From Acidobacteriota bacterium (GTDB lineage: Bacteria; Acidobacteriota; Vicinamibacteria; Vicinamibacterales; UBA2999), in assembly GCA_040754955.1 (NCBI GenBank), contig JBFMCA010000011.1, positions 543 through 64,542 on the forward strand: DNA of 64,000 nucleotides, read 5' to 3'. Shown one piece after another: positions 1 to 64,000 of this stretch. A program made the position numbers and the translations under genes. Numbering within the stretch: position 1 is the first letter of the stretch; each line of letters starts with the position of its first letter. The notes under the pieces are model-generated. The model saw only the letters and a program-made list of their open reading frames with translations, had not been told where the DNA came from and did not search any database.

Positions 1-222
1 TGGGGAGACTGGCCGACCAAGCAGGAGGCTGCGGCGCGCGCGCCCAGCCGGACGCTGGGCACCGCCATCTCGACGGACGGCGGCCTCACCTGGACCGCCG
101 TTCGGCCGGCGGGTGAAGACCAGTCCCAGGGGCCGGCGACCGTCGCGGTTCGGGGCAACGTGGCCTACCTGATGTGGAAGTCCGGGAATCAGTTGCGCGT
201 GGCCGCGATCGTCGTCGAGTAG
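1..222 (+). CDS. BNR/sialidase-like repeat protein, C-terminal fragment (5' end outside window)
   Basis: Frame 1 is open from the window edge to TAG at 220-222. The translation ...GTAISTDGGLTWTAVRPAG...VAYLMWKSGNQLRVAAIVVE contains an SxDxGxTW Asp-box. Confidence 0.6.
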   Translation, partial: WGDWPTKQEAAARAPSRTLGTAISTDGGLTWTAVRPAGEDQSQGPATVAVRGNVAYLMWKSGNQLRVAAIVVE

Positions 223-345
223 CGCGCTCGTGCCATCACCGGCCTGGCCGCGGGCCGCGCCGCCCGCGCGGCGCCGCGCCATGCCGGCCGCGCCGTCCGC
301 CCTTGGGTGGGCTGGGCCGGATGAGACCGCGCTACACTACGGGTC

Positions 346-608
346 ATGAATCGGTTCGTTGGCCTGCCCGCAGGCGATCTCGTCAGCGAAGGGCTGGTCG
401 ACCTGCGCGAGGGTCGAGAGTCGGTGGCCGCGCTGCTCGTGTCGATAGGCGCACCGCGTCTCCGCAGTGCAGGCATCGATGTGCCGGTCGGTCTGCCCAT
501 CCCGAGCAGCGTTTGTACGCCCGGATGGCTGACGTGTTCGGCAACGCCGCCCACTCGCGCTACAACGCCCTGCTCCGTCGCTTGGTCAGTTTCGAGCGGG
601 CGCTCTGA
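346..608 (+). pseudogene. Conserved hypothetical gene with an apparent 1-nt frameshift near 505-512
   Basis: The N-terminal part MNRFVGLPAGDLVSEGLVDLREGRESVAALLVSIGAPRLRSAGIDVPVGLPIP is in the frame of ATG 346. The protein-like C-terminal part EQRLYARMADVFGNAAHSRYNALLRRLVSFERAL is in another frame and ends in a TGATG overlap with the next gene at 608. The switch falls in the C-run ctgcccatcccgag. Confidence 0.45.
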
Positions 609-924
609 TGCGGGCGCTCGTCGACGCGACCCGCGTCCGTGAGCTGATGCGCGCGCTGGGGCGGGCGGCCCAGCGACCGGCGCGCGTCTATCTGACCGGA
701 GGCGCCACCGCAGTCCTGCACGGCTGGCGTTCCTCCACCATCGACGTCGATCTCAAGTTCGTACCTGACGATGACGCCCTGCTCCGGGCGATTCCGGATC
801 TGAAGCGGCCGATGCCCTGCGCGCGGCGTTCGACGAGATCGAACCCCGGCTGTATCGCTACCCCGCCGTGAACCCCGACGCGTTCCGCCACGCCGTCGCG
901 GCCATGACCCGGGACTCGTCCTGA
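608..924 (+). pseudogene. Nucleotidyltransferase-like protein (YLTGG...DVDLKF type), internally deleted or frameshifted
   Basis: MRALVDATRVRELMRALGRAAQRPARVYLTGGATAVLHGWRSSTIDVDLKFVPDDDALLRAIPDLK reads well up to about 805. A second frame then gives AADALRAAFDEIEPRLYRYPAVNPDAFRHAVAAMTRDSS, ending TGA 922-924. The joined length is about 105 aa and lacks the central part expected for such proteins. Confidence 0.4.
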
Positions 925-974
925 GTCAGACGCCGGGGCCCGCTGCCGCGGCCCCGGGACGCGTCTGAACGGCA

Positions 975-1061
975 TGCCGGGGGTGGGAGTCGAACCCACA
1001 CGGCCCTTGTGGGGCCTCGGGATTTTAAGTCCCGTGCGTCTGCCAGTTTCGCCACCCCGGC
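975..1061 (-). tRNA. tRNA-Leu (anticodon UAA), class II with long variable arm
   Basis: The reverse complement is GCCGGGGTGGCGAAACTGGCAGACGCACGGGACTTAAAATCCCGAGGCCCCACAAGGGCCGTGTGGGTTCGACTCCCACCCCCGGCA. It folds with a 7-bp acceptor stem, anticodon stem CGGGA/TCCCG with loop CTTAAAA, variable stem GGCCC/GGGCC and a T-arm GTGGG-TTCGACT-CCCAC. No CCA is encoded. Confidence 0.93.
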
Positions 1062-1145
1062 GCGAGGACATTGTCACACGGGCTGGGGGCACGGGTGCCC
1101 CTGATGCAAGGGTGCCAAGGTGCACCCGTGCATCTCAGCCCCCCG

Positions 1146-1619
1146 TCAGTCCTTCACCAGTCGCTTGATCACCTGCACCTGCCCCGCGTGGTACAGGTCG
1201 TGCGCGGCGGCGCCGCGGATGAGGGCCGCAAAGGTGAACGCGCTCCCGGGCGCAGCCTGGCGGAGCCTCCGCGCGGGAAACGCGCGCACGGCGGCCATGA
1301 GCGCCTTGTGCTCGCTCGCCAGCAGCGCCACGTCCTCCTTCCACGCCGCCTCGGTCGCGGCCACCGGCCGCGGCCACCAGTTGCTGCCCTGCAGCGGAAA
1401 CGAGCCACGTGTCTCGCCGGTCAGCCGGCGGCGCACGGCGTACTTCCAATACGCGGCGTGCACGACCAGTTCCCAGATGTTGTGCCGCCCCTCGTCAGGC
1501 CTCCGCGCGGCCACCGCCGCCGACAGGCCACGAATCGAGCCGCGCAGGTTGGTCCCGTGCCACGACTTCCGGTCGTAGGCCTCGCTCAGCAGGTCAACCA
1601 GCAGGTCCACATCGCTCAT
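1146..1619 (-). CDS. DinB-family (DinB_2-like) metal-dependent protein
   Basis: 157 aa. It has DinB-like four-helix signatures (WHG...NIWELVVHAAYWKY...AAHDLYHAGQV). Confidence 0.75.
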   Translation of the reverse strand: MSDVDLLVDLLSEAYDRKSWHGTNLRGSIRGLSAAVAARRPDEGRHNIWELVVHAAYWKYAVRRRLTGETRGSFPLQGSNWWPRPVAATEAAWKEDVALLASEHKALMAAVRAFPARRLRQAAPGSAFTFAALIRGAAAHDLYHAGQVQVIKRLVKD

Positions 1620-1677
1620 GGTCCAGCGCCTCGTCCGCCATCGGGTACCGGGGCAGCGCGACGCCCCGGGGCCGGCC

Positions 1678-4600
1678 TCAGTCCTTCCAGATCGCCCCGA
1701 GCCCCATCTCCCACAGCCGGCGGTTGAGGGCGGGCAGTTCCTTCGCGGCCAGCTCGTCGGATCGCCCCTTGAGCGTCTGCCACATCACGCCCAGTTCCTC
1801 GAGCCGGTCGAGCGAGGAGCGGTTCACGCGCGGCAGGTCGCTCTCCGTCTGGTTGATCAGGAACAGGTAGTTCGCCGTGAACTTCTGCGCGAAGTTCTCC
1901 ACGTCGTCGTACGCACGGGTGCGACGCGAGACCATGTCCGCGTCCCAGGCCTTGAGCTTCGCGACGAGCGCTTCGCCGTCGCGCTTCACCGCGGCATACC
2001 GATCGCCGGGCGGCAACGTCTCGAGCAGCGATTCGAGCTGCTCGCGCTTCTCGTGCAGGCGATTGACCGTCTCGTGCATCGAGGTCAGCTCCCGCTCCAT
2101 CCTCGACATCACCTCGTGGTACATCCGGTAGTCGCCAGGCGTGATCTGATAGAGCGGGTTCGGCAGGATCTCGCCGTCCGCCGTCGCCGTGCGCGTGCCG
2201 GACTTCAGGATGAATCGATACCGGCCTGGGATGGCCTTGTGGCCGTTGTAGCTGCCCTCGATGTAGACGCCTGGCACGCCGCCAATGGTCTGGTGCCGCA
2301 TGTTCCACACGAAGCGGTTCAGGCCCGCGTACTTCGGCAGCAGCGGCTCGGCGTTCGGCCCGCCGTCCCACTTCTTGAACCCCTCGACGGCCTTCGACGA
2401 GAACGTGCGCACGGGCCTGCCCTCGGCGTCCTCGATCGCCAGCGTCACCTCCTCGTCTTTCGCCAGCTCGGGCAGGTGATAGTAGAGGACGATGCCGTTG
2501 GCGGGGTTGACGCCGCGGGTGGGATGCGCGCCGGTGAACTCGTCATCGGAGGCATCGAGCTCGCTGCTGCCGTTCGCCAGGTACGCGCTGCCGGGCTGAT
2601 ACAGGGTGAACGGCGCGGGGTTCGGACGGTACTGCCTGACGAGCGCCAGGTCGTCCAGGATCCAGAACGACCGGCCAGAGGTGGCGGCGATGAGGTTGTC
2701 CCGGTGAATCCGCAGGTCGGTGATCGGCGTGACCGGGAGGTTGAGCTGGAAGGGTGCCCAGTCCTGCCCGCCGTTCCAGGAGACGAAGAGGCCGAGCTCC
2801 GTTCCGGCAAACAGCAGGTCGCGGCGCACCGTGTCTTCGCGCACGACGCGGGTGAACGCGTTCCGAGGGATGCCGCGATCGATCCTGGTCCACGTCGCGC
2901 CGTAGTCCGTCGTCTTGTAGAGACCGGGCGTGTGGTCGTTGAACTTGTACCGCGTCGTCGCGACGTAGGCGGTCGCCCGGTCGAACGGGGAGATCTCGAC
3001 GGCGTTGACCAGGGTCTCCGCGAGTCCAGGCGGCGTCACGTTCTTCCACGTCGCGCCGCCGTCGCGAGTCAGGTGCACGAGGCCGTCGTCGCTGCCGGTC
3101 CAGATCACGCCCTTCTCGTGCGGTGATTCGGCGACATACGCGAGCGTGCCGTAGTTCTCGGCGCCGACGGCCTCGTTGGTGTACGGACCGCCCGGCGTGC
3201 CCTGCTTCTCCGCCTCGTTGCGCGTGAGATCGGGTGAGACCGGTGTCCAGGTACGGCCGAGGTCGGTCGTCTTCAGCAGCACCTGCGCGCCGTGGTAGTA
3301 GGCGTTGGGCTCGTGCCTGCTCCAGATGATGGGGGCGTTCCAGTTGTAGCGGTACTTCATGTCCTTCGCATCCATCCCGAGGTACTGGATGGGCGCAGCC
3401 ATGATGTTCGTGCCGGCGGACACGGTGGTGTCGAACACCTCGATCGTGCCCTGATAGCTGCCGCCGAGCACGACCCGCGGGTCGTCGGGATGGAACGCAA
3501 GGAACGCGCTCTCTCCGCCGGCCGACGGGCGCCAGCTCGCGGGGGTGATGCCGCTGCCGCCGAGCTCCCGGCTTGCAATGGCCAGCGACGTGTTGTCCTG
3601 CTGCCCGGCGTAGATGCGATAGGGGAACTGGTTGTCGACGTTGATGCGGTAGAGCTGCGCCGTCGGCATGTTGTCCTGCGAACTCCAGCTCTTCCCCCGG
3701 TCGAACGTCACGGCGGCGCCGCCGTCGTTCGCAAGAATGAAGTTGGCGGGATCGTTCGGGTTGATCCACTGGTCGTGGTGATCGCCGTGCGGCGTCGGCA
3801 TGACCGTCCAGGTCTTGCCGCCGTCGTCCGACCGCAGGAACGGCGCGCTCAGGACGTAGATGGTGTCGTCATCTCTGGGGTCGATCGCAATCTCGATGTA
3901 GTACCAGGCGCGCTGGACGAGCCGGGGATCGCTCGTCACCTGCGACCAGCTCTTGCCGGCATTCGTCGAGACGTACAGGCCGCGCTCGTCCTTCTGGGAG
4001 TCGCTCTCGATGAGCGCGTAGACCTTGTCGGGGTTCGCGCGGCTGACAGCGATGGCCATCTTCCCCATCTCCGTCGGCAGGCCGTTCGTGAGGCGCTCCC
4101 ACGTCTCGCCGCTGTCGGTGGACTTGTAGAGGCCGCTGCCGGTGCCGCCGCTGATGACCTTCCACGGCAGCCGGCCGTGTTCCCACATCGCCGCATAGAG
4201 GATGCGCGGGTTGTGCGCGTCGATGGACAGCTCGGCGGCGCCGGTGCGGTCGTTGACGAAGAGCACCTTCTTCCAGGTCGAGCCGCCGTCGGTCGACTTG
4301 AACAGGCCGCGCGCCTCGCTCGGCCCGTAGAGCGGCCCCTGGGCGGCCACCCACACGATGTCGGGGTCCTTCGGGTGGATGACAATCCGGGAGATGTGCT
4401 GGGTGGCGGCAAGGCCCACGTGCTGCCATGTCCGGCCGGCGTCGGTCGAGCGGTAGACGCCGTCTCCGTGGTGCGTCATGACCCCGCGGACCGCGTGCTC
4501 GCCCATGCCGACGAACACCACGTTCGGATCGCTTTCGGCCACCGTCACCGCACCCACGGAACCGGTCTTGAAGAACCCGTCCGAGACGTTCTTCCAGGTG

Positions 4601-4833
4601 ATGCCCCGGTCGACGGTCTTCCACAGCCCACCACCCGTCGTGCCCATGTAGTACGTGCTCGGGTCGCCGACCACGCCGGTGGCTGCGACGGAGCGGCCGC
4701 CGCGGAAGGGACCGATCGACCGCCACTTGAGCGGCTTGAAGAAGGCGTTGAGGTCAGGAGCGACTTGCGTGGAACCGACCGACCCGGCGGCGAGCGTGAA
4801 GGCGACCAGCAGGAGGGCAAACGAGCGTCTCAT
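1678..4833 (-). CDS. Secreted sortilin/VPS10-type BNR (Asp-box) repeat protein, glycosyl-hydrolase-like
   Basis: 1051 aa with an N-terminal signal peptide ([20 protein letters not shown]). Asp-boxes recur throughout ([82 protein letters not shown]). Confidence 0.88.
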
Positions 4834-4841
4834 GGAGCCCG

Positions 4842-4847
4842 ATTATC
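4842..4847 (-). promoter_or_regulatory. -10-like hexamer GATAAT, 8 nt upstream of the ATG at 4833
   Basis: The minus strand reads CAGGATAATCGGGCTCCATG. There is no Shine-Dalgarno motif between the hexamer and the ATG. Confidence 0.3.
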
Positions 4848-4904
4848 CTGCCTTCGCTGGCCTGCCGTCCAACGGCCCTGGCCGGCGGATCGGCCGCGAG
4901 CGCC

Positions 4905-5072
4905 CACCGGATCGTCGACGGTGACCGCGAGGCCGGGCCGGCCGGCGGACGCATTTTCGACGAAGTCATCGCGGCGGCTGGCGTGAAAGGGAGGGTTGAC
5001 GAGATCCTCACCTGGAATGTTCGGCACTTCGCCGGGGCTGCCGTGGCCGCCGTCAGACCGCGGCGCGGCTGA
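4905..5072 (+). pseudogene. PIN-domain (VapC-like) toxin, C-terminal remnant
   Basis: The translation HRIVDGDREAGPAGGRIFDEVIAAAGVKGRVDEILTWNVRHFAGAAVAAVRPRRG* matches the VapC C-terminal pattern (hDAlIAA-A-G---LlT-N-rHF). There is no in-frame ATG, GTG or TTG between 4833 and 4980, and the N-terminal region would overlap the opposite-strand BNR gene. Confidence 0.4.
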
Positions 5073-5117
5073 GCGCACACCAGGGCGCCCGCTCCGCGGC
5101 TGACGGCCGCCCATGCA

Positions 5118-5258
5118 CGTGAACAGGCCGCGATTCGCCCGGACGACTGACTGCGACTTGATCGGAACGTGCCGTCGGCGTTCGACACCGTCTCCCGGAA
5201 GTTGCCTGTGTCCGGGTCGCGGGCCACCCGATCACGCCGGGCAAGACGCCGGGACCAT
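5118..5258 (-). pseudogene. Carboxypeptidase-regulatory-like (CarboxypepD_reg / TonB-receptor N-terminal) domain remnant, multiply frameshifted
   Basis: Three minus-strand frames give consecutive pieces: GPGVLPGVIG, VARDPDTGNFRETVSNADGTFR and IKSQSVVRANRGLFT. Together they resemble the lPGvtV-a-n-dTG--r-tvTdadG-Fr motif. No intact ORF is present. Confidence 0.35.
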
Positions 5259-5326
5259 GAATGGGGATCCCGAATCCGAGAAACATGACCTGACCTAATC
5301 GTAGTCCGCGGCGCCACGCGCAGCGG

Positions 5327-6751
5327 TTAGACCTGCCGGGTCGCCCATCCGCCGCGCCGGAACACCAGCCCGCCGACGACCGCCAGCGTCGAGAACGCCA
5401 CGGTCACCGCCACGTACACCCCCAGCGGGCCGAAGCCCAGCTGCAACGCCAGCCACCAGGCCAGCGGAATCTGCCACGCCCAGAAGCAGACGAAGTTCAG
5501 CCACGTGGGCGTCCACGTGTCCCCCGCCCCGTTGAACGCCTGCGTGAACACCAGGCCGTAGGCGAAGAACGGGAACCCTGCGCTCACGATCCGCAGGCAG
5601 TCCACCGCATGGCGCGCCACGACGGCATCGTCGGTGTAGAGCGCGACCATGTCCGGCGCGAACACGACGAAGACGAGCCCGATGCTGCCCAGGAACCACA
5701 GGTTGTAGCGGCCCGCGGTCCACACGGCTTCGCGCGCGCGCTCCGGCTTCTGCGCGCCGAGCCCCTGCCCCACCATCGTGCTGGCCGCGTTGCTCAGCCC
5801 CCACGCCGGCATGATGGCGAAGAGCACGGTGCGGATGCCGATGGTATACCCCGCCAGGGCGTCCGCGCCGAAAGTGGAGATGACGCGCACCAGGCCGATC
5901 CAGCTGCTCGTGTCGATGAGAATCTGGAAAAAGCCCGTCCCGGACAACCGCGCGACGGTCCACATCACCGACGGCATCACGCGCAGCTGGTGCCACGCCA
6001 CGCGCACGCGCCGCGACCCGCGCATCAGGATCCAGAGCTGCACCGCCACGGCCGCCCCGCGGCCGATGTTGGTCGCCACCGCGGCCCCGGTGATGCCCAG
6101 CTCGGGGAAGGGCCCCCATCCGAAGATGAGGCAGGGGTCGAGCACGATGTTGAGGCCGTTGGCCACCCACAGCATCCGCATGGCCGTGGCCGCGTCGCCC
6201 GCGCCGCGAAACACGGCGTTGATGAGGAACAGCAGCGTCACCGTGGCGTTGCCGCCGAGCATGACGCGCGTGTAGCCGGCGCTCCCCTCGATCATCTCGG
6301 GCGTCGCGCCCATGAGCGACAGCAGCCACTCGGCCTTCCACACGCCGAACACGCCGATGGCCGCCGCGACGACCGCGCCGAGCAGCACCGACTGCGCGGC
6401 AGCCTCGCCCGCCCCATCGGCGTCCTTCTCGCCTATGCGCCGAGCCACGACGGCCGTCGCCCCGATGCTGAGGCCCATCGCCACCGTGTAGACGATGGCG
6501 AGCATCGACTCGGTGAGGCCGACGGTGGCCACGGCCGCCGCGCCGAGCCGGGCGACGAAGTACACGTCGACCACGGCAAACAGCGACTCCATGCCCATCT
6601 CGAGCACCATCGGCACCGCGAGCACCAGGACGGCCTGCCCGACGGGGCCGGTGGTGTAGTCTCGCTCTGAGCCGGCAACCGCCTCGCGCGCCAGGCGCCA
6701 GAACTCACGGAGGCCGGCCCACCGCCCGGCCGCAACTGTGTGACTCGACAT
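5327..6751 (-). CDS. MATE family efflux transporter
   Basis: 474 aa, polytopic. The N-terminus is typical of MATE proteins (VLVLAVPMVLEMGMESLFAVVDVYFVARLG...) and the protein has a duplicated 6-TM architecture. Confidence 0.88.
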   Translation of the reverse strand: MSSHTVAAGRWAGLREFWRLAREAVAGSERDYTTGPVGQAVLVLAVPMVLEMGMESLFAVVDVYFVARLGAAAVATVGLTESMLAIVYTVAMGLSIGATAVVARRIGEKDADGAGEAAAQSVLLGAVVAAAIGVFGVWKAEWLLSLMGATPEMIEGSAGYTRVMLGGNATVTLLFLINAVFRGAGDAATAMRMLWVANGLNIVLDPCLIFGWGPFPELGITGAAVATNIGRGAAVAVQLWILMRGSRRVRVAWHQLRVMPSVMWTVARLSGTGFFQILIDTSSWIGLVRVISTFGADALAGYTIGIRTVLFAIMPAWGLSNAASTMVGQGLGAQKPERAREAVWTAGRYNLWFLGSIGLVFVVFAPDMVALYTDDAVVARHAVDCLRIVSAGFPFFAYGLVFTQAFNGAGDTWTPTWLNFVCFWAWQIPLAWWLALQLGFGPLGVYVAVTVAFSTLAVVGGLVFRRGGWATRQV

Positions 6752-6760
6752 ACACGTATC

Positions 6761-6803
6761 CCGGAGCCGGTGATGACGGGCCCACGACTCGGCCCGGCTC
6801 CGG
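6761..6803. promoter_or_regulatory. 10-bp inverted repeat CCGGAGCCGG / CCGGCTCCGG (23-nt spacer), 9 nt upstream of the MATE start
   Basis: Perfect arms at 6761-6770 and 6794-6803. On the minus strand the hairpin ends 9 nt before ATG 6751. There is no U-tract. Confidence 0.3.
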
Positions 6804-7078
6804 AGGACGAGTGCGGATCAGCTGATCAGGAAATCGCCGACAGGAAGATCCCCGCCCCGATGGCAATCGGGGTGTTCGGCGCGATGGTGGGCTTCTGGCG
6901 CTTCATCGTGGGACCAGCCTGAAGAGGGGCAGGACGTCGGAAGGCACTATTCTGCGCGATCATACGGCTCGGGCGCAAGCCTGTCTTTCGAAACCGTTCA
7001 CCATGCCTCCGCGGCGCCGTGACCGCGTCCCGACGGAGCAGCCTCCACGGAGACCCGGATCCACGGAGCAAGGCGGGG

Positions 7079-7447
7079 TTAATGCACTGTCGAGGCGGCC
7101 TGCGGCGGCACGCGGCCGACGACGCGGGCGATCATCGCGGAGAGCAGCGGCTCGTCGATGGCGAAGGGACCGGCGCTGGCGGTGCCCGTCACCATCTCGA
7201 GGTGCACGAGCACGCCGCCGCGATCGTCCGGGCTGACAATCCAGCTGAAGCCGCGCAGGGTCACGGTCGGGGGATCGCCGCCCGGGTTCTTCTCACGATC
7301 CATGGCGAGCAGCATCTCGGTGAGCAGGCGCCGGACGTCCTCGTCGGTCCACTGCCGCGCGTCGGCGGCGATACCAGCCAGGGGCAGCGTCGTGGCGTGA
7401 TTCGTGCCACGAATCCAGATGTCGACTTCCGGCGGCGTCATGGTCAC
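7079..7447 (-). CDS. Hypothetical protein (122 aa), last gene of the sigma54-regulator operon
   Basis: The ORF has protein-like composition. Its GTG start at 7447 overlaps the upstream TGA (GTGA); an alternative ATG lies at 7441. I recognise no family. Confidence 0.55.
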   Translation of the reverse strand: MTMTPPEVDIWIRGTNHATTLPLAGIAADARQWTDEDVRRLLTEMLLAMDREKNPGGDPPTVTLRGFSWIVSPDDRGGVLVHLEMVTGTASAGPFAIDEPLLSAMIARVVGRVPPQAASTVH

Positions 7448-8214
7448 TCATTCTCCCATCGCGGCGGGCGCTTGTCGATCCAGCTCTGGATCCCCTCGAC
7501 GGCGTCGCGCGTGGCGAGCAGCTCGTCGAGGTACTGGCGCTCGGCCGCGGCCAGCGCGGGCTCGGCCTGGGCGCGGAGCACGAGTCGCGCGGCCCGCGCG
7601 GCATGCGCGAGCGCCACCGCCGATCGCGGCGCGAAGTGCCGGTCGAACCATGCGGCGGCCGCCTCCCTCAGCGACGCCGCCGGGGCGGCGAGGGACACGA
7701 GCCCGGCGTCGTGCCAGTACCCCGCGGTCTGCCTATCGCCGGCCACCATGGCGCGCGCGGCGCGGGAGGCGCCCACGCGCGCGGGAAGGAGGGCCGCCGC
7801 CATCGGCGGAAACGCCGCCAGCCGCACCTCGGGCAAGCCGAACTCCGCATCGGCGTCGGCGAGGATGTCGTCGCAGGCCAGCGCGAGCTCGAACCCGCCG
7901 CCGAGGCACCGCCCGCGGACGAGGGCCGCCGTGGGCGCCGGGAAGGCCAGCAGGTCGCGCACGACCTGTATCATCGCCGGCAGCACCTCGGCCATCGGCG
8001 CGGGCAGATGCTCCTGGATCTTCGCGCCGTACGAGAAGTGGTCGCCCGCGCCCTCGAGGGTGATCCACTTCAGGCCCGGTGCGGACGCGGCCCGCGTCAG
8101 CGTCCCGGCCAGCTCGCGGATCATCGCGAGCGACAGCAGGTTGCCCGGCCGTTCGTCGAGCACCACGCGGAGCCAGGCGCCGCCCCGCTCCTCCTGGACG
8201 CGAACGCGGCTCAC
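7444..8214 (-). CDS. Enoyl-CoA hydratase/isomerase (crotonase) family protein
   Basis: It has a crotonase fold pattern ([21 protein letters not shown]...[10 protein letters not shown]...[11 protein letters not shown]...[11 protein letters not shown]). I place the start at the GTG overlapping the YyaL stop (CTGTGA), not at the 439-aa track ORF. Confidence 0.82.
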
Positions 8215-10343
8215 AGGGCCGCCGGATCCGTGACCGGCGCCTGACAGGTGAACTCGCGGCACACGTACGCGGCGGCGCGGCCGTCGACCGGCGTCATGGC
8301 GGCCACCCATGGCAGCCGCGCGGCGCGCCCATCCCGGGCCGAGGGGTCGACGGGCACGACCACGGCGAAGGGACGATACGCGCGGTGCGCCGCCGCCGCC
8401 AGCGCTCGTGTCCCGGCGTCGGCCGGGTCGCCGACGATCACGATCTGCTCCGTCGGCGCGAGGCGGTGGGCCAGCGCCGCCGCCATCCACGGCACGGCCC
8501 GACCCTGGTCGGCCAGGCGCGGCCCGTAGGAGCGGAGCGCGGCGTCGGCTCTCTCGCGAAACCGCGACTCGCCCGTCAGCTCCGCGAGCACGAGCAGATT
8601 CATGGCCGCCACCGAACCGGCGGAGGGCTCGGCGCCGTCGTACTCCTCTTTCATGCGCACGAGAACGGTCGGGTCGGTGCCGGTCGTGCTGTACCACCCC
8701 CCCGCCTCGGCGGCAAACAGCGCGTCGAGGCGGTCGTGCAGGGTAATGGCCCACTCGAGCCATGCCGGGTCGCCGTCGGCCTGGAAGAGCTCCAGCAGAC
8801 CGAACGCCAGGCAGGCGTAGTCCTCCGCATAGCCGTCGATAGCCGCCTGCCCGTCGCGATACCGCCGGAGCAGCACCTGCCGGCCTTCATCCCACAGCGC
8901 CTGGCGCGCGAAGCGTGCGGCGCGCTGGGCCGCCGCAAGATGGCGCGGGCCGGGGTCGCTGCCCACGTCCTGTCCGAGCGCGTCGCCGCCGGCCAGCACC
9001 CGAGACGCGCGGGCGCAGGCGGCAATCATGAGGCCGTTCCACGCCGTCAGCACCTTGTCGTCGAGGTGGGGGCGCGGCCGGCTGGCCCGCGCCTCGAACA
9101 GCCGCTGCCGGGCGCGCGTCAGGGCCTCGGCCACCTCTTCCGGCGTCCGATCCGTCTCGCGGGCCACCTCGGCGATGCCGCGCGCGGTGTACAGCAGGTT
9201 CCTGCCGCTGAACTCGTTGTGCGGGTCGAACGGCGCGTTGCCGTCCGGGAGCAGCCCGTACCGCAGCTCGAAGACGCGGCTGTCGTCGCCCAGCCGCGCG
9301 CGCACCTCGTCGACGCTCCAGATGTAGAAGGCGCCCTCGCTCTTGCGCGCGCCGGGCGACCCGGCCTGCTCCAGCGGCACGCTGTCGGCGTCCTCCGCCG
9401 AGTAGAACCCGCCGCCTTCGTCGGTCATCTCGCGCTCGACGTACTGCAGCGTGTCCTCGGCCACCTGCGCGAAGAACGGGTCGCCGGCAGCCTGCGCCGC
9501 CTCGAGGTACGCGAGCACGAGCTGCGCCTGGTCGTACAGCATCTTCTCGAAGTGCGGCACGCGCCAGGCGCCGTCGACCGAGTAGCGATGGAAGCCCCCG
9601 CCGATGTGGTCGCGCAGGCCGCCGAGCGCCATGGCGCGGAGCGTCGCCACGACCATGTCGCGAGCCACGGTGTCGCCGGTGCGCGCGAACTCGCGGAGCA
9701 GGAAGAGGAGCTCGCTCGGCCGCGGGAACTTGGGCTCGCCGCCGAAGCCGCCGCGCCGCGCGTCGAAGGCCTGCCGGAACTGGTGCACCGTCATCGCGAG
9801 CGCGCCGGCGTCGGGCAGCGCCGCGCCGGCACCGGCATCGCTCGCCGCCAGATCGACGAGACGCGCGAGGATCGCGGCCGCCGACTGCGCCACGTGCTCG
9901 CGTTCGCGGGTCCAGGCCCGCGCAATCTCCGCCAGCACGTCGCGAAACCCCGGGCGCCCCCACTGCGATGCGGGCGGGAAGTACGTCCCCCCGTAGAACG
10001 GCCGCAGCTCAGGCGTCAGCCACACGCTCATCGGCCAGCCGCCGGCCCCCGTCGTTGCCTGCACGAAGGCCATGTAGACGCGGTCCACGTCGGGCCGCTC
10101 TTCCCGATCCACCTTCACCGAGACGAAGTGCTCGTTCAGGACGGCGGCGGTCGCCTCGTCCTCGAACGACTCGTGCTCCATGACGTGGCACCAGTGGCAC
10201 GTCGAGTAGCCGATGGAGAGGAAGATGGGCTTGTCTTCCGCCCGCGCACGGGCGAATGCCTCCTCGCCCCACGGGTACCAATCCACCGGGTTGGCGGCGT
10301 GCTGCAGCAGGTAGGGGCTCCGTTCGGCAGCCAGACGGTTCAC
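8211..10343 (-). CDS. Thioredoxin-domain protein, DUF255/YyaL (SSP411-like) family
   Basis: [61 protein letters not shown] is followed by an (alpha/alpha)6-like C-terminal region. The GTG start at 10343 overlaps the YihY stop (GTGA). Confidence 0.88.
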
Positions 10344-11209
10344 GAGGGCTCCGGTGCGCGCAGCCGCGCGTAGCTGGCCGTCATCTCCACCCCGAAGAGA
10401 AGGATGACCGCCGAGATGTAGACCCACAGCAGGAACACTACCACCGTCGCGATCGACCCGTGGATGAGGCTCAGGCGGCTGAGGTCCCGCGCGTACCACG
10501 AGAACAGCTCGAGGCCGCCGTTCCAGAGCAGCCCCGTCATGATGGCGCCGGGCCAGACGTCGCGGAACCGCACGCGGGTGTTGGGAACGAAGTAGAACAC
10601 GAGCGCCACGCAGCCGATGAGCAGGGCCGTGGCCCCCAGGCGGGGCGTGGCGCCCTGCAGCCAGGCCACCCCGCTCGCGCCCGCGAAGCGGCTGAAGAAC
10701 CACGTGGATTCGGCCACCTTGACGGCGCTGGCCAGCAGCAGGCCGGCGAGGAAGATGCCGCCGGCCGAGAGCAGCATGACGAAGGACACCAACCGGTGCC
10801 GGAGGAAGCTCCGGTGGTGCTCCACGCGCCAGGCGTGGTTGACGGCCGACGAGACGGCGTTGAAGACGCCGAGGGCCGCCCAGGCCATGGCGAGCGTGCC
10901 GCCGATGCCGAGCTGGAGGCTCCGATCGCGGAAGGCGTCGAGCTGCCGCGCGATGAACTCGAACTGCCGCGGGAAGTACTCGAAGACGAACCGCACGACG
11001 GCATCGCGGTCTTCCGCATCCGCGGTCACGGTGCCGAGAATCGAGAGCACCAGCAGCAGGAAGGGAAAGAGCGACAGCAGCGCGTAGTACGCGATGGCCG
11101 CGGCGTGGGTCATCCCCTGGCCGTTGACGAGCCCCGTCAGGCCGCGCCAGGCCGCGACACCCACCAGCCGCAGGCCCTGGCGGCGCTCAGGTGCGGCCGA
11201 CGAGGTCAT
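10340..11209 (-). CDS. YihY/BrkB (virulence factor BrkB) family membrane protein
   Basis: 289 aa. The [19 protein letters not shown] motif is present, and the protein is polytopic. Confidence 0.85.
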
Positions 11210-11396
11210 CGAACCCGCGGCGGACGTCGGTCATCGCCGTCCGCAGCCGCGCGGCCTCGGCCGCCAGGCGCTCCAGGTCGGGCGCCAGGTCCTGCCGGAG
11301 CTGCTGCCCGCGCTCGGTGAAGAAAAGGAAGCCGACGGCCGCGCCCACCACCGCGCCGACCATGGCGCCCAGCACCAGGGTGCCCCGCTCGCTCAC
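11187..11396 (-). CDS. YtxH-domain small membrane-anchored protein
   Basis: 69 aa: [74 protein letters not shown] lies 4 nt upstream, and the GTG overlaps the regulator stop (GTGA). Confidence 0.7.
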   Translation of the reverse strand: MSERGTLVLGAMVGAVVGAAVGFLFFTERGQQLRQDLAPDLERLAAEAARLRTAMTDVRRGFDDLVGRT

Positions 11397-12850
11397 GATA
11401 CCTCCGACTCGCTGCCGACCAGGTCGTGCGCGCGCGCGCGGCGCCCGGGCCGGTGAATGCCGTGCTTCTTCAGCTTGCTGTACAGCGTCGGCCGGTACAG
11501 TCCGAGGATGTGCGCCGCCTCCTGCTTGTTCCAGCCCGTCCGCTCCAGCGTCTGCTCGATCGCCAGCTTCTCGATTTCGGCGAGCGTGTGGTGCGGCGGC
11601 ACCTGGAAGGTCGACTGCGCCGCTCCGTCGTCCGCGCGGAGGGTGTCGGGCAGATCGGCCACCGTGATGTGGCGCGCCTTCGCCACCAGCACCGCGCGCT
11701 CGATGGCGTTCTCCAGCTCGCGGATGTTGCCGGGAAACCGGGCCCGCATCAGCACATGGTACGCCGCCGGCGCGATGCCGGCCACGGCCTTCTGGTACCG
11801 GGCGTTGAACTTCTCCACGAAGTGCTCGCAGAGCGGCGGGATGTCCTCGACGCGTTCGCGGAGCGGCGGCACGCGCAGCGTCACCGTGTTGATGCGGAAG
11901 AAGAGGTCCTCCCGCAGCCGGCCGTCGCCCAGGGCCTGGTCGAGGTCGATGTTGGTCGCGCTGATCAGGCGGAAGTCGACCTTGATCCACTGGTCGCTGC
12001 CGAGCGGCCGGAACTCGCGCTCCTGCAGCACGCGCAGGAGCTTGGTCTGCAGAAACGGCGGCATCTCGCCGATCTCGTCGAACATCAGCGAGCCGCCCGA
12101 CGCCAGCGCCAGCAGGCCGACCTTGTCGGCCGTCGCGCCCGTGAACGCTCCGCGCTTGTAGCCGAACAGCTCCGACTCGATGAGGTCCTTCGGCAGCGCC
12201 GCGCAGTTGATCTTGATGAACGGGCCCGACGCGCGGTGGCTCCGCTGGTGAATCGCGTTGGCGATGAGCTCCTTGCCGGTCCCGTTCTCGCCCTGAATGA
12301 GGATGTTCGCGTCGCTCGCGGCCACCGACTCGACCAGCTCGAACAGCTCGCGCATCGGCTTGCTCTTGCCGATGATGTTCATGAACGACGTCTGGCCCCG
12401 CAGCTGCTCGCGCAGCAGCAGGTGCTGCCGCCGCTCCTGGCGGAGCGCCAGCGCCCGCTCGAGGATCGATCGGAGCGCCGCGGGATCGAGATCCGACTTC
12501 TCGACGAAGAAGAACGCCCCCGCCTGACCGGCTTCGAGCGCCCGGCCAATGGTCCCCTGCCCGCTGATGACGATCACCTCGACGTAGGGGTCCGCGGCCT
12601 TGAAGCGGCGCAGCAGCGTGACGCCGTCCTCGTCGGGCAGCAGCAGGTCCAGGAGCACGATGTCGGGGCCCCACTCCCCGAAGAGTTCCTCGGCGAGCGC
12701 GCCGTGGCTGGCCGACCGCACCTCGTACCCCGACGCCGCGCCTCCCGCCCCCAGCACCACCTTCAGCCAGTCCACCACCGCCGGCTCGTCATCGACGACA
12801 AGCACCCGGTGGCGGCGAGGGGCGGAGTCGGGGGTCAGGCGGTGCGGCAC
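11393..12850 (-). CDS. Sigma54-dependent response regulator (NtrC/Fis family: REC + AAA+ + HTH)
   Basis: The receiver domain (RVLVVDDEP...VLLDLLLPDEDG...FVEKS), Walker A GENGTGKE, the GAFTGA loop (KRGAFTGA) and a C-terminal Fis-type HTH are all present. The start is uncertain; I place it at GTG 12850, but the track ORF extends to 13120. Confidence 0.88.
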   Translation of the reverse strand: MPHRLTPDSAPRRHRVLVVDDEPAVVDWLKVVLGAGGAASGYEVRSASHGALAEELFGEWGPDIVLLDLLLPDEDGVTLLRRFKAADPYVEVIVISGQGTIGRALEAGQAGAFFFVEKSDLDPAALRSILERALALRQERRQHLLLREQLRGQTSFMNIIGKSKPMRELFELVESVAASDANILIQGENGTGKELIANAIHQRSHRASGPFIKINCAALPKDLIESELFGYKRGAFTGATADKVGLLALASGGSLMFDEIGEMPPFLQTKLLRVLQEREFRPLGSDQWIKVDFRLISATNIDLDQALGDGRLREDLFFRINTVTLRVPPLRERVEDIPPLCEHFVEKFNARYQKAVAGIAPAAYHVLMRARFPGNIRELENAIERAVLVAKARHITVADLPDTLRADDGAAQSTFQVPPHHTLAEIEKLAIEQTLERTGWNKQEAAHILGLYRPTLYSKLKKHGIHRPGRRARAHDLVGSESEVS

Positions 12851-12943
12851 GCGAGCGTCCGTGTCTGGTTTCTGTACGGAGTGTATTCGATACGGCCGTC
12901 GCCTGCACCCCCTGCGCTGCAAAAGCGCCTCATCCGGCTCGCC

Positions 12944-12949
12944 TATAAT
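12944..12949 (+). promoter_or_regulatory. Consensus -10 hexamer TATAAT, 7 nt upstream of ATG 12957
   Basis: The sequence is gccTATAATggccgggATG. The hexamer overlaps the alternative ATG at 12948. There is no Shine-Dalgarno motif. Confidence 0.35.
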
Positions 12950-13142
12950 GGCCGGGATGCCCGAGCCGCCTCCCAAGCCAGCCGTTCGCATCACGCCCGT
13001 CGTCTCGCCCCTGCGTGTCGGGCCGGCTCCATCAGGCGACGAGAAGACGCTCTGCGAGCGGTGCGGCGCCGAGATGTACCGCATGCACGCCGTGTGGCGG
13101 TGCCCCGCCTGTCGGTTCAAGACCGACTGCTGCGGCTGGTGA
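12948..13142 (+). CDS. Small zinc-ribbon protein (CxxC...CxxC), first gene of the liu/mcc operon
   Basis: M(AGM)[60 protein letters not shown]. The ATG is at 12948 or 12957. It ends 10 nt before the MCC beta-subunit start. Confidence 0.55.
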
Positions 13143-13152
13143 GGCGCCGGCG

Positions 13153-14760
13153 ATGGACCGCCTCGAGTCGCACGTCTCGACCGCCGACGCCGAGTACCGA
13201 TCGAATCACGCGCGCATGACGGCGCTCGTCGCGGAGTACCGCGCGCGCCTCGCCAAGGTCCGCGAGGGCGGCGGCCCCCGATACCTCCAGCGGCACCGCG
13301 AGCAGGGCAAGCTCCCGGTCCGCGATCGCATCGAGCGCCTCCTGGATCCCGGCTCGCCGTTCCTGGAGCTGTCGCCCCTCGCGGCGTGGGGCCTCTATGA
13401 CGGCGACGCGCCGGCGGCCGGCATCGTGACGGGCATCGGCCGCGTGTCGGGCCGCGAGGTGATGATCGTCGCCAACGACGCGACGGTGAAGGGCGGCACG
13501 TACTACCCGCTGACGGTGAAGAAGCACGTACGGGCGCAGGACATCGCGCTCCAGAACCGGCTGCCGTGCGTCTACCTGGTGGATTCCGGCGGCGCGTTCC
13601 TGCCGCTCCAGGCCGAGGTGTTCCCCGATCGCGACCACTTCGGCCGCATCTTCTTCAACCAGGCACGCATGTCCGCCGAAGGCATCCCGCAGATCGCCGT
13701 CGTCATGGGCTCGTGCACCGCCGGCGGCGCCTACGTGCCGGCGATGTCCGACGAGACGATCATCGTCAAGGGGACGGGCACCATCTTCCTCGGCGGCCCC
13801 CCGCTCGTGAAGGCGGCCACGGGCGAGGAGGTGTCCGCGGAGGACCTGGGCGGCGCGGACGTGCACACGCGGCTCTCGGGCGTCGCCGACTACTTCGCGG
13901 CCGACGATGAGCACGCGCTGCACCAGGCGCGGACGATCGTGTCGACGCTCAACCGCGTGAAGACGCTGCCGCCGGACATGACGGCGCCGGAAGACCCGGC
14001 GTACGATCCGTCGGAGATATACGGCATCGTGAACGCCGACGTGCGCAAGCCGTACGACGTCCGCGAGGTGATCGCGCGCCTGGTGGACGGGTCGCGCTTC
14101 GACGAGTTCAAGGAGCGCTACGCGACGACGCTCGTCTGCGGCTTCGCGCGGCTCCACGGCTTTCTCGTGGGCCTCGTCGCGAACAACGGCGTCCTGTTCT
14201 CCGAGTCGGCGCTCAAGGCCACGCACTTCATCGAGCTTTGCAACATGCGCGGCGTGCCGCTGGTGTTCCTGCAGAACATCACCGGCTTCATGGTCGGGCA
14301 GCAGTACGAGCGCGGGGGCATCGCCAAGGACGGCGCCAAGATGGTGCACGCCGTGGCGAACTCCGTCGTGCCGAAGTTCACCGTCATCATCGGCGGGTCG
14401 TTCGGCGCGGGCAACTACGGCATGTGCGGCCGCGCCTACGAGCCGCGGCTGCTCTGGATGTGGCCCAACGCGCGGATTTCGGTGATGGGCGGCGAGCAGG
14501 CGGCCGGCGTGCTGACCACGGTCAAGCGCGACCAGCTCGCGCGCGAGGGCAAGCCCTTTCCACCCGAGGAGGAGGCGGCCATCCGCGACCCGATCCTCGA
14601 GAAGTACGAGACGGAGGGCTCACCCTACTACTCCACGGCGCGCCTCTGGGACGATGGGATCCTGGATCCGGCGGAGACGCGGGGGGCGCTCGCCCTGGGG
14701 CTGTCGGCGGCCGCCAACGCGCCCGTGCCGCCGGCGAAGTTCGGCGTGTTCCGGATGTGA
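13153..14760 (+). CDS. liuB: Methylcrotonoyl-CoA carboxylase beta subunit (carboxyltransferase)
   Basis: 535 aa from the ATG at 13153, with GAGG 8 nt upstream. Carboxyltransferase motifs are present ([45 protein letters not shown]). Confidence 0.9.
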
Positions 14761-14765
14761 CGCCG

Positions 14766-15554
14766 ATGGGCTACCGGTTCCTCAGCGTCCGCCGCGATGG
14801 CCCTGTCGAGCACGTCACGCTCGACCGTCCGGACGTCCGCAACGCGTTCAACGAAGTCGTCATCGCCGAGCTCGCGGCGTGGGCCGCGGCGGCGCGCGAG
14901 GATGCCGGGCTGCGCGTGGCCGTGCTCGGCGGCGCCGGCAAGGTGTTCAGCGCCGGGGCCGACGCGTCCTGGATGGCGAAGATGGTGTCCTATTCGGAAG
15001 AGGACAACCTGCGCGACGCGGGCGCGATGGCCGACATGTTCCTGGCGCTCGACACGCTCCCCTGCGCGCTCATCGGGCGCGTCCATGGCGCCGCGCTCGG
15101 CGGGGGATCCGGGCTCGCCGCCGTCTGCGACATCGTCGTGGCGGCCGAGGGCACCATGTTCGGCTTCACCGAGACGAAGCTGGGCATCCTGCCGGCGGTG
15201 ATCTCGCCGTACGTGCTGCCCAAGATTGGCCCGTCGGCCGCTCGGGAGCTGTTCCTGACCGGCATGCGGTTCGACGCGGCCAGGGCACGTGAGATTGGGC
15301 TGGTCCACGCCGTGGCGCCGGCCGACGAGGTGGACGCGGTCGTCGGCCGATACATCGGCGAGCTGCTGTCGGCGTCTCCGACGGGCGTGGCGGCATCGAA
15401 GGCGCTCATCCCCGCCGTCTGGGGCCGCTCGCCTGGCGAGGCGCGCGCGCTGACCACCCGAGCCATCGCGCGCCAGCGCGTCTCTCCGGAGGGCCAGGAC
15501 GGGCTCCGGGCGTTCCTCGAGAAGCGCAAGCCGTCGTGGGTGCCGGGCGAATGA
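14766..15554 (+). CDS. liuC: Enoyl-CoA hydratase, probable methylglutaconyl-CoA hydratase
   Basis: 262 aa with crotonase motifs (GAGKVFSAGAD, GAALGGGSGLAAVCD, FTETKLGILPAV). It sits between the MCC beta and alpha genes. Confidence 0.82.
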   Translation: MGYRFLSVRRDGPVEHVTLDRPDVRNAFNEVVIAELAAWAAAAREDAGLRVAVLGGAGKVFSAGADASWMAKMVSYSEEDNLRDAGAMADMFLALDTLPCALIGRVHGAALGGGSGLAAVCDIVVAAEGTMFGFTETKLGILPAVISPYVLPKIGPSAARELFLTGMRFDAARAREIGLVHAVAPADEVDAVVGRYIGELLSASPTGVAASKALIPAVWGRSPGEARALTTRAIARQRVSPEGQDGLRAFLEKRKPSWVPGE

Positions 15555-17041
15555 TTCGACGGCTGCTCGTGGCCAACCGCGGCGAGATCGCGGTGCGCAT
15601 CGTCCGCGCCTGTCGCGAGCTGGGCATCGAGACCGTGGCGGTGTACTCTGCGGCCGACGCGCGCGCGCCGCACGTGCTGGCGGCCGACCAGGCCGTCGGG
15701 ATTGGGCCCGCCGCGGCGGCCGAGAGCTATCTGAACATCGACGCGATCCTCGACGCGGCCCGCGCCGCAGGGGCCGATGCCATTCACCCGGGCTACGGGT
15801 TCCTGTCGGAGCGCGCCGCGTTCGCACGCGCGGTCGAGACCGCGGGGCTCATCTTCGTCGGCCCGCCCGCCGACGCCATCGAGAAGATGGGATCGAAGAT
15901 CGGCGCGCGCGCGCTGATGGCACGGGCCGGCGTGCCCGTCGTGCCCGGCGAGACGCCGGCGGACCAGTCGACCTCCGCGCTTCAGGAGGCCGCCGAGCGC
16001 GTGGGCTTCCCGGTGCTGGTGAAGCCGTCGGCGGGCGGCGGCGGCATCGGCATGAAGGTGGTGCGCGATGCGGCCGCCCTCCGCGAGGCGGTGGACCGGG
16101 CACGGCGCGAGGCGGAGACCGCGTTCGGCGACGGCACGCTCTACGTCGAGCGCCTGGTCGAGCGGCCGCGCCACGTCGAGATGCAGGTGTTCGCCGACGC
16201 GCACGGCCACGCCGTGCACCTCTTCGAGCGCGAGTGCTCCGTGCAGCGGCGGCACCAGAAGATCGTCGAGGAGAGCCCGTGCCCGGCGCTGACGCCGCGC
16301 GTCCGTGCGGCCATGGGCGAGGCCGCCGTCGCCGCGGCGAGGGCTGCCGGCTACCGCAACGCGGGCACGGTGGAGTTCCTCCTCGAGGGGGCCGGCGACG
16401 AGGCGCGGTTCTACTTTCTCGAGATGAACACGCGGCTGCAGGTGGAGCACCCGGTCACCGAGTGCGTGACGGGCGTGGACCTGGTCCACGCGCAGCTTCG
16501 CGTGGCCTCCGGTGAGCCGCTGCCGTGGACCCAGGCCGCACTCTCGCAGCGCGGGCACGCCATCGAGTGCCGGATCTACGCCGAGGACCCGTCGCAGGAC
16601 TTCCTGCCCCAGGCCGGGCCGCTGCTGCTCTACCGCGAGCCGCAGGGACCGGGGCTGCGCGTGGACGCCGGGGTGGTCGAGGGCAGCGACGTCCCGGTTC
16701 ACTACGACCCGATGCTCGCCAAGCTGATCGTTTCGGGCGAGACACGCGAGGCTGCCATCGCTCGCGCCGTCGCCGCGCTCGAACGGTACCCGGTTCTCGG
16801 CATCCGCACGAACATCCCCTTCCTGCGCGCCATCCTCCGGCATCCGCGGTTCGCGGCCGGCGATGTCCACACGCGCGTGCTGGACGAGCTGGCGGGCGAG
16901 CTGGGCGAACCGGCGGGCGAGCTGCCTGCGGCGGCCTTTGCGGCGGCCGCGGTGCACGCGTCCCGGCGCCCGCCATCGCACGCGGCGGAAACCCCGGGCG
17001 GCATCGACCCCTTTGCGACCCTCATCGGGTGGAGGGGCTGA
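15551..17041 (+). CDS. Biotin carboxylase (BC domain of the MCC alpha subunit, encoded separately)
   Basis: MIRRLLVANRGEIAVRIVRACRELGIETVAVYS..., an ATP-grasp protein of 496 aa. It has an ATGA overlap with the upstream stop. Confidence 0.9.
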   Translation: MIRRLLVANRGEIAVRIVRACRELGIETVAVYSAADARAPHVLAADQAVGIGPAAAAESYLNIDAILDAARAAGADAIHPGYGFLSERAAFARAVETAGLIFVGPPADAIEKMGSKIGARALMARAGVPVVPGETPADQSTSALQEAAERVGFPVLVKPSAGGGGIGMKVVRDAAALREAVDRARREAETAFGDGTLYVERLVERPRHVEMQVFADAHGHAVHLFERECSVQRRHQKIVEESPCPALTPRVRAAMGEAAVAAARAAGYRNAGTVEFLLEGAGDEARFYFLEMNTRLQVEHPVTECVTGVDLVHAQLRVASGEPLPWTQAALSQRGHAIECRIYAEDPSQDFLPQAGPLLLYREPQGPGLRVDAGVVEGSDVPVHYDPMLAKLIVSGETREAAIARAVAALERYPVLGIRTNIPFLRAILRHPRFAAGDVHTRVLDELAGELGEPAGELPAAAFAAAAVHASRRPPSHAAETPGGIDPFATLIGWRG

Positions 17042-17517
17042 TGGCCGGACGAGTTGACGTCCGGCTCGGCGATACCATCCTCACCATGGCCGTCCGGGCC
17101 GACGGCTCTGTCGAGCACGAGGGTCGAACGTATGCCGTCAGCCCTGCCGGACCGGGACTCTATCGCGTTTCGGATGGCGCGTCGCAGTGGACCATCGCCG
17201 TGGCAGGCCCGGCGGACGACTGCTGGGTGTGGGTCGATGGGCGGACGGCCGCGGGCGCGGTGACGCCGGCCGGATCGGGCCGGCCGCGCCGCCGGAGCGC
17301 GGGAGACGCCGGCATGATGGCGCCGATGCCGGCCACGGTGGTGAACGTCCTCGTGACGCCCGGCGCGACCGTCGCGAAGGGCGACACGGTTGTCCTGCTC
17401 GAGGCGATGAAGATGGAGCTGCCGGTGCGCGCGCCGCGCGACGGCATCGTCACCGCCGTGCGCTGCACGGCGGGGAAGCTGGTGCAGCCGGGCGTGGCCC
17501 TCGTGGAGCTGGAGTGA
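17041..17517 (+). CDS. Biotin carboxyl carrier / biotinyl-lipoyl domain protein (BT-like N-terminus + BCCP)
   Basis: 158 aa. The biotinylation motif LLEAMKMELPV is present. It has a TGATG overlap with the BC stop and a TGATG overlap with the next gene. Confidence 0.85.
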   Translation: MAGRVDVRLGDTILTMAVRADGSVEHEGRTYAVSPAGPGLYRVSDGASQWTIAVAGPADDCWVWVDGRTAAGAVTPAGSGRPRRRSAGDAGMMAPMPATVVNVLVTPGATVAKGDTVVLLEAMKMELPVRAPRDGIVTAVRCTAGKLVQPGVALVELE

Positions 17518-18440
17518 TGGGCGCGCTGCCGGCGCGAGTCACGGTCGTCGAGGTCGGCCCGCGAGACGGCCTGCAGAACGAACGGGCCGTGGTGTCCACG
17601 GTGCGCAAGGTGGCGTTCGTCAACGCCCTGAGCGCGGCCGGGCATCGGGTCATCGAGGTCTCGGCGTTCGTGTCGCCGAAGTGGGTCCCGCAGATGGCAG
17701 ATGCCGCGGAGGTGTTCGCGGGCATCACGCGCGCGCCGGGCGTGCGCTACACCGCGCTCGTCCCGAACCTGGCGGGGCTGGCGCGGGCGCGCGCCGCCGG
17801 TGTCGACGAGATCGCCATCTTCGCTGCGGCTTCCGAGACCTTCAGCCGGAAGAACATCAACCAGTCCGTCGACGAGTCGATCCGGACGTATGCCGGCGTT
17901 GCGGATGCGGCGCGCGCGGCCGGCCTGCGCGTGCGCGGGTATCTGTCGACCTGCTTCGGCTGCCCGTTCGAGGGCGACGTCCCGCCGGCGCGCGTCGCGG
18001 ACGTCGCGGCGCGGCTGATCGACCTCGGCGTCTTCGAGGTGGCCGTCAGCGACACCATCGGCATCGCCCACCCGGGCCAGGTGCCGCGCGTCCTCGACGC
18101 CGTCACCGCGCGCGTGCCCCTCGAGCAGGTGGCGCTGCACTTCCACGACACGCGCGGCACGGCGCTCGCCAACGTCCTGGCGGGCCTTCAGTGCGGCGTC
18201 GCCACCTTCGACAGCTCCGCGGGCGGGCTGGGCGGCTGCCCGTACGCGCCGGGCGCCGCGGGGAATCTCGCCACCGAGGATTTGCTTTACGTGCTCGACG
18301 GGCTGGGCATCGAGACGGGCGTGAGCCTTCCGGGCGTCGTGGCCGCCTCGACCGCGCTCGCCGACGCCCTCGATCACCCGCTGCCGTCGCGGTACCTGCA
18401 GGCCGAGCGCGCGCGCCGCGACGCGGCGGGCGCGCCATGA
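17517..18440 (+). CDS. liuE: Hydroxymethylglutaryl-CoA lyase
   Basis: VEVGPRDGLQNE, HFHDTRGTALANV and GGLGGCPYAPGAAGN motifs are present. 307 aa. Confidence 0.92.
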   Translation: MGALPARVTVVEVGPRDGLQNERAVVSTVRKVAFVNALSAAGHRVIEVSAFVSPKWVPQMADAAEVFAGITRAPGVRYTALVPNLAGLARARAAGVDEIAIFAAASETFSRKNINQSVDESIRTYAGVADAARAAGLRVRGYLSTCFGCPFEGDVPPARVADVAARLIDLGVFEVAVSDTIGIAHPGQVPRVLDAVTARVPLEQVALHFHDTRGTALANVLAGLQCGVATFDSSAGGLGGCPYAPGAAGNLATEDLLYVLDGLGIETGVSLPGVVAASTALADALDHPLPSRYLQAERARRDAAGAP

Positions 18441-19093
18441 CCGTGCAGCGCCCCGCCACCGGCAAGCCGCGGGCGCACGAGTTCGTCTTCGCGCGGCTGC
18501 GCTACGAGTCGGGCGACTGGGACTACAACCCCAAGGTCGCCGCCAACGTCCTCAACTCAGTCGTCGAGTACACGACCATCCCCGTCTACCCGGAAGAGGT
18601 CGTCATCACGGCCGACTCCGAGGAGCTGCTGGCCTTTCCGTTTCTCTTCATGACCGGCCACAAGCTCGTGCGCTTCTCCGCGGCCGAGCGCCAGCGGCTC
18701 CAGGCGTTCGTCGAATCCGGCGGGCTGCTCTTCTCGGACGACTGCAACCACGACGTGGCGGGGCTGTACGCCGTGTCGTTCGAGGAGGAGATGCGCCGGA
18801 TCTTCCCGGGCCCGGGAACCCTCGACAAGCTCCCGAACACGCACCCGCTCTACACGGCCTTCTTCCGGTACCCCGACGGCCCGCCGCAGACGGCGCACGA
18901 GCTGAACGGCTGGGGCGACGACCTGGTGCACGAGTACCTGCGCGCGGTCGAGCACCGCGGCCGCGTGGGCGTGCTCTACTCGAACAAGGACTACGGCTGC
19001 GAGTGGGACTACGACTGGCGCAACAAGCGCTTCATGCGCGACGACAACACGCGTTTCGCGGTGAACATCGTCGTGTACGCCATGACGAGCTGA
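18437..19093 (+). CDS. DUF4159 domain-containing protein
   Basis: 218 aa: FVFARLRYESGDWDYNP...FPFLFMTGH...GGLLFSDDCN...YSNKDYGCEWDY. It has an ATGA overlap with the HMG-CoA lyase stop. Confidence 0.75.
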   Translation: MTVQRPATGKPRAHEFVFARLRYESGDWDYNPKVAANVLNSVVEYTTIPVYPEEVVITADSEELLAFPFLFMTGHKLVRFSAAERQRLQAFVESGGLLFSDDCNHDVAGLYAVSFEEEMRRIFPGPGTLDKLPNTHPLYTAFFRYPDGPPQTAHELNGWGDDLVHEYLRAVEHRGRVGVLYSNKDYGCEWDYDWRNKRFMRDDNTRFAVNIVVYAMTS

Positions 19094-19181
19094 GCGTGTC
19101 CCGCACAGGCGCTTATCGCCTGCCAGGCGGCCATGCCGCACACTGCGTCGGCTTGAATCGTCAGGATCCCTGGCCTCACGC

Positions 19182-19661
19182 CTACGCGGCGACATGCCCA
19201 AGGGCGAGCGCGATCGCCAGGCATGACAGGACATAGATGAGATTCGAGGCGGCGCGCACAGGCCAGGGCTTCTCCGACAAGTCCAGCCCAGAGGCCCTCC
19301 CCAGTAGAACCCCGACGCCGAGGAAGAAGAACCATCGCGTGAAGAGAAATGCCGGAGCCCCACGAACAGCCATGGTGACCAGGTCGTGGAGTGCGCCGCA
19401 GACCACAAAGGTCGCCATGAGGGCTATGGCCGGAGGCACCGCGCGGTTCAGCGGCGCGAACACGTACCGAGCGAGGGCGTAGCCGAACACAGGATTCCAG
19501 TGGCGCCAGAAGATGGCGAAGGTTGGTGCACCAAGTGAGCGGTACACCATGTTGCGCAAGCTGCCGCGTGCGCCGGCAGGAACGCCGTTGCGCCGGCGGA
19601 TGTACTGCGAAAGCGTCAGCCCGCGCGTTCTCGACCGACCGTTCGCGATGGCAGTCTCCAT
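19182..19661 (-). CDS. MBOAT_2/wax-synthase-like membrane protein, C-terminal-half length only
   Basis: 159 aa. The FWRHWNPVFGYALARYVFAPL...CGALHDLV pattern resembles the catalytic-His region of membrane-bound O-acyltransferases. The N-terminal TM bundle is absent. Confidence 0.45.
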   Translation of the reverse strand: METAIANGRSRTRGLTLSQYIRRRNGVPAGARGSLRNMVYRSLGAPTFAIFWRHWNPVFGYALARYVFAPLNRAVPPAIALMATFVVCGALHDLVTMAVRGAPAFLFTRWFFFLGVGVLLGRASGLDLSEKPWPVRAASNLIYVLSCLAIALALGHVAA

Positions 19662-19959
19662 GCGGCCTGACGTCCTGCGCGTCAGCCGCGAAGGGGCGGC
19701 GCCCCCCTGCGTGTCCTCAGGCGCGCCGGGCCGACAGGCCGCGCCTTCGTCGCGTGCGCGCGCCTGTCAGCCGGCGCCCTTTCTATCGCACAGCTTGGTC
19801 TGAACGACCGCGGTTCAGCCGCGGCGGCCCATCCGTTTCCGGGTGAGCCGCGGCGCCCGGCTGTCGGGATTGTGCCACAACGCGTGCCGCCGTCGGCTCC
19901 ACCCGGCTGTTGGGCCGCCGCTCCGAGTGCTACCCCGCTCGCATGACGATCAAGCCCGG

Positions 19960-20166
19960 GTGCAGGCAGGACGTCTCGTGGTCGATGAGCCGACGACACT
20001 CCCCGACGGCACCGAGGTGGAGCTGTTGCCGCTCGACCCGGGTGATTGGCTGACCGAGGCCGACCGCGCGGCTTTGCATGCCGCTTTGGCCGACTCGGAG
20101 GCTGACGTCGCCGCGGGCCGCCTGATCGATGCCGCCGAGGTACTCAAGGAGCTCCGTTCCCGTTGA
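19960..20166 (+). CDS. Putative antitoxin (addiction-module component) paired with the ParE-like toxin
   Basis: VQAGRLVVDEPTTLPDGTEVELLPLDPGDWLTEADRAALHAALADSEADVAAGRLIDAAEVLKELRSR. Its stop overlaps the toxin TTG start (TTGA). The start codon is uncertain (GTG at 19960 or 19978). Confidence 0.55.
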   Translation: MQAGRLVVDEPTTLPDGTEVELLPLDPGDWLTEADRAALHAALADSEADVAAGRLIDAAEVLKELRSR

Positions 20167-20822
20167 GGGAGCGTCGGGTTCGGTTCACGGCCACCGCGCG
20201 AGCGCACATAGGCCGGGAGCGGCAATGGTGGCTCGAGCATCGTGACTATCCGGAGATCTTCGCCGCCGCACTCGAGGATGCTGTGAAGATCCTGGCGGTG
20301 CTGCCGGGCGTCGGCAACCCGTATCCGGAGGCCGGAATCGCCTGGCTCCGGCGCCTCTACCTTGAGACGGTCGCCCACCATCGCTACTACACCTTCGATG
20401 ACGAGCAGGTGATCGTTCGCGCCTTCTGGGGCGGTCGGCGAGGCCGAGGGCCAGTATTGCGGTCGTCGAAATCGAAGTGTGGGTCTAATCTTAAGTCAAT
20501 CAAGTCTGCCGAACGACTGGCGATGACCAGCGCCGGGAGGGACGCAAGAGCGGCCCGACGCGGCGTCTGGTCCATCGCCTTGTTAGACAGCCGGCCCGAA
20601 TGGTACATTGCCCGGGTGACGTTCACGATTGAAATCGAGCGCGAAGTCGACGGGCGCTGGCTCGCCGAAGTACCGGCCCTGTCTGGCGTCATGGCCTATG
20701 GCCAGGATCGGGACGAGGCCGTCGCTCGTGTGCAGGCCCTCGCTCTTCGCGTAATTGCCGAGCGCCTCGAGCATCGGGAAGCTCCAGCCGAGTTCCTCAA
20801 CGTCACGTTCCAAGCCGCGTGA
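20163..20822 (+). CDS. parE: ParE/RelE-family toxin ORF that runs in-frame, without a stop, into a HicB-like antitoxin domain
   Basis: Residues 1-95 (RVRFTATARAHIGRERQWWLEH...LRRLYLETVAHHRYYTFDDEQVIVRAFWGGRRG) are ParE-like. The first in-frame stop is TGA at 20820-20822, which is the HicB stop. Confidence 0.6.
   Translation: MRERRVRFTATARAHIGRERQWWLEHRDYPEIFAAALEDAVKILAVLPGVGNPYPEAGIAWLRRLYLETVAHHRYYTFDDEQVIVRAFWGGRRGRGPVLRSSKSKCGSNLKSIKSAERLAMTSAGRDARAARRGVWSIALLDSRPEWYIARVTFTIEIEREVDGRWLAEVPALSGVMAYGQDRDEAVARVQALALRVIAERLEHREAPAEFLNVTFQAA
20616..20822 (+). CDS. hicB: HicB-family antitoxin (possible independent start at GTG 20616 or ATG 20523)
   Basis: VTFTIEIEREVDGRWLAEVPALSGVMAYGQDRDEAVARVQALALRVIAERLEHRE matches the UPF0150/HicB N-terminal fold pattern. 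Its stop overlaps the hicA GTG (GTGA). Confidence 0.6.
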   Translation: MTFTIEIEREVDGRWLAEVPALSGVMAYGQDRDEAVARVQALALRVIAERLEHREAPAEFLNVTFQAA

Positions 20823-21031
20823 GCAAGTGGCCGGCAACCAAGGCCAGCCGAGTACTGGCAGCCCTTCTTCGGATCGGCTGGAAAATCAAACGCCAGTCCG
20901 GTTCCCATCGAACGCTCGAGCGCGCCGGCTGGCCCGACTTCGTGTTCGCCTTCCACGACGATGAAGAGATCGGGCCCCACATGCTGGCGCGAATTGCCAA
21001 GCGCACCGGCCTGACTCCGGCCGATCTTTGA
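20819..21031 (+). CDS. hicA: HicA-family mRNA interferase toxin
   Basis: 70 aa: KASRVLAALLRIGWKIKRQSGSHRTLERAGWPDFVFAFHDDEEIGPHMLARIAKRTGL. Confidence 0.85.
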   Translation: MSKWPATKASRVLAALLRIGWKIKRQSGSHRTLERAGWPDFVFAFHDDEEIGPHMLARIAKRTGLTPADL

Positions 21032-21340
21032 CTTCTGCTCGTTGTTCGATCCGGCTGTCTAACGTTGTATATCCCGCCGGCGGCTCCTTCCGGTCCCCGG
21101 TCCCAACAGCAGGAGGCGCCCGGGGCCTCTCCGCACTGCCCCGGCCGAGGCTGGCCCATTCTGCAGCGCGCGGTCCGGGCGGTCAACTGCTGCACGCGCG
21201 GAACTTCCGGGCCAGGTCACAGGACGCCTGGCCCCGCGACCGCCGGCGGCATAACGCCAGATAATCGAGATAGGCCGCGGGCGGGAATCGGTGAGCGCTC
21301 GCCACATGACGTCCAGCGGCGTCAGTCACTCGTCAAGCTG

Positions 21341-21790
21341 TCACCGGAGACCTCCGCCCCCCGCGCGCGCCATCGCCGCGCGAATCGCGCGCGCGAGCGC
21401 TTCGGGGTCGTCGGTGCCGATGCGACAGACAGCGCCGTTCTTTCGCTTCACCCGAACCGCGCCGAGGCCGGACACGTTGTAGAGCCAACCGTCCGGCGTC
21501 CAGCGGATGCCCCAGCCCCACCACCAGGAGTTCACGACCGGCTCGACCTCCTCGATGTCCGCGAGCGCGATGCGGGTGCGCCAGAACCCGCCGCCGAACC
21601 AGAATCGGACCTCGGCGGGCGTCACTTCGACCGTGAGCAACGAGAACACCAGCGCGACCGGGACCAGGACCGTCACCAGCACCGCCGCGGGCCAGGGTGC
21701 CTGACTCGCGATCGCCGTCGCCACGGCGAAGACGGCCAGCAGCCCGGCCACGACAAGCCCCCATCGGCCCACCTGCGTCCGTCGGTACAT
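21341..21790 (-). CDS. Hypothetical membrane protein (2 TM + small beta-rich, PH-like C-terminal domain)
   Basis: 149 aa with two N-terminal hydrophobic helices and a W-rich segment (SWWWGWGIRWTPDGW). Confidence 0.55.
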   Translation of the reverse strand: MYRRTQVGRWGLVVAGLLAVFAVATAIASQAPWPAAVLVTVLVPVALVFSLLTVEVTPAEVRFWFGGGFWRTRIALADIEEVEPVVNSWWWGWGIRWTPDGWLYNVSGLGAVRVKRKNGAVCRIGTDDPEALARAIRAAMARAGGGGLR

Positions 21791-21821
21791 CGCCAGCCCC
21801 GCCGCCGGCTCGGCCTGACGC

Positions 21822-23402
21822 TTACGAGTAGGCCGCGCCGACCATGATCCGCCGGATGCGCACCCACGGCGACCCGTGCGACGGATGGTTGATCTGCACC
21901 GGCTGGCCCTTGGCGTCGCCGGTCGTGCCGTGCATTTCCCACGACTCCTTCCCCGACACGGCGTCGAGGTTGTTCCAGAAGTCGGTGGTGATCGCGTTGT
22001 AGGTGACGTCGCTCAGCATGCGCGTCTTCTTGCCATTCTTGATCTCCCAGAACGCATCGCCGCCGAACTGGCCGTTGTAGCGCTGCTGGTCGATGGAATA
22101 GCTGCCGCGGCCGTCGATGAGCACGCCGTCCCTGGTGTCGGCAATGATCTCCTCGGGCGTCGGCGACCCGGGCGGGCCCGCATCCAGGTGGAGGTTGGGC
22201 ATGCGGAGAAACGGGAAGTTCCGCCACGACGTGGCGAACGTGCAGCCGCGCGAGAAGTTCTGGTTCATGAAGTGCGCGGTCTCGCGGTTGGTCTGCAGAT
22301 CCACCAGCCGCCCCTCGCGCACGATCGGCCACTCCTGCGCCTTCACGCCGTCATCGTCGTAGCCCGTCGTGCACATGCCGCCAGGTATGGTGCGGTCGGC
22401 GGTGATGTTGAAGAGCTTCGAGCCCATCGTGAGCTTGCCGACGTCGCCGAGTTTGATGAAGCTCGTGCCGGCGTAGTTCGCCTCGTAGCCGACCACGCGA
22501 TCCAGCTCGGTCGGGTGGGCCACGATCTCGTGAATGGTCAGCATCGCGTGCGACGGTGTGAGGATGAGGTCCTTGAGGCCCATCGGCACCGGCGGCGCCA
22601 CACAGTGCTCCGCCGCCTCGGCGGCGATGCGCTCGACGTTCTCCAGCATCCGCCCGTCGAGCACCACCTCGTACCCAGCCGTCTTCGGCGCGACGGCGAA
22701 CGCACGCGACTTGACCTTGCCGTTCTTGCGGGCGGTGATCGAGAAGCCCGGCGCCGTCCGCCAGATCTCCTGCTCGATGTACGAGCCCTCGGATGTGGCG
22801 AGGTACTTCCACTCGTGGTCGAAGGCCATCTGCGACTGGACGCGCACCACATCCGGCTGCTCGAGCGCCAGCTCGTTGATCTTCAGCAGGAAGGCAATCT
22901 TGTCGTCGAGCGGGACGTCATCCGGCTTCACCCTGACCGGCACCGCCCAGTAGTCCACGTACGCCTCGACCGGCGAGAGGCGCACGTCGAACTTCTTCGC
23001 CACGGCCGATGCGCGGGCTACCTCCGTCGCGCGCGCCGTGATCGTCCGAATCTCGTCCTCGGAGACGATGGGGCTGCTGGCAAAGCCCCAGACGCCGCCG
23101 TGAATGACGCGCACGCCGAACCCCGCGCTCTCCTCGCGCCCGCCGCCGCCGAAGCCGAACGAGTCGACGACGACGCGGTCGCGGACGGCGACGCTGTCGG
23201 TGACGTTCCGCGTGAAGCGGATGTCGGCGTACGTGCACCCCAGCCGCTTCGCCTCGCGTAGCGCGATGTCCGACAGCCCCTTGAAGCGCGACTCGAGCAC
23301 GCGCCCCCGCGGCGACTGCGCGATGAGCTCCCCCACGAGGTCGCTGGCATAGAGCGCCACGCCCGCCGCGCTCAACGTCTTGACGAAGTCCCTACGATCC
23401 AT
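21822..23402 (-). CDS. tldD: TldD-family metallopeptidase, Tat-exported
   Basis: The twin-arginine signal MDRRDFVKTLSAAGVALYA and the HEIVAHPTELD metal motif are present. GGAGGG lies 9 nt upstream of ATG 23402; the track TTG at 23426 lies inside the repeat. Confidence 0.85.
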   Translation of the reverse strand: MDRRDFVKTLSAAGVALYASDLVGELIAQSPRGRVLESRFKGLSDIALREAKRLGCTYADIRFTRNVTDSVAVRDRVVVDSFGFGGGGREESAGFGVRVIHGGVWGFASSPIVSEDEIRTITARATEVARASAVAKKFDVRLSPVEAYVDYWAVPVRVKPDDVPLDDKIAFLLKINELALEQPDVVRVQSQMAFDHEWKYLATSEGSYIEQEIWRTAPGFSITARKNGKVKSRAFAVAPKTAGYEVVLDGRMLENVERIAAEAAEHCVAPPVPMGLKDLILTPSHAMLTIHEIVAHPTELDRVVGYEANYAGTSFIKLGDVGKLTMGSKLFNITADRTIPGGMCTTGYDDDGVKAQEWPIVREGRLVDLQTNRETAHFMNQNFSRGCTFATSWRNFPFLRMPNLHLDAGPPGSPTPEEIIADTRDGVLIDGRGSYSIDQQRYNGQFGGDAFWEIKNGKKTRMLSDVTYNAITTDFWNNLDAVSGKESWEMHGTTGDAKGQPVQINHPSHGSPWVRIRRIMVGAAYS

Positions 23403-23414
23403 CGCGCGGTCCCT

Positions 23415-23478
23415 CCACCCCTCCAAGCCTCCACCCCTCCAAGCCTCCGAGCTTCCAAGCCTCCGAGCCTCCAGACCT
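23415..23478. repeat. 16-nt x4 tandem repeat (CCACCCCTCCAAGCCT x2, CCGAGCTTCCAAGCCT, CCGAGCCTCCAGACCT)
   Basis: This was read directly. It fills the gap between the PmbA stop (23481) and the TldD start (23402). As mRNA (minus strand) each unit is purine-rich, AGGCUUGGAGGGGUGG. Confidence 0.9.
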
Positions 23479-23480
23479 GT

Positions 23481-24836
23481 CTACACCGCCGGCGACACCG
23501 ACGTCATCGTGAAGTCCTCGATCTTCATCGGCGGCACGAGCGCCGTCCCGGGGTTGTCGTACGCCTCGCCAACGTGCATCGGGATGGGCCGGCCGAGCAT
23601 GGTGATGTTGTTGAAGCCCACGGCCGGCGATTCGTTCCACCGGAAGTTCTGCACGGGGCCGACGATCTCGCCGTTCTCGACCAGGAACAGCCCGTCCCGC
23701 GTCATGCCGGTGTTGAGCAGCGTCATCGGATCGACGGCGCGGATGTACCAGAAGAACGTCACCAGCAGGCCGCGCCTGGTGCTCCTGATCATCTCGTCGA
23801 GCGTGGCGGTGCCGCCCTCCATCACCAGGCTCATGCCCGGCTGGGTGCCCGTCGGCGTCTTCTTCTGCCGCTGGGCCCAGTAACGGTCGTAGAAGAGGTT
23901 CTGGACGACGCCCTTCTCCACCCAGGTGATGTCGCGGGCTGCAAGGCCGTCCTGGCCAATGGGGGTCTGCCGCAGAATCGGGTTGGTGATGACGCTCCGC
24001 AGCGTGAAGTTGTCGCCGAACACCTTCTCGCCGAGCCGCGTCTCGCCCCGCTGCTTGCCGCTCATGAAGCTCCGGCCCTCTTCGGCGGCCCGGGCGTTGA
24101 GCGATCCGAGCATCAGCGACAGGAACCGCGCCGCCGGGCGGGACTCCAGGATCACGGTGTAGTTGCCCGGCTCAATCGCCTTCGGCTTCCGCGATCGGAG
24201 CGCCTTGTCGGCCGCCACCTCGGTCAGCGCCGCCGCGTCGATGGCCTTCACGTCCTTCATGCCGGTCGTGCCCGCCCACCCCGACCCCGTCTGGTCGGGC
24301 GTGCGGCACGTCAGGATGAAGCTGGCCTCGGCGTACCGGAAGTACGAGAAGAGCCCCTCGGAATTGGCGAGAGCGTCGGTCCAGTGCAGCTTCGGGATGT
24401 AACCCGCGCCCAGCACGCCCTTCTTCTCGCAGATGTCCACGCTGGCCTTCACCATCGCGGCGCGCTCGGCCGGGCCGAAGTTGACGGCGGCCGGATTGGT
24501 GGCGTCCACCTCGAGGTACTGCTGCGGCGGCTTCACCGGCGGCATCAGCTCGGGGTTGTCCGGCTTCCGCTTCGCCAGCGCCTGCACCTGCTCGATCGTC
24601 CGCTTCAGCGACGCATCGTCGAACTGGTGTGTCGTGGCGCTCGCGCTCTTCTGGCCGTAGTGCACCGTGATCTGCACTTCCTGGTCGTGCTCGATCAGGT
24701 TGGCCGTGATGCTCGAGTTGGCGAACCGCGTGGCCGACCGCTCGCCGCCCGAGAAGCGGACCTCCACGGCGTCGGCCTGGCACATGTTGAGCACCTTGTC
24801 GGTGATCTGCTTCACTTCATCGCGCGAGTAGCTCAT
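23481..24836 (-). CDS. pmbA: PmbA/TldE-family protein (no HExxxH motif)
   Basis: 451 aa with TldD/PmbA-family sequence throughout. GGAAGGG lies 7 nt upstream of the ATG. Confidence 0.85.
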   Translation of the reverse strand: MSYSRDEVKQITDKVLNMCQADAVEVRFSGGERSATRFANSSITANLIEHDQEVQITVHYGQKSASATTHQFDDASLKRTIEQVQALAKRKPDNPELMPPVKPPQQYLEVDATNPAAVNFGPAERAAMVKASVDICEKKGVLGAGYIPKLHWTDALANSEGLFSYFRYAEASFILTCRTPDQTGSGWAGTTGMKDVKAIDAAALTEVAADKALRSRKPKAIEPGNYTVILESRPAARFLSLMLGSLNARAAEEGRSFMSGKQRGETRLGEKVFGDNFTLRSVITNPILRQTPIGQDGLAARDITWVEKGVVQNLFYDRYWAQRQKKTPTGTQPGMSLVMEGGTATLDEMIRSTRRGLLVTFFWYIRAVDPMTLLNTGMTRDGLFLVENGEIVGPVQNFRWNESPAVGFNNITMLGRPIPMHVGEAYDNPGTALVPPMKIEDFTMTSVSPAV

Positions 24837-24866
24837 GACTGCCCTTCCGCTCTGATCGAACCCTGT

Positions 24867-26459
24867 CTAGGCGAACGCCGTGCCCACCATGATGCGCCGG
24901 AACAGCATGGGCGCCGAACCGTGCGAGGGCCGGTTCGACTGCACCGGCTGCCCCTTGGCGTCCCCGCCCATGCCGTGGTGCTCCCACGTGCCGGGCGGAC
25001 CGACGGCGTCGAGGTTGGCCCAGAACTCGGTGGTGATGGCGTTGTAGGTGAAATCGGTGACCATCCGCGTCCGCTTGCCGTTCCGGATCTCCCAGAACGC
25101 GTCGCCCCCGAACTGTCCGTTGTACCGCTGCTGATCGATGCTGAAGCTGCCCTGCCCGTCCACCAGCACGCCGTCCTTGACGTCCGCGATCATCTGGTCC
25201 ACGGTCGGCGACCCCTCGGGGCCCGGCTCCATCTGCACGTTCGGCATCCGCAGGAACGGGAAGTTCCGCCAGTGGTTGGCGAAGGTGCAGCCGCGCGAGA
25301 AGTCCTGGTTCAGGTAGTGTGCGGTCTCCCGGTTGGTCTGAAGATCCACGAGCACGCCCTCGCGGACGAGCGGCCACCGCTGCGCTTCGACGCCGTCATC
25401 GTCGTACCCGACCGTGGAGGCGCCGCCCGGATGCGTGCGGTCGGCGTACACGTTCATCAGCTTCGATCCGTACCGCAGGCGGTTGACGTCCTTCAGCGTG
25501 ATGAAGCTCGTGCCCGCGTAGTTGGCCTCGTAGCCGACGATGCGGTCGAGCTCGGTCGGATGGCCGATGATCTCGTGGATGGTGAGCGCGGAGTGCGACG
25601 GCAGCAGCACCAGGTCCTTGAGGCCGGAGCCGACCGGCTTCGCCATCGCGTGCTCGACCGCCTCGGCAGCCACGCGCTCGGCGTTGCCGATGAGGTCTTT
25701 CTCGGTGAAGAACTCCCAGCCGCGCGTCTCGGTGCCGGGGTTGTAGGTCCGGCTCTTCACCACCCCGTTCTTGCGCGCCGTCGCCGTCGCGCTCGCAGCC
25801 GTGTAGTAGAAGACCTGCTCGATGAACGACCCGTCGCTCGTGGCCAGGAACTTCCACTCGTAGTTGAAGTTCACCGCCGCCGTCGCGAAGGCGACGTCCG
25901 GGTTCTTCTGCATGACCTGGGTGACCTCGATGAGCTGGGCCACCTTGTCCTCGAGCGGCACGCTCCAGGGGTCCACCTTGATGGGCGTCTGCCAGAACGT
26001 GTCGTGCTTGCGCACCGGCGACAGCCGGACGTCGAAGCGCTTGGACATCGCGCTCGCCTTGGCCACGTCGGTGGCCAGCCCCACGATGCGCCGAATCTCG
26101 GCTGGGGTGACGATCGGGCTCGACGCGAAGCCCCACACGCCGCTGTGGATCACCCGCACGCCGAAGCCGTAGGTCTCCTCGTCGCCGAACTGGCCGAAGC
26201 CGATGTTGCCGGTGTTGACGATCTGGCCGTTCCGCACCGCCACGCCGTTCGACCGATTGCGCGTGAAGCGGATGTCCGCGTAGGTGCAGCCAAGCCGCCG
26301 GGCCTCGCGCAGGGCGTCTTCGGACCACGTGCGATACTTCGGATCCTTGACCGGGTCGAAGGGCTCGGCCGATTGCCGGGCCGCTATCTGGTAGGGCCCG
26401 AGCGTCAGGCCCACGGCGCCGAGACCCAGCGCCTTCGTGAACTCGCGCCTGCTCTGCAT
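24867..26459 (-). CDS. tldD: TldD-family metallopeptidase, Tat-exported (paralogue of 21822-23402)
   Basis: MQSRREFTKALGLGAVGLTLG and the HEIIGHPTELD motif are present. It aligns closely with the first TldD along its whole length. Confidence 0.85.
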   Translation of the reverse strand: MQSRREFTKALGLGAVGLTLGPYQIAARQSAEPFDPVKDPKYRTWSEDALREARRLGCTYADIRFTRNRSNGVAVRNGQIVNTGNIGFGQFGDEETYGFGVRVIHSGVWGFASSPIVTPAEIRRIVGLATDVAKASAMSKRFDVRLSPVRKHDTFWQTPIKVDPWSVPLEDKVAQLIEVTQVMQKNPDVAFATAAVNFNYEWKFLATSDGSFIEQVFYYTAASATATARKNGVVKSRTYNPGTETRGWEFFTEKDLIGNAERVAAEAVEHAMAKPVGSGLKDLVLLPSHSALTIHEIIGHPTELDRIVGYEANYAGTSFITLKDVNRLRYGSKLMNVYADRTHPGGASTVGYDDDGVEAQRWPLVREGVLVDLQTNRETAHYLNQDFSRGCTFANHWRNFPFLRMPNVQMEPGPEGSPTVDQMIADVKDGVLVDGQGSFSIDQQRYNGQFGGDAFWEIRNGKRTRMVTDFTYNAITTEFWANLDAVGPPGTWEHHGMGGDAKGQPVQSNRPSHGSAPMLFRRIMVGTAFA

Positions 26460-26634
26460 ACCCGGCTACTTTATCAGCCCGTGGGGACACGCCCGCCGGC
26501 ATTCGACCGGCGATTCATCCCCGCCGGCTGCGTTGCCCCTCCCTCGGATATCCACGGATATTCCTCAGTCGTCGCGCCTTGCCGTCGGAAGTCTCGCCGG
26601 TCTCGGTGCTCGCCGGGTGTTTCACCACGGGCTG

Positions 26635-28416
26635 TTAGCGCAGCCCCGCGCGCCGCCGCAGCCACCACTCGCCGCCCAGACACGCGGTCAGGGGCACCAT
26701 CCACCACGGCGAGCGCATCGGGTGCGCAGGATCTCCATCGGAGCGGCGCGGCAGCCGCTCCCGCGCCGCATGCACCACGGCCGGCTCGTCGCCCGCGGAC
26801 ACCAGCACGGCCCCGGCGCGGTCGGCCAGCGCCCGCGCGCGGAGACGACCGTCGGGCGCCGGCGCGGCATCGACGGGCACCAGCAACTCCGCGCCGCCCG
26901 TCACATCACCCTTCACCGTCACGCGCGCGCGGCAGGGACCATCACCCGCGCGGAACGTCCCGGTGAACGTGCTCACGCCCTCGGCGGGCCAGAGCCGAAC
27001 CGGCTGCGGCACCCCCTCACACGTCACGACCGCCGCCATGTCGAGGTGCGCGGGGGTCGGGGACGCGGACGAGCGCGCCGTCGCAGTGAGGCGCACCCGC
27101 TCGCCGGGGCGGGCGCGAGCGGGTGTGGCGTGCAGTGCGATACGGTCCGCCCCTGCCGCGGCCGCGCCCGCGACAAGGGCCTGCCAGTAGCGATCGAACT
27201 CCGCCGCCGGGCCGCCTCGATGTCGCCAGGCGTCGAGGGCGCCGGCGACAACAATGCGACCGGCGCCGCGGGCCTCGTAGGTCACGACGACGCGGCCGTC
27301 CGGGTCGCGGTCGAGCGCGCGCCGGGTATCGGAGGCGGGCCACACCAGCAGTTCAGACGCGCGGAGTCCCCCGACTGGCACCGCGTCCGCCAGCAGCCGC
27401 TCCTCCATGCCCGGCGGCAGCAGCCGCATCACCGGGCCAGCCAGTGCCTGGTCGGGCACGAGGATGACGCTGCCGCCCCTCGCCGCAACGTACCGCTCGA
27501 GCGCCCCCACTTCGGCCGCTGTCAGGGCGTCGGGCGCACCGACGATGACGGCGCTGGCGTCGTCGAGGTCGGCAGGCTCCAGGCCGAACGCACGGCCGCC
27601 GGCGCGCTCCAGACCCGGCGCCACGCGAGTGCGGCTGCGCAGCTCGAGCCGTGGATCGCGCTCGAGGGCCCGCCGGACGAAGGACGCGGCCCAGGACGGC
27701 CGCGCCTCGTACCAGAGCACCACCGCGCGCGCGGCCTCCACCAGCACCGACACCGTCCGTTCGTCGTCCTGCGCCACGGCATCGCCGGCAAGAGGCTCGA
27801 TGGCCACCCGCAGACGCCTCGAGCCCGCGGCCGACGGCAGCCACGGGATCTCGACCCATGCGTCCTGCGGCCCGCCGGCGTCGCCCCATGCGTGGCGCGC
27901 GCTGCCGATCGGGATCGCGCCGTCATAAACCGTCACGGTGCTCGTGACGCCGCGGACGCCTGCGCCCGCGAGCCGCACCTGCATGGTTCCCATCGCGCCC
28001 GGATGCTGCGTGGCCGCGGTGATTACGTCCCGCACGGCCACCAATGGCCCGTCCGCGTCTTCGACCTGCACGATGCCAACGAGCGTGCTTCCCTCCGCAA
28101 CCACGCGCTCGGGCAGCGCGCCGGCCGTGACGATCACGCACGGCCGGTCGGGCAGGCACGCCGGCGTTCCATCAGCGTGTGACACGACGCGAACGACGGC
28201 ATGCTCGCTGCCGAGGCCACGCGCGATCCGCGCCATGCTGGCCGCCGCGCGGTCCCGGCGGCGTCCACCGTCCGCCGCGGGCCAATCGAGCGACGGCTCG
28301 TCCACCAGCACGACGTCGACACGCGGCGTGGCGCCGACGGCGCGACACGCGGGATCGACGAGGCCCGCCATGAGGATGGCGACGGCGGCCAGCCGCAAGC
28401 CGATGGCGCTCGTCAA
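26635..28416 (-). CDS. Membrane protein of the MoxR/Bat-like cluster (N- and C-terminal TM; central GATase1-like/DUF1355-like segment)
   Basis: 593 aa from a TTG overlapping the upstream stop (TTGA). It has an N-terminal TM (TSAIGLRLAAVAILMAGLV), the segment VVLWYEARPSWAASFVRRALERDPRLEL...GGSVILVPDQ, and a C-terminal TM followed by an RRR anchor. Confidence 0.6.
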   Translation of the reverse strand: MTSAIGLRLAAVAILMAGLVDPACRAVGATPRVDVVLVDEPSLDWPAADGGRRRDRAAASMARIARGLGSEHAVVRVVSHADGTPACLPDRPCVIVTAGALPERVVAEGSTLVGIVQVEDADGPLVAVRDVITAATQHPGAMGTMQVRLAGAGVRGVTSTVTVYDGAIPIGSARHAWGDAGGPQDAWVEIPWLPSAAGSRRLRVAIEPLAGDAVAQDDERTVSVLVEAARAVVLWYEARPSWAASFVRRALERDPRLELRSRTRVAPGLERAGGRAFGLEPADLDDASAVIVGAPDALTAAEVGALERYVAARGGSVILVPDQALAGPVMRLLPPGMEERLLADAVPVGGLRASELLVWPASDTRRALDRDPDGRVVVTYEARGAGRIVVAGALDAWRHRGGPAAEFDRYWQALVAGAAAAGADRIALHATPARARPGERVRLTATARSSASPTPAHLDMAAVVTCEGVPQPVRLWPAEGVSTFTGTFRAGDGPCRARVTVKGDVTGGAELLVPVDAAPAPDGRLRARALADRAGAVLVSAGDEPAVVHAARERLPRRSDGDPAHPMRSPWWMVPLTACLGGEWWLRRRAGLR

Positions 28417-30293
28417 CGCGGCACCCCCATCGCACGCGGCGGCGCGGCGAGATCCACCGCCGCCCGACGGCCGAGCTGTGCCACCACGGCCGCGACGGCC
28501 TGCTCCCGCTCCCCCTCCGTTCGTGCGCTGCCGAGCGCCAGCGCGGCGCGGGCGAGATCGGCATCGCCGGGATCGACGGCGGCCACGGCCTGGGCCGCCG
28601 CCGCCGAGCGCGCCTCGGGACTGCCGGCCCAGACGGCCAGCGCCGCCAGCGCCCGTCTTACGGCCTCCATCTCCGGCGACGGCGTGTCGATCGCAGCCCG
28701 ACGCCGACCGGGACTCGCCGTGTCCCGCGCGCCGGTCAGCCGGCGTGTGGGATCGATGCGGGCGCGTTCGGACAGCGTGCGCAGGAAGTAGCGGCGCCGA
28801 TCGAAGGCCCGCTGCAGCGCCGCCAAGGCGGCACGCTCGAAGGTCAGCGCCCGCGCGGTGTCGCCCTCGTTGAGCCTGGCTTCGGCGCGCGACATCTCGC
28901 GGATGGCGGCCAGCAGCTCGCGCTGGCCTTCGTTCTCCATCCGCCCCTCCGCCAGCTCGTGCGAGTGGGCGGCCTCCTCCACCTCGTCCTGGACCTCGCC
29001 GCCGGTCATGAACACGAACTCGGCCTTCACCATCCGCTGCTCGACGGCCAGGCCGCGCGCCTGCTCGAGGCGGTCGGCGTCGCCTAGCGTCCCGCGCGCG
29101 GCGTGCAAGCGTTCGGTGCGCGCGATCACAATCTGCTGGCTGAGCGCCATGCGGTCCCGCTCTTCGGGAATGGCGGCGCCGGCGGTGGTGGCCGTGCCGA
29201 GCGCGCCGATCTCGACGAGGAACGTCTCGGACGCCGACGGATCGGCGCCCGGCCGGCGGTCGCGCGCGATAGCACGGTACACGACGGCGTCGCCGTCGCC
29301 GAGGCCGAGCGACGCAAGCGGCACCTCGACGCGCCCGCGCCACCGGTCAGGGGTCCGCTCCACCGTCTGGAGCGGCCACTCTCCATCCTGGAAGTCGAAG
29401 GCCTCGCCGGACCCGGTCACGTGCGTGTAGCGCACGGCGAGCGACGCGAGCGCCAGATCGTCTGTGGCGTCCACCTCGATGGTCAGCGTGCCCTCGGCGC
29501 GCGGCAGCCGGAGGTCGGCGCCCGGTGCGGTGATGCGGACAACGGGCGGGCGATCGGGCTCGACGACAATCGGCAGTACCCGTTCGCGGCGCTCGCCGCC
29601 CTCGTCAACCGCAAGCACGAGAAAGCGCGTGTGCGTCGCGATCAGCGTCTCGCGGTGCGCCGGCGCGGAGACCGCGATCCGGATCGCGGACCCCTCCAGC
29701 GCCCGCACCTCGGCGGGATCTTGTAGCGTCTCCACGGGTCGGCCCGCGTACGCCGGCGGCGTGACCGTCACCGTGATGGCGCCCGAGGCCACCGGCCCGT
29801 CCGTCATCGTCGCGCGGCCCTCGCCCATGCTCTCCGTCCGGTGGCTGACCGCGCCGGTCGCGGCGAGCACGACCCACGCCAGCGTCGCCCCGACGGCGAG
29901 AAGCACCGGTCGAGCCAGCGGCTGGACCTCGCCCGGCTTGATGGGCTCGAGCCGCGCCGCGGCCTGCCGGCGGATCTCGTCTTTCAGCTCGGCCCGCACC
30001 CACGCGAGCGCGCCCTCCAGTTCCGCCGCGGTCACCGGCAGGTTGTCCAGGCCGCCGGCGGCGCGCTGAATGGCCTCGGCCGCGTCCCGCCTCGTTTGCC
30101 GTCGGGCGCGCCGGAGTCCGTCCACGACTGCCGCGGCCCACGCGACCGCCGCGCCGGCCGAGACCCAACCGGCCGACAGCCCCGCTCCACCGCCGACGAC
30201 GAGCAGCAGTCCCGCGGCGGCCGCGCCAGCCACGCTCGCGTGCAGCACTGTGGCCGCGCGCAGCCGGCCGAGCGTCGCCCCGACGACCGTCAC
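28413..30293 (-). CDS. DUF4175-like membrane protein
   Basis: 626 aa from a GTG overlapping the upstream stop (GTGA). It has N-terminal TMs, the segment DRPPVVRITAPGADL...VDATDDLALASLAVRY, and an Ala/Arg-rich helical C-terminus. Confidence 0.55.
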   Translation of the reverse strand: MTVVGATLGRLRAATVLHASVAGAAAAGLLLVVGGGAGLSAGWVSAGAAVAWAAAVVDGLRRARRQTRRDAAEAIQRAAGGLDNLPVTAAELEGALAWVRAELKDEIRRQAAARLEPIKPGEVQPLARPVLLAVGATLAWVVLAATGAVSHRTESMGEGRATMTDGPVASGAITVTVTPPAYAGRPVETLQDPAEVRALEGSAIRIAVSAPAHRETLIATHTRFLVLAVDEGGERRERVLPIVVEPDRPPVVRITAPGADLRLPRAEGTLTIEVDATDDLALASLAVRYTHVTGSGEAFDFQDGEWPLQTVERTPDRWRGRVEVPLASLGLGDGDAVVYRAIARDRRPGADPSASETFLVEIGALGTATTAGAAIPEERDRMALSQQIVIARTERLHAARGTLGDADRLEQARGLAVEQRMVKAEFVFMTGGEVQDEVEEAAHSHELAEGRMENEGQRELLAAIREMSRAEARLNEGDTARALTFERAALAALQRAFDRRRYFLRTLSERARIDPTRRLTGARDTASPGRRRAAIDTPSPEMEAVRRALAALAVWAGSPEARSAAAAQAVAAVDPGDADLARAALALGSARTEGEREQAVAAVVAQLGRRAAVDLAAPPRAMGVPR

Positions 30294-31456
30294 GACGCGA
30301 TCCTCGGGCGCCGGCGCATCCAGGTTTCCAGCGCCACGAGCGCGAGCGCCCCGCCCCAGAGCCAGCGCCGGTCGCCCTCGTCCGCCGGCCTGCCGCCAAC
30401 GGGCATCGGTCCCGGTGGTCGTGACCACGTCGCCAGCACTGCGGGCGCGATGGCATTGGGCTCCAGGCGATCGAGGTCCTGATGGAACACGGCGTCGACG
30501 ACGGTGCGGATCGCGGCGGTCGCCGCCTCGATCTCGACGTCGCCGGCGATGCGGGCGACGAGCACGCCTTCTTCCGCCGACAGATCGAATGCGGGCGGGA
30601 CCAGCTCGGCCGCGCGGCGCATCCACGCGATGTCAGGCAGCGGGCGCGAGCCCTGCGGCCGCGCGCCCCACTCGAGGCGCACCCGGCGATTGGCGTCCGG
30701 CGGTACGACTGCACCGCGGCCGAGTGCGGCCTCCCGCGCCTGCTCCGCGACGGCCTGCGAGGTGCCGGGAGCGCTGACGGCGACGACCGCGGCAGGGTCC
30801 GACGGGACCTCGCGCGCAACGACGCGTGCCGCCGTGTACCGCTCCGCGGCGGCGACCTCGACGATCTCGCGCTCGCCCTTCGCGCCGAGCGTCGTCCAGC
30901 GCATGGTTCGACCGGGTGTGCCGCCGTCGTCCGGCAGGAAGCGAAGGCCGACGTGGGCGGGCACGCGCTGGATGTCCCGCGCGTCGAGCATCCCCTCCCG
31001 GAGCGCCCCAGCCACGACGATCTCGCGCGCTCCCGGGGCTTCGGCCTCCAGCCAGGCGACGGCGGCACCAAGCCCCGCCCGCAGGTCGCCTCGTGACTGA
31101 AACGTCCGCACCCGGTCGGCCGATGCGTCCGGCGCCGCGAGTGCGGCCGCATCGCCGGACACGACAATCGCGCGCACGGTCCGCCGGCTCCATGCCGCCT
31201 CGCGCGCGGCCGAACGGACCTGCGGGCCGGCCAGCGCGCCAACGGCCGCCACGACGATTGCGGCGCGGACGGCGAGGAGCGCCGCGTCGTCGATCCGATG
31301 CCTGCTCGGCGCGGCGCGCTCGGAGGCGGCCAGAAACCGCACCGACGCGACGACGACCGGTGTCCGCCGACGCCGTGCGAGCAGGTGAACCGCGATGGGC
31401 ACGGCCACCGCGACGAGGCCAACCCACGCGGAGGGGACGAGCCAGCCGATCTCCAT
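30290..31456 (-). CDS. BatA_N (aerotolerance-regulator N-terminal) domain protein lacking a vWA/MIDAS motif
   Basis: MEIGWLVPSAWVGLVAVAVPIAVHLLARRRRTPVVVASVRFL matches BatA_N. No DxSxS motif was found in the remainder. Confidence 0.7.
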   Translation of the reverse strand: MEIGWLVPSAWVGLVAVAVPIAVHLLARRRRTPVVVASVRFLAASERAAPSRHRIDDAALLAVRAAIVVAAVGALAGPQVRSAAREAAWSRRTVRAIVVSGDAAALAAPDASADRVRTFQSRGDLRAGLGAAVAWLEAEAPGAREIVVAGALREGMLDARDIQRVPAHVGLRFLPDDGGTPGRTMRWTTLGAKGEREIVEVAAAERYTAARVVAREVPSDPAAVVAVSAPGTSQAVAEQAREAALGRGAVVPPDANRRVRLEWGARPQGSRPLPDIAWMRRAAELVPPAFDLSAEEGVLVARIAGDVEIEAATAAIRTVVDAVFHQDLDRLEPNAIAPAVLATWSRPPGPMPVGGRPADEGDRRWLWGGALALVALETWMRRRPRIAS

Positions 31457-31459
31457 CTG

Positions 31460-32346
31460 TCAGCCCGTCTGCCGCTCGGATGCCGCGCGCCGCGCGATGA
31501 GAAACCGGCGCAGCGCCGGCTCGACGGGCTCGCCGGCCACGAGCCGCAGGTAGTGGAGCCCCTCGGCCGCGACGGCGCGGGCCATGCCCGAGAGAAACGC
31601 CTCCACCTGCCGGCGGTATGTGTCGCGGAGCCGCGCCGCGTCGACGTCGATCCGTTGTTCCGTTTCGACGTCGATGAACTCCGTGGCGTCCGACGCGGTC
31701 AGCTCCAGCTCGTCGCGCGACGTGAGCTGCACGACGATCACCTCGTGCCCCGCCCGGGTGAGCCGCCTGACTTCGGACAGCGCCTCCGCGTCCTCGTAGA
31801 AGTCGGAGAAGACCACGACCAGGCCCGGGCGGCGCATCAGCGCGGCGACGCGCCGCAGCGTGACGGCGGGCGGAACAGCCGCTCCCGGCTCCAGGCGCGC
31901 GAGCGTCGCCAGCGCCACCTGGAGGTGATGCGATCCGCTCCGCGGCGGCACGTAGTGCGTGGCCTCGCCCAGCGCCAGCACGCCCGCTGCATCGCCCTGA
32001 TCGATCACCAGCGTGGCGAGGGCGCCGGCCGCCACGGCCGCGGTCATCAGCTTGGATCCGGACCGCGGCAGGCCCATCGATCGGCTGATGTCGAGCGCGA
32101 AGAGCACGCCCATGCTCGTCGTCTCGCGGAACTGGCGCGTGAACAGCCGATCCGTGCGGGCGAAGGCTTTCCAGTCGACGTGTTTGAGATCGTCGCCCGG
32201 GTGGTAGCGGCGGTACTGGCTGAACTCGGCGTTGAACCCGTGGAACGGGCTCCGGTGCAGGCCCTGCCGCAGCCCCTCCACCGTCGTCCGCACGTGCAGC
32301 TCGAGGTCGCGCAGCGCGGCGTCGGCGGGCGAGACGACGGGGCGGC

Positions 32347-32350
<4 letters not shown>
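31460..32350 (-). CDS. DUF58 domain protein (vWA-like, MIDAS DISRS present)
   Basis: HRSPFHGFNAEFSQYRRYHPGDDLKHVDWKAFARTDRLFTRQF and LFALDISRSM are present. It has an ATGA overlap with the MoxR stop. Confidence 0.88.
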
Positions 32351-33372
<1,022 letters not shown>

Positions 33373-33381
33373 GGACCAGGA

Positions 33382-33387
33382 ATTGTA
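33382..33387 (-). promoter_or_regulatory. -10-like hexamer TACAAT, 9 nt upstream of the moxR GTG
   Basis: The minus strand reads GGTACAATTCCTGGTCCGTG. There is no Shine-Dalgarno motif. Confidence 0.25.
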
Positions 33388-33427
33388 CCGTAGCGGGCTG
33401 CGGACGAGGCGCGACGCCTGGTCGAGA

Positions 33428-33484
33428 CCCCGAAAAGGTGCCAGGCACCTTTCTTCCCGAAAGGTGCCTGGCACCTTTTCGGGG
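33428..33484. repeat. Perfect 25-bp-arm inverted repeat (7-nt loop) built from two copies of the palindrome AAAGGTGCCnGGCACCTTT
   Basis: CCCCGAAAAGGTGCCAGGCACCTTT-cttcccg-AAAGGTGCCTGGCACCTTTTCGGGG; all 25 pairs were checked. It lies between the ADOP permease stop (33496) and the moxR start (33372). Confidence 0.95.
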
Positions 33485-33495
33485 GGGGCGGACCG

Positions 33496-35961
33496 CTAGG
33501 GCTCCGTCAGCGCGACTACCGGGTCGGTGGCCGCGGCGCGCCGCGCCGGCAGCAGGCACGCAATCAGCGCAACGACCAGGAGCGCCGCCACCACGGTCCC
33601 GATGACGCCGGGATCCAGCGCGCCGATTTCATAGAGCTGCGACTGCAGGGTCCCGCGGAGGGCGACAGCGCCCGCCAGGCCGACGGCCACCCCTACGCCC
33701 ACGATGAGCCCGCCCTCGCCGATCACCAGGCGCACGATCTCGCCGGTCCCCGCGCCGAGCGCCATGCGCACGCCGATCTCGCGCGTCCGCTGCCGCACGC
33801 CGTACGCGAGGACACCGTAGAGGCCCAGCGCCGAGAGCAACAGCGCGACGATCGAGAAACCCGCCACGAGCACGGCCGGCGTCCGCCGGTCCACCAGCGA
33901 CCGCTCGACGCGGTCCGTCATGGTCATGATGTCGTAGAAGGGCAGCTCCGGGTCGACCTGCGCGATCGCAGCGCGCAGCGGGGTCGAGAGCGCCGCCGGA
34001 TTCCCGTCCGTCCGGACGGCGACGCCGAGCCCGCGGGCGGGAAACTGCGCCAGCGCGAGATAGTAAGTACCGAACAGCCCCGACCCGCCGCCGCCGGCCA
34101 GGTTGCGCAGCCGCGCGTTGCGCACGACGCCCACGACGTGAAGCCACTCGTCGTCGGGCGGCGGGGCCATCAGATCATCAGGGCTGCTGGGCATGAACAT
34201 GCGCCGGCCCACCGGGCGCTCACCGGGCCAGAATCGAGCGGCCAGCCGCTCGTCGACCAGGATCGCGCGCGGGGCCCCCTGGACGTCGCGGTCGTCGATC
34301 CAGCGCCCGTCCACCAGCGTGAGCCCCATCGCCTCGGGGTAGCCCGGCGACACCATCACCTGCGTGGGCGAAATCACCGACTCGCCGGGCGCCATCTGGT
34401 AGCCCTCGGCGAAGATCACGCTGTCACTGAAATCATCGCCGAGCGGCAGGCTCGTCGTCATGCCAGCGGCGGAGACGCCCGGCACGGCGCGCACCGCCTC
34501 GAGCAAACGCGTCGTCGCGGACCGGACGTCGGCGTCCTTGGCGTAGCGGGCCGCCGGCAGGCTGAGCCGCCCCGTCAACACACCTTCCGCGCGGAAGCCG
34601 GGATCCACCGCCATCAGCCGATCGAAGCTCGCAACCAGCAGGCCGGCGCCCACGAGGAGCACGAGTGCGAAGGCCACCTGGCTCATCACGAGCAGGCGAT
34701 GGGCCATGCGGGTGCCGCGCGACGCCGTGCCGCTGCGCCCCTCGTCGCGAATCACCTGGCTCACGTTGGCGCGGCGCAGGACCAGCACCGGCACCAGTCC
34801 CACGAGAAGCCCGACCAGGCCGGCCAGGCCCACCGCGTAGAGCGCCACCGTCGTGTCGATGCCGACGTCCGCGCCCAGCGGCAGCGCGTCCAGCCCCAGG
34901 GACGGCGCGGCCTGCAGCGCCCACCAGGCCAGGGCCAGGCCGCCACCGGCGCCGACGGCCGCCAGCAGCAGCGACTCGGCCAGGAGCTGCCGCGCCAGAC
35001 GACCGACGCCGGCTCCGAGCGCCACCCGAGTAGCCAGCTCGCGCAGGCGGCCGGCCGCGCGCACCGACGCCAGATTGGCGACGTTCACGCCGCCGATGAG
35101 CAGGACCACCAGCACGCCGCCCCAGACAAGCGTAATCGTCGGCCGGACGTCGCGGACGAGCTCGTCGTGAAACGTGAACACCGGCGTGTGGAACCCGGCG
35201 TTGGTCAGCACCTCCCTGAAGAAAGGGAACCGCTCGAGATTGCGCGCGTTGAGGGCGTCAATCTGCGCCTGGGCCTGCGCGACGGTCGTCCCCGGCCGGA
35301 GGCGGGCGATCATCTGCCAGTTGTTGCTGTGCCGGCGGTCGTCGGCCCGGTCTTCGGGCCGGAAGGCGGCGACGGTCCAGAGCTGGACGTCGGGGCTCAC
35401 AAACCGAAACTCGGGCGGCAGGATTCCGACCACCTGATACGGCAGGCCGTCCACGCGCAGGTCAGCGCCGACGGCATCGTCACGGCCGCCGAACACGCGC
35501 TGCCAGAGGCCGTGGCTGAGCACCACTTTGCGGTGCTGGCCGAACTCGGCGTCGGCCTCCTCGAACAGACGGCCGCGCGCGGCCTCCGCGCCCAGGAGCC
35601 GGAAGAACGACGGCGTCACCGGCATGCCGGCCACGCGCTCGGCATCGCCCTGCCCGGCGCCCCCGATGGTCAGGCCGGTCGTCCGGTACAGCGCGATGTC
35701 CTCGAAGGCGTCCGTCTCGGCCAGCCGATCGTAGTAGTCGGGCACGCCGTTGGCGCCGCGCACGGCGCCGGCGCCGGGATACGAGTTGTACATCGTGACG
35801 ATGGCCGCCGGCTCCGGGAACGGGAGCGGCCGGAGGAGCACGGCGTGGACGATCGCATAGATGGCGATGTTGGCCGCGAGACAGAGCGCCAGCGTCGCGG
35901 CCGTCGTCAAGGCAAAGCCCCGGTCCTTCCAGAGCACGCGAAGGGCGAAGCGGAGGTCCAT
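33496..35961 (-). CDS. ADOP-type duplicated MacB/FtsX ABC transporter permease
   Basis: 821 aa from MDLRFALRVLWKDRGFALTTAATLALCLAANIAIYAIV. It has two MacB_PCD/FtsX modules and no adjacent ATPase gene. Confidence 0.88.
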   Translation of the reverse strand: MDLRFALRVLWKDRGFALTTAATLALCLAANIAIYAIVHAVLLRPLPFPEPAAIVTMYNSYPGAGAVRGANGVPDYYDRLAETDAFEDIALYRTTGLTIGGAGQGDAERVAGMPVTPSFFRLLGAEAARGRLFEEADAEFGQHRKVVLSHGLWQRVFGGRDDAVGADLRVDGLPYQVVGILPPEFRFVSPDVQLWTVAAFRPEDRADDRRHSNNWQMIARLRPGTTVAQAQAQIDALNARNLERFPFFREVLTNAGFHTPVFTFHDELVRDVRPTITLVWGGVLVVLLIGGVNVANLASVRAAGRLRELATRVALGAGVGRLARQLLAESLLLAAVGAGGGLALAWWALQAAPSLGLDALPLGADVGIDTTVALYAVGLAGLVGLLVGLVPVLVLRRANVSQVIRDEGRSGTASRGTRMAHRLLVMSQVAFALVLLVGAGLLVASFDRLMAVDPGFRAEGVLTGRLSLPAARYAKDADVRSATTRLLEAVRAVPGVSAAGMTTSLPLGDDFSDSVIFAEGYQMAPGESVISPTQVMVSPGYPEAMGLTLVDGRWIDDRDVQGAPRAILVDERLAARFWPGERPVGRRMFMPSSPDDLMAPPPDDEWLHVVGVVRNARLRNLAGGGGSGLFGTYYLALAQFPARGLGVAVRTDGNPAALSTPLRAAIAQVDPELPFYDIMTMTDRVERSLVDRRTPAVLVAGFSIVALLLSALGLYGVLAYGVRQRTREIGVRMALGAGTGEIVRLVIGEGGLIVGVGVAVGLAGAVALRGTLQSQLYEIGALDPGVIGTVVAALLVVALIACLLPARRAAATDPVVALTEP

Positions 35962-36030
35962 GACGGACAATACGGACGCGGGCGGGCCCGGGTTTCGAGC
36001 CGGCGGGCCCACCTGAGGCAGAATGCCCCG

Positions 36031-37278
36031 GTGGACACCGCGCTCCCGAAGATCCGGCGCCGCCTGATCCCCTTCCTCTTCCTGCTCTACATCATCGCCT
36101 ACCTCGACCGCGTCAACGTCGGCTTCGCCGCCCTCCAGATGAACGCCGATCTCGGCTTCAGCGCGACGGTCTACGGGCTGGGGTCGGGCGTGTTTTTCCT
36201 GTCCTACACCGCGTTCGAGGTGCCGAGCAACCTGATTCTGGCGCGCGTCGGCGCGCGCGTGTGGATTGCGCGAATCATGTTCACGTGGGGACTGGCTTCG
36301 TCGGCCATGCTGTTCGTCTCCGACGCCGCCTCCTTCTACCTGCTGCGATTCGTCCTCGGAGCGGCGGAAGCCGGCTTCTTCCCGGGCATCATCTACTACC
36401 TCACGCACTGGTTCCCGGCGCGCGAGCGCGCCCACGCGGTGGCGCTCTTCATGACCGCCACCGCCATGGCCGGCGTCGTGGGCGGTCCGCTCTCGAGCGG
36501 CCTGCTGGCCCTCGATGGCGCGCTCGGCCTCCGCGGGTGGCAATGGCTGTTTCTCGTGGAAGGCCTGCCCGCCGTGCTGCTGGCGCCGGTGGTGCTTCGC
36601 CACCTCACCGAGCGCCCGGCGGACGCGACGTGGCTCACGCCGGCCGAGCGTCAGGCCGTGACCGCCGCCATCGCGCAAGAGCATGCCAGTACGCCCCCGA
36701 CCTCGAAGTTCCGCGACGTGCTGGTGCAGCCCACGCTCTGGGTGCTGTCGGGCGTGTACTTTCTGCTCGTGATGGGCTTCTACGGCATCGGGTTCTGGCT
36801 GCCGACCATCCTGCAATCGGCGGGCGATCTCGGGCCCTCGGCCGTGGCCTCGATCTCGGCCCTGCCGTACGTCGCCGCGGCCGTGGCGATGGTATTCGTC
36901 GGCCGCCATTCCGACGCCGCGGGCGAGCGGCGTTGGCATGTGGCCCTTCCGCTGGCTACGGGGGCCGTCGGGTTTCTGGTGGCGACGCAGGCCGGTGCCT
37001 CCGTGCCGCTGGCCCTTGGCGCGCTGTCGCTGGCGGCGTTGGGCATCTGGGGCGCGCTCGGGCCTTTCTGGGCGCTGCCCACCGCGGGACTGCATGGAGC
37101 CGCCGCCGCCGGGGGCATCGCCATCGTCAACTCCGTCGGGAATGTGGGCGGCTTCGTGGGGCCGTTCCTGGTGGGCTACGTCCGCGATGCGACGGGCAGC
37201 TTCTCCGCCGGGCTCCTGCTGCTCGCCGGCGGCCTGCTGGCGGGCGGCGCGCTCGCCCTCGCGCTGCCCCGGCGCTGA
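36031..37278 (+). CDS. MFS transporter (anion:cation symporter-like)
   Basis: 415 aa from GTG 36031: IPFLFLLYIIAYLDRVNVGFAAL... with 12 predicted TM helices. GAGG lies 13 nt upstream. Confidence 0.85.
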   Translation: MDTALPKIRRRLIPFLFLLYIIAYLDRVNVGFAALQMNADLGFSATVYGLGSGVFFLSYTAFEVPSNLILARVGARVWIARIMFTWGLASSAMLFVSDAASFYLLRFVLGAAEAGFFPGIIYYLTHWFPARERAHAVALFMTATAMAGVVGGPLSSGLLALDGALGLRGWQWLFLVEGLPAVLLAPVVLRHLTERPADATWLTPAERQAVTAAIAQEHASTPPTSKFRDVLVQPTLWVLSGVYFLLVMGFYGIGFWLPTILQSAGDLGPSAVASISALPYVAAAVAMVFVGRHSDAAGERRWHVALPLATGAVGFLVATQAGASVPLALGALSLAALGIWGALGPFWALPTAGLHGAAAAGGIAIVNSVGNVGGFVGPFLVGYVRDATGSFSAGLLLLAGGLLAGGALALALPRR

Positions 37279-37291
37279 GCCCCGCCGCTGA

Positions 37292-39013
37292 TCAGCGCGG
37301 TTGGCGGCGCGGCGCGCCGTAGCGGTCGGTGAAGGCGCGACGCTGCTCGAGGCTGCCGATCATCACGAGCTCCGACCCGCGCGGCAGCACGGTGTTCGAA
37401 TGCAGGGGCGTGATGAAACGGTCGCCGTCCTGAATGGCGATGACGCAGAGGCCGGTGAGCGAGCCGATGGCTCCCTCGCGCAGCGTCCGCCCCTCGAGCT
37501 CCTCGGGCACCGGCCGCGTGAAGAGGTCCACCCCCTCACCGAGAATCACCAGCTCGTGTCCCTTGAGCAGCGCGAACACGCCCTGCGCGCCGAGGGAGGC
37601 GTAGCTCAGGACGAAATCCGCGCCGGCCCGGTGGATGGCCTCGACGTTCCGATCGTAGGTGATGCGGCTGATGATGCGCGCCGACGGGCGCAGCTTGCGG
37701 CAGAACACGGCCAGGTAGATGTTCACGGCATCGTCGTTCGTCGTGAGCAGCACCGACGCGGCCTCGTGCAGGCCGGCCTCGTGCAGCACGGTCCGATCGG
37801 CCGCGTCGCCCTCCACGACGCGCTCGGCGACCTCGCGCACCACGGCCAGCCCGCGCGGGTCGCGGTCGACCACGCGCGCGCGAATGCCCTTGCGCGCCAG
37901 GTGCAGCGCCGCGGCCTGCCCGACGCGTCCGGCGCCGATGATGAGCACCGGCGCGTCGCCGTCCGGCCCCGACGGCAGCTGGGCGTTGAGGCTGCGGATC
38001 TGGTCGGCCGTGCCGGCGACGACGATGACGTTCGAATCGCGAATCTGGGTCTGCGGGGACGCGGGCTGCAGCCGGCCCCGCTCCCAGATGCCAATGATGC
38101 TCATGCCGGTGGTCTCGCGCAGGCGCGTGTCGCGCACCGACTGCCCGATGAAGGGCGTGCCGCGCGCCGCCAGCTCGGCAACCTGCAGGCCGCGATACTG
38201 CCCGACCACGTGCGCTTCGACACGGCCGACGTCGCACCGGTTGGCGAGGTACTCGCCCAGCTCCCGCTTCAGGGGCAGCACCCGCGTCGCGCCGGCCAGT
38301 TGCAGCACGTCCACCGCATCGTCGTCCTCCGCGATAGCCACCACGCTGACCCGGTTCGACACCTCGCGCACGGTGAGCGTGATGTTGGTGTTGGTGGTGT
38401 CCTCACGGTTCGCCAGCACCATGGCCGCCCGTTCGACACCGGCCGCGCGGAACGTGTCCGCGCTGTCGATGTCGCCGGCCATCACCGAGAAGCCGTCCCC
38501 GACGAGCTGCGCGGCCCTTGCGGGGTCAGGCTCGACGATGACGTACGGCAGCCCCGCCACGCTCAGCCGGCGGACGAGCGCCACGGCCACCGGGTCGTGC
38601 TCGGTGATGACAACGTGGTGTTCGATCGCGGCGTCGACCTCGCGCGGCGCGCGCAGCCGGACCCGCGCCTCGAGCCAGGGCGCATAGAACAGCCGGATGA
38701 AGAGGAACGGCAGCATCACCAGGAGCAGGATCACGCCCGAGAGCAGGACGATGATGCTGAAGGCCCGCCCGAGGTCGGTGGTGAACGTGATATCGCCGAA
38801 CCCGAGGGTCGTCATCACGACGAGCGTCCAGTAGAACCCGGTCATCCACGAGTGCGACTGCCCCTCGGCCCGCTCCATGATCACGTGGAAGAGCACGGCG
38901 TAGACGCCGACGAGCGCGGCGAGGAAGACGAGGTAGCGCACCAGCGAGCGGATGTTGGTCCGCATGCCGGGCTCGGTGAAGAAGAACGCCAGTTGACTCG
39001 GCAGGTACTTCAT
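37292..39013 (-). CDS. Potassium channel protein with two RCK (TrkA-N/C) domains
   Basis: The selectivity filter TTLGFGD is present, followed by two Rossmann-type segments (VVITEHD..., LIIGAGRVGQ) each with TrkA-C-like regions. Confidence 0.88.
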   Translation of the reverse strand: MKYLPSQLAFFFTEPGMRTNIRSLVRYLVFLAALVGVYAVLFHVIMERAEGQSHSWMTGFYWTLVVMTTLGFGDITFTTDLGRAFSIIVLLSGVILLLVMLPFLFIRLFYAPWLEARVRLRAPREVDAAIEHHVVITEHDPVAVALVRRLSVAGLPYVIVEPDPARAAQLVGDGFSVMAGDIDSADTFRAAGVERAAMVLANREDTTNTNITLTVREVSNRVSVVAIAEDDDAVDVLQLAGATRVLPLKRELGEYLANRCDVGRVEAHVVGQYRGLQVAELAARGTPFIGQSVRDTRLRETTGMSIIGIWERGRLQPASPQTQIRDSNVIVVAGTADQIRSLNAQLPSGPDGDAPVLIIGAGRVGQAAALHLARKGIRARVVDRDPRGLAVVREVAERVVEGDAADRTVLHEAGLHEAASVLLTTNDDAVNIYLAVFCRKLRPSARIISRITYDRNVEAIHRAGADFVLSYASLGAQGVFALLKGHELVILGEGVDLFTRPVPEELEGRTLREGAIGSLTGLCVIAIQDGDRFITPLHSNTVLPRGSELVMIGSLEQRRAFTDRYGAPRRQPR

Positions 39014-39172
39014 GCGGCGCGTCGCCTCTGGAGCGGGCGTAGTGTACTTCGCCGGCGGCGGCTGAACGGACGGGAGCCGCCGGAGCGCCCCCCGTGAGCC
39101 CGGCGGCGTCGAGGATACCGTCGATCACGTGGGGCCGGAGTCGCGGCCGGTCCCTGCCGGCACGGAACGCGC

Positions 39173-39178
39173 TATAAT
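39173..39178 (+). promoter_or_regulatory. Consensus -10 hexamer TATAAT, 6 nt upstream of GTG 39185
   Basis: The sequence is gcgcTATAATcgcgcgGTG. There is no Shine-Dalgarno motif. Confidence 0.35.
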
Positions 39179-39184
39179 CGCGCG

Positions 39185-39970
39185 GTGGGCCGGGCTCTCC
39201 ACGCCTGCCTCCTCCTGACAGCGCTGGTCGCGCCGACGGTGCCGCTGCACGCCGCGGACGATCCGCCGGCCCCCGCCGCCCGTTCGACCACCCAGGTCCG
39301 CTCCCACCCCGACTTCTGGTTCGGTCGCCCGCGGGGGTTTCTGGGCGTGCGGTCCTCGTGGATCTTCCAGCGCGCGGGGAGCGACCTGTTCGATTTCGTG
39401 CAGCGGCACCTGACGCTGGAGGACGGCGCCTTCGACAGCCCGGCCTTCAACGTGGACCTGGGCGTGGCCATCACCCCGCGCATCGACGCCGTGGTCGGAC
39501 TCGAAACGGCCGGCCGCACCAGCGCGTCGGAGTACCGCGACTTCGTGGACAATCGCCTGCGGCCCATCGAGCAGCGCACGACGCTTCGGACGACAGCCGT
39601 CACCGGCAGCGTGCGGGTGGCGCTGACGCCGCGGGGCCGCGCGATCAGCCGCCTCGCCTGGGTCCCCCGCCGCGTGTTCGCGTTTGCCGGCGCCGGCGGC
39701 GGTGCCGCCTACTACCGTTTCAACCAGACCGGATCGTTCGTCGACTTCGTCGATCGCTCGGTGTTCGACGATGTGTTCGAGTCGCAGGGATGGGCACCCA
39801 GCGCGCATGCCTTTGGCGGCGCCGACATCCAGGTGTTCCGCAAGCTGTTCGTCACCGTCGAGGGGCGGTACACCTGGGCCTCGGGCACGCTCAGCACCGA
39901 CTTCATCGGCTTCGATCCGATCGACCTGTCCGGCTTCCGGCTGTCGGGCGGCATCAACGTGGTGTTCTGA
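39185..39970 (+). CDS. Outer-membrane beta-barrel protein
   Basis: It has a signal peptide (MGRALHACLLLTALVAPTVPLHA), alternating beta-strand pattern, and a C-terminal ...GFRLSGGINVVF ending in Phe. Confidence 0.7.
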   Translation: MGRALHACLLLTALVAPTVPLHAADDPPAPAARSTTQVRSHPDFWFGRPRGFLGVRSSWIFQRAGSDLFDFVQRHLTLEDGAFDSPAFNVDLGVAITPRIDAVVGLETAGRTSASEYRDFVDNRLRPIEQRTTLRTTAVTGSVRVALTPRGRAISRLAWVPRRVFAFAGAGGGAAYYRFNQTGSFVDFVDRSVFDDVFESQGWAPSAHAFGGADIQVFRKLFVTVEGRYTWASGTLSTDFIGFDPIDLSGFRLSGGINVVF

Positions 39971-39983
39971 GGACCGCACGGCC

Positions 39984-41189
39984 ATGAGACGTGCTCTGCG
40001 TGCCGCGACGGCTCTGGTCACGCTGGCGGCGCCGGCCCTCGTGGGGGCCCAGCCGGTCGATGGGCGCTGGGCGCCGTGGATGGGCTGCTGGGAGATCGTC
40101 GACGACACCGCGGGCGCGCCGCCCGACGTCCAGTCGGTTGCCGACTTCCGCGACGCGACGCGCCGGCGCGCGGCGCCGGACGGCGTGGTGTGCGTCACGC
40201 CGTCGGAGTCGGGAGAGGGGGTCACGCTCACCACCTACCTGGCCGACAAGCCGGTGCTGACCCAGACCCTCGTCGCCGACGGCCGCGAGCGACCCGTGGC
40301 GGAAGGCGCGTGCCGCGGCGCGCAGCAGGCCGACTGGTCGCGCAGCGGGTACCGGGTGTTCACCCGCGCCCGTCTGAGCTGCGACCGCGAGCCATCGCGC
40401 AGCGTCGATGGTGTCTCCATTCTCGGCGTGGGCCCGGAGTGGCTCGATGTGCAGATGGTCGATGTCGGCGGCCACCGCAGCATCCGCGTGCGGCGCTACC
40501 AGTGGGCCCGCGACCAGCGTCACGCCGGAGGCGTGGCCATGGCCCACGACCGCATTCCCGTCACGAGCGCCTTCTCGGTGGAGGACGTCAAGGAAGCCGC
40601 CGGCCGCCTGCCGGTCGAGGTCGTGCAGGCCGCGCTCGTCGAGACACGGCTCGGCTTCGCCGTGCGCCGCCGCATCCTCGAGGACCTCGATGAGGCCGGC
40701 GTTCCCGATGCCGTGACCGATCTGCTCGTCGCGCTGGCCTTCCCCGATCGCTTCGTGGTCGAGCGGCCGAACGCATCCGGCGCGACGTCGGGCTGGCTGC
40801 CGGGCGGGATCCAGCCCGACGACGACCCGACGCTCTTCGGGTACTACTACTCGCCGTTCAGCTACTGGTCGTCGCGCGGGTACTACGACTCCACGCCGTA
40901 TCCGTTCTACGGGTGGACGCGGCTCGACCCCGACCGGGGCGGCAGCGGCGGCGAGCCGCGTCCGAGCGGCCTCGGGCGCGTCGTGGACGGTCACGGCTAC
41001 ACGCGGGTGCGGACGCGCGATCCCGATCCGGCCATCCGGACCAGCGATGGCAGCACGAGCGGCACGACGTCGGCCGGAGGCTCATCGAGCGGCACGGCCT
41101 CGCCTGGCGGCTACTCCGGCGGGAGCAGCGGCAGCAGCAGCGGGAGCGACCGCACCGCGGTGCCGCGGCCGCCCGGCGGCGGGCGCTGA
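39984..41189 (+). CDS. Secreted hypothetical protein with a Tyr-rich segment and a Gly/Ser-rich tail
   Basis: It has a signal peptide (MRRALRAATALVTLAAPALVGA), the segment FGYYYSPFSYWSSRGYYDSTPYPFYGW, and the tail GSTSGTTSAGGSSSGTASPGGYSGGSSGSSSGS. It starts 14 nt after the outer-membrane-protein stop. Confidence 0.6.
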   Translation: MRRALRAATALVTLAAPALVGAQPVDGRWAPWMGCWEIVDDTAGAPPDVQSVADFRDATRRRAAPDGVVCVTPSESGEGVTLTTYLADKPVLTQTLVADGRERPVAEGACRGAQQADWSRSGYRVFTRARLSCDREPSRSVDGVSILGVGPEWLDVQMVDVGGHRSIRVRRYQWARDQRHAGGVAMAHDRIPVTSAFSVEDVKEAAGRLPVEVVQAALVETRLGFAVRRRILEDLDEAGVPDAVTDLLVALAFPDRFVVERPNASGATSGWLPGGIQPDDDPTLFGYYYSPFSYWSSRGYYDSTPYPFYGWTRLDPDRGGSGGEPRPSGLGRVVDGHGYTRVRTRDPDPAIRTSDGSTSGTTSAGGSSSGTASPGGYSGGSSGSSSGSDRTAVPRPPGGGR

Positions 41190-41207
41190 CACCGCGCCGC
41201 CGCTGTG

Positions 41208-41244
41208 ATATGGCTATATGGGTGTTACAATATGGGCACCCATG
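41208..41244 (+). promoter_or_regulatory. vapBC promoter/operator candidate: three ATATGG repeats, TACAAT -10, and inverted repeat ATGGGTG/CACCCAT
   Basis: ATATGG occurs at 41208, 41216 and 41230. TACAAT is at 41226-41231. The inverted-repeat arms at 41218-41224 and 41237-41243 bracket the -10, and the right arm overlaps ATG 41242. Confidence 0.4.
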
Positions 41245-41487
41245 AAAACCACCATCGACATCGCCGACGCCCTCTTCGACGCCGCCCGTGAGAAGGCGCG
41301 CCGCGAGGGCACGACCCTCCGCGCGGTGGTCGAAGAGGGCCTCCGCGCCGTCCTGGGCCGCCGGCCGCCCGGCCGGCCATTTCGGCTCCGCCGCGTGACG
41401 TTTCGCGGCAAGGGCCTCAACCCCGACCTCGAGGGCCGCGGCTGGGAGGCTGTCCGCGACCGCTCCTACGAAGGCCGCGGGGCCTGA
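41242..41487 (+). CDS. vapB: VapB-type antitoxin
   Basis: MKTTIDIADALFDAAREKARREGTTLRAVVEEGLRAVL... It ends 3 nt before vapC. Confidence 0.8.
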   Translation: MKTTIDIADALFDAAREKARREGTTLRAVVEEGLRAVLGRRPPGRPFRLRRVTFRGKGLNPDLEGRGWEAVRDRSYEGRGA

Positions 41488-41490
41488 CGC

Positions 41491-41931
41491 GTGATCGCGG
41501 TCGATACGAACATCCTGGTCTACGCCCATCGCGCAGACGCGGCCTTTCACCAGGACGCGTATGCGCGGCTGTCTGAACTGGCCGAAGGGCCGCGCACCTG
41601 GGCCATCCCGTGGCCGTGCGTGCACGAGTTCCTCGCCGTCGTCACCCACCCCCGCATCTACCGGCCGCCAACGCCGTTATCCGTCGCGCTCGACCAGGTC
41701 GATGCCTGGCTCGAGTCGCCGGGCCTCACGCTGCTCGGCGAACCGACGGACCACTGGACCCGCCTGCGGCCGCTGCTGGCGAAGGGGCGCGTGGCCGGCG
41801 CCGTCGTGCACGACGCGCGCATCGTCGCCCTCTGCCTCGCCCACGGCGTGTCGGAGCTGTGGTCGGCCGATCGGGATTTCGGGCGTTTTCCGGGCCTGGC
41901 CGTCCGGAACCCGCTCGCGACCGGCGAGTGA
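41491..41931 (+). CDS. vapC: VapC-family PIN-domain toxin
   Basis: The N-terminal IAVDTNILVYA (Asp), HEFLAVVT, VHDARIVALCLAHG and LWSADRDF motifs are present. Confidence 0.88.
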   Translation: MIAVDTNILVYAHRADAAFHQDAYARLSELAEGPRTWAIPWPCVHEFLAVVTHPRIYRPPTPLSVALDQVDAWLESPGLTLLGEPTDHWTRLRPLLAKGRVAGAVVHDARIVALCLAHGVSELWSADRDFGRFPGLAVRNPLATGE

Positions 41932-41941
41932 GGGGCGTAAC

Positions 41942-43075
41942 ATGGAGCGAGGGCGCGCGCGGCGCGCCCGCCAGCCCATGAGCACGCCTGTCGTCGAGCG
42001 CTTCGACTCGGCCCATCCCACGACCCACTGGCACCGCCTCGACGATGGGCGCGTGCAGTGCGACGTGTGTCCGCGGTACTGCCGCCTGCACGACGGGCAG
42101 CGCGGCCTGTGCTTCGTGCGCGGCGCCCAGGACGGCGCTGTCGTGCTGACGAGCTACGGCCGATCGAGCGGGTACTGCATCGACCCCATCGAAAAGAAGC
42201 CGCTCAACCACTTCCTGCCCGGCACGCCGGTGCTCTCGTTCGGCACCGCGGGCTGCAACCTGGCCTGCCGCTTCTGCCAGAACTGGGACATCTCGAAGTC
42301 GCGCGAGTGGGACCGGCTGATGGACGAAGCCAGCCCCGAGGCCATCGCACGCGCGGCGCGCGGCCTGGGCTGCCGGAGCGTCGCGTTCACCTACAACGAC
42401 CCGGCCATCTTCATGGAGTACGCGATGGACACGGCCGATGCCTGCCGCGCGCAGGGCGTGCGGTCGGTGGCCGTGACCGCCGGCTACATGGCGCCGGAGG
42501 CCCGCCGCGAGTTCTACGCGCACATGGACGCGGCCAACGTCGATCTGAAGGCGTTCACCGAGGACTTCTACCACAAGGTGTGCGCCGCGCACCTGCGGCC
42601 GGTGCTCGACACGCTGGTGTATCTGAAGTGCGAGACGACGGTCTGGTTCGAGATCACGACGCTCCTCATTCCGGGCTACAACGACTCGGACGAGGAGATC
42701 GACGCGATGACGAAGTGGGGCGTCGCCGAACTCGGATCGGATGTACCGTGGCACTTCACGGCGTTTCACCCCGACTGGAAGATGCTCGACGTGCCGCCCA
42801 CGCCGCCGGCGACGCTCACGCGCGCGCGCCAGATCGCCATGGACAACGGCGTCCGGTACGCGTATACCGGCAACGTGCACGACGAGTCGGGCGGGAGCAC
42901 GTACTGCCACGCCTGCGGCGCGCGCCTCATCGGACGCGACTGGTACGAGATGACCGCGTGGGCCCTCGACGAGCACGGCCGCTGCCGGGCGTGCGGCGCG
43001 ACCTGCGCGGGCGTCTTCGAGCCCCAGCCGGGCCGCTGGGGCGGCCGGCGGCGCCAGGTGACGATCCGGCCGTAG
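41942..43075 (+). CDS. AmmeMemoRadiSam-system radical SAM enzyme
   Basis: VQCDVCPRYCRLHDGQRGLCFVR, DPIEKKPLNHFLPGTPVLSFGTAGCNLACRFCQNWDISKS and a C-terminal CHACG...CRACG are present. An alternative start lies at ATG 41978. Confidence 0.85.
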   Translation: MERGRARRARQPMSTPVVERFDSAHPTTHWHRLDDGRVQCDVCPRYCRLHDGQRGLCFVRGAQDGAVVLTSYGRSSGYCIDPIEKKPLNHFLPGTPVLSFGTAGCNLACRFCQNWDISKSREWDRLMDEASPEAIARAARGLGCRSVAFTYNDPAIFMEYAMDTADACRAQGVRSVAVTAGYMAPEARREFYAHMDAANVDLKAFTEDFYHKVCAAHLRPVLDTLVYLKCETTVWFEITTLLIPGYNDSDEEIDAMTKWGVAELGSDVPWHFTAFHPDWKMLDVPPTPPATLTRARQIAMDNGVRYAYTGNVHDESGGSTYCHACGARLIGRDWYEMTAWALDEHGRCRACGATCAGVFEPQPGRWGGRRRQVTIRP

Positions 43076-43093
43076 CCCCGCGCTCACACACCC

Positions 43094-43684
43094 ATGACCG
43101 AGCCCTTCTCCCTCCAGACCGGCGATGCCCTGATCGTCGTCGACGTTCAGAACGACTTTCTGCCCGGCGGCAGCCTGGCGGTGGCCGACGGCCACGCGGT
43201 GGTGGAGCCGCTCAACCGTTACATCGCGGCGTTCGAGGCCAGGGAGCTGCCCGTCTACTTCACGCGCGACTGGCATCCGCCCGACCACAGCTCGTTCGTC
43301 GCCCGCGGCGGTCCCTGGCCCCCGCACTGCGTGGCCGACACGACAGGCGCGGCATTCGCGCCCGGCCTCCGGCTGCCGCAGCATGCCGTGGTGATCTCGA
43401 AGGCCACCTCGCGGGAGGCCGACGCGTACTCGGGATTCGAGGGCACGGATCTCGACCATCGGCTGCAGGCGCAGGGGGTGCGGCGCGTGTTCGTGGGCGG
43501 GCTCGCCACCGACTACTGCGTGCTCAACACCGTCCGCGACGCGCTCGAGCACAAGTACGAGACCTACCTCCTGACGGACGCCATTCGGGCGGTCGACGTC
43601 ACGCCCGGCGACGGCGATCGCGCGCGCGCGGAGATGGAACGCCGGGGCGCGCGGCCCATCACCTTCGACGCCCTCGGGGCCTGA
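43094..43684 (+). CDS. pncA: Nicotinamidase/pyrazinamidase (isochorismatase family)
   Basis: ALIVVDVQNDFLPGGSLAV, WPPHCV and GLATDYCV are present, consistent with the catalytic Asp-Lys-Cys and metal site. Confidence 0.88.
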   Translation: MTEPFSLQTGDALIVVDVQNDFLPGGSLAVADGHAVVEPLNRYIAAFEARELPVYFTRDWHPPDHSSFVARGGPWPPHCVADTTGAAFAPGLRLPQHAVVISKATSREADAYSGFEGTDLDHRLQAQGVRRVFVGGLATDYCVLNTVRDALEHKYETYLLTDAIRAVDVTPGDGDRARAEMERRGARPITFDALGA

Positions 43685-43691
43685 CGGCGCG

Positions 43692-45038
43692 ATGCACGAT
43701 CCCGCACCCGGCGCGCTGCTCACCGACCTCTACCAGCTCACCATGCTCGACGCCTACTTCGAGCATGGCTTGACGCGCACGGCCGTCTTCGAGTTCTTCG
43801 TGCGCCGGCTGCCGGACGCCCGCGGCTTCCTCGTCGCGGCGGGGCTGGAGCAGGCGCTGGACTATCTCGAGACGCTTCGCTTCACGGACGACGAGCTCGA
43901 CTGGATCCGGGCATCGGGCCACTTCAGCCCGGGCTTCGCCGACCGGCTCGCCGCCCTTCGGTTCACGGGCGACGTCGACGCGCTGCCCGAGGGCACGGTG
44001 TGCTTCGCGAACGAGCCGCTCCTCCGCATCGTGGCCCCACTGCCAGAGGCACAGCTGGTCGAGACGCGCCTCATCAACCTCCTGCAGTTCCAGACGATGA
44101 TTGCGTCGAAGGCCGCCCGGTCGGTGCTCGCGGCCAACGGCCGCCAGTTGGTGGAGTTCGGCCTGCGCCGCGCGCACGGCGCCGAGGCGGGCCTGTTCGC
44201 TGCCCGCGCCAGCTACCTGGCGGGCTTTGCGGGCACGTCGAACGTGGCGGCCGCGGCGCGGTACGGCATGCCCGCCTTCGGCACGATGGCCCACGCCTTC
44301 GTGCAGGCGCACGACGACGAGGAGCAGGCCTTCGAGCACTTCGCCGTGACGCACCCCGACAACAACACGCTGCTCATCGACACCTACGACACCGAGGCCG
44401 CGGCCCGGAAGGTGGTCAGCCTGGCCGGCCGGCTGCGCGCGCGCGGCATCACGATTCGAGCCGTGCGGCTCGACAGCGGCAACCTGCTGGACCATGCGGT
44501 TCGGGTTCGGCGCATCCTCGACGACGGCGGCCTGCGCGAGACGCGGATCTTCTCGAGCGGCAACCTCGACGAGTACGTGCTGCGCGACCTCGTCCGCGAG
44601 GGCGCGCCCATCGACGGCTTCGGGATCGGCACGAGCCTCGACACGTCTGCCGACGCGCCGTACCTGGAGTGCGTCTACAAGCTGATGGAATACGACGGGC
44701 GGGCGCGCCGCAAGCGGTCGGAGGGCAAGGCCACCTGGCCGGGACGCAAGCAGGTGTTCCGGCGCTACGGGCCGAGCGGCGAGATGGCGGGCGACGTCCT
44801 CACCGTCGACGGCGATGCCCAGGAGGGCGAGGCGCTCCTCGTGCCCGTGATGCGCGGCGGACGACGCCTGGCGCCCCGCGAGTCCCTGCACGCCATCCGC
44901 GCCCGCGCGGTCCGGCAACTCGGCGACCTGCCGGCCCACCTCCAGGCCCTCGAGACCGAACCGGCTTACCTGGTCCGCGTGGCGCCGGCGCTCGTCAGCC
45001 TGACCGAGCTGGTCGATCGCACGGTCGCGCCGGGCTGA
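43692..45038 (+). CDS. pncB: Nicotinate phosphoribosyltransferase
   Basis: LLTDLYQLTMLDAYF, FGLRRAHG, FGTMAHAFVQ and VRLDSGNL motifs are present. 448 aa. Confidence 0.88.
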   Translation: MHDPAPGALLTDLYQLTMLDAYFEHGLTRTAVFEFFVRRLPDARGFLVAAGLEQALDYLETLRFTDDELDWIRASGHFSPGFADRLAALRFTGDVDALPEGTVCFANEPLLRIVAPLPEAQLVETRLINLLQFQTMIASKAARSVLAANGRQLVEFGLRRAHGAEAGLFAARASYLAGFAGTSNVAAAARYGMPAFGTMAHAFVQAHDDEEQAFEHFAVTHPDNNTLLIDTYDTEAAARKVVSLAGRLRARGITIRAVRLDSGNLLDHAVRVRRILDDGGLRETRIFSSGNLDEYVLRDLVREGAPIDGFGIGTSLDTSADAPYLECVYKLMEYDGRARRKRSEGKATWPGRKQVFRRYGPSGEMAGDVLTVDGDAQEGEALLVPVMRGGRRLAPRESLHAIRARAVRQLGDLPAHLQALETEPAYLVRVAPALVSLTELVDRTVAPG

Positions 45039-45120
45039 CCGTGCGCGGCATCACGGCCGCCGCTGTCGGGCGGGCGCGCGCGCTGACTTCGCCTATGATG
45101 GGCCTCCACAAGGAGGCTCC

Positions 45121-45564
45121 ATGTCCCGTATCCGTTCCCGGTCGGTTGTCCTGGGCGCGCTGCTCTTCGTCTCCGGCCTGGCGTCCGGCGCGCTGGGCAC
45201 CAGCGTCCATTCCGCGGCCGCGCAGTCGTCGACGCGTGTGTTCGAGCTCCGCACCTACACGGCGCCGGAAGGCAAGCTGGGCGACCTGCACGCGCGCTTC
45301 CGGAATCACACGCTGCGCATCTTCGAGAAGCACGGCATGACCAACATCGTGTACCTCTCGCCCATGGACGCCCCTCTCTCGGACAACACGCTCGTCTACC
45401 TGCTCGCCCACAAGGACCGCGAGTCGGCGAAGGCAAGCTGGGGCGCCTTCGTCAACGACCCGGAATGGAAGAAGGTGTCCGCGGAGTCGCAGGTCAACGG
45501 GCGCATCGTCGCCAAGGTGGAGTCGGTCTTCTTCACCCCGACGGACTACTCGCCCATGAAGTGA
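45121..45564 (+). CDS. NIPSNAP-family protein with signal peptide
   Basis: RVFELRTYTAPEGKLGDLHARFRNHTLRIFEKHGM is present. AAGGAGG lies 6 nt upstream. Confidence 0.8.
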   Translation: MSRIRSRSVVLGALLFVSGLASGALGTSVHSAAAQSSTRVFELRTYTAPEGKLGDLHARFRNHTLRIFEKHGMTNIVYLSPMDAPLSDNTLVYLLAHKDRESAKASWGAFVNDPEWKKVSAESQVNGRIVAKVESVFFTPTDYSPMK

Positions 45565-45575
45565 GAGGAGGCGCC

Positions 45576-46004
45576 ATGCGGATTCTGCACGCCCGGCTCA
45601 TCCTGGCTGGCGCCCTGATGGTCGCCGGCGCGGCGGCGCTGCCGCGCGCCGACGCCCAGCAGCCCGCCGACGACCCCCGCTTCACCGGGCTGTCGACGGT
45701 GCTCGAGTCGAAGGACCTGTCCGTCGCCCGTCGGCGGTTCGAAGCCGGCGCCCGATCGGCGTGGCACCGCCACGACAACGGGCAGCTGCTGTACGTCGAA
45801 CGCGGCCGGATGCGCACGCAGAAGCGGGGCCAGCGCATGCGCGAGCTCGGCCAGGGCGAGAGCGACTACACGGCGCCCCACGTGGAGCACTGGCACGGCG
45901 CCACCCCGGACGAGGCGCTCATCCAGGTGAACGTGGGGTTCGGCGGGGAGACCCGCTGGCTGGAGCGCACGACCGACGCGGAATACCACGGCCGGCCGCA
46001 GTAG
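45576..46004 (+). CDS. Cupin-domain protein, secreted
   Basis: It has a signal peptide and the cupin motif WHRHDNGQLLYV...HWHGA. GAGGAGG lies 6 nt upstream of ATG 45576. Confidence 0.75.
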   Translation: MRILHARLILAGALMVAGAAALPRADAQQPADDPRFTGLSTVLESKDLSVARRRFEAGARSAWHRHDNGQLLYVERGRMRTQKRGQRMRELGQGESDYTAPHVEHWHGATPDEALIQVNVGFGGETRWLERTTDAEYHGRPQ

Positions 46005-46018
46005 CGCCGCGGGGCGGC

Positions 46019-47590
46019 CTATTGTCGGGCGATGCCGGGGCGGCCGCCGCGCAGGACGTACTTCTGCACCTTGCCGGTGGCCGTCTTGGGCAGCTCGGCC
46101 ACGACGGTGAAGCTGTGCGGCACCTTGAAGTGCGCCATGTGCTCGCGGCAGAACGCGCGCAGCTCGCCGTCGGTGGCGGCGGCGCCGGGCCGCAGCACGA
46201 TCCAGGCGTGCGGCGCCTCGCCCCACGTCTGGTCCGGCAGCCCGACGACCGACGCCTCCTGCACGGCCGGGTGTCTGAGCAGCATGGCCTCGACCTCGAC
46301 CGAGGAGATGTTCTCGCCGCCGCTGATGATGACGTCCTTCAGCCGGTCGCGGATCTCGACGTACCCGTCCGGGTGAACGACGGCCGCATCGCCGGAGTGG
46401 AACCAGCCGTCGCCCATGGCCCGGGCCGTCGCCTCGGGGTCGTCGTAGTAGCCCGCCATGACGACGTTGCCTCGGGCGACGATTTCGCCCATCGTCCGGC
46501 CATCCTGCGGGACGTCCCGGCCCTGCTCGTCGACGACGCGCAGCTCGCCCGAGGTGATGAGCTCGACGCCCTGCCGCGCCTTCACCACCGCCCGCGCCGC
46601 GGGCGTCAGGTCGGCGTGCTCGGGACGCGGCTCGCACACGGTGATGAACGGCGCCGTTTCCGTGAGCCCGTAGACGTGGGTGACGGTCCAGCCGAGCTCC
46701 TCCTCGAGCCGCTGGATGGTCACGGCGGCGGGCGGCGCGCCGGCGGTGAGCACGCGCACGCCCCGCGGCGCGCCGGCGGTGGTCTCGGCGGGCGCGTCGG
46801 CAAGGCCGATGAGCACGGTCGGCGCCGCGCAGAGCACCGAGATACGCTCATCGCGGACGAGCCGGAACACCGCGGCCGGATCCACCTTCCGCAGGCAGAC
46901 ATGGGTGCCGCCGACGGCGGTGACGATCCACGTGAACGTCCACCCGTTGGCGTGGAACATCGGGAGCGTCCAGAGATACCGGTCGGCCGGGGTCATCGGC
47001 ACGTGCACCAGCGTGCCGACCGCGTTGGTCCACGCGTTGCGGTGCGTGATCATCACGCCCTTCGGCCGTGACGTCGTCCCGCTCGTGTAGTTGATGGTCA
47101 GCAGGTCCTGCTCGTCGATGGCCGGGCGCCGGACGTCGGCCGTCGCGCCGCCGACGAGCGCCTCGTAGTCGAGCCAGCCCGCCAGCGTGCCGGTGAGCGC
47201 CACGAAATGCCGCACGCCGGTGAGCGAGCCGCGAACGCTGTCGACCGCGGCCACGAACTCTCCATCGACGCAGACGACCGTCGCGCCGCTGTGCTGGATG
47301 ATGTACTGGAAGTCGTCGGCGACCAGCCGGTAGTTGATGGGGACCAGCACCGCGCCGATCTGCGGCACAGCGTAGAACGACTCGAGCTGCGCGTGGGTGT
47401 TGGGCGCGATGTAGGCGACGCGGTCGCCCTTGCCGACGCCGAGCGCCTGGAGGGCCGACGACCAGCGGTCGCAGCGCTCGAAGAAGGCCGCGTAGGTGAA
47501 CCGGGACGCGCCGTCGACAACGGCCTCGCGGGCGCCGTAGAGCCGGCGCGCCCGGCGCATGAAGTCGAGCGGGGTGAAGGGGACGTTCAT
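46019..47590 (-). CDS. AMP-dependent acyl-CoA synthetase/ligase
   Basis: The AMP-binding motif YTSGTTSRPKGV, the GYYDDPEAT and SGDAAVVHPDGYVEIRDRLKDVIISGGENI motifs, and the C-terminal PKTATGKVQK are present. Confidence 0.9.
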   Translation of the reverse strand: MNVPFTPLDFMRRARRLYGAREAVVDGASRFTYAAFFERCDRWSSALQALGVGKGDRVAYIAPNTHAQLESFYAVPQIGAVLVPINYRLVADDFQYIIQHSGATVVCVDGEFVAAVDSVRGSLTGVRHFVALTGTLAGWLDYEALVGGATADVRRPAIDEQDLLTINYTSGTTSRPKGVMITHRNAWTNAVGTLVHVPMTPADRYLWTLPMFHANGWTFTWIVTAVGGTHVCLRKVDPAAVFRLVRDERISVLCAAPTVLIGLADAPAETTAGAPRGVRVLTAGAPPAAVTIQRLEEELGWTVTHVYGLTETAPFITVCEPRPEHADLTPAARAVVKARQGVELITSGELRVVDEQGRDVPQDGRTMGEIVARGNVVMAGYYDDPEATARAMGDGWFHSGDAAVVHPDGYVEIRDRLKDVIISGGENISSVEVEAMLLRHPAVQEASVVGLPDQTWGEAPHAWIVLRPGAAATDGELRAFCREHMAHFKVPHSFTVVAELPKTATGKVQKYVLRGGRPGIARQ

Positions 47591-47608
47591 GCCCGCCCGA
47601 GTCGCCGG

Positions 47609-48994
47609 CTACCGCTGCGGCGTGGACGAGGGGGCCGGCGGCACGTGGAAGGTGAAGCTCGTGAACATCATCTCCTCCCACGTCTGGTCGCCCCAGAAGA
47701 CGTCCTTCGTCGGGTCCGGGTTCGACTTGTTGGACGGCGAGTTGTCGTACCAGGCCGAGGCGTGGATCGTCGTGCCGCCGGGCAGCCGCATCGGCTCGAC
47801 GAACTGGTACTCGTGCTGCCAGTTGAAGTCGTAGTTGGGCACCGAGAGGAACGGCTCGCGCCGGCCGTCCGGGTACTCCACCTCGTAGTGCCAGCGGACG
47901 CCCCGCACGTGGGTATGCGGCGTCAGGCTGAAGAGCACCACGTCGCGATTGAACGTCATCGAGGCATCCACCCGGTGGTCCTTCGCCCCGGCCGGGATGT
48001 GCAGCTCGCCGTTGATGAGCGACAGCGTGTTGAGGGGCCGCGCGGGCGGCTCCTTCGCGAAGATGAACGCCATCTTCGTGCGATCCGTGGTGGCCGTGCC
48101 GTTCGGCGTGTAGTGCATCTGGAAGACGAGCGACGCGCCCTTCGGGAGCCGCATCGCCGAGCCGGCCGGATAGACGCGATACGAGTTGCCGGGCACGTAG
48201 CCGCCCATCGACCCCTGCGTGCCGCGGATGCGCGGGCGATCGTTGGGCGGCAGGGCCTTGCGCTGCTCCTCGGGCAGCGGCGGGCCGCCGGTCTGGCCGG
48301 CGGGGATGCGCGTGCCGCCGTGGAAGGTCACGAGCGGCTGGCGGGCCGGCCCGCGAAGCGCCGCGGCCAGCGCCGCGCCCGGATTGGGCGCCGGTGCGCC
48401 CCCCGGGGGCGCGGGCGGCTTCACGTACACGATGACGTGGTGTACCACCGAGGGATTCCCCGGCCGCATCTCCCACGCCTGCACCCAGCGGTCCTCGTCG
48501 AAGTTGGCGGGCACCTCGAAGTACACGTACGGCACCTCGCCGCTGGCGGGAATCGGGTAGTCCTCCTGCATCTCGACCACCGCGTCGGGCGTGCCAATGG
48601 TCCACCCGGAGGGATACGTCGGCGCCGGCGGCAGGTCCTTCGCGTCGCCTTCCGGTGCCCCGGCCTCGACCCAGCGGAGGATGGTCTCCTTCTCGGCGCT
48701 CGTCAGCCGCCGCTCGTTGGCGAACCTGCCGATGGCCGGGTCGGCGTGCCACGGCGGCATGACGCCGTCGCGGACCCGCGCGGCGATGGACCGCGCCCAG
48801 GGCCGGGCCTCCTTGTAGGTCAGCAGCGACATGGGCGTCGCCTCGCCGGGGCGATGGCAGGTCGTGCAGTTGTCGAAGAAGATGGGCGCGACGTCCTTGC
48901 TGAAGGTCGGCGCCGTGGCCGAGGGCTGGGCCCCCGCGTGGCTGGCCAGTGCGGTGGCCGCGACGAACACGACGATGCCGGCGTTCGGTCTCAT
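47609..48994 (-). CDS. Secreted heme-c (CxxCH) domain fused to a PHM/DBH-like copper monooxygenase-type domain
   Basis: It has a signal peptide and FSKDVAPIFFDNCTTCHRPGE. HHVIVY and PHTHVRG...EEMMF resemble the CuH (HH..H) and CuM (HxH..M) sites of copper type II ascorbate-dependent monooxygenases. Confidence 0.55.
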   Translation of the reverse strand: MRPNAGIVVFVAATALASHAGAQPSATAPTFSKDVAPIFFDNCTTCHRPGEATPMSLLTYKEARPWARSIAARVRDGVMPPWHADPAIGRFANERRLTSAEKETILRWVEAGAPEGDAKDLPPAPTYPSGWTIGTPDAVVEMQEDYPIPASGEVPYVYFEVPANFDEDRWVQAWEMRPGNPSVVHHVIVYVKPPAPPGGAPAPNPGAALAAALRGPARQPLVTFHGGTRIPAGQTGGPPLPEEQRKALPPNDRPRIRGTQGSMGGYVPGNSYRVYPAGSAMRLPKGASLVFQMHYTPNGTATTDRTKMAFIFAKEPPARPLNTLSLINGELHIPAGAKDHRVDASMTFNRDVVLFSLTPHTHVRGVRWHYEVEYPDGRREPFLSVPNYDFNWQHEYQFVEPMRLPGGTTIHASAWYDNSPSNKSNPDPTKDVFWGDQTWEEMMFTSFTFHVPPAPSSTPQR

Positions 48995-49028
48995 GCGCAG
49001 GGGCTCCTCGGTCGGGAAGCGAAATCAC

Positions 49029-49034
49029 ATTATC
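49029..49034 (-). promoter_or_regulatory. -10-like GATAAT (extended TAGATAAT), 34 nt upstream of ATG 48994
   Basis: The minus strand reads TTTTCGTAGATAATGTGATTTCGCTTCCCGACCGAGGAGCCCCTGCGCATG, with GAGGAG 10 nt before the ATG. Confidence 0.3.
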
Positions 49035-49094
49035 TACGAAAACCGGCGGGCTCCGGTTCCGCCGGGCCGCCGTGAACCTGATAGGATGCGCGGC

Positions 49095-50180
49095 ATGACG
49101 CGATCCCGCACGGTCGTTCTCCTGTGCCTCGTTCTCCTGGGCGGCGGCGCCCTGGCGCTCGGCGGCTCGGGCCTCGGCGCTGCGCAGGAGGCCTCCCGCC
49201 CGCCCGGCACGAGCTACAGCGGCAAGGCGTTCACCTTCCACACCATCGCCGATGGCGTGTACCACGCCGTCGGGACCGGGGCGCTCGTCGTGATGTCGAA
49301 CGCCACGATCATCGAGGGCGACCGCGATGTGCTCGTGGTCGACTCCCACGTCACCCCCGGCGGGGCCTGGGCGCTCCGGGAGGAGCTCAAGGCGATTACG
49401 CCAAAGCCCATTCGGTACGTGGTCAACTCGCACTTCCACTTCGACCACTCGCACGGGAATCAGATCTACGGCCCCGACGTGGAGATCATCGGCCACGAGT
49501 TCGCGCGCCAGCAGATGGTGGCCGGCAAGTCGCTCGATTCGCCGGCGTACGAGTTCTTCGTGGGTGGTGTCCCGAACACCATTGCTGCGCTCGAGAGCAA
49601 GCTGCAGGCGGCCGTCGACGAGAAGACGCGCGGGGAGCTCGAGCGCCAGCTTGCCATCCAGCGGAATCACCTGGACGGCACCAGGGCGGTGCGGCCGACG
49701 CCGCCGAACGTGACGCTCAGCCACCGCCTGACGCTCTACCGCGGCCAGCGCGAGATCCGGCTGCTGCACCTCGGCCGCGGCCATACGGGCGGCGACCTCG
49801 TCGTCCACCTGCCGAAGGAACGGATCATCGCCACCGGGGATCTGCTGGTGGAGGGCACATCCTACATGGGCGACGCCTACTTCACGGAGTGGATTGCCAC
49901 CATCGAGGCCCTCAAGCAGGTGGACTTCGACACCGTGCTCCCCGGCCACGGCCAGGCGTTCACGGGCAAGGCCAAGCTGGACCACTGGCAGGCCTACCTG
50001 CGGGACTTCTGGGCGCAGGCGCAGAAGTTCCACCAGGCGGGCGTGCCGTGGGAGGAGGCCGCGAAGCAGGTGGACCTGCGCGGGCACGCGGTGAACTACC
50101 CGAACATCCGCGGCGTGGGCCTCACGCCGAATCACGGCATGCGCCGGGCGTACCAGATTCTGGACGGGGTCGTGAAGTAG
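49095..50180 (+). CDS. MBL-fold metallo-hydrolase, secreted
   Basis: It has a signal peptide, the HFHFDHSHG motif and a downstream GHTGGD. AGGA lies 8 nt upstream of ATG 49095; an alternative ATG is at 49086. Confidence 0.85.
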   Translation: MTRSRTVVLLCLVLLGGGALALGGSGLGAAQEASRPPGTSYSGKAFTFHTIADGVYHAVGTGALVVMSNATIIEGDRDVLVVDSHVTPGGAWALREELKAITPKPIRYVVNSHFHFDHSHGNQIYGPDVEIIGHEFARQQMVAGKSLDSPAYEFFVGGVPNTIAALESKLQAAVDEKTRGELERQLAIQRNHLDGTRAVRPTPPNVTLSHRLTLYRGQREIRLLHLGRGHTGGDLVVHLPKERIIATGDLLVEGTSYMGDAYFTEWIATIEALKQVDFDTVLPGHGQAFTGKAKLDHWQAYLRDFWAQAQKFHQAGVPWEEAAKQVDLRGHAVNYPNIRGVGLTPNHGMRRAYQILDGVVK

Positions 50181-50303
50181 AAACCCGCTCGACCGCCCCC
50201 ACCCGTGTCGCCACGGGGAGCACGGCGGCCCGGAGGCACCCAACCGCACCCGTTGTGGTGGCCAGCCTCCGTGCTTCCGGGTTTCCGTGCCCTCGTGGTC
50301 TTC

Positions 50304-51290
50304 TCAGCAGGCGTGCACGATCGCGGCGCTGGTCCCGTGGAGCCACGCCGCGCCGCCGGGCTCGCCGAAGCACGCCGTTGCCGCGGCATCCGCCGTCATG
50401 CAGTCGTCGGCGCGCACCGTGAGGCTGCGCATGGGCGTCACGCGCGGCTCCGCGCTCCGCGGATCCAGCAGGTGGTGATAGCGCCGCCCGCGGTGCTCGA
50501 AGTACTGCACGTAATCGCCGGACGTGGCGACCGCCGCGTCCTCGAGGTCGAACTCGGCCACGAGACGGTCGGGGCGCTCCGGCGACCGGACGCCCACCCG
50601 CCACGGCCTGCCGTCGGCCGCGCGGCCGAGCGCATAGAGGTCGCCGCCGACATTGACCAGCGCATGCGCGATGCCCCGCTCGCGCAGCGCAGCCACGGCC
50701 TGGTCCACGGCATACCCCTTGGCGATGCCTCCGAGATCGATGCCCACGTCGGCGGACGTGAACCGCACGGCCGGGCGGCCCGACCAGGTGCCGACATCGA
50801 GCGCGCGATACAGACCGCGCCCCGCAAAGCGCTGCACGTCGGCGCCGGCCGGCGGCCTCGTCCGCCGCCCCACGTCCCAGAGCGCCACGGCCCCGCCCAG
50901 CGCCGGATCGAAGGCGCCGTCGGTGCGCGTCGCCCAGGTGAGCGCCGCGCCGACCACAGCCGCAGTCTCCCGCGTCACGACCACCGCTTCGGCGGCGGCC
51001 AAGCGGTTGGCGCGGCCGATGTCCGACGCCGCCTGGAACCGCGACATCAGGCCCTCGACGGCCCGGAGACGGGCCAGCGCCGCGTCGATCGCGGCGTGTG
51101 CGGCGCGGGCGTCGCGATGCGCCACCGCGAAATCGGCGATCGTGCCCATCACGGGCACCGTGCGCTGGGCAACCGCGAGCCGCCGCGCCTGCCACGGCAC
51201 CGCGGCGACGACGAGCGCGCCGACGCCGAGCGCCACGAACTCGCGCCGCGTCAGCCCCGACCCAGCCACCGGATCACGATTCGTCATCAT
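50304..51290 (-). CDS. apbE: FAD:protein FMN transferase ApbE (Tat signal)
   Basis: The LTRREFVALGVGA signal, VMGT, GGIAKGYAVD and TSGDY motifs are present. Confidence 0.9.
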   Translation of the reverse strand: MMTNRDPVAGSGLTRREFVALGVGALVVAAVPWQARRLAVAQRTVPVMGTIADFAVAHRDARAAHAAIDAALARLRAVEGLMSRFQAASDIGRANRLAAAEAVVVTRETAAVVGAALTWATRTDGAFDPALGGAVALWDVGRRTRPPAGADVQRFAGRGLYRALDVGTWSGRPAVRFTSADVGIDLGGIAKGYAVDQAVAALRERGIAHALVNVGGDLYALGRAADGRPWRVGVRSPERPDRLVAEFDLEDAAVATSGDYVQYFEHRGRRYHHLLDPRSAEPRVTPMRSLTVRADDCMTADAAATACFGEPGGAAWLHGTSAAIVHAC

Positions 51291-51453
51291 GCCACTCCAC
51301 CGGCTCGCCGCCGCGAGCCTCGTCGGGATGCGCGCACGCGCCCCCGTGGCACGTGCAGTGGGCGCACCTCCCGCGCGCCCGGCCCCGCTCGAGGATTCCG
51401 TACAGCGCGAACAGCGCCGCGAATCCGCCGACAGCGATGAGCACCGACGTCAT
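51274..51453 (-). CDS. Small Cys-rich membrane protein (NqrM- or FeoB-associated-Cys-rich-like)
   Basis: 59 aa: MTSVLIAVGGFAALFALYGILERGRARGRCAHCTCHGGACAHPDEARGGEPVEWHDDES. It has an ATGA overlap with the rnfA stop and a 17-nt overlap with the apbE start. Confidence 0.6.
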   Translation of the reverse strand: MTSVLIAVGGFAALFALYGILERGRARGRCAHCTCHGGACAHPDEARGGEPVEWHDDES

Positions 51454-52028
51454 GCCGTGCTGAAGAGGCCGGCGAAGCCCATGAACGCCAGCGACAGCGC
51501 GCCAGCCAGAATGAGAACCAGGCCCATGTTCCGGGCGGCGTCCGGCACGTCCGCCAGCTCCAGCTGCTCGCGGATCGAGGCCATGAGCACGAGCGCGATG
51601 GTCAGCCCGATGCCCGCGCCAACGGCAAAGAACACGCCCTCGACGAGCCCGTACCCGCGGTTGGTCGAGAAGATCGCCAGCCCCAGAATCGCGCAGTTCG
51701 TGGTGATGAGCGGCAGGAAGATGCCCAGGGCGCGGAAGAGCGCCGGACTCAGCTTCTTGATCGCCATCTCGACGATCTGCACGAGCGAAGCGATGACGAT
51801 GATGAACGCGATGATGCGCAGGTAAGGCGCCGACGGCAGCAGGAACGTGTTGAGCGCCCAGACGGCCACCGCGGTCACCACCATCACGAAGATGTTGGCG
51901 AGGCCCATCCTGAGCGCGGTCTCCACCTTCCCCGACACGCCAAGGAAGGGGCACAGGCCCAGGAACAGCGCCAGCGTGAAGTTGTTGACCACGGCCGCCG
52001 AGACCAGAATCCAGACGAGGTCCGCCAT
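51450..52028 (-). CDS. rnfA: Rnf electron transport complex subunit A
   Basis: MADLVWILVSAAVVNNFTLALFLGLCPFLGVS... 192 aa. Confidence 0.92.
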   Translation of the reverse strand: MADLVWILVSAAVVNNFTLALFLGLCPFLGVSGKVETALRMGLANIFVMVVTAVAVWALNTFLLPSAPYLRIIAFIIVIASLVQIVEMAIKKLSPALFRALGIFLPLITTNCAILGLAIFSTNRGYGLVEGVFFAVGAGIGLTIALVLMASIREQLELADVPDAARNMGLVLILAGALSLAFMGFAGLFSTA

Positions 52029-52029
52029 G

Positions 52030-52692
52030 CTAGGCCGCCTCCTCGACGTCCGCTCCGCCGCTCGACGCCGCACGGGCCCGCGCGTCGCCGCGCCGCGTGT
52101 ACCAGCTGAACAGGAGCAGGAGCACCCCGAGTGTGAGGAACCCGCCGGGCGGAAGGATCATGACGACCCACGGCTCGTAGCGGGGCCCGAACACGCTCAC
52201 CCCCAGGAACGTGCCGCTGCCGAGCACCTCGCGCACCGTCCCCATCAGCAGCATGGTCATTGCGAAGCCCGCCGACATGCCGAGCGCATCCAGGAGCGAT
52301 CGGCCCACGGGGTTCCTCGACGCGAACGCCTCCTGGCGCCCGAGGATGATGCAGTTCACCACGATCAACGCGACGAAGGCGCCGAGCTCCTTGTGCACGA
52401 CCGGCACGTATGCCTCGAGGATCATGTCGGCCATCGTCACGAAGGTCGCGATGATGAGGATGTAGCTCGAAATCCGCACGTCGCTCGGGACGATGCGCTT
52501 GATGGTGGACACGAGCAGGCTCGAACCCACGAGCACGAAGAGCACGGCCGCGCTCATGACGAGGCTGTTGGCGACGCTGTTGGTGACAGCCAGCGCCGGG
52601 CACAGGCCGAGCAGCTGCACCAGGACCGGGTTCTCGCGCCACAGGCCCTTGGTGAACTCCGTCGACGGCGGGGCTGGCTGCCGCGGGCTCAT
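52030..52692 (-). CDS. rnfE: Rnf electron transport complex subunit E
   Basis: GLWRENPVLVQLLGLCPALAVTNS... 220 aa. It has an ATGA overlap with the rnfG stop. Confidence 0.92.
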   Translation of the reverse strand: MSPRQPAPPSTEFTKGLWRENPVLVQLLGLCPALAVTNSVANSLVMSAAVLFVLVGSSLLVSTIKRIVPSDVRISSYILIIATFVTMADMILEAYVPVVHKELGAFVALIVVNCIILGRQEAFASRNPVGRSLLDALGMSAGFAMTMLLMGTVREVLGSGTFLGVSVFGPRYEPWVVMILPPGGFLTLGVLLLLFSWYTRRGDARARAASSGGADVEEAA

Positions 52693-53351
52693 GGCTGCGG
52701 CTCCCGCGGCACATGCGCCGCGATGATCGGTCCGATCCGCTCGAGCGTCGTGTTGATGGCCTGGACCACGGCCCGCGACGAGATGGTCGCGCCGGTGATC
52801 ATCACGAGCTCGTTCGGCAACCCGTCGCCCTGGCCGTCCCGCACGGGCACGAGCGGCGCCCGCACCCGCGCAAACTGCTCGACGAATCCGGCGTCCTTGA
52901 AGATCTTGTCCCCCAGGCCGGGTGTCTCCTTCGAGTCGAGCACGCGCATGCCCAGCAGCTGCGACGACGCGGGGTCGTACCCGAAGAGGAGCCGGATGGT
53001 GTCCTGGAAACCCGGCCCGGCGGCCAGGATGGCGTAGCCGGCCGGCGCCCCGCCGCGCCACCCCAGATACACGGCCTCGGCCGTGTCGGCATCCGCGCCG
53101 GCCGGGAGCGTCGGCGACAGCGTGGTGCCCGTGACGTAGAGGGTGTCGTACCGGTCCGGGGCGGCCAGCACTTCCTGGACGGCGGCCGCCAGCGCCGCCG
53201 CCTTGTTGGCGCGAATCCGGGGCGAGGTCGCCACGAACACGGACACGATCAGCAGGCCGGCGAGCGCGCCGAAGCCGCCCAGCGTGGCGATGAGACGCTG
53301 CGACGAGGCAGATGGACGGGCCGGCGGCGCGGACGGAGTGCCGTGGGTCAT
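52689..53351 (-). CDS. rnfG: Rnf electron transport complex subunit G (FMN-binding)
   Basis: It has an N-terminal TM, ETPGLGDK, and the flavinylation motif ITGATISSRAV. It has an ATGA overlap with the rnfD stop. Confidence 0.9.
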   Translation of the reverse strand: MTHGTPSAPPARPSASSQRLIATLGGFGALAGLLIVSVFVATSPRIRANKAAALAAAVQEVLAAPDRYDTLYVTGTTLSPTLPAGADADTAEAVYLGWRGGAPAGYAILAAGPGFQDTIRLLFGYDPASSQLLGMRVLDSKETPGLGDKIFKDAGFVEQFARVRAPLVPVRDGQGDGLPNELVMITGATISSRAVVQAINTTLERIGPIIAAHVPREPQP

Positions 53352-54352
53352 GCCGACACCTTCTCCGGTCCGGTCCCGAACACCCGCGGCTGGGTCGCCC
53401 GGTTGATGAACGGCACGAGCGCGTTCATGATCAGGATGGCGTACATCACACCCTCGGCCAAACCGCCCCACAGCCGAATCAGCACCACCAGCGCGCCCAC
53501 GCCCGCGCCGAAAATCCAGCTTCCGCGGTTGGTGACCGGCGAGGTCACCATGTCGGTCGCCATGTACACCGCGCCGAGCATGAGGCCGCCGGAGAACAGC
53601 ATGAACTGCGGCGTGGGATACCGGGCGGCGTCAATCGCATGGAATACGCCGCTGAGAGCCGCCACCGTCAGGAGGATGCTCACCGGGATGCGCCAATTGA
53701 GGTAGTTCTTGACGGCGAGATAGCCGCCGCACACGAGGATCAGCAGCGCGCTCGTCTCGCCCAGCGATCCCGCCGTGGTGCCGAGCGCCAGGTCGCGGAC
53801 GGGCGTCGCGATCCGCTCGAACTTCATCAAGCCGAGCGGCGTGGCCGTGGTGACCGCATCCACCTGGCTCGACATGAGGGGCAGCGCGAAGTTGTCGCCG
53901 CGCAGCGACCACCACGAGACGCCGTCGACCGCCGGCCACGTCGTGAGGGCCACGGGAAACGCCGCCTGCAGGAACGCCCGTCCGAGCAGCGCCGGATTGA
54001 ACACGTTCTGGCCCAGGCCGCCGAAGATGGTCTTGCCGAATCCGATGCCGAAGGCGCCTCCGAGCGCCGCCATCCAGAGCGGCAGCCCCGCCGGCAGGCA
54101 CAGCCCCAGCAGCAGGCCCGTGATGACGGCGGAGCCGTCGCCGACCACGCCCGTGCGGCCCCACGCCGCTTCGGCCCCGACGGCGCCAGCGACCGACGCC
54201 AGGATCACGAGCAGCGCGCTCGGGCCGAAGGCGTAGCCGGCGAAAACCACGATGGGCACCAGGCTCCCGACGACCGACCACATGATGGTGGGCGTCGAAT
54301 CGCGGCTGCGGAGGTGCGGCGACGCGGTGACGAGCAGGCGCGGGTCGGTCAT
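53348..54352 (-). CDS. rnfD: Rnf electron transport complex subunit D
   Basis: 334 aa: SPHLRS..., NPALLGRAF, and YMATDMVTSP (FMN-attachment Thr). It has an ATGA overlap with the rnfC stop. Confidence 0.92.
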   Translation of the reverse strand: MTDPRLLVTASPHLRSRDSTPTIMWSVVGSLVPIVVFAGYAFGPSALLVILASVAGAVGAEAAWGRTGVVGDGSAVITGLLLGLCLPAGLPLWMAALGGAFGIGFGKTIFGGLGQNVFNPALLGRAFLQAAFPVALTTWPAVDGVSWWSLRGDNFALPLMSSQVDAVTTATPLGLMKFERIATPVRDLALGTTAGSLGETSALLILVCGGYLAVKNYLNWRIPVSILLTVAALSGVFHAIDAARYPTPQFMLFSGGLMLGAVYMATDMVTSPVTNRGSWIFGAGVGALVVLIRLWGGLAEGVMYAILIMNALVPFINRATQPRVFGTGPEKVSA

Positions 54353-55677
54353 GCGGCCGGCTTTCGCTGCCGCAGGGCGGCCTTCGCCGCCGCAAACTGC
54401 TGCGACAGGGGGATGTTGGACGGGCACACGTAGGAACAGCACCCGCACAGCATGCAGTCGTTGAGGTGGTAGGTCGCGGCCATCTCGTCGTACCGCCCGG
54501 CCGCGGCCAGGGTGCCGAGCTGCTGCGGGTTGAGGAAGACCGGACAGGCGTCCAGACAGTGGCCGCACCGGATGCACGGATAGGACGCCTGCGGCTTGCA
54601 CTCCCGCGCCGCGAGGACGATGACGCCGGTCGTGCCCTTCGTGAGCGGCGTGTCGAGATTGGCCTGCGCCGCTCCCATCATCGGGCCGCCAAACACGATC
54701 TCGCGCGCGTCGTCGGTCAGCCCGCCGCAGGCCTCCAGCAGGTCGCCGAGCCGCGTACCGACCGGCACGATGAGGTTGGCGGGCTTGCGCACGCCGAGGC
54801 CGGTGACCGTCACGATTCGCTCCACGAGGGGCAGGCCCGTCTCGAAGACCTCGGCAATCGTCGCCACCGACGCGGCATTCTGCACGACGACCCCGACGTC
54901 CATCGGCAGCTTGCCCGACGGGACCTCGCGGCCCGTCACGGCCTCGATGAGCATCTTCTCGGCGCCCTGGGGATACTTCACCGTCAGGGGCAGGACGGTG
55001 ACGTCGAGGTCGTCGGGCCGGGTGCGGGCCAGCGCGTCGATGGCGTCGGGCTTGTTCCGCTCGACGCCGATGACGGCCTTCGACACGCCCAGAATGCGCA
55101 TCATGATCCGGATGCCGAGGTGCACCCGCCCCGGGTATTCGACCATCGACCGGTGATCGGTCGTCAGGTACGGCTCGCACTCGCAGCCGTTCACCAGGAT
55201 CATCGAGATGGGCTTGTCCGGGGGCGGCTTGAGCTTGACGTGCGTGGGGAACGCCGCGCCGCCCAGCCCCACGACGCCGGCCTGCTGCACCGCGGCGAGC
55301 AGCCCGGCCCGATCGAGCCCGCGCCAGTCGGGCACCAGGCGGGGGCGGGGGATCTGTCCGGAGAACGGCTCCACGGCGAGGCGCAGGGCCGGCTTGAAGG
55401 TTCCGTCCGGATGCGGGCTCAGCCCGAGCTCCATGATGGTACCGCTCGCCGACGCGTGGACGGGCGAGGACACCCACCCGTCGGGCTCCGCAATCAGGTC
55501 GCCGCGCTCGACCCGATCGCCCGCGCGCACGATCGGCTTCGCCGGCGTGCCCGCATGCTGGCTCAGCGGGAGCACCACCTCGGCGGGGTACGGCAGCCGC
55601 CGGATCTTCAGATGCGCCGTGAGCTGCTTCAGCTCCGGCGGATGCACGCCGTGCCGGAACGTCAGCGTCTCGAACAC
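54349..55677 (-). CDS. rnfC: Rnf electron transport complex subunit C
   Basis: 442 aa from a GTG preceded by GGGAGG 8 nt upstream. FRHGVHPPE, GLGGAAFPTHVK, and two 4Fe-4S motifs (CIRCGHCLDACP, CMLCGCCSYVCP) are present. Confidence 0.9.
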   Translation of the reverse strand: MFETLTFRHGVHPPELKQLTAHLKIRRLPYPAEVVLPLSQHAGTPAKPIVRAGDRVERGDLIAEPDGWVSSPVHASASGTIMELGLSPHPDGTFKPALRLAVEPFSGQIPRPRLVPDWRGLDRAGLLAAVQQAGVVGLGGAAFPTHVKLKPPPDKPISMILVNGCECEPYLTTDHRSMVEYPGRVHLGIRIMMRILGVSKAVIGVERNKPDAIDALARTRPDDLDVTVLPLTVKYPQGAEKMLIEAVTGREVPSGKLPMDVGVVVQNAASVATIAEVFETGLPLVERIVTVTGLGVRKPANLIVPVGTRLGDLLEACGGLTDDAREIVFGGPMMGAAQANLDTPLTKGTTGVIVLAARECKPQASYPCIRCGHCLDACPVFLNPQQLGTLAAAGRYDEMAATYHLNDCMLCGCCSYVCPSNIPLSQQFAAAKAALRQRKPAA

Positions 55678-55750
55678 CGCCGAGGCCTCCCGATGTACGC
55701 CATGCCGTCGCTCGCCGATTCCGATTCCGGTGCCCGCCGCTCCTGCCGCA

Positions 55751-58700
55751 TCAGTTGAACCGCTCCGCCCGCTTGACCCACTTCTCCAGGTCCTTCTCCT
55801 TGGGGTTGAGCGGCGTGCCGGGGTGGATGATGCCCACCGGACACTTCTCGGCGGCCATGACGATCTCGCGGAAGGTACCCGCGGAGGCATCCTTGATGTA
55901 CGCCTGCTTCTTCTCGTTGTAGGCGAACAGGCGCTTGTTGAGGTTCGTGCACTCGTTGCACGCCGTGCAGAGCTCCGAATCGATGTACGGCTCGAGGCCC
56001 ACGCCCTCGTCGTCTGCGGCCGCGGGCGGGGCCACGGCCGGGCTGGCCGCACCCGCCGCGGCAGCCGGCGCCGGTGCCGGCGCCCCCGCGGGCACGACGG
56101 GCGAGGGCGGCGGGGCCGCCGTGCCGCCGCCGTTCCCGCGGCCCAGGTCCACCTTTCCGAGCGGCTCCAGGTTCCGCATCTCCTGGACGCGGCGGAGCAG
56201 GTCGGCGATTGTCTCCTGGCCGTTCGCGGTGGCGCGCACCAGACCCTCGGCCATGCGTCGCGCCACGACGGCGGGATACCTGGTGCGCAGGTCGGCCACC
56301 GTCGCGGCATGCGCCGCCTCGAGCGCCGCGATCTCGGTTCCGAGAGTCGCCTGGACGTCGGCGGCGATGCGTTCGCGGATGGCCGGGGGCACGTCGAGCC
56401 CTGCCATGTGCCGCAACTGCTGCCAGAGAGACACGCGATCGTCCGCCAGCTCGACGATCTCGCGCGACGCCGCGAGCCGCACCAGGTGCCCGTCGCAGTC
56501 GCGGGCGTGGATGAACGGAATGCGGCCCTCGCGCTCGGCCGGCGACGCCGCCACGTACTCGTCGAAGCGCATGAGCGCCGCCGGATCCGCGTCGTCGGCG
56601 ACCACCTTGAAGTGCTTCCTGAAGCGCGACTCGGTGGCCGCCCAGTCGGCGATGGTCACGGGAAGCGTGAGCACCTGCGTCGCGCCGTCATTGTCGGTGT
56701 AGCGGAGGTCGTAGGTGGGCCACACCTCGTCGACCATGGGGTTGCCGTCGAGGCTCAGGCGATCGGCGAGATGCTTTCCGGCCGCTGGGTCGTACACCAG
56801 GAGCGGGAACGCGCGCGCTTCGAGGGCCAACCGGGCGGCGTCGGTCGCCGCGTCGTCGCCCAGGCCGTGCTCGGGCGGACACGGACAGTTGAGCACGAAG
56901 ACCGCCGGGTACCGCGACTGCAGCCCGCGCAGCACGCCCCCCAGCAGGTGCGACGGCGCCGCCTGGGACGACTGCACAAGGAACACGTTGCGGTGGGCGA
57001 TGGCCAGGAGCGCAAGCTCCTTCCGCGTCTCGGTCTTGCCGTGCTGGGCGCGGCCCCAGGCCGCCATGTCGCTCACCTGGCCGGTGAAGCCGCTCGTGCA
57101 CGCCTGCCCGCCGGTGTTCGAATAGACCTGCGTGTCGAGCACGACGACCCGGACCGGCTTGCCCGAGGCCAGGAGCCGCGACAGGTTCTGGAAGCCGATG
57201 TCCAGCATCGCGCCGTCACCGCCCACCGCGAGGATGGGCGGACACATCGCGAACTCCTCGTCGGTGAACTGGTGCCAGTCGAACCGGCCGAAGAACCCGT
57301 CGTGCTCGGCCGGGTCGTACCTGCCCTCGAGTTCGAGCTCGGCCCTGCGGACGGCGGAGAACCCGATCGCCATCTTGCGCATGTGCCCTTCGAACAGGCC
57401 GATCGCAATCGACGGCGCGTCCTGGAACAGGTGGTTGACCCACGGGAAGGGGTACGGGTTGTAGGGATACGTGCTGCCCCAGACCGACGAGCATCCCGTG
57501 GCGTTCGCGATGCCAGTGGTTGCGCGGCCCTTGCCGCTCGGTCCTTCGACGTACCGCCACCGGAGGTCCTTCAGCTCCTCGAGCAGGCGGGCGAGGCGGT
57601 CTACCTCGGCCTGCTTGGCCGGCGCCAGCGGGATATCGACGCGCCCGGCCGACGGCCGGTGTGTCTTCCCGACGGAGGCCAGCGACGCGTCGGACGCGAG
57701 CAGGCCGCGGGCCTTTCTGTCGAGCTCCGCGATGAGCGTGTCGAGTCGCTCCACGTAGCGCTTCACGCGCGGCAGCATCGTCGCATTGATGGCCGACACG
57801 ACGAGGTGCATGACGGTCTTCTCGCCGCAGCCCATGCAGGCGCCGTCGCCGCCCACCATGGAGCGGTAGTTGCGCTGCTTGAGCAGCAACGAGGACAGCA
57901 CGCCGATGCCCTCGTCCACGCTCGCGACGTTCACGTAGCGGTCGTGGGTCTCGGGCAGGAACTGCCAGAGGTGCCAGTTCCGCCGGAGCTTCTCGACCAC
58001 CTCGTCGGTCTGCTTGACGGTCGTGAGCGCCCCGTCAGGGCAGACGCGCACGCAGATGTTGCAGCCTTTGCACGCGTCGGGGTTGACGGTGATGGACAGC
58101 AGACCACCCGTCCCCTTCTCCTTCGACTCGGGCACGTCGAAGAAGGGCGCGGTCTTGGCGAGCGGGAACTCGGCCAGCGCGGAGTACACCGGCGCGAACT
58201 CGGCGTCCAGCGCGTGCCGGCGTTCCGGGTCCATGCCCAGCTTGCCGACCACCGTGTCGTAGGCGCCCGACACCACCTGGCCGAACGTCGTGAAGGGCAC
58301 GCCCTTCAGCGTCCGACGGACCTCGGCGGCGAGCGGCTTCAGGATCTGGCGCACCCGGTCCCGTCGCCGCCCGTTCTCGGACGACCGCACGGCGGCCTCG
58401 AGCACCTCGACGACGTCGCTGACCACGCCGGGAATGGCGGCGTCGGGACACTGCACCCAGCACTGGCTGCATCCCGTGCACTTGTCCGGAATGAACTCCG
58501 GGACCTCGAAGCGGACGTTCGTCATGTCGCGGATGGTGCTGGTGGCGGCCGGCATGGCCGAGATCGCCGCGTACGGATCGGCAATGCCGTCCTCGCCCAT
58601 CTTGCAGAGGACGCAGACCTGCTCCCAGAACCGGCCCCCGTGGCCGATGCCGTGCGCGACGTCGGTCCCGCCGAGGGTGGCCGGCATCTGGGGCACGGTG

Positions 58701-60847
58701 CCCACATAGGCGTCCCCGTCGAGCGTCAACGTGGCGGCATCCACCTCCACCAGCTCGTCGTAGCCGCGCCGGATGACGCGGACGTTGTCCTCGACGACCT
58801 TCTCGCCGAGGTGACCGAACTTCTTCTGCAGCTGCCGGCGAATCCCGTCGAAGATCGTCCGCTCGTCGAGCTTCTCGGCCTTGGCGAGCGGGGACGCGCG
58901 GAAGAACGCGCCCATGAACGCTGCACCCTGCATGCGGTACCTGAGCTCGGGATCGCTGGCCTCGTCGCTGGCGATCTTGAACCCGTCGATGAGGCAGAAG
59001 GTGTACCGGTGGTCGATGATGCGCTTGCGCGCCCACGGCGGGAGACTCCGCCAGACCTCCGCGACGGGCCGGTCGCCCTGCATGATGAACACGCCGCCAT
59101 CCTGCAGGCCGGCCAGCGGGTCGGAGTGCTTGAAGACGTTGGGATCGGGCGACAGCACCACGGAGACGAACTTCAGCTCGGCGTTGACCCGGATCGGCTC
59201 GCGCGCGAGCGTGGCGTAGAAGGTCGTCGGCTGCCCCTTCTTCTCGGACCCGTACTTCGGATTGGCCTGGATATGCAGGCCGCAGAGGTCGGCGGCCGTC
59301 TGCGCCAGGTTCTTGCCGGTCGTGATCGCGCCCCAGCCGCCGACCGAGTGGATGCGGATGGAGATCGCGCCCGGCGGCAGGAGGTTCACGGGCGCGGCCG
59401 GCCGCAGCGACAGCTCGCCCAGCTGCGGGTACGACTCGAGCAGATCCTCCTGCCAGATCTGCAGCTTCGGAAACCGCGTCTCGGGCCGCACGAAGTCGAT
59501 GCCCAGGTAGAACTGCCGGCGCCGGGCGCCGCCCTCGAGCATGTTGTCGACGGCGGCGACGAGATCGGCCGGCTGCAGATCGCGGCTGCCAAGGCCGAAG
59601 CAGCCGGAGAAGAACGCCGGCATCTGCTGCGGGCGGCAGGCCGCCAGCCCGGGGTACGGCGGCGAGGCAGGCGTCCGGCCGTTCTCGAGCGCCTTGTACA
59701 TGGCCGCGCGGATCTCCCTGAGCAGCGGCAGGTCGACCGCCAGCGGCTGGTCGGTCCGCTCGAGCACCGTCACGCCGCGCTTCCCGGCGAGCATCGCCGT
59801 AATCAGGTCGGCCGGGAACGGCCGGAACATCGTGACGTTGAGCACGCCGACCCGCAGCTTGCGGGTCGCGCGCAGGTGGTCGACCACCGCCTCGCAGTTC
59901 GGAACCACGCTGCCCTGGCCGACGAGCACCCACTCCGCATCCTCCAGGCGGTAGCCCGCGGCGCGCGCGTACATGCGGCCCGTGAGCGCCGCGTACTCGG
60001 CCATCGCCCGATCGGCAAGCTCGGGAAGATGGTCGAAGTAGAAGGGGCGCTGCGCCGCCACGCCCTGCGCGTAGCTGTCCTGGTTCTGCACCACGCCCAG
60101 CATGGCCGGGTAGTCCAGGTTGAACAGCTCGGGCACACGCCGGCGCTGCCTGCCGAACACCCAGCGCTGCGCCGGCGTGGGCGATTCGATGAGGTCCGCC
60201 GGATCGCCCAGGTACTCGCGCACGAGCTCGCGTTCCGGCATGGCCATCGTCTCGATCACGTGGCTCGTCAGGAACCCGTCCTGGGCGAGGATGCCCGGGT
60301 TGAGCGAGAGCTCCGCGATGCGGTGGGCAACCAGGTTCAGGTCGGCCGCTTCCTGGACATTCTTGGCGAACAGCTGGAAGAACCCGGTGTCGTCGACGGC
60401 GTGGTAGTCGTCGTGGCCGGCATGGACGTTGAGCGCGTGCTTGGTGATGGCCCGGGCGGCGATGTTCAGGACGTAGGTGAGGCGCTTGCCCACCGCGGCG
60501 TAAAGCGACTCGTGCATGTAGACGATGCCCTGCCCGCTCGAGAAGTTCGTCGCGCGCAGCCCCGTCATGCTCATCCCGGCGGTGACCGCAGCCGCCGCGT
60601 GCTCGCCCTCCGGCTCGAAGAACAGCAGCGACCGACCGTGCACGTTCAGCGTGCCGGCGGCGACGGCCTGCGCCCACCCCTCGCCCATCTGCGTGGACGG
60701 CGTGATCGGGTACGCGCCGGCGCCCTCGCTGGCGGCCGTCTCCATCTCGACGATGGCGCCGCTGCCGTCGGTGGCCGTCCGGACACCCGGATACTTGGGA
60801 GCCTGGCGTCCGGCCGCCGGGGGCCGCGCCGTCGCAGTCGTGATCAT
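55751..60847 (-). CDS. por: Pyruvate:ferredoxin (flavodoxin) oxidoreductase, unusually large (1698 aa), with a Pro/Ala linker and C-terminal single-cluster ferredoxin domain
   Basis: YPITPST (domain I), SVGGWGAITTGKNL (domain III), CTGCSQCWVQCP and CKGCNICVRVCP (ferredoxin domain), and GGDGAMLDIGFQNL (TPP) are present. The C-terminus carries CTACNECT...CPVGII. The ATG at 60847 overlaps the rnfB stop (ATGA) and is preceded by GGAAGGAG. Confidence 0.9.
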   Translation of the reverse strand: MITTATARPPAAGRQAPKYPGVRTATDGSGAIVEMETAASEGAGAYPITPSTQMGEGWAQAVAAGTLNVHGRSLLFFEPEGEHAAAAVTAGMSMTGLRATNFSSGQGIVYMHESLYAAVGKRLTYVLNIAARAITKHALNVHAGHDDYHAVDDTGFFQLFAKNVQEAADLNLVAHRIAELSLNPGILAQDGFLTSHVIETMAMPERELVREYLGDPADLIESPTPAQRWVFGRQRRRVPELFNLDYPAMLGVVQNQDSYAQGVAAQRPFYFDHLPELADRAMAEYAALTGRMYARAAGYRLEDAEWVLVGQGSVVPNCEAVVDHLRATRKLRVGVLNVTMFRPFPADLITAMLAGKRGVTVLERTDQPLAVDLPLLREIRAAMYKALENGRTPASPPYPGLAACRPQQMPAFFSGCFGLGSRDLQPADLVAAVDNMLEGGARRRQFYLGIDFVRPETRFPKLQIWQEDLLESYPQLGELSLRPAAPVNLLPPGAISIRIHSVGGWGAITTGKNLAQTAADLCGLHIQANPKYGSEKKGQPTTFYATLAREPIRVNAELKFVSVVLSPDPNVFKHSDPLAGLQDGGVFIMQGDRPVAEVWRSLPPWARKRIIDHRYTFCLIDGFKIASDEASDPELRYRMQGAAFMGAFFRASPLAKAEKLDERTIFDGIRRQLQKKFGHLGEKVVEDNVRVIRRGYDELVEVDAATLTLDGDAYVGTVPQMPATLGGTDVAHGIGHGGRFWEQVCVLCKMGEDGIADPYAAISAMPAATSTIRDMTNVRFEVPEFIPDKCTGCSQCWVQCPDAAIPGVVSDVVEVLEAAVRSSENGRRRDRVRQILKPLAAEVRRTLKGVPFTTFGQVVSGAYDTVVGKLGMDPERRHALDAEFAPVYSALAEFPLAKTAPFFDVPESKEKGTGGLLSITVNPDACKGCNICVRVCPDGALTTVKQTDEVVEKLRRNWHLWQFLPETHDRYVNVASVDEGIGVLSSLLLKQRNYRSMVGGDGACMGCGEKTVMHLVVSAINATMLPRVKRYVERLDTLIAELDRKARGLLASDASLASVGKTHRPSAGRVDIPLAPAKQAEVDRLARLLEELKDLRWRYVEGPSGKGRATTGIANATGCSSVWGSTYPYNPYPFPWVNHLFQDAPSIAIGLFEGHMRKMAIGFSAVRRAELELEGRYDPAEHDGFFGRFDWHQFTDEEFAMCPPILAVGGDGAMLDIGFQNLSRLLASGKPVRVVVLDTQVYSNTGGQACTSGFTGQVSDMAAWGRAQHGKTETRKELALLAIAHRNVFLVQSSQAAPSHLLGGVLRGLQSRYPAVFVLNCPCPPEHGLGDDAATDAARLALEARAFPLLVYDPAAGKHLADRLSLDGNPMVDEVWPTYDLRYTDNDGATQVLTLPVTIADWAATESRFRKHFKVVADDADPAALMRFDEYVAASPAEREGRIPFIHARDCDGHLVRLAASREIVELADDRVSLWQQLRHMAGLDVPPAIRERIAADVQATLGTEIAALEAAHAATVADLRTRYPAVVARRMAEGLVRATANGQETIADLLRRVQEMRNLEPLGKVDLGRGNGGGTAAPPPSPVVPAGAPAPAPAAAAGAASPAVAPPAAADDEGVGLEPYIDSELCTACNECTNLNKRLFAYNEKKQAYIKDASAGTFREIVMAAEKCPVGIIHPGTPLNPKEKDLEKWVKRAERFN

Positions 60848-61707
60848 CGTCCGGCTCCTTCCAACACGGTGGCGAGGCGCGCGCGTCCGAGCTGCTGCGC
60901 GCCGTCGACCCACACGATCGCGCCCGTCGGACAGCGCCGGATGGCGTCCGGCGAGGCCGCGGCGTTCCTGGAGTAGTCGATCACCGCGAGCCCGCTCTCG
61001 ATGCTGATGAGGTTCGGCGCGCCGTCGGCGGCGCACCGGCCGCACCCGTTGCACGCCACGGCGCACACGCCGGTGGCCGCCTCGCCGTCGAGCAGGTTGC
61101 GGCACTGCACCAGCAGATGCTGGTCGGTCGGCATCAGCGTGAACAGGTCCTTGGGACAGGCCTCCACGCAGTCGTTGCAGGCCGTGCACCTTTCGGGGAT
61201 CACGACCGGCAGGCCGACGTCGTTCATGTAGATCGCGTCGAAGTCGCAGGCCTCCCGGCAGTCCGCGAGGCCGAGGCAGCCCCACGTGCACGCCTTACCG
61301 CCGCCGGCCACGGCGGCCGCGGCCCGGCACGTCTGAAGGCCCACGTAATCGGCCCGGTGCGGCGCGACGTCCGAGCCGCCGGCACAGAGCAGCCGCGCGA
61401 CCCGGGGCGTCGCAGCGCCGACGTCGACCCCGAGATAGCCCGCGATGTCCTCGCGCATGTCGGGTGACGCGACGGTGCAGTTGGCCGGCTGGATCGCGCC
61501 GGCGACGAGCTGCTCGGCAAAGGCCCGGCACCCGGCCAGACCGCAGGCGCCGCAGTTGTTGCCGGGGAGGAGGCCGGCCACGGCGTCGATGCGCGGATCC
61601 TCCCAGACGTACAGCTTGGTGCGCGCCACGGCGATGGCCGCCGCGAAGACGGTGCCGACGCCGCCGAGGATGGCGGCAGACACCACGAAGGCGGACACAT
61701 CAGGCAC
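60844..61707 (-). CDS. rnfB: Rnf electron transport complex subunit B
   Basis: It has an N-terminal TM, LPGNNCGACGLAGCRAFAEQL, CTWGCLGLADC, and 4Fe-4S ferredoxin motifs (CTACNDCVEACP, CNGCGRCAADG...CPTGAI). Confidence 0.88.
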   Translation of the reverse strand: MPDVSAFVVSAAILGGVGTVFAAAIAVARTKLYVWEDPRIDAVAGLLPGNNCGACGLAGCRAFAEQLVAGAIQPANCTVASPDMREDIAGYLGVDVGAATPRVARLLCAGGSDVAPHRADYVGLQTCRAAAAVAGGGKACTWGCLGLADCREACDFDAIYMNDVGLPVVIPERCTACNDCVEACPKDLFTLMPTDQHLLVQCRNLLDGEAATGVCAVACNGCGRCAADGAPNLISIESGLAVIDYSRNAAASPDAIRRCPTGAIVWVDGAQQLGRARLATVLEGAGR

Positions 61708-61719
61708 CGGTCAGCCTCC

Positions 61720-62712
61720 TCAGAGGTCGGCCTGCTGCAGCAGCCAGGCCGCGAGCTTGTCGACCGGGTCCGCCGCCTCGGCCGCGGGCAGGGGCGGCGC
61801 CGGAGCGGCGGTTGCGACCCCGCCGGCGTGCAGCGCGCGCAGCTGCTCGAGCTCCTCGGTCTGCTGCGCGACCGTGACACCGCCGCTTCGCTTGCGGTGA
61901 TTCAGCTCGGGCATCTGCAGCTCGCCCAGCCGCACCCCCAGCGTCGCGCCAGCCGCGGGGTCGTGCACGAACCGGGCGGAGCGCTCGGAGACGAGCGCGA
62001 CGATGCCCGGCCCGCTCCAGGCGGCCAGCCGGGCGACCACCGACGCGTCGGCCGCCTGCGCGACGAACGTCCGCGGCGTGACCAGCCGCACCAGCGGCGC
62101 CGGGCTCGTGTCGCCGCGCGCCACGAGCACGATTCGCATGCCGCCGTCGAGGCACTCGGCCAGGCCCGCGGGGCGGAGGTCTGTGCCGTCTACTTCAATC
62201 ACGAGAGGTGGCGCCACCGCGCGCTCAGCCTGGCTCCACAGCGTGAACGGGAACCGGATGAGCCAGCCGTCGTGGTCGGACGGCCGGTACCGGCCGCTCC
62301 GCGCCGCGTCGGCGACCCGGGCGGCCCCGATGCCCCGTCCGAGGTCGGCCAGCCGTTCCATCGTGGCGGTGTACAGCGACTCGCCCGGCGCCACATCGAG
62401 CACGAAGCCCTCGTCGCCGCGGGCGGCGACTGCGGCCAGCGCCTCGAGCGCGCGGGCCATCACGGCGTGCACCGCGGGCGAGGCCGCCGGCTCGACCCCA
62501 AGCACGCCGGCCAGCCGCTGCACGTCGATGTGCCTGGCGCCCAGGGGTCCGAGCTCGGCGGCGAGCACGGCCAGGCGGTCGTCGGCCGCCGCGCGGTGGG
62601 TGTCGAGGTAGACCCGCACGTCCTCGAGCGTCGCCGCCACGGCGGACCGGAAGGTTTCCCGAGGGCGCGTGAGCGCGGCCAACGCCGCGGCGGTGCGGGC
62701 ATCAGACGGCAT
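61720..62712 (-). CDS. Hypothetical protein (330 aa) between korB and rnfB
   Basis: The ORF has protein-like, Ala/Leu/Arg-rich composition and a single Cys. Its ATG at 62712 overlaps the korB 3' end by 11 nt, and its stop lies 12 nt before the rnfB start. I recognise no family. Confidence 0.6.
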   Translation of the reverse strand: MPSDARTAAALAALTRPRETFRSAVAATLEDVRVYLDTHRAAADDRLAVLAAELGPLGARHIDVQRLAGVLGVEPAASPAVHAVMARALEALAAVAARGDEGFVLDVAPGESLYTATMERLADLGRGIGAARVADAARSGRYRPSDHDGWLIRFPFTLWSQAERAVAPPLVIEVDGTDLRPAGLAECLDGGMRIVLVARGDTSPAPLVRLVTPRTFVAQAADASVVARLAAWSGPGIVALVSERSARFVHDPAAGATLGVRLGELQMPELNHRKRSGGVTVAQQTEELEQLRALHAGGVATAAPAPPLPAAEAADPVDKLAAWLLQQADL

Positions 62713-63652
62713 ACTTGTCGAACTCCTCGTTGAGCCGCGCGATCTTCTCGTGCGCCGTGTAGACGCGCTGCGCGCGCAGCTCCTCGTAGCGCTCACGCGA
62801 GTCGTCCTTGAAGAAGATGCCGAGGCGGATCTTCCCGGCGCCCTCGGCCAGGTGCCGCGCGACGTCGAGGTCCCGCGGATCGTGCACGCGCTTCTGGGTG
62901 TAGATGCGGTCCAGCTCCGGCGCCTCGACGCCGTCGGGATGCACCAGCATCTCGACGAGCTTCGGATTGCGGACCGCTTCCTGGTAGAGGTCGTCCGTGT
63001 ACTGAGGGCAGCGCTGGAGGATCCGGACGAACGAGAACCCGCGATGCCGGTACGCGGCCTGGATCGTCGCGAAGAGATGCGACGGAATCCAGTCGGCCGT
63101 CTGCGCCACGAACGACGCGTTCGAGATGCCCAGCGTCGCCGCCAGCGGGTTGAGGGGGATCAGGAAGCTTCCCTTTGGCTGCGTGTTGCTCGGGTAGTGC
63201 TGCGGCGTCGTCGGCGAGGTCTGGTTCTTCGTCAGCCCGTAGATGCCGTTGTCGAGCATCAGGGCGACCATCCGCACGTTGTAGCGGACCGCGTGGATCC
63301 AGTGGCCCGCGCCAATCGAACAGCAGTCGCCATCGCCCATCACGACGAACACGTGCAGGTCGGGCCGCCGCAGCCGGACGCCCGTCGCGATGGGCAGAGC
63401 CCGCCCATGAATGCCGTGGAAGCCGTAGGTGGTCAGGTAGTGCGGGAACCGGCTCGCGCAGCCGATGCCGGAGACGAACACCGTCTTTTCCGGCGGCAAT
63501 TGCTCCGCCTCGAGCAGGCGCTGCACCGCCGCCAGGATGGCGTGGTCGCCGCAGCCCGGACACCAGCGCGCGACCGCGCCGGTGTAGTCTTCCATGCTCC
63601 AGCTGCGGTCGTCGTCGACGTCGCAGCCGAGCAGCGAACACGACAGCGGCAT
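62702..63652 (-). CDS. korB: 2-oxoacid:ferredoxin oxidoreductase beta subunit (TPP-binding)
   Basis: WCPGCGDHAIL, GIGCASRFP and MGDGDCCSIGAGH are present. 316 aa. It has a TGATG overlap with the korA stop. Confidence 0.9.
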   Translation of the reverse strand: MPLSCSLLGCDVDDDRSWSMEDYTGAVARWCPGCGDHAILAAVQRLLEAEQLPPEKTVFVSGIGCASRFPHYLTTYGFHGIHGRALPIATGVRLRRPDLHVFVVMGDGDCCSIGAGHWIHAVRYNVRMVALMLDNGIYGLTKNQTSPTTPQHYPSNTQPKGSFLIPLNPLAATLGISNASFVAQTADWIPSHLFATIQAAYRHRGFSFVRILQRCPQYTDDLYQEAVRNPKLVEMLVHPDGVEAPELDRIYTQKRVHDPRDLDVARHLAEGAGKIRLGIFFKDDSRERYEELRAQRVYTAHEKIARLNEEFDKYAV

Positions 63653-64000
63653 CACGGCTGCCTCCCCGGCAACATGGACTTGATGCCGTCGTAGATGCTC
63701 CCGGGCCGCAGGGGCTGGCCCGGCACGCGGGTCCAGCAGTCCACGTCCACCAGCGCGTGGGCGCGCAGCAGCCAGGCGAGCTGCCCCATCCGGCGGTTCT
63801 CGGGCGTGATGTACGGATCGCCGAGCCGATCGGAGTAGTTGATCTCGACGGTCGCCACCTTGCGGAAGCGCCCGAAGATCTCCTTGAGGCCGGGCTCGAG
63901 CGGGGACAGGAAGCGAAGCTGCACGGACGACACGCGCAGCCCCTCGGCGCGGACCCGGTCCACCGCCTCTTCGATGGCCCCCTTGGTGGACCCCCATCCC
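63652..64000 (-). CDS. korA: 2-oxoacid:ferredoxin oxidoreductase alpha subunit, C-terminal part (5' end outside window)
   Basis: The frame is open to the window edge: ...WGSTKGAIEEAVDRVRAEGLRVSSVQLRFLSPLEPGLKEIFGRFRKVATVEINY... Confidence 0.85.
   Translation of the reverse strand, partial: GWGSTKGAIEEAVDRVRAEGLRVSSVQLRFLSPLEPGLKEIFGRFRKVATVEINYSDRLGDPYITPENRRMGQLAWLLRAHALVDVDCWTRVPGQPLRPGSIYDGIKSMLPGRQP

Follow-up and report, generated by a model that had tools for sequence, protein, structure and literature searches.

A conserved gene cluster combining a giant, ferredoxin-tethered PFOR-type oxidoreductase with the Rnf complex

The analysed window, a 64,000-nucleotide stretch of an Acidobacteriota genome, carries on its minus strand a compact cluster of 12 genes in which a giant single-chain PFOR-type 2-oxoacid:ferredoxin oxidoreductase, ending in a tethered ferredoxin domain, is embedded among the genes of an Rnf complex (Table 1). 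With moderate confidence, we interpret this cluster as an operon, conserved and complete in itself, that serves a dedicated, ion-pumping path leading from a 2-oxoacid through the tethered ferredoxin and RnfB to NAD+.

Table 1. Features of the PFOR-Rnf cluster (window positions)
Feature	Coordinates	Strand	Description	Support
korA	63651..64000	minus	3' end only (C-terminal 115 aa); alpha subunit, two-subunit 2-oxoacid:ferredoxin oxidoreductase; stop overlaps korB ATG by 1 nt; gene runs past window end at 64000	Translation
korB	62702..63652	minus	316 aa; beta (TPP-binding) subunit, two-subunit 2-oxoacid:ferredoxin oxidoreductase	Pfam TPP_enzyme_C E = 1.9e-26
"Unknown gene"	61720..62712	minus	330 aa; between korB and rnfB	No family match; homology to PFOR domain VI
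rnfB	60844..61707	minus	287 aa, GTG start; ferredoxin-facing Rnf subunit	Pfam FeS PF04060 E = 2.2e-11; Fer4 domains
PFOR	55751..60847	minus	1698 aa; giant single-chain PFOR-type 2-oxoacid:ferredoxin oxidoreductase	Pfam POR_N, PFOR_II, POR, Fer4, TPP_enzyme_C
PFOR linker	55970..56170	minus	~residues 1560-1626; Ala/Pro-rich, low-complexity	Tethers the ferredoxin domain
PFOR ferredoxin domain	55754..55969	minus	~residues 1627-1698; C-terminal, single-cluster, CxxCxxC...CP	Pfam Fer4_13 E = 9.6e-7
rnfC	54349..55677	minus	442 aa, GTG start; NADH/FMN-binding subunit	TIGR01945 515 bits (cut-off 246)
rnfD	53348..54352	minus	334 aa; membrane subunit	TIGR01946 298 bits (cut-off 207)
rnfG	52689..53351	minus	220 aa; FMN-binding subunit	Pfam FMN_bind E = 7.6e-13; TIGR01947 96 bits (cut-off 102)
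rnfE	52030..52692	minus	220 aa; membrane subunit	TIGR01948 226 bits (cut-off 213); Pfam Rnf-Nqr E = 3e-62
rnfA	51450..52028	minus	192 aa; membrane subunit	TIGR01943 222.5 bits (cut-off 229); Pfam Rnf-Nqr E = 9e-54
Cys-rich peptide	51274..51453	minus	59 aa; one transmembrane helix, then CxxCxCxxxxC	Small ORF between rnfA and apbE
apbE	50304..51290	minus	328 aa; flavin transferase attaching FMN to RnfD and RnfG	Pfam ApbE E = 4.5e-71

The 12 genes and 11 junctions listed in the initial annotation were re-derived exactly from six-frame open reading frames and their translations; from korA to apbE, the junctions measure -1, -11, +12, -4, +73, -4, -4, -4, +1, -4 and -17 nt, so that 8 of the 11 are overlaps. 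Its two further observations, a GGGAGG located 8 nt 5' of the rnfC GTG and the lack of a hairpin or U-tract in the 73-nt gap between PFOR and rnfC, were confirmed as well: this gap contains no terminator-like site and does not fold better than shuffled sequences (z = +1.0). A search of the coding strand of the cluster for promoter- or terminator-like sites found none. Together with the overlapping stop and start codons, this result strongly implies co-expression of PFOR and the rnf genes from one operon, and the cluster is presumably co-transcribed. A convergent plus-strand gene for a protein of the metallo-beta-lactamase fold ends at 50180 and thus bounds the cluster at apbE.

The giant PFOR consists of domains I-III, a two-cluster ferredoxin domain with an insert of ~90 aa, a TPP domain with an insert of ~100 aa, and a C-terminal extension of ~335 aa. 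Its score against TIGR02176 (409 bits, with a cut-off of 911) identifies it as a divergent member of the family, and the nearest solved structures are those of the Desulfovibrio africanus PFOR (1b0p/7plm, E = 5e-88). The cofactor motifs are intact: the TPP GDG motif and the four cysteines at each of three [4Fe-4S] sites are invariant in an alignment of 12 homologues. Equally invariant are T49 and R132, the counterparts in the alignment of T31 and R114, through which the D. africanus enzyme contacts pyruvate, and N1244 of the VYSNTGGQ motif, which we take to be the equivalent of D. africanus N996; L139 (invariant) and V141 (nearly so) align with L121 and I123. The three conserved residues T49, R132 and N1244 point to pyruvate, or a similarly small 2-oxoacid, as the substrate. 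That the enzyme acts on a different 2-oxoacid (2-oxoglutarate or a branched-chain, aromatic or glyoxylate-type acid), the module then serving amino-acid catabolism, appears unlikely: such a specificity would be compatible with the low equivalog score, with the ~470 residues in excess of the solved PFORs and with the presence of a second OFOR in the operon, given that the substrates of the two may differ, but it is at odds with the alignment of the substrate-contact residues and with the fact that the nearest solved relatives are all pyruvate enzymes.

The single-cluster ferredoxin domain at the C-terminus of PFOR, which is absent from the initial annotation, is the most telling feature of the cluster. 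The domain matches ferredoxin I in the PDB (1dax, E = 5.4e-5); C1627, C1630, C1633 and C1669 are invariant among the 12 aligned homologues, and the first of the cysteines is always found 72 residues from the C-terminus. Across 120 homologues, the linker varies in length from 10 to 59 aa and is not conserved in sequence; it is of low complexity in a distant clade too and is predicted to be disordered, with a pLDDT of ~30 over residues 196-258 of the AF2 model. A scan of species-representative genomes supplied 80 related loci (the best 80 of at least 527 matches); 69 of them encode the ferredoxin domain, and 10 of the 11 that lack it end at a contig edge. All complete Rnf-linked PFORs possess the CxxCxxC...CP domain after a variable low-complexity linker, and the sole complete homologue without it (1575 aa; locus L056) has no rnf gene within 10 kb, an observation from a single locus.

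In the same sample of the best 80 of at least 527 matches, rnfC lies directly 3' of the giant PFOR gene in 48 of the 49 loci with sufficient downstream flank, and rnfB directly 5' of it in 53 of the 66 testable loci. The rnfB-PFOR-rnfC order, the conservation of which had been set in advance as the test of the arrangement, is therefore retained in related genomes, and the linkage spans Gemmatimonadota, Planctomycetota, Acidobacteriota, Rokubacteria, Myxococcota, Gammaproteobacteria and Hydrogenedentota (about eight phyla in all). The initial description of an rnf operon interrupted by PFOR fits this order but not a second conserved one: the 13 loci without an upstream rnfB are mostly of the Bacteroidota type, and six of them carry rnfB downstream, in the order PFOR-rnfCDGEA-peptide-FNR-rnfB. 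Variant arrangements are found at L051 and L081, a 6.8-kb insert separates PFOR from rnfC at L053, and relatives beyond the best 80 matches may be arranged differently. An assembly chimera at the junctions or a chance juxtaposition, which could be suspected for one metagenome contig, is exceedingly improbable and is refuted by the conservation data: the same order and tight junctions recur in dozens of assemblies of independent origin, among them contigs of more than 1 Mb and one cultured isolate.

The sequence identity of PFOR co-varies with that of RnfC (r = 0.95), RnfD (0.93) and RnfB (0.85) whatever the phylum of the host, the pattern to be expected of a module whose genes are inherited, and transferred, together. 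Given that the same link is present in all but one of the 49 testable loci from about eight phyla, Rnf and the giant PFOR probably function together as a single unit; that they form a physical PFOR-Rnf complex is plausible from the linkage of the genes and the architecture of the domains. It is rather doubtful that the two are co-regulated but physically independent enzymes, linked through shared regulation of ferredoxin metabolism, in which case the C-terminal domain would only add one more relay within the enzyme or supply electrons to soluble acceptors in general. Such independence would accord with the variable gene order, with rnfB before or after the block and the insert at L053, and with the cooperation of PFOR and Rnf via free ferredoxin in clostridia and Bacteroides. 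In glutamate-fermenting clostridia, pyruvate-derived reduced ferredoxin feeds Rnf-dependent energy conservation (PMC12174285). However, the near-absolute linkage and the co-variation of the sequences argue for a common unit, as do two individual loci: at L056, the one complete homologue that lacks the ferredoxin domain is also alone in lacking Rnf, and at L081, a catalytically dead PFOR paralogue encoded directly 5' of rnfB bears the same tethered domain.

Among the Rnf subunits, RnfB displays an N-terminal membrane anchor, the FeS domain and polyferredoxin domains; its stop codon overlaps the PFOR start (ATGA), and its best NCBIfam matches are PRK07118/RnfB models, below their cut-offs (61 bits vs 69). 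RnfA, RnfG and RnfB all score slightly under the TIGRFAM cut-offs, yet these models are their top matches and the Pfam domain cut-offs are passed. RnfC contains the Pfam domains RnfC_N, Complex1_51K and SLBB. The operon also includes maturation genes, those for ApbE and the Cys-rich peptide, along with flavinylation-type motifs in two subunits, namely TGAT at residues 186-189 of RnfG and ATDMVTSP of RnfD, the latter resembling what we take to be the covalent-FMN site of RnfD/NqrB. In each of 26 clade-G loci, rnfA and apbE flank a small ORF for a protein with a membrane helix and a cluster of cysteines, and the succeeding apbE is conserved across these loci; such an ORF is also found 3' of rnfA in clade-B loci, and the peptide is kept in all loci tested. 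Searched against Pfam, it yielded no NqrM match, the sole match being a sub-threshold one to FeoB_associated (E = 0.012). By analogy with NqrM, the peptide is proposed to be a maturation factor for the iron or Fe-S of Rnf.

The korA fragment shares 63-81% identity with the 3' ends of ORFs of ~620-690 aa upstream of korB in related loci, and its counterpart at L081 is 644 aa long with the domains POR_N and POR. KorB, with 62-82% identity across clade-G loci, scores 230 bits against the NCBIfam PorB_KorB subfamily model, under the cut-off of 262, and the label korAB assumes a 2-oxoglutarate substrate. The 330-aa protein encoded next has zero matches in Pfam and NCBIfam and 493 homologues, all of which, where a source name is given, are labelled hypothetical. 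It is probably a degenerate paralogue of the TPP-binding domain (domain VI) of PFOR: residues 113-171 match PFOR residues 1151-1206 in BLASTP (E = 9e-8), and hhalign aligns the protein with the PFOR profile (E = 2.9e-4, probability 40%) and with the 841-aa protein that occupies the same slot at L081 (probability 80%, E = 1.5e-5). Its AF2 model (pLDDT 86.7) gave no Foldseek match in the PDB with E < 0.09. The protein lacks the TPP/Mg loops and cluster cysteines; towards its C-terminus, a disordered Ala/Pro stretch leads into a conserved terminal helix, DPVDKLAAWLLQQADL.

In the proposed module, the giant PFOR would oxidise its small 2-oxoacid substrate with CoA, and the electrons would pass from TPP through the three [4Fe-4S] clusters to a fourth one in the C-terminal ferredoxin domain, which, on its flexible Ala/Pro-rich linker, could move like the swinging lipoyl domains and hand the electrons to the polyferredoxin RnfB. 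Rnf would then reduce NAD+ at RnfC and export Na+ or H+, so that, on balance, the reaction of pyruvate dehydrogenase would be coupled to the build-up of an ion gradient; we infer the docking on RnfB, the oxidative direction and the coupling ion. Through KorAB, electrons from a second 2-oxoacid would enter this path, and the dead PFOR-domain paralogue may hold KorAB in position. Maturation of the Rnf flavins and, as suggested above, of an iron or Fe-S centre would fall to ApbE and the Cys-rich peptide.

Flow in the opposite direction is possible but less likely: the ion gradient would push electrons from NADH through Rnf to the ferredoxin on its tether. The giant enzyme would then be a pyruvate synthase (acetyl-CoA + CO2 -> pyruvate) and KorAB a 2-oxoacid synthase, and the module would serve anaplerotic or mixotrophic CO2 assimilation, with the tether keeping low-potential electrons from O2. 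The reactions of PFOR and KorAB are reversible, two enzymes capable of carboxylation are encoded in one operon, and a tether would be of particular benefit in protecting a cluster near -500 mV against oxygen; among the hosts are members of groups that are, as we assume, mainly aerobic or facultative (Gemmatimonadota, Cyclobacteriaceae, Flavobacteriaceae; for example, Aquiflexum). Rnf is mostly reversed in aerobes, as with Azotobacter Rnf1 and E. coli Rsx, and runs in reverse in diazotrophs as well. The reverse mode has been described for Azotobacter (PMC12174285). Conversely, the distant clade adds a gene for a plant-type ferredoxin-NADP+ reductase (E = 4e-25 to maize FNR), which is more in keeping with a reaction that uses up reduced ferredoxin than with one that forms it and would suit a module that makes and then spends it; carbon-fixation genes, such as that for ATP-citrate lyase, were found beyond the OFORs of the cluster neither in the annotated parts of the window nor in the conserved block; and no sequence feature fixes the direction of electron flow.

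Full-text literature searches and a 2025 Rnf/NQR review yielded no prior description of this Rnf-PFOR arrangement, in agreement with the initial annotation, which knew of none. The new elements are the ferredoxin-tethered PFOR, the PFOR/Rnf co-variation, the reading of the 330-aa gene as a degenerate paralogue and the conserved Cys peptide; if the oxidative module is real, a reaction of the pyruvate-dehydrogenase type would also build an ion gradient through Rnf.

With the homodimeric PFORs of D. africanus (1B0P/7PLM) and Moorella thermoacetica (6CIN), the giant enzyme has in common the domain order I-II-III-(IV)-V-VI, the TPP motif, the three [4Fe-4S] sites and the aligned T49/R132, but it is ~470 residues longer, with inserts in the ferredoxin and TPP domains and the ~335-aa C-terminal extension that includes the tethered fourth-cluster domain, and falls below the equivalog cut-off. 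The pyruvate:NADP+ oxidoreductase (PNO) of Euglena and Cryptosporidium is likewise a PFOR fused at the C-terminus to an electron-accepting partner, through which pyruvate oxidation is hard-wired to pyridine-nucleotide reduction; there, a flavoprotein (cytochrome-P450-reductase-like) domain reduces NADP+ directly and energy is not conserved, whereas here a small ferredoxin is fused to the enzyme and the electrons would reach NAD+ by way of a membrane ion pump. Ala/Pro-rich swinging-arm linkers carry the lipoyl domains of the 2-oxoacid dehydrogenase E2, which also combines a small carrier and a variable, disordered linker with a 2-oxoacid-oxidising enzyme; the carrier here is an Fe-S domain rather than a lipoyl domain, and the likeness is architectural, not ancestral.

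The canonical Rnf operons are ordered rnfCDGEAB (Acetobacterium/Clostridium), rnfABCDGE (Rhodobacter/E. coli rsx) or rnfBCDGEA (Bacteroides/Chlorobium). As in these operons, the set of six Rnf subunits is complete, with RnfC, RnfD and RnfE above the curated cut-offs; unlike in them, a 5.1-kb PFOR gene separates rnfB from rnfC or stands 5' of rnfC, and KorAB, the dead PFOR-domain paralogue, the Cys-rich peptide and ApbE are added. The rnfB...rnfCDGEA order is of the Bacteroidota/Chlorobi type (PMC3534657), and the review PMC12174285 mentions neither a PFOR gene nor those extra genes in Rnf operons. The membrane core is homologous to that of the Vibrio Na+-NQR, the operon of which is nqrABCDEF-apbE-nqrM, but the Cys peptide and apbE stand here in reversed order and the peptide has no NqrM match. 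In Methanosarcina, the mmcA gene is located within the rnf operon. A preprint presents its product, the multihaem cytochrome MmcA, as an extra lineage-specific redox subunit of Rnf (bioRxiv 10.1101/2022.07.20.500911). The Methanosarcina partner acts on the acceptor side; in the cluster described here, it is the donor side that has a partner, an enzyme that reduces ferredoxin.

The 12 genes of the cluster, all on the minus strand, are listed in the table below. Their identities and the 11 junctions from korA to apbE (-1, -11, +12, -4, +73, -4, -4, -4, +1, -4 and -17 nt) exactly match those of the initial annotation when six-frame ORFs, translations and start sites are inspected in the window, the G+C content of which is ~71%. 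The 73-nt gap between the genes for the single-chain pyruvate:ferredoxin oxidoreductase (PFOR) and RnfC, where GGGAGG was again seen 8 nt 5' of the rnfC GTG, contains no terminator-like site, in agreement with the earlier description, and does not fold better than its shuffled versions (z = +1.0). A promoter and terminator scan of positions 49000-64000 detected none on the coding strand, and the co-expression that the initial annotation had taken to be implied by this arrangement is likely, judging from the sequence.

Genes of the 2-oxoacid oxidoreductase/Rnf cluster (positions in the window)
Gene	Position	Strand	Basis
korA (3' end only)	off the window edge at 64000	-	six-frame ORFs, translation
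korB	62702-63652	-	six-frame ORFs, Pfam/NCBIfam
330-aa gene without annotation	61720-62712	-	six-frame ORFs
rnfB	60844-61707	-	six-frame ORFs, Pfam/NCBIfam
PFOR (1698 aa)	55751-60847	-	six-frame ORFs, Pfam/NCBIfam
rnfC	54349-55677	-	six-frame ORFs, Pfam/NCBIfam
rnfD	53348-54352	-	six-frame ORFs, Pfam/NCBIfam
rnfG	52689-53351	-	six-frame ORFs, Pfam/NCBIfam
rnfE	52030-52692	-	six-frame ORFs, Pfam/NCBIfam
rnfA	51450-52028	-	six-frame ORFs, Pfam/NCBIfam
59-aa Cys-rich peptide	51274-51453	-	six-frame ORFs
apbE	50304-51290	-	six-frame ORFs, Pfam/NCBIfam

The block ends at apbE because a convergent gene ends at position 50180 and the genes beyond are not conserved in relatives. This convergent gene (48831-50180, plus strand) encodes a metallo-beta-lactamase-fold protein with an HFHFDH motif and a probable signal peptide, and is separated from apbE by a 123-nt gap in which no terminator-like site was detected. 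A 461-aa hypothetical protein, an AMP-binding enzyme and the region 48995-50303 were considered as operon members and rejected, none being conserved in the related loci. The 461-aa protein (47609-48994, minus strand) has a GC3 of 0.96, that is, a strong coding bias, and no Pfam match; its gene adjoins that of the AMP-binding, acyl-CoA synthetase-like enzyme (46019-47590). Elsewhere, the window carries three tandem genes for PmbA/TldD-family metallopeptidases of 534, 451 and 530 aa (21822-26459, minus strand), genes for a BatA-domain protein, a MoxR-type AAA ATPase and a 1199-aa MacB/FtsX-like permease (30290-37095, minus strand), an acyl-CoA carboxylase carboxyltransferase with a biotin carboxylase (13015-17041, plus strand), and an NAD salvage pair consisting of an isochorismatase-family (nicotinamidase-like) protein and a nicotinate phosphoribosyltransferase (43094-45038, plus strand).

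The gene set of the Rnf complex (RnfA, B, C, D, E and G) is complete, and the best match of each subunit is an Rnf model. RnfC, RnfD and RnfE exceed the NCBIfam cut-offs; RnfA (222.5 vs 229 bits), RnfG (96 vs 102) and RnfB (61 vs 69) fall slightly under the TIGRFAM subfamily cut-offs and are above those of the Pfam domains. RnfG contains TGAT (residues 186-189) and RnfD contains ATDMVTSP (264-271), which we take to be covalent-FMN-type motifs served by ApbE, the flavin transferase encoded at the end of the cluster (Pfam, E = 4.5e-71). KorAB has the two-subunit alpha/beta architecture of 2-oxoacid:ferredoxin oxidoreductases (OFORs), with KorB scoring 230 bits against the PorB_KorB cut-off of 262 and finding generic 2-oxoacid models as its top equivalog matches; 2-oxoglutarate is a candidate substrate.

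The PFOR can be aligned to its homodimeric counterparts from D. africanus and M. thermoacetica (E-values between about 1e-88 and 1e-84) and is classed as a divergent PFOR-type OFOR, not an equivalog, because its score against the TIGR02176 PFOR equivalog model is 409 bits and the cut-off is 911. Invariant in 12 homologues are the TPP-binding GDG motif (G1210-D1211-G1212), twelve cysteines that make up three [4Fe-4S] sites (C790/793/796/800, C926/929/932/936 and C1004/1007/1119/1250), T49 and R132, which align with T31 and R114 of D. africanus, and N1244 within a VYSNTGGQ motif. The first four of these correspondences could be read off an alignment to 7plm; the proximal-cluster cysteines, likewise N1244 as the equivalent of D. 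africanus N996, are presumptive assignments. Since the TPP motif, the cluster cysteines and the pyruvate-contact residues are all retained, the substrate is likely to be a small 2-oxoacid, most simply pyruvate, although the low equivalog score makes it possible that another 2-oxoacid is used. The extra length of ~470 residues consists of N-terminal inserts, a ~90-aa insert that separates the two cluster motifs of the PFOR ferredoxin domain, a ~100-aa insert located where the TPP domain begins, and a C-terminal extension of ~335 aa.

Homologues of this PFOR number in the thousands; each of the 120 best has a length of 1650-1720 aa, and the named ones belong to Gemmatimonadota, Rokubacteria, Myxococcota and Deltaproteobacteria. 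When one genome per species was scanned by pattern, at least 527 loci were found, of which the best 80 were taken and searched with the window proteins using tblastn. The linkage of PFOR and rnf seen in the window is borne out by these loci: rnfC lies directly 3' of PFOR (median gap ~35 nt) in 48 of the 49 loci whose downstream flank is 1.5 kb or longer, and rnfB lies directly 5' in 53 of the 66 with enough upstream sequence, so that the rnfB-PFOR-rnfC order, loss of which in relatives had been named as grounds for refutation, is conserved. In clade G (PFOR 60-85% identical; Gemmatimonadota, Planctomycetota, Rokubacteria, Thermoanaerobaculia and one MAG labelled Geobacter), the gene order is that of the window, korA-korB-(330-aa gene)-rnfB-PFOR-rnfCDGEA-peptide-apbE. 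In clade B (PFOR ~50% identical; Bacteroidota, Acidobacteriota, Gammaproteobacteria, Myxococcota, Hydrogenedentota and "Multivoradales"), the order is (rnfB)-PFOR-rnfCDGEA-peptide-FNR, where FNR denotes a gene of the ferredoxin-NADP+ reductase family, and in six Bacteroidota loci of this clade rnfB lies 3' of the FNR gene. Identity to the window protein co-varies between PFOR and RnfC (r = 0.95), RnfD (0.93) and RnfB (0.85), whatever the host phylum, and the block accordingly behaves as one heritable, transferable unit. The conserved linkage together with this co-variation rules out an assembly chimera or a chance juxtaposition. The initial proposal is partly supported, in its linkage and, probably, in its co-expression. 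In one Gemmatimonadota MAG (L053, 15061-21893), a ~6.8 kb insert separates PFOR from rnfC.

In an AlphaFold2 (AF2) model, the ~335-aa extension forms a folded alpha/beta domain (pLDDT 75-91) and a 50-residue helix, followed by ~60 residues at pLDDT ~30 and a small domain at pLDDT 64-82 that matches Pfam Fer4_13 and ferredoxin I (1dax). The CxxCxxC...CP signature of this last domain is invariant, and its first Cys is always located 72 residues from the C-terminus. The preceding linker, in contrast, is Ala/Pro-rich, varies from 10 to 59 aa and is not conserved in sequence among 120 homologues; that of clade B is just as low in complexity. The ferredoxin domain was found in 69 of the 80 loci, and 10 of the remaining 11 are cut by a contig end. 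The exception, L056 of a deltaproteobacterial MAG (9899-14626), encodes a 1575-aa homologue, 62% identical, that stops before the linker and the ferredoxin domain; it is the only complete gene among the 80 loci lacking this domain, and no other locus with full flanks of 10 kb is without rnf. In this single case the two absences go together, which points the same way. The neighbours of the L056 gene encode an XRE-type regulator and an enoyl-CoA hydratase-like protein.

The 330-aa protein encoded between korB and rnfB has 493 homologues. All those with a named source are annotated as hypothetical, and no Pfam domain occurs in any of the 120 listed. AF2 models the protein with confidence (pLDDT 86.7), and a Foldseek search of the PDB gave no match with E < 0.09. 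Residues 113-171 match PFOR residues 1151-1206 (BLASTP, E = 9e-8), and in hhalign the profile of the family covers PFOR 1155-1378 (E = 2.9e-4, probability 40%), with the TPP/Mg-binding loops and the cluster cysteine left out of the alignment. With the C-terminal extension of PFOR as query, 455 clusters were retrieved at E < 1e-30, many of them proteins of ~820-880 aa, and dozens of such relatives occur among the protein representatives. One of these, P0282 (841 aa), occupies the korB-rnfB slot in L081 and is 34.5% identical to PFOR 1152-1698, the tethered ferredoxin included; an hhalign comparison also relates it to the 330-aa family (263 columns, probability 80%, E = 1.5e-5). These matches to PFOR and the link through P0282 indicate that the 330-aa protein most probably represents a paralogue of the TPP domain of PFOR that has been shortened and is catalytically dead. 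The window copy has lost the ferredoxin, yet retains a disordered Ala/Pro stretch (residues 300-313, AF2 pLDDT < 50) followed by a nearly invariant helix, DPVDKLAAWLLQQADL (window 61720-61810), so that its C-terminal end looks like a tethered docking peptide; the protein could be an adaptor, possibly for KorAB. The possibility that the ~840-aa matches are parts of a split PFOR was dropped, since in the L081 context the gene is a distinct paralogue placed in the korB-rnfB interval. In some lineages (L081 9001-11526; L051 8219-9163), this slot holds a ~841-aa, catalytically dead paralogue of the C-terminal half of PFOR that brings its own linker and tethered ferredoxin domain, and a second PFOR-like gene, only ~30% identical, is found 3' of rnfB.

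The 59-aa peptide has a single membrane helix and, C-terminal to it, a Cys cluster. A small ORF with at least 3 Cys is present between rnfA and apbE in all 26 clade G loci and a counterpart follows rnfA in clade B; a strict CxxCxC(2-5)C search recovers the peptide in just 11 of 44 loci. The only match of the peptide is a sub-threshold one to FeoB_associated (E = 0.012). The NqrM (DUF539) family model gave no match at E up to 10, and membership in that family was rejected; the likeness is confined to architecture and to the operon-end position beside apbE. According to a 2025 Rnf/NQR review, NqrM of V. cholerae is seemingly required for insertion of the intramembranous [2Fe-2S] cluster into NQR (PMC12174285). 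In ten clade B loci, the FNR gene was noted directly 3' of rnfA and the peptide (L065, L070, L072 at 19119-21183, L074, L076 and L079; also L063, L068, L069 and L077). Its 285-aa product, which may use either NAD(H) or NADP(H), has FAD- and NAD(P)-binding domains (NAD_binding_1, E = 1.1e-8), with plant-type ferredoxin-NADP+ reductases as its nearest kin (maize and spinach FNR, E = 4e-25 to 2e-24); tblastn found no counterpart in the window. The gene occupies the same position as nqrF after nqrE, and the same review derives NQR from a duplicated Bacteroidota rnf operon in which rnfB was replaced by an FNR-family gene (PMC12174285). This positional likeness may be a coincidence, because the FNR-like protein is nearer to plant FNR than to the NqrF type in a PDB search.

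In the usual picture, Rnf trades electrons with a pool of free ferredoxin. Here, the enzyme that reduces ferredoxin is encoded within the rnf operon and has a tethered ferredoxin of its own, which suggests that a central metabolite is wired directly to an ion pump. Electrons from the 2-oxoacid would pass through TPP and the three clusters to the tethered ferredoxin domain, and from there to RnfB, the rest of Rnf and NAD+, with export of ions, either Na+ or H+, the net outcome being the pyruvate dehydrogenase reaction plus an ion gradient. This forward direction is the best-supported reading and a somewhat probable one; the clade B FNR gene is consistent with a module producing reduced ferredoxin for use on both NAD+ and NADP+. 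The main rival, to which we assign a distinctly lower probability, has the same wiring run in reverse, with the gradient driving reduction of the tethered ferredoxin for synthesis of pyruvate and other 2-oxoacids. Rnf of aerobes such as Azotobacter runs in this reverse direction, and several of the hosts are aerobic or facultative, as are, for the most part, the phyla, at least 8 in number, in which the module occurs. The review also describes this mode for Azotobacter (PMC12174285). The sequence is compatible with both directions. It is possible, too, that PFOR and Rnf are co-regulated but undocked. Under the forward reading, a more ambitious model, tentative and rather doubtful, would place PFOR on RnfB via the tethered ferredoxin in a membrane-bound, ion-pumping pyruvate:NAD+ oxidoreductase supercomplex that needs no free ferredoxin, an energy-conserving alternative to pyruvate dehydrogenase that spread horizontally in these phyla and in which the dead PFOR-domain adaptor brings in KorAB. 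One locus, that of Aquiflexum sp. TKW24L (L071), comes from an organism that carries no MAG label; experiments are therefore feasible and the idea is directly testable.

The component families (Rnf, PFOR-type OFORs, ApbE and FNR) are already known. Four features appear to be unreported: a donor enzyme inserted among the rnf genes, a giant subtype of PFOR whose tethered ferredoxin holds a fourth cluster, a dead paralogue in which this tether may be present or absent, and the conserved Cys peptide. In line with the initial annotation, which knew of no such arrangement, a full-text literature search, with most subscription journals outside its scope, together with targeted checks of PMC3534657, PMC6704655 and PMC12174285, turned up no account of a PFOR gene located among rnf genes, nor of the other features listed. 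The near-absolute linkage across phyla and the tethered ferredoxin would be unexpected to a specialist. If the proposal is correct, lineages that abound in soils, sediments and the sea, among them Gemmatimonadota and Bacteroidota, would have an additional energy-conserving route of pyruvate oxidation, or a gradient-driven pyruvate synthesis; to our knowledge, ferredoxin metabolism in these and similar lineages has been little studied. A natural donor-Rnf pair would become available for structural work on ferredoxin docking at RnfB, along with three conserved accessory proteins for testing, namely the putatively dead PFOR-domain paralogue, the Cys-rich peptide and the 841-aa variant with a tethered ferredoxin. 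Among known systems, the nearest parallels are eukaryotic PNO, a PFOR fused to its own acceptor, and, for the tether, the swinging arms of E2 lipoyl domains. At the level of operons, they are the Methanosarcina rnf operon with mmcA and the nqr-apbE-nqrM operon (the latter in PMC12174285).

Follow-up and report, generated by a model that had tools for sequence, protein, structure and literature searches.

A PFOR-like 2-oxoacid oxidoreductase encoded within an rnf operon carries a C-terminal ferredoxin domain on a putative flexible tether

A PFOR-like gene lies between rnfB and rnfC

The window analyzed here is a stretch of 64,000 nucleotides from an Acidobacteriota bacterium, and it contains, apart from the korA-like gene, an operon with the gene order korAB - X - rnfB - PFOR-like - rnfCDGEA - apbE. 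The PFOR-like gene (55751..60847, (-)), delineated from its open reading frame, start codon and Pfam matches, encodes a 2-oxoacid:acceptor oxidoreductase-like protein with a tethered ferredoxin (Fd) domain. The full open reading frame spans 55751..61291(-), and translation from the probable start codon, ATG 60847 (MITTATAR...), yields a product of 1698 residues plus stop. This codon is preceded by GGAAGGAG and overlaps the stop codon of rnfB by 4 nt (ATGA).

The neighboring genes are all encoded on the same (-) strand. Upstream, rnfB (60844..61707, ORF limits) contains Pfam FeS and Fer4 domains, and its product matches the RnfB proteins of A. woodii (9eri, E 1e-55) and C. tetanomorphum (7zc6, E 4e-45). 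No extra docking domain is visible in this RnfB, which is an ordinary clostridial-type protein. Downstream, rnfC (54349..55677) encodes RnfC_N, Complex1_51K, SLBB and Fer4 domains and has a probable GTG start at 55677, 73 nt past the stop codon of the PFOR-like gene, with a GGGAGG sequence 8 nt upstream. The rnfD, rnfG, rnfE and rnfA genes follow (51450..54350, ORF limits; NQR2_RnfD_RnfE, FMN_bind and two Rnf-Nqr domains), and the last gene of the cluster is apbE (50304..51290; Pfam ApbE, 4.5e-71), encoding a flavin transferase. At the other end of the operon are protein X (61720..62709), of approximately 329 residues and with neither a Pfam domain nor an Fd domain, and a korB-like gene (62702..63997, ORF limits; TPP_enzyme_C and PFO_beta_C) for the beta subunit of a 2-oxoacid:ferredoxin oxidoreductase. 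The korA-like gene falls beyond the window end; in the related locus L001 a korA-like gene is located upstream. Protein X shares 47% identity with the syntenic ORF of L001 and weakly matches residues 373-449 of P0163 (E 2e-6), and on this basis we regard it as a shortened relative of the Fd-bearing, degenerate domain-VI-like protein of the sister operons described below.

All six subunit genes, rnfB, C, D, G, E and A, are present and co-oriented, and the set is conserved in related loci. The operon thus shares with the Rnf complexes of A. woodii (9eri) and C. tetanomorphum (7zc6) the complete set of subunits and the clostridial multi-cluster RnfB. The rnf(B)CDGEA order with apbE adjacent is the same as that known in other bacteria (PMC5736913). 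The locus differs from these Rnf systems in the 5.1-kb OFOR gene between rnfB and rnfC and in the korAB and protein X genes upstream.

A functional link between the PFOR-like protein and Rnf, as the sequence-only reading had proposed, is strongly backed by gene order: the gene is flanked here by rnfB and rnfC, and rnfC directly follows it in 55 of 57 related loci across phyla, five of the exceptions listed being overlaps of a few nucleotides. The adjacency is broken in L050 by a 6.8-kb insertion and in L049, where rnfB rather than rnfC comes after the PFOR-like gene. Only one paralogue was found that is not part of an rnf operon (L053, with no rnf genes within 10 kb), and it has neither the linker nor the Fd domain.

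The carrier is a divergent member of the fused homodimeric PFOR type

Pfam analysis of the PFOR-like protein revealed POR_N, PFOR_II, POR, two Fer4, TPP_enzyme_C and Fer4_13 domains. Domains I (POR_N), II (PFOR_II) and III (POR) are present in one chain, with E values of 1.6e-45, 1.9e-13 and 1.1e-25, respectively, and the D. africanus PFOR 1b0p matches the protein with an E value of 6e-88. The part that can be aligned to solved PFORs comprises residues 1-1362 (56762..60847, (-)) and includes domains I-III, V and VI; a phmmer comparison with 7plm and 1b0p aligned residues 25-816 and 1113-1362. Domain V contains two invariant CxxCxxCxxxCP motifs (C790/793/796/800-P and C926/929/932/936-P), which are separated by an unusual insert of approximately 110 residues. 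Domain VI has a TPP_enzyme_C match, aligns to residues 834-1111 of 7plm and contains an invariant G1210-D1211-G1212...N1244-T-G-G-Q motif. The proximal-cluster cysteines C1004, C1007 and C1119 are also invariant.

Judged by these alignments, the carrier is a divergent PFOR-like enzyme of the fused homodimeric PFOR type within the 2-oxoacid:ferredoxin oxidoreductase superfamily. It shares the domain order I, II, III, V, VI with the homodimeric PFORs of D. africanus (1b0p/7plm) and M. thermoacetica (6cin), the NifJ/TIGR02176 type, but differs from them in having large inserts in domain V (approximately 110 residues) and around residues 1015-1112, in the addition of a stalk, linker and ferredoxin, and in the position of its gene inside an rnf operon. 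The original designation of the protein as a PFOR holds for the domain architecture but not for the equivalog level: TIGR02176, the NCBIfam PFOR equivalog, scores 408.8 bits against a curated cut-off of 911. Relatives of the protein bear the NCBI name '2-oxoacid:acceptor oxidoreductase family protein'. As the cut-off is missed and the name is given only at family level, pyruvate is not established as the substrate.

The core of the protein extends to approximately residue 1486, and its final ~125 residues cannot be aligned to known PFORs. The sequence-only reading had placed a canonical PFOR C-terminus immediately before the extension. This part of the description is not confirmed by the data, as the alignment to solved PFORs ends at approximately residue 1362 and a sequence search of the PDB with residues 1340-1500 returned no PFOR chain at E<=10; matches to methylmalonyl-CoA epimerase in the same search were considered to be due to chance. 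Residues 1363-1486 (56390..56761, (-)) form a C-terminal subdomain of the core that is conserved within the family, and AlphaFold2 modelled it as a small alpha/beta unit with pLDDT values of 86-94. A Foldseek search with the model of the region preceding the linker (residues 1396-1580) returned no significant match and no PFOR chain. The best hits, MarR/PadR-type regulators with an E value of 0.4, were also treated as chance.

The C-terminal extension comprises a helical stalk, a linker, a ferredoxin domain and a conserved tail

The 212 C-terminal residues are organized as a helical stalk, a tether, a ferredoxin domain and a tail. The strings quoted for this region in the sequence-only reading are found where it had placed them, with LWQQLRHMAGLDV at residue 1474, the linker sequence GGGTAAPPPS... 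at residue 1573, EPYIDSELC at residue 1619 (window position 55993) and CPVGIIHPG at residue 1669, and its division of the region into a helical segment, a Pro/Ala linker and a CxxCxxC...CP ferredoxin domain agrees with what follows.

The helical segment (residues 1487-1561; 56165..56389, (-)) was delineated from AlphaFold2 secondary structure and conservation. It is predicted to form a 52-residue helix (residues 1488-1539) followed by a short helix (residues 1547-1556), and contains a conserved IARRxAEGLxRA motif. The linker (residues 1562-1618; 55994..56164, (-)), delineated from pLDDT and alignment, is rich in Ala, Pro, Gly and Val with an acidic patch at its end. From residue 1562 on the pLDDT falls below 50, and the linker is predicted to be disordered. 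Among 120 homologues the equivalent of residues 1566-1618 is a low-complexity stretch of 35-68 residues (median 46) composed of 35% Ala, 11% Pro and 11% Glu, and its alignment columns are gappy, length-variable and poorly conserved. A low-complexity, variable, Ala/Pro/Glu-rich segment has the properties of a flexible tether, on which the terminal domain may move. In a distant clade, which has a shorter helical segment, helix and linker together span only 57-90 residues, so that a tether of long reach is not universal.

The linker is followed by a single-cluster ferredoxin domain (residues 1619-1676; 55820..55993, (-)) with C1627, C1630, C1633 and C1669 as the predicted cluster ligands. Pfam Fer4_13 matches residues 1622-1675 of the isolated extension with 34.7 bits against a cut-off of 24.5, and the same family (PF13370) is precomputed in nearly all of the 120 homologues. 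A profile built from 37 Fd sequences and compared with the PDB matched D. africanus ferredoxin I (1dax/1fxr) with an E value of 8e-9, the CxxCxxC...CP pattern and all four cysteines being aligned. These cysteines are invariant among 30 full-length homologues, and their conservation in 84 distant representatives is 90% or higher; a Thr replaces the Pro after the last cysteine in the distant clade. The AlphaFold2 model of the Fd domain and tail is of moderate confidence (pLDDT 68). A Foldseek search with this model returned single-cluster ferredoxins as its top eight hits, although the matches were weak (best E 0.034, probability 0.96, TM 0.35-0.46). The identity of the domain rests on the sequence profile result and not on this weak fold search. 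Taken with the ligand pattern, the profile match argues that the terminal domain is a ferredoxin of the single-[4Fe-4S] type, which would presumably hold one such cluster.

Alignments revealed a conserved tail of 22 residues, GTPLNPKEKDLEKWVKRAERFN, beyond the Fd domain (residues 1677-1698; 55754..55819, (-)). The tail is basic (pI 9.5), has a predicted terminal helix at approximately residues 1687-1697 and is near-invariant across the 120 homologues and the 84 distant representatives. In the profile alignment, the sequence of D. africanus ferredoxin I stops at the point where the tail begins. This ferredoxin is the best match in both sequence and structure, and all four ligands align, but it is a free protein of 64 residues, while the domain described here is covalently tethered and continues into the basic tail. 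The PFOR of D. africanus has ferredoxins of this type as a physiological acceptor.

The linker is GC-rich and of low complexity, the kind of sequence that is prone to assembly or frameshift errors, which could have joined a separate ferredoxin gene to the PFOR-like gene. We found no other support for such an artefact and regard it as practically ruled out. The 120 closest homologues, from independent assemblies, all have the same architecture and lengths of 1649-1723 residues; the Fd domain is in frame in 66 of 66 genome loci; and GC3 remains at 0.90-0.95 through the helix, linker and Fd domain, in the same frame as the core. Among loci with enough sequence, 67 of 68 carry the Fd domain. Conservation of the tethered ferredoxin extends to at least 595 species genomes, and the related loci come from at least six phyla, including Gemmatimonadota, Planctomycetota, Acidobacteriota, Bacteroidota, Gammaproteobacteria and Myxococcota. 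Isolates with the operon include Ectothiorhodospira magna B7-7 (L077) and Aquiflexum sp. TKW24L (L067).

The ferredoxin module is found on a different carrier in sister operons

In three loci (L081, L082 and L083) the Fd domain and tail are found on a protein of 832-861 residues whose gene is flanked by korB and rnfB. The PFOR-like protein of L081 ends after the helical segment, that of L082 has no Fer4_13 domain listed, and that of L083 is cut by the contig end. In one pairwise alignment the ~830-residue carrier of these type-2 operons resembles a degenerate domain VI that has lost the TPP and cluster motifs, and it is apparently non-catalytic. A strict regular expression for the TPP motif, applied to 150 representatives, missed most of the clear PFOR-like members and was discarded.

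Exactly one copy of the Fd domain and tail is present in each of 74 loci out of 74, always at the extreme C-terminus of its carrier and always within an rnf operon. Clustered at 50% identity, the proteins that contain the module fall into about 1000 groups. Matches of 74-307 residues that might have represented a free, stand-alone form look like cut metagenomic gene calls; among these, the first residue of P0135 falls within the linker, and in P0123 the linker is preceded by an unrelated N-terminus. Between the two operon types the Fd domain and tail are 67-68% identical, compared with 25-34% for the carriers and 52-57% for the Rnf subunits, and by this measure the module is the best-conserved part of the system. 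It looks portable: each operon has one copy, carried by the PFOR-like protein in one operon type and by a degenerate scaffold resembling domain VI in the other. The initial description of an extension of PFOR is thus correct for the operon in the window, where the module is on the PFOR-like protein, but does not extend to the sister operons. As the module also occurs on a domain-VI-like protein, a ferredoxin built into the operon is a better description of it than an elongation of the PFOR wire. Moreover, electron transfer from the distal cluster of a PFOR to the tail of the same protein cannot apply in general, since the type-2 carrier lacks TPP and cluster motifs.

These observations also bear on a purely intramolecular function, in which the extra cluster lengthens the internal wire of the enzyme or protects it, free ferredoxin is the real acceptor and Rnf is not involved. 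Protective C-terminal extensions of PFOR are known, domain VII of D. africanus PFOR giving protection from oxygen, and the helical segment is retained even where the Fd domain is missing (L053 and L081). However, the long disordered linker, the presence of the module on a carrier without cofactor motifs, the almost perfect rnf synteny across phyla, and the absence of the Fd domain from L053, the one paralogue found that does not belong to an rnf operon, make this explanation improbable.

A proposed role in electron transfer between 2-oxoacid oxidoreductases and Rnf

The usual view of ferredoxin is that of a pool of freely diffusing molecules through which PFOR and Rnf meet. The conservation of the module, its synteny with rnf and its single copy per operon suggest instead a hard-wired route from 2-oxoacid oxidoreductases to the ion pump. 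We propose, as the reading that is probably correct, that the module is a portable, tethered ferredoxin dedicated to electron transfer between OFOR and Rnf, for which we infer mobility, partners and direction of flow. It would provide the operon with an electron carrier of its own. The Fd module would be reduced at the cluster exposed on the surface of the PFOR-like enzyme, and probably by the neighboring KorAB-type enzyme too, and would then pass electrons one at a time to the domain of RnfB that accepts ferredoxin. Oxidation of 2-oxoacids would thereby be wired directly to the reduction of NAD+ and the pumping of ions by Rnf, or the reverse. In characterized Rnf complexes, cytoplasmic ferredoxin is accepted at the C-terminal cytoplasmic domain of RnfB (PMC12174285).

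A rather unlikely alternative is that the module does not shuttle at all. The Fd domain and tail would be bound permanently to RnfB or RnfC as a fixed relay cluster, and the linker would hold the OFOR dimer at the pump as a supercomplex. A tight permanent interface would account for a tail and Fd surface that are more conserved than the Rnf subunits, and the invariable C-terminal position of the Fd domain, as well as its occurrence on a non-catalytic scaffold, are in keeping with such an anchor. Yet the OFOR cluster would still need to reach an Fd domain fixed on Rnf, so that some movement would be required in any case. Furthermore, the length of the linker varies approximately twofold among close relatives and more between clades, as would be expected of a loose tether rather than of a defined strut.

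The direction of electron flow within the proposed dedicated route could also be the opposite. Enzymes of the korAB and PFOR types catalyze the ferredoxin-dependent carboxylations of the reductive TCA cycle, and just these two OFOR types are paired with Rnf in the operon; in many of the phyla concerned, an aerobic or facultative lifestyle predominates. Under this scheme, NADH and the ion gradient would reduce the tethered Fd through Rnf, and the PFOR-like and KorAB enzymes would operate in the carboxylating direction, as synthases of pyruvate and 2-oxoglutarate that are shielded from oxygen and from other acceptors. Rnf is reversible and is a source of reduced ferredoxin in several organisms (PMC12174285, PMC5736913). 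On the other hand, the closest RnfB proteins are those of A. woodii and C. tetanomorphum, whose Rnf oxidizes ferredoxin; the gene order is rnf(B)CDGEA and not that of the 'anabolic' rnfABCDGE type (PMC5736913); and no reductive-TCA marker genes were seen in the window. We consider this direction possible, but the less expected one.

The tethered-carrier proposal can be taken further, although only tentatively, to an insulated circuit in which one tethered [4Fe-4S] domain, recognized by its tail, serves two OFORs and Rnf within a membrane-bound megacomplex that has no soluble ferredoxin pool, the module having jumped between paralogous scaffolds. With such a circuit, phyla that are largely aerobic or facultative could combine ferredoxin-dependent oxidation of 2-oxoacids with additional ion pumping, or could use Rnf to power the synthesis of pyruvate and 2-oxoglutarate. 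The jump between carriers would have taken place by recombination in the helical segment shared by the two scaffold proteins.

Comparison with other fused or tethered carriers

Several known systems resemble parts of this architecture. Pyruvate:NADP+ oxidoreductase (PNO) of Euglena gracilis and Cryptosporidium is a PFOR with a C-terminally fused acceptor that needs no free ferredoxin. The fused part of PNO, however, is a flavoprotein resembling NADPH-cytochrome P450 reductase that reduces NADP+ directly, and unlike the protein described here PNO is eukaryotic and has no Fe-S carrier domain, flexible Ala/Pro tether or association with Rnf. The CYP51fx P450-ferredoxin fusions of Methylococcus capsulatus and more than 50 bacterial CYP51s carry a ferredoxin with three invariant cysteines, compared with four here. 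Their ferredoxin delivers electrons into the enzyme, whereas the module described here presumably carries them away from (or to) the 2-oxoacid oxidoreductase; it also differs in its longer linker, its helical stalk and its link to a membrane pump. The lipoyl 'swinging arms' of the E2 subunits of 2-oxoacid dehydrogenase complexes are small carriers that visit several active sites on an Ala/Pro-rich linker. Here the likeness would be mechanistic only, as the E2 carrier is a lipoyl-lysine domain rather than an Fe-S domain and there is no sequence relationship. In the literature searched, with subscription journals mostly outside it, we found neither a PFOR-ferredoxin fusion nor an rnf operon with a PFOR gene in it described, and the terms PFOR, fusion and Gemmatimon are absent from a 2025 review of RNF/NQR.

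If the proposed role is correct, the module would represent a natural form of the electron-flow insulation that synthetic biologists have reportedly attempted with enzyme-ferredoxin fusions, and Rnf complexes would gain a new accessory component. The recognition of ferredoxin by Rnf would also become testable, with the conserved tail and Fd surface supplying residues to mutate, and models of central carbon and energy metabolism would change for Gemmatimonadota, many Bacteroidota and other environmentally abundant groups. Current annotations describe these genes only as 'pyruvate-ferredoxin/flavodoxin oxidoreductase' or as a 'family protein'.

The PFOR-like gene and its reading frame

The PFOR-like open reading frame spans 55751..61291 on the reverse strand. 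Its most plausible start is the ATG at 60847 (MITTATAR...), giving a product of 1698 residues. Since the stop codon of rnfB and this start share four bases as ATGA (window 60844-60847), translational coupling of the two genes is suggested; a candidate ribosome-binding site, GGAAGGAG, lies just 5' of the ATG within the 3' end of rnfB. The strings quoted in the sequence-only reading were all recovered at their places in the translated frame; LWQQLRHMAGLDV falls at residue 1474, the Pro/Ala stretch begins at residue 1573, EPYIDSELC is at residue 1619 (window 55993), and CPVGIIHPG is at residue 1669. Third codon positions in this frame have a G+C content of 0.94 (core), 0.90 (helical part), 0.91 (linker), and 0.95 (ferredoxin part); the G+C content of the window as a whole is 71%. 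An antisense frame of 1922 codons on the forward strand opposite the gene (window 55208-60976) was rejected as a gene, as its codon-position G+C values of 0.89/0.51/0.72 are typical of a shadow frame at a genomic G+C content of 71%.

The enzyme core

Pfam assigns POR_N (residues 42-219), PFOR_II (304-386), POR (503-697), two 4Fe-4S motifs (near 790-800 and 926-936), TPP_enzyme_C (1204-1256), and Fer4_13 (1622-1675) to the protein. Among solved structures the protein is closest to two homodimeric PFORs, from Desulfovibrio africanus (E 6e-88) and Moorella thermoacetica (E 1e-83). While the catalytic core is that of a homodimeric PFOR, the protein scores 409 bits against the NCBIfam PFOR equivalog model, below the cut-off of 911. 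Alignment with solved PFORs stops at approximately residue 1362, and residues 1340-1500, searched against solved chains, gave no match to a PFOR even when E<=10 was allowed. Because of these three results we regard the protein as a divergent PFOR-like 2-oxoacid:acceptor oxidoreductase. What had been taken for a canonical PFOR C-terminus preceding the extension is instead a family-specific subdomain at residues 1363-1486.

Relative to D. africanus PFOR the protein has two large inserts, both kept across the family. The first, of about 110 residues, separates the paired [4Fe-4S] motifs of domain V (residues ~806-918, window ~57800-58430, reverse strand), and the second comes between the cluster-binding GDGACMGCGE and the remainder of domain VI (residues ~1015-1112, window ~57510-57800, reverse strand).

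The tether, the ferredoxin domain and its tail

Residues 1396-1580 were modelled by AlphaFold2 from 26 homologues (mean pLDDT 78.6). The model shows a compact alpha/beta unit, a 52-residue helix (1488-1539), and a short helix (1547-1556); from residue 1562 onward the pLDDT is below 50. Across 120 homologues the linker (residues 1566-1618) is 35-68 residues long (median 46), is composed of 35% Ala, 11% Pro, 11% Glu, 10% Val, and 10% Gly, and aligns poorly, with an acidic run at its end in most. In contrast, the last 80 residues are nearly invariant.

The terminal segment alone scores 34.7 bits against Fer4_13 (cut-off 24.5), and a 37-sequence profile of it matches D. africanus ferredoxin I (E 8e-9), with the CxxCxxC and the distal CP aligning position by position. 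The ferredoxin part was modelled by AlphaFold2 with moderate confidence (pLDDT 68). Foldseek returned single-cluster ferredoxins as its best eight matches, among them D. africanus ferredoxin I, D. gigas ferredoxin II, and those of Bacillus thermoproteolyticus, Pyrococcus furiosus, and Rhodopseudomonas palustris, with weak statistics (best E 0.034, TM 0.35-0.46). As four Cys ligands are present, the domain is predicted to carry a [4Fe-4S] cluster, and the PFOR-like monomer would then hold four clusters in total. Past the end point of ferredoxin I the protein continues for 22 residues, GTPLNPKEKDLEKWVKRAERFN, a basic tail (pI 9.5) that finishes in a predicted helix and is as conserved as the cluster ligands.

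This extension is kept in orthologues. The best 120 homologues, from independent assemblies, are all 1649-1723 residues long with ~99% query coverage, and PF13370 is present in nearly all of them. A 30-sequence full-length alignment shows no variation at C1627, C1630, C1633, or C1669-P1670. Relatives were detected in at least 595 genomes when each species was represented by a single genome, and of the 80 related loci retained, 67 of the 68 long enough to judge encode the ferredoxin part. It is in frame with the core in 66/66 loci, which together with the uniform length class and the even third-position G+C led us to reject the reading of the fusion as an artefact. Our analysis shows that the ferredoxin-type domain on its tether, predicted to be disordered, is real. 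The close relatives bear the names Gemmatimonadales or Gemmatimonadota. A clade from Bacteroidota, Gammaproteobacteria, and Acidobacteriota (loci L058-L080) has Thr, not Pro, after the fourth cluster Cys (AAEKCTAQVIHPG), and its helix and linker together span 57-90 residues versus 90-172 in the Gemmatimonadota clade.

The rnf operon context

The operon lies on the reverse strand. Within the window it begins with a korB-like gene (62702-63997), followed by the gene for protein X, a 329-residue product without a Pfam domain (61720-62709), rnfB (60844-61707), the PFOR-like gene, rnfC (54349-55677), then rnfD, rnfG, rnfE, and rnfA in this order, and apbE (50304-51290). The window RnfB is closest to those of Acetobacterium woodii (E 1e-55) and Clostridium tetanomorphum (E 4e-45).

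When the 80 related loci were searched by tblastn with the Rnf proteins of the window, rnfC was directly 3' of the PFOR-like gene in 55 of the 57 loci having 1.5 kb or more of downstream sequence; five seeming exceptions were overlaps of a few bases and were counted as adjacent. The genuine exceptions are L050 (15064-21893), where ~6.8 kb including a MacB/FtsX-type ABC permease and an amidohydrolase separates the two genes, and L049 (8219-16822), a Thermoanaerobaculia MAG in which the gene is followed by rnfB, not rnfC. Other PFOR-like sequences, either fragments or paralogues (30-33% identity), flank the L049 gene on both sides. Directly 5' of the PFOR-like gene, rnfB was found in 53/67 loci; in Bacteroidota it sits after rnfA.

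Linkage to rnf was seen in Gemmatimonadota, Planctomycetota, Acidobacteriota, Bacteroidota, Gammaproteobacteria, and Myxococcota, with core identity to the window protein of just 48-50% in these groups. Two cultured isolates are included, Aquiflexum sp. TKW24L (Bacteroidota) and Ectothiorhodospira magna B7-7 (Gammaproteobacteria), leaving the operon open to direct test. One paralogue was found apart from rnf, with no rnf genes within 10 kb (L053, 9899-14626). It is 62.6% identical over the core and stops within the helical segment, lacking linker and ferredoxin. Upstream of it, in divergent orientation, is a gene for an ScfR-type (short-chain fatty acyl-CoA) regulator.

A second carrier of the ferredoxin and tail

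A profile of the ferredoxin domain and tail, searched against 1.84 billion representative proteins, matched 1140 clusters, with E<=1e-10 for 1005. Among the best 150 of the 1140, the module forms the extreme C-terminus in 148, the others being P0179, a read-through gene call, and P0122. Ninety-four of these 150 are not PFOR-like (median length 802 residues), and Pfam finds Fer4_13 alone in them. One such protein, P0150 (832 residues), is 68% identical to the window protein over the ferredoxin and tail and 25% identical (E 2e-23) to its residues 995-1543, comprising domain VI and the helical segment; in this one aligned member the GDG...NTGGQ TPP motif and the proximal-cluster Cys are replaced.

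Three contigs encode a carrier of this kind, ~830 residues long (832-861), between korB and rnfB (L081, 8001-10586; L082, 8001-10499; L083, 8001-10526), all in the order korA, korB, carrier, rnfB, PFOR-like gene, rnfC. The PFOR-like protein of L081 (1524 residues) ends after the helical segment without linker or ferredoxin, that of L082 is split (582 and 920 residues, Fer4_13 listed in neither), and that of L083 is interrupted by the contig end. The carrier is a second, more diverse bearer of the same module, with homology to PFOR domain VI and the helical segment, and 94 of the best 150 representatives share its architecture. The conserved protein X of the window shares 47% identity with the syntenic L001 protein, is weakly similar to P0163 in the degenerate TPP-site region of the ferredoxin-carrying proteins, and has an Ala/Pro stretch near its C-terminus and no ferredoxin; it is a short relative of the carrier.

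Exactly one copy of the module was found per locus in 74/74 loci with a match, and it appears to be portable. Between the window and the sister operons with the second carrier, the ferredoxin and tail are 67-68% identical, compared with 25-34% for the carriers, 53-56% for RnfB, 52-54% for RnfC, 55-57% for RnfD, and 45-53% for KorB, which makes the small domain the most constrained part of the whole system.

Proposed role of the tethered ferredoxin

The comparisons show the module always as part of an rnf operon in which one or two OFOR-type enzymes are encoded as well. The cytoplasmic ferredoxin acceptor is the C-terminal cytoplasmic domain of RnfB (PMC12174285). We propose that the tethered domain would act as a dedicated electron carrier linking RnfB with the surface cluster of the OFOR(s), that its strong conservation may reflect the need to fit several partners, and that the basic tail may serve as a docking element. 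In a serious alternative to this swinging version, the ferredoxin would be a static anchor fixed on Rnf, with the linker keeping the OFOR at the membrane. Sequence, structure prediction, and synteny support, within their reach, the earlier interpretation of a tethered ferredoxin. As a scaffold lacking cofactors can also bear the module, 'the operon's built-in ferredoxin' is a better label for it than 'an extension of the PFOR wire'.

As for direction, the 2-oxoacid could be oxidized, with NAD+ reduced and ions exported, or Rnf could drive ferredoxin reduction for synthesis of pyruvate and 2-oxoglutarate; the pairing of KorAB-like and PFOR-like enzymes with Rnf fits both options alike.

The arrangement combines known kinds, an enzyme-ferredoxin fusion and an Rnf operon. 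Eukaryotic pyruvate:NADP+ oxidoreductase is an analogue of the tethered-ferredoxin enzyme, and the lipoyl swinging arms of E2 are analogues of the tethered ferredoxin. D. africanus ferredoxin I is the same domain as a free protein. Natural P450-ferredoxin fusions of the CYP51fx type are a further analogue, with linkers of 20-30 residues (PMC7947880). A literature search, with most subscription-journal papers outside its reach, found no paper describing a PFOR-ferredoxin fusion, nor any that places an OFOR gene within an rnf operon. The terms PFOR, fusion, and Gemmatimon are absent from a 2025 review of RNF/NQR pumps (PMC12174285), and a 2017 survey of rnf operon types mentions apbE, and no other gene, as a frequent neighbour (PMC5736913). 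The arrangement is widespread and apparently uncharacterised.

Other genes in the window

A tandem array of three paralogous metallopeptidase genes of the PmbA/TldD family (552, 461, and 532 residues as ORF-limit translations) occupies 21822-26465 on the reverse strand. An AMP-binding (acyl-CoA ligase-type) gene and an upstream ORF of 471 residues lie at 46019-49024 on the same strand; the latter has no Pfam domain and a strong coding bias (GC3 0.96).
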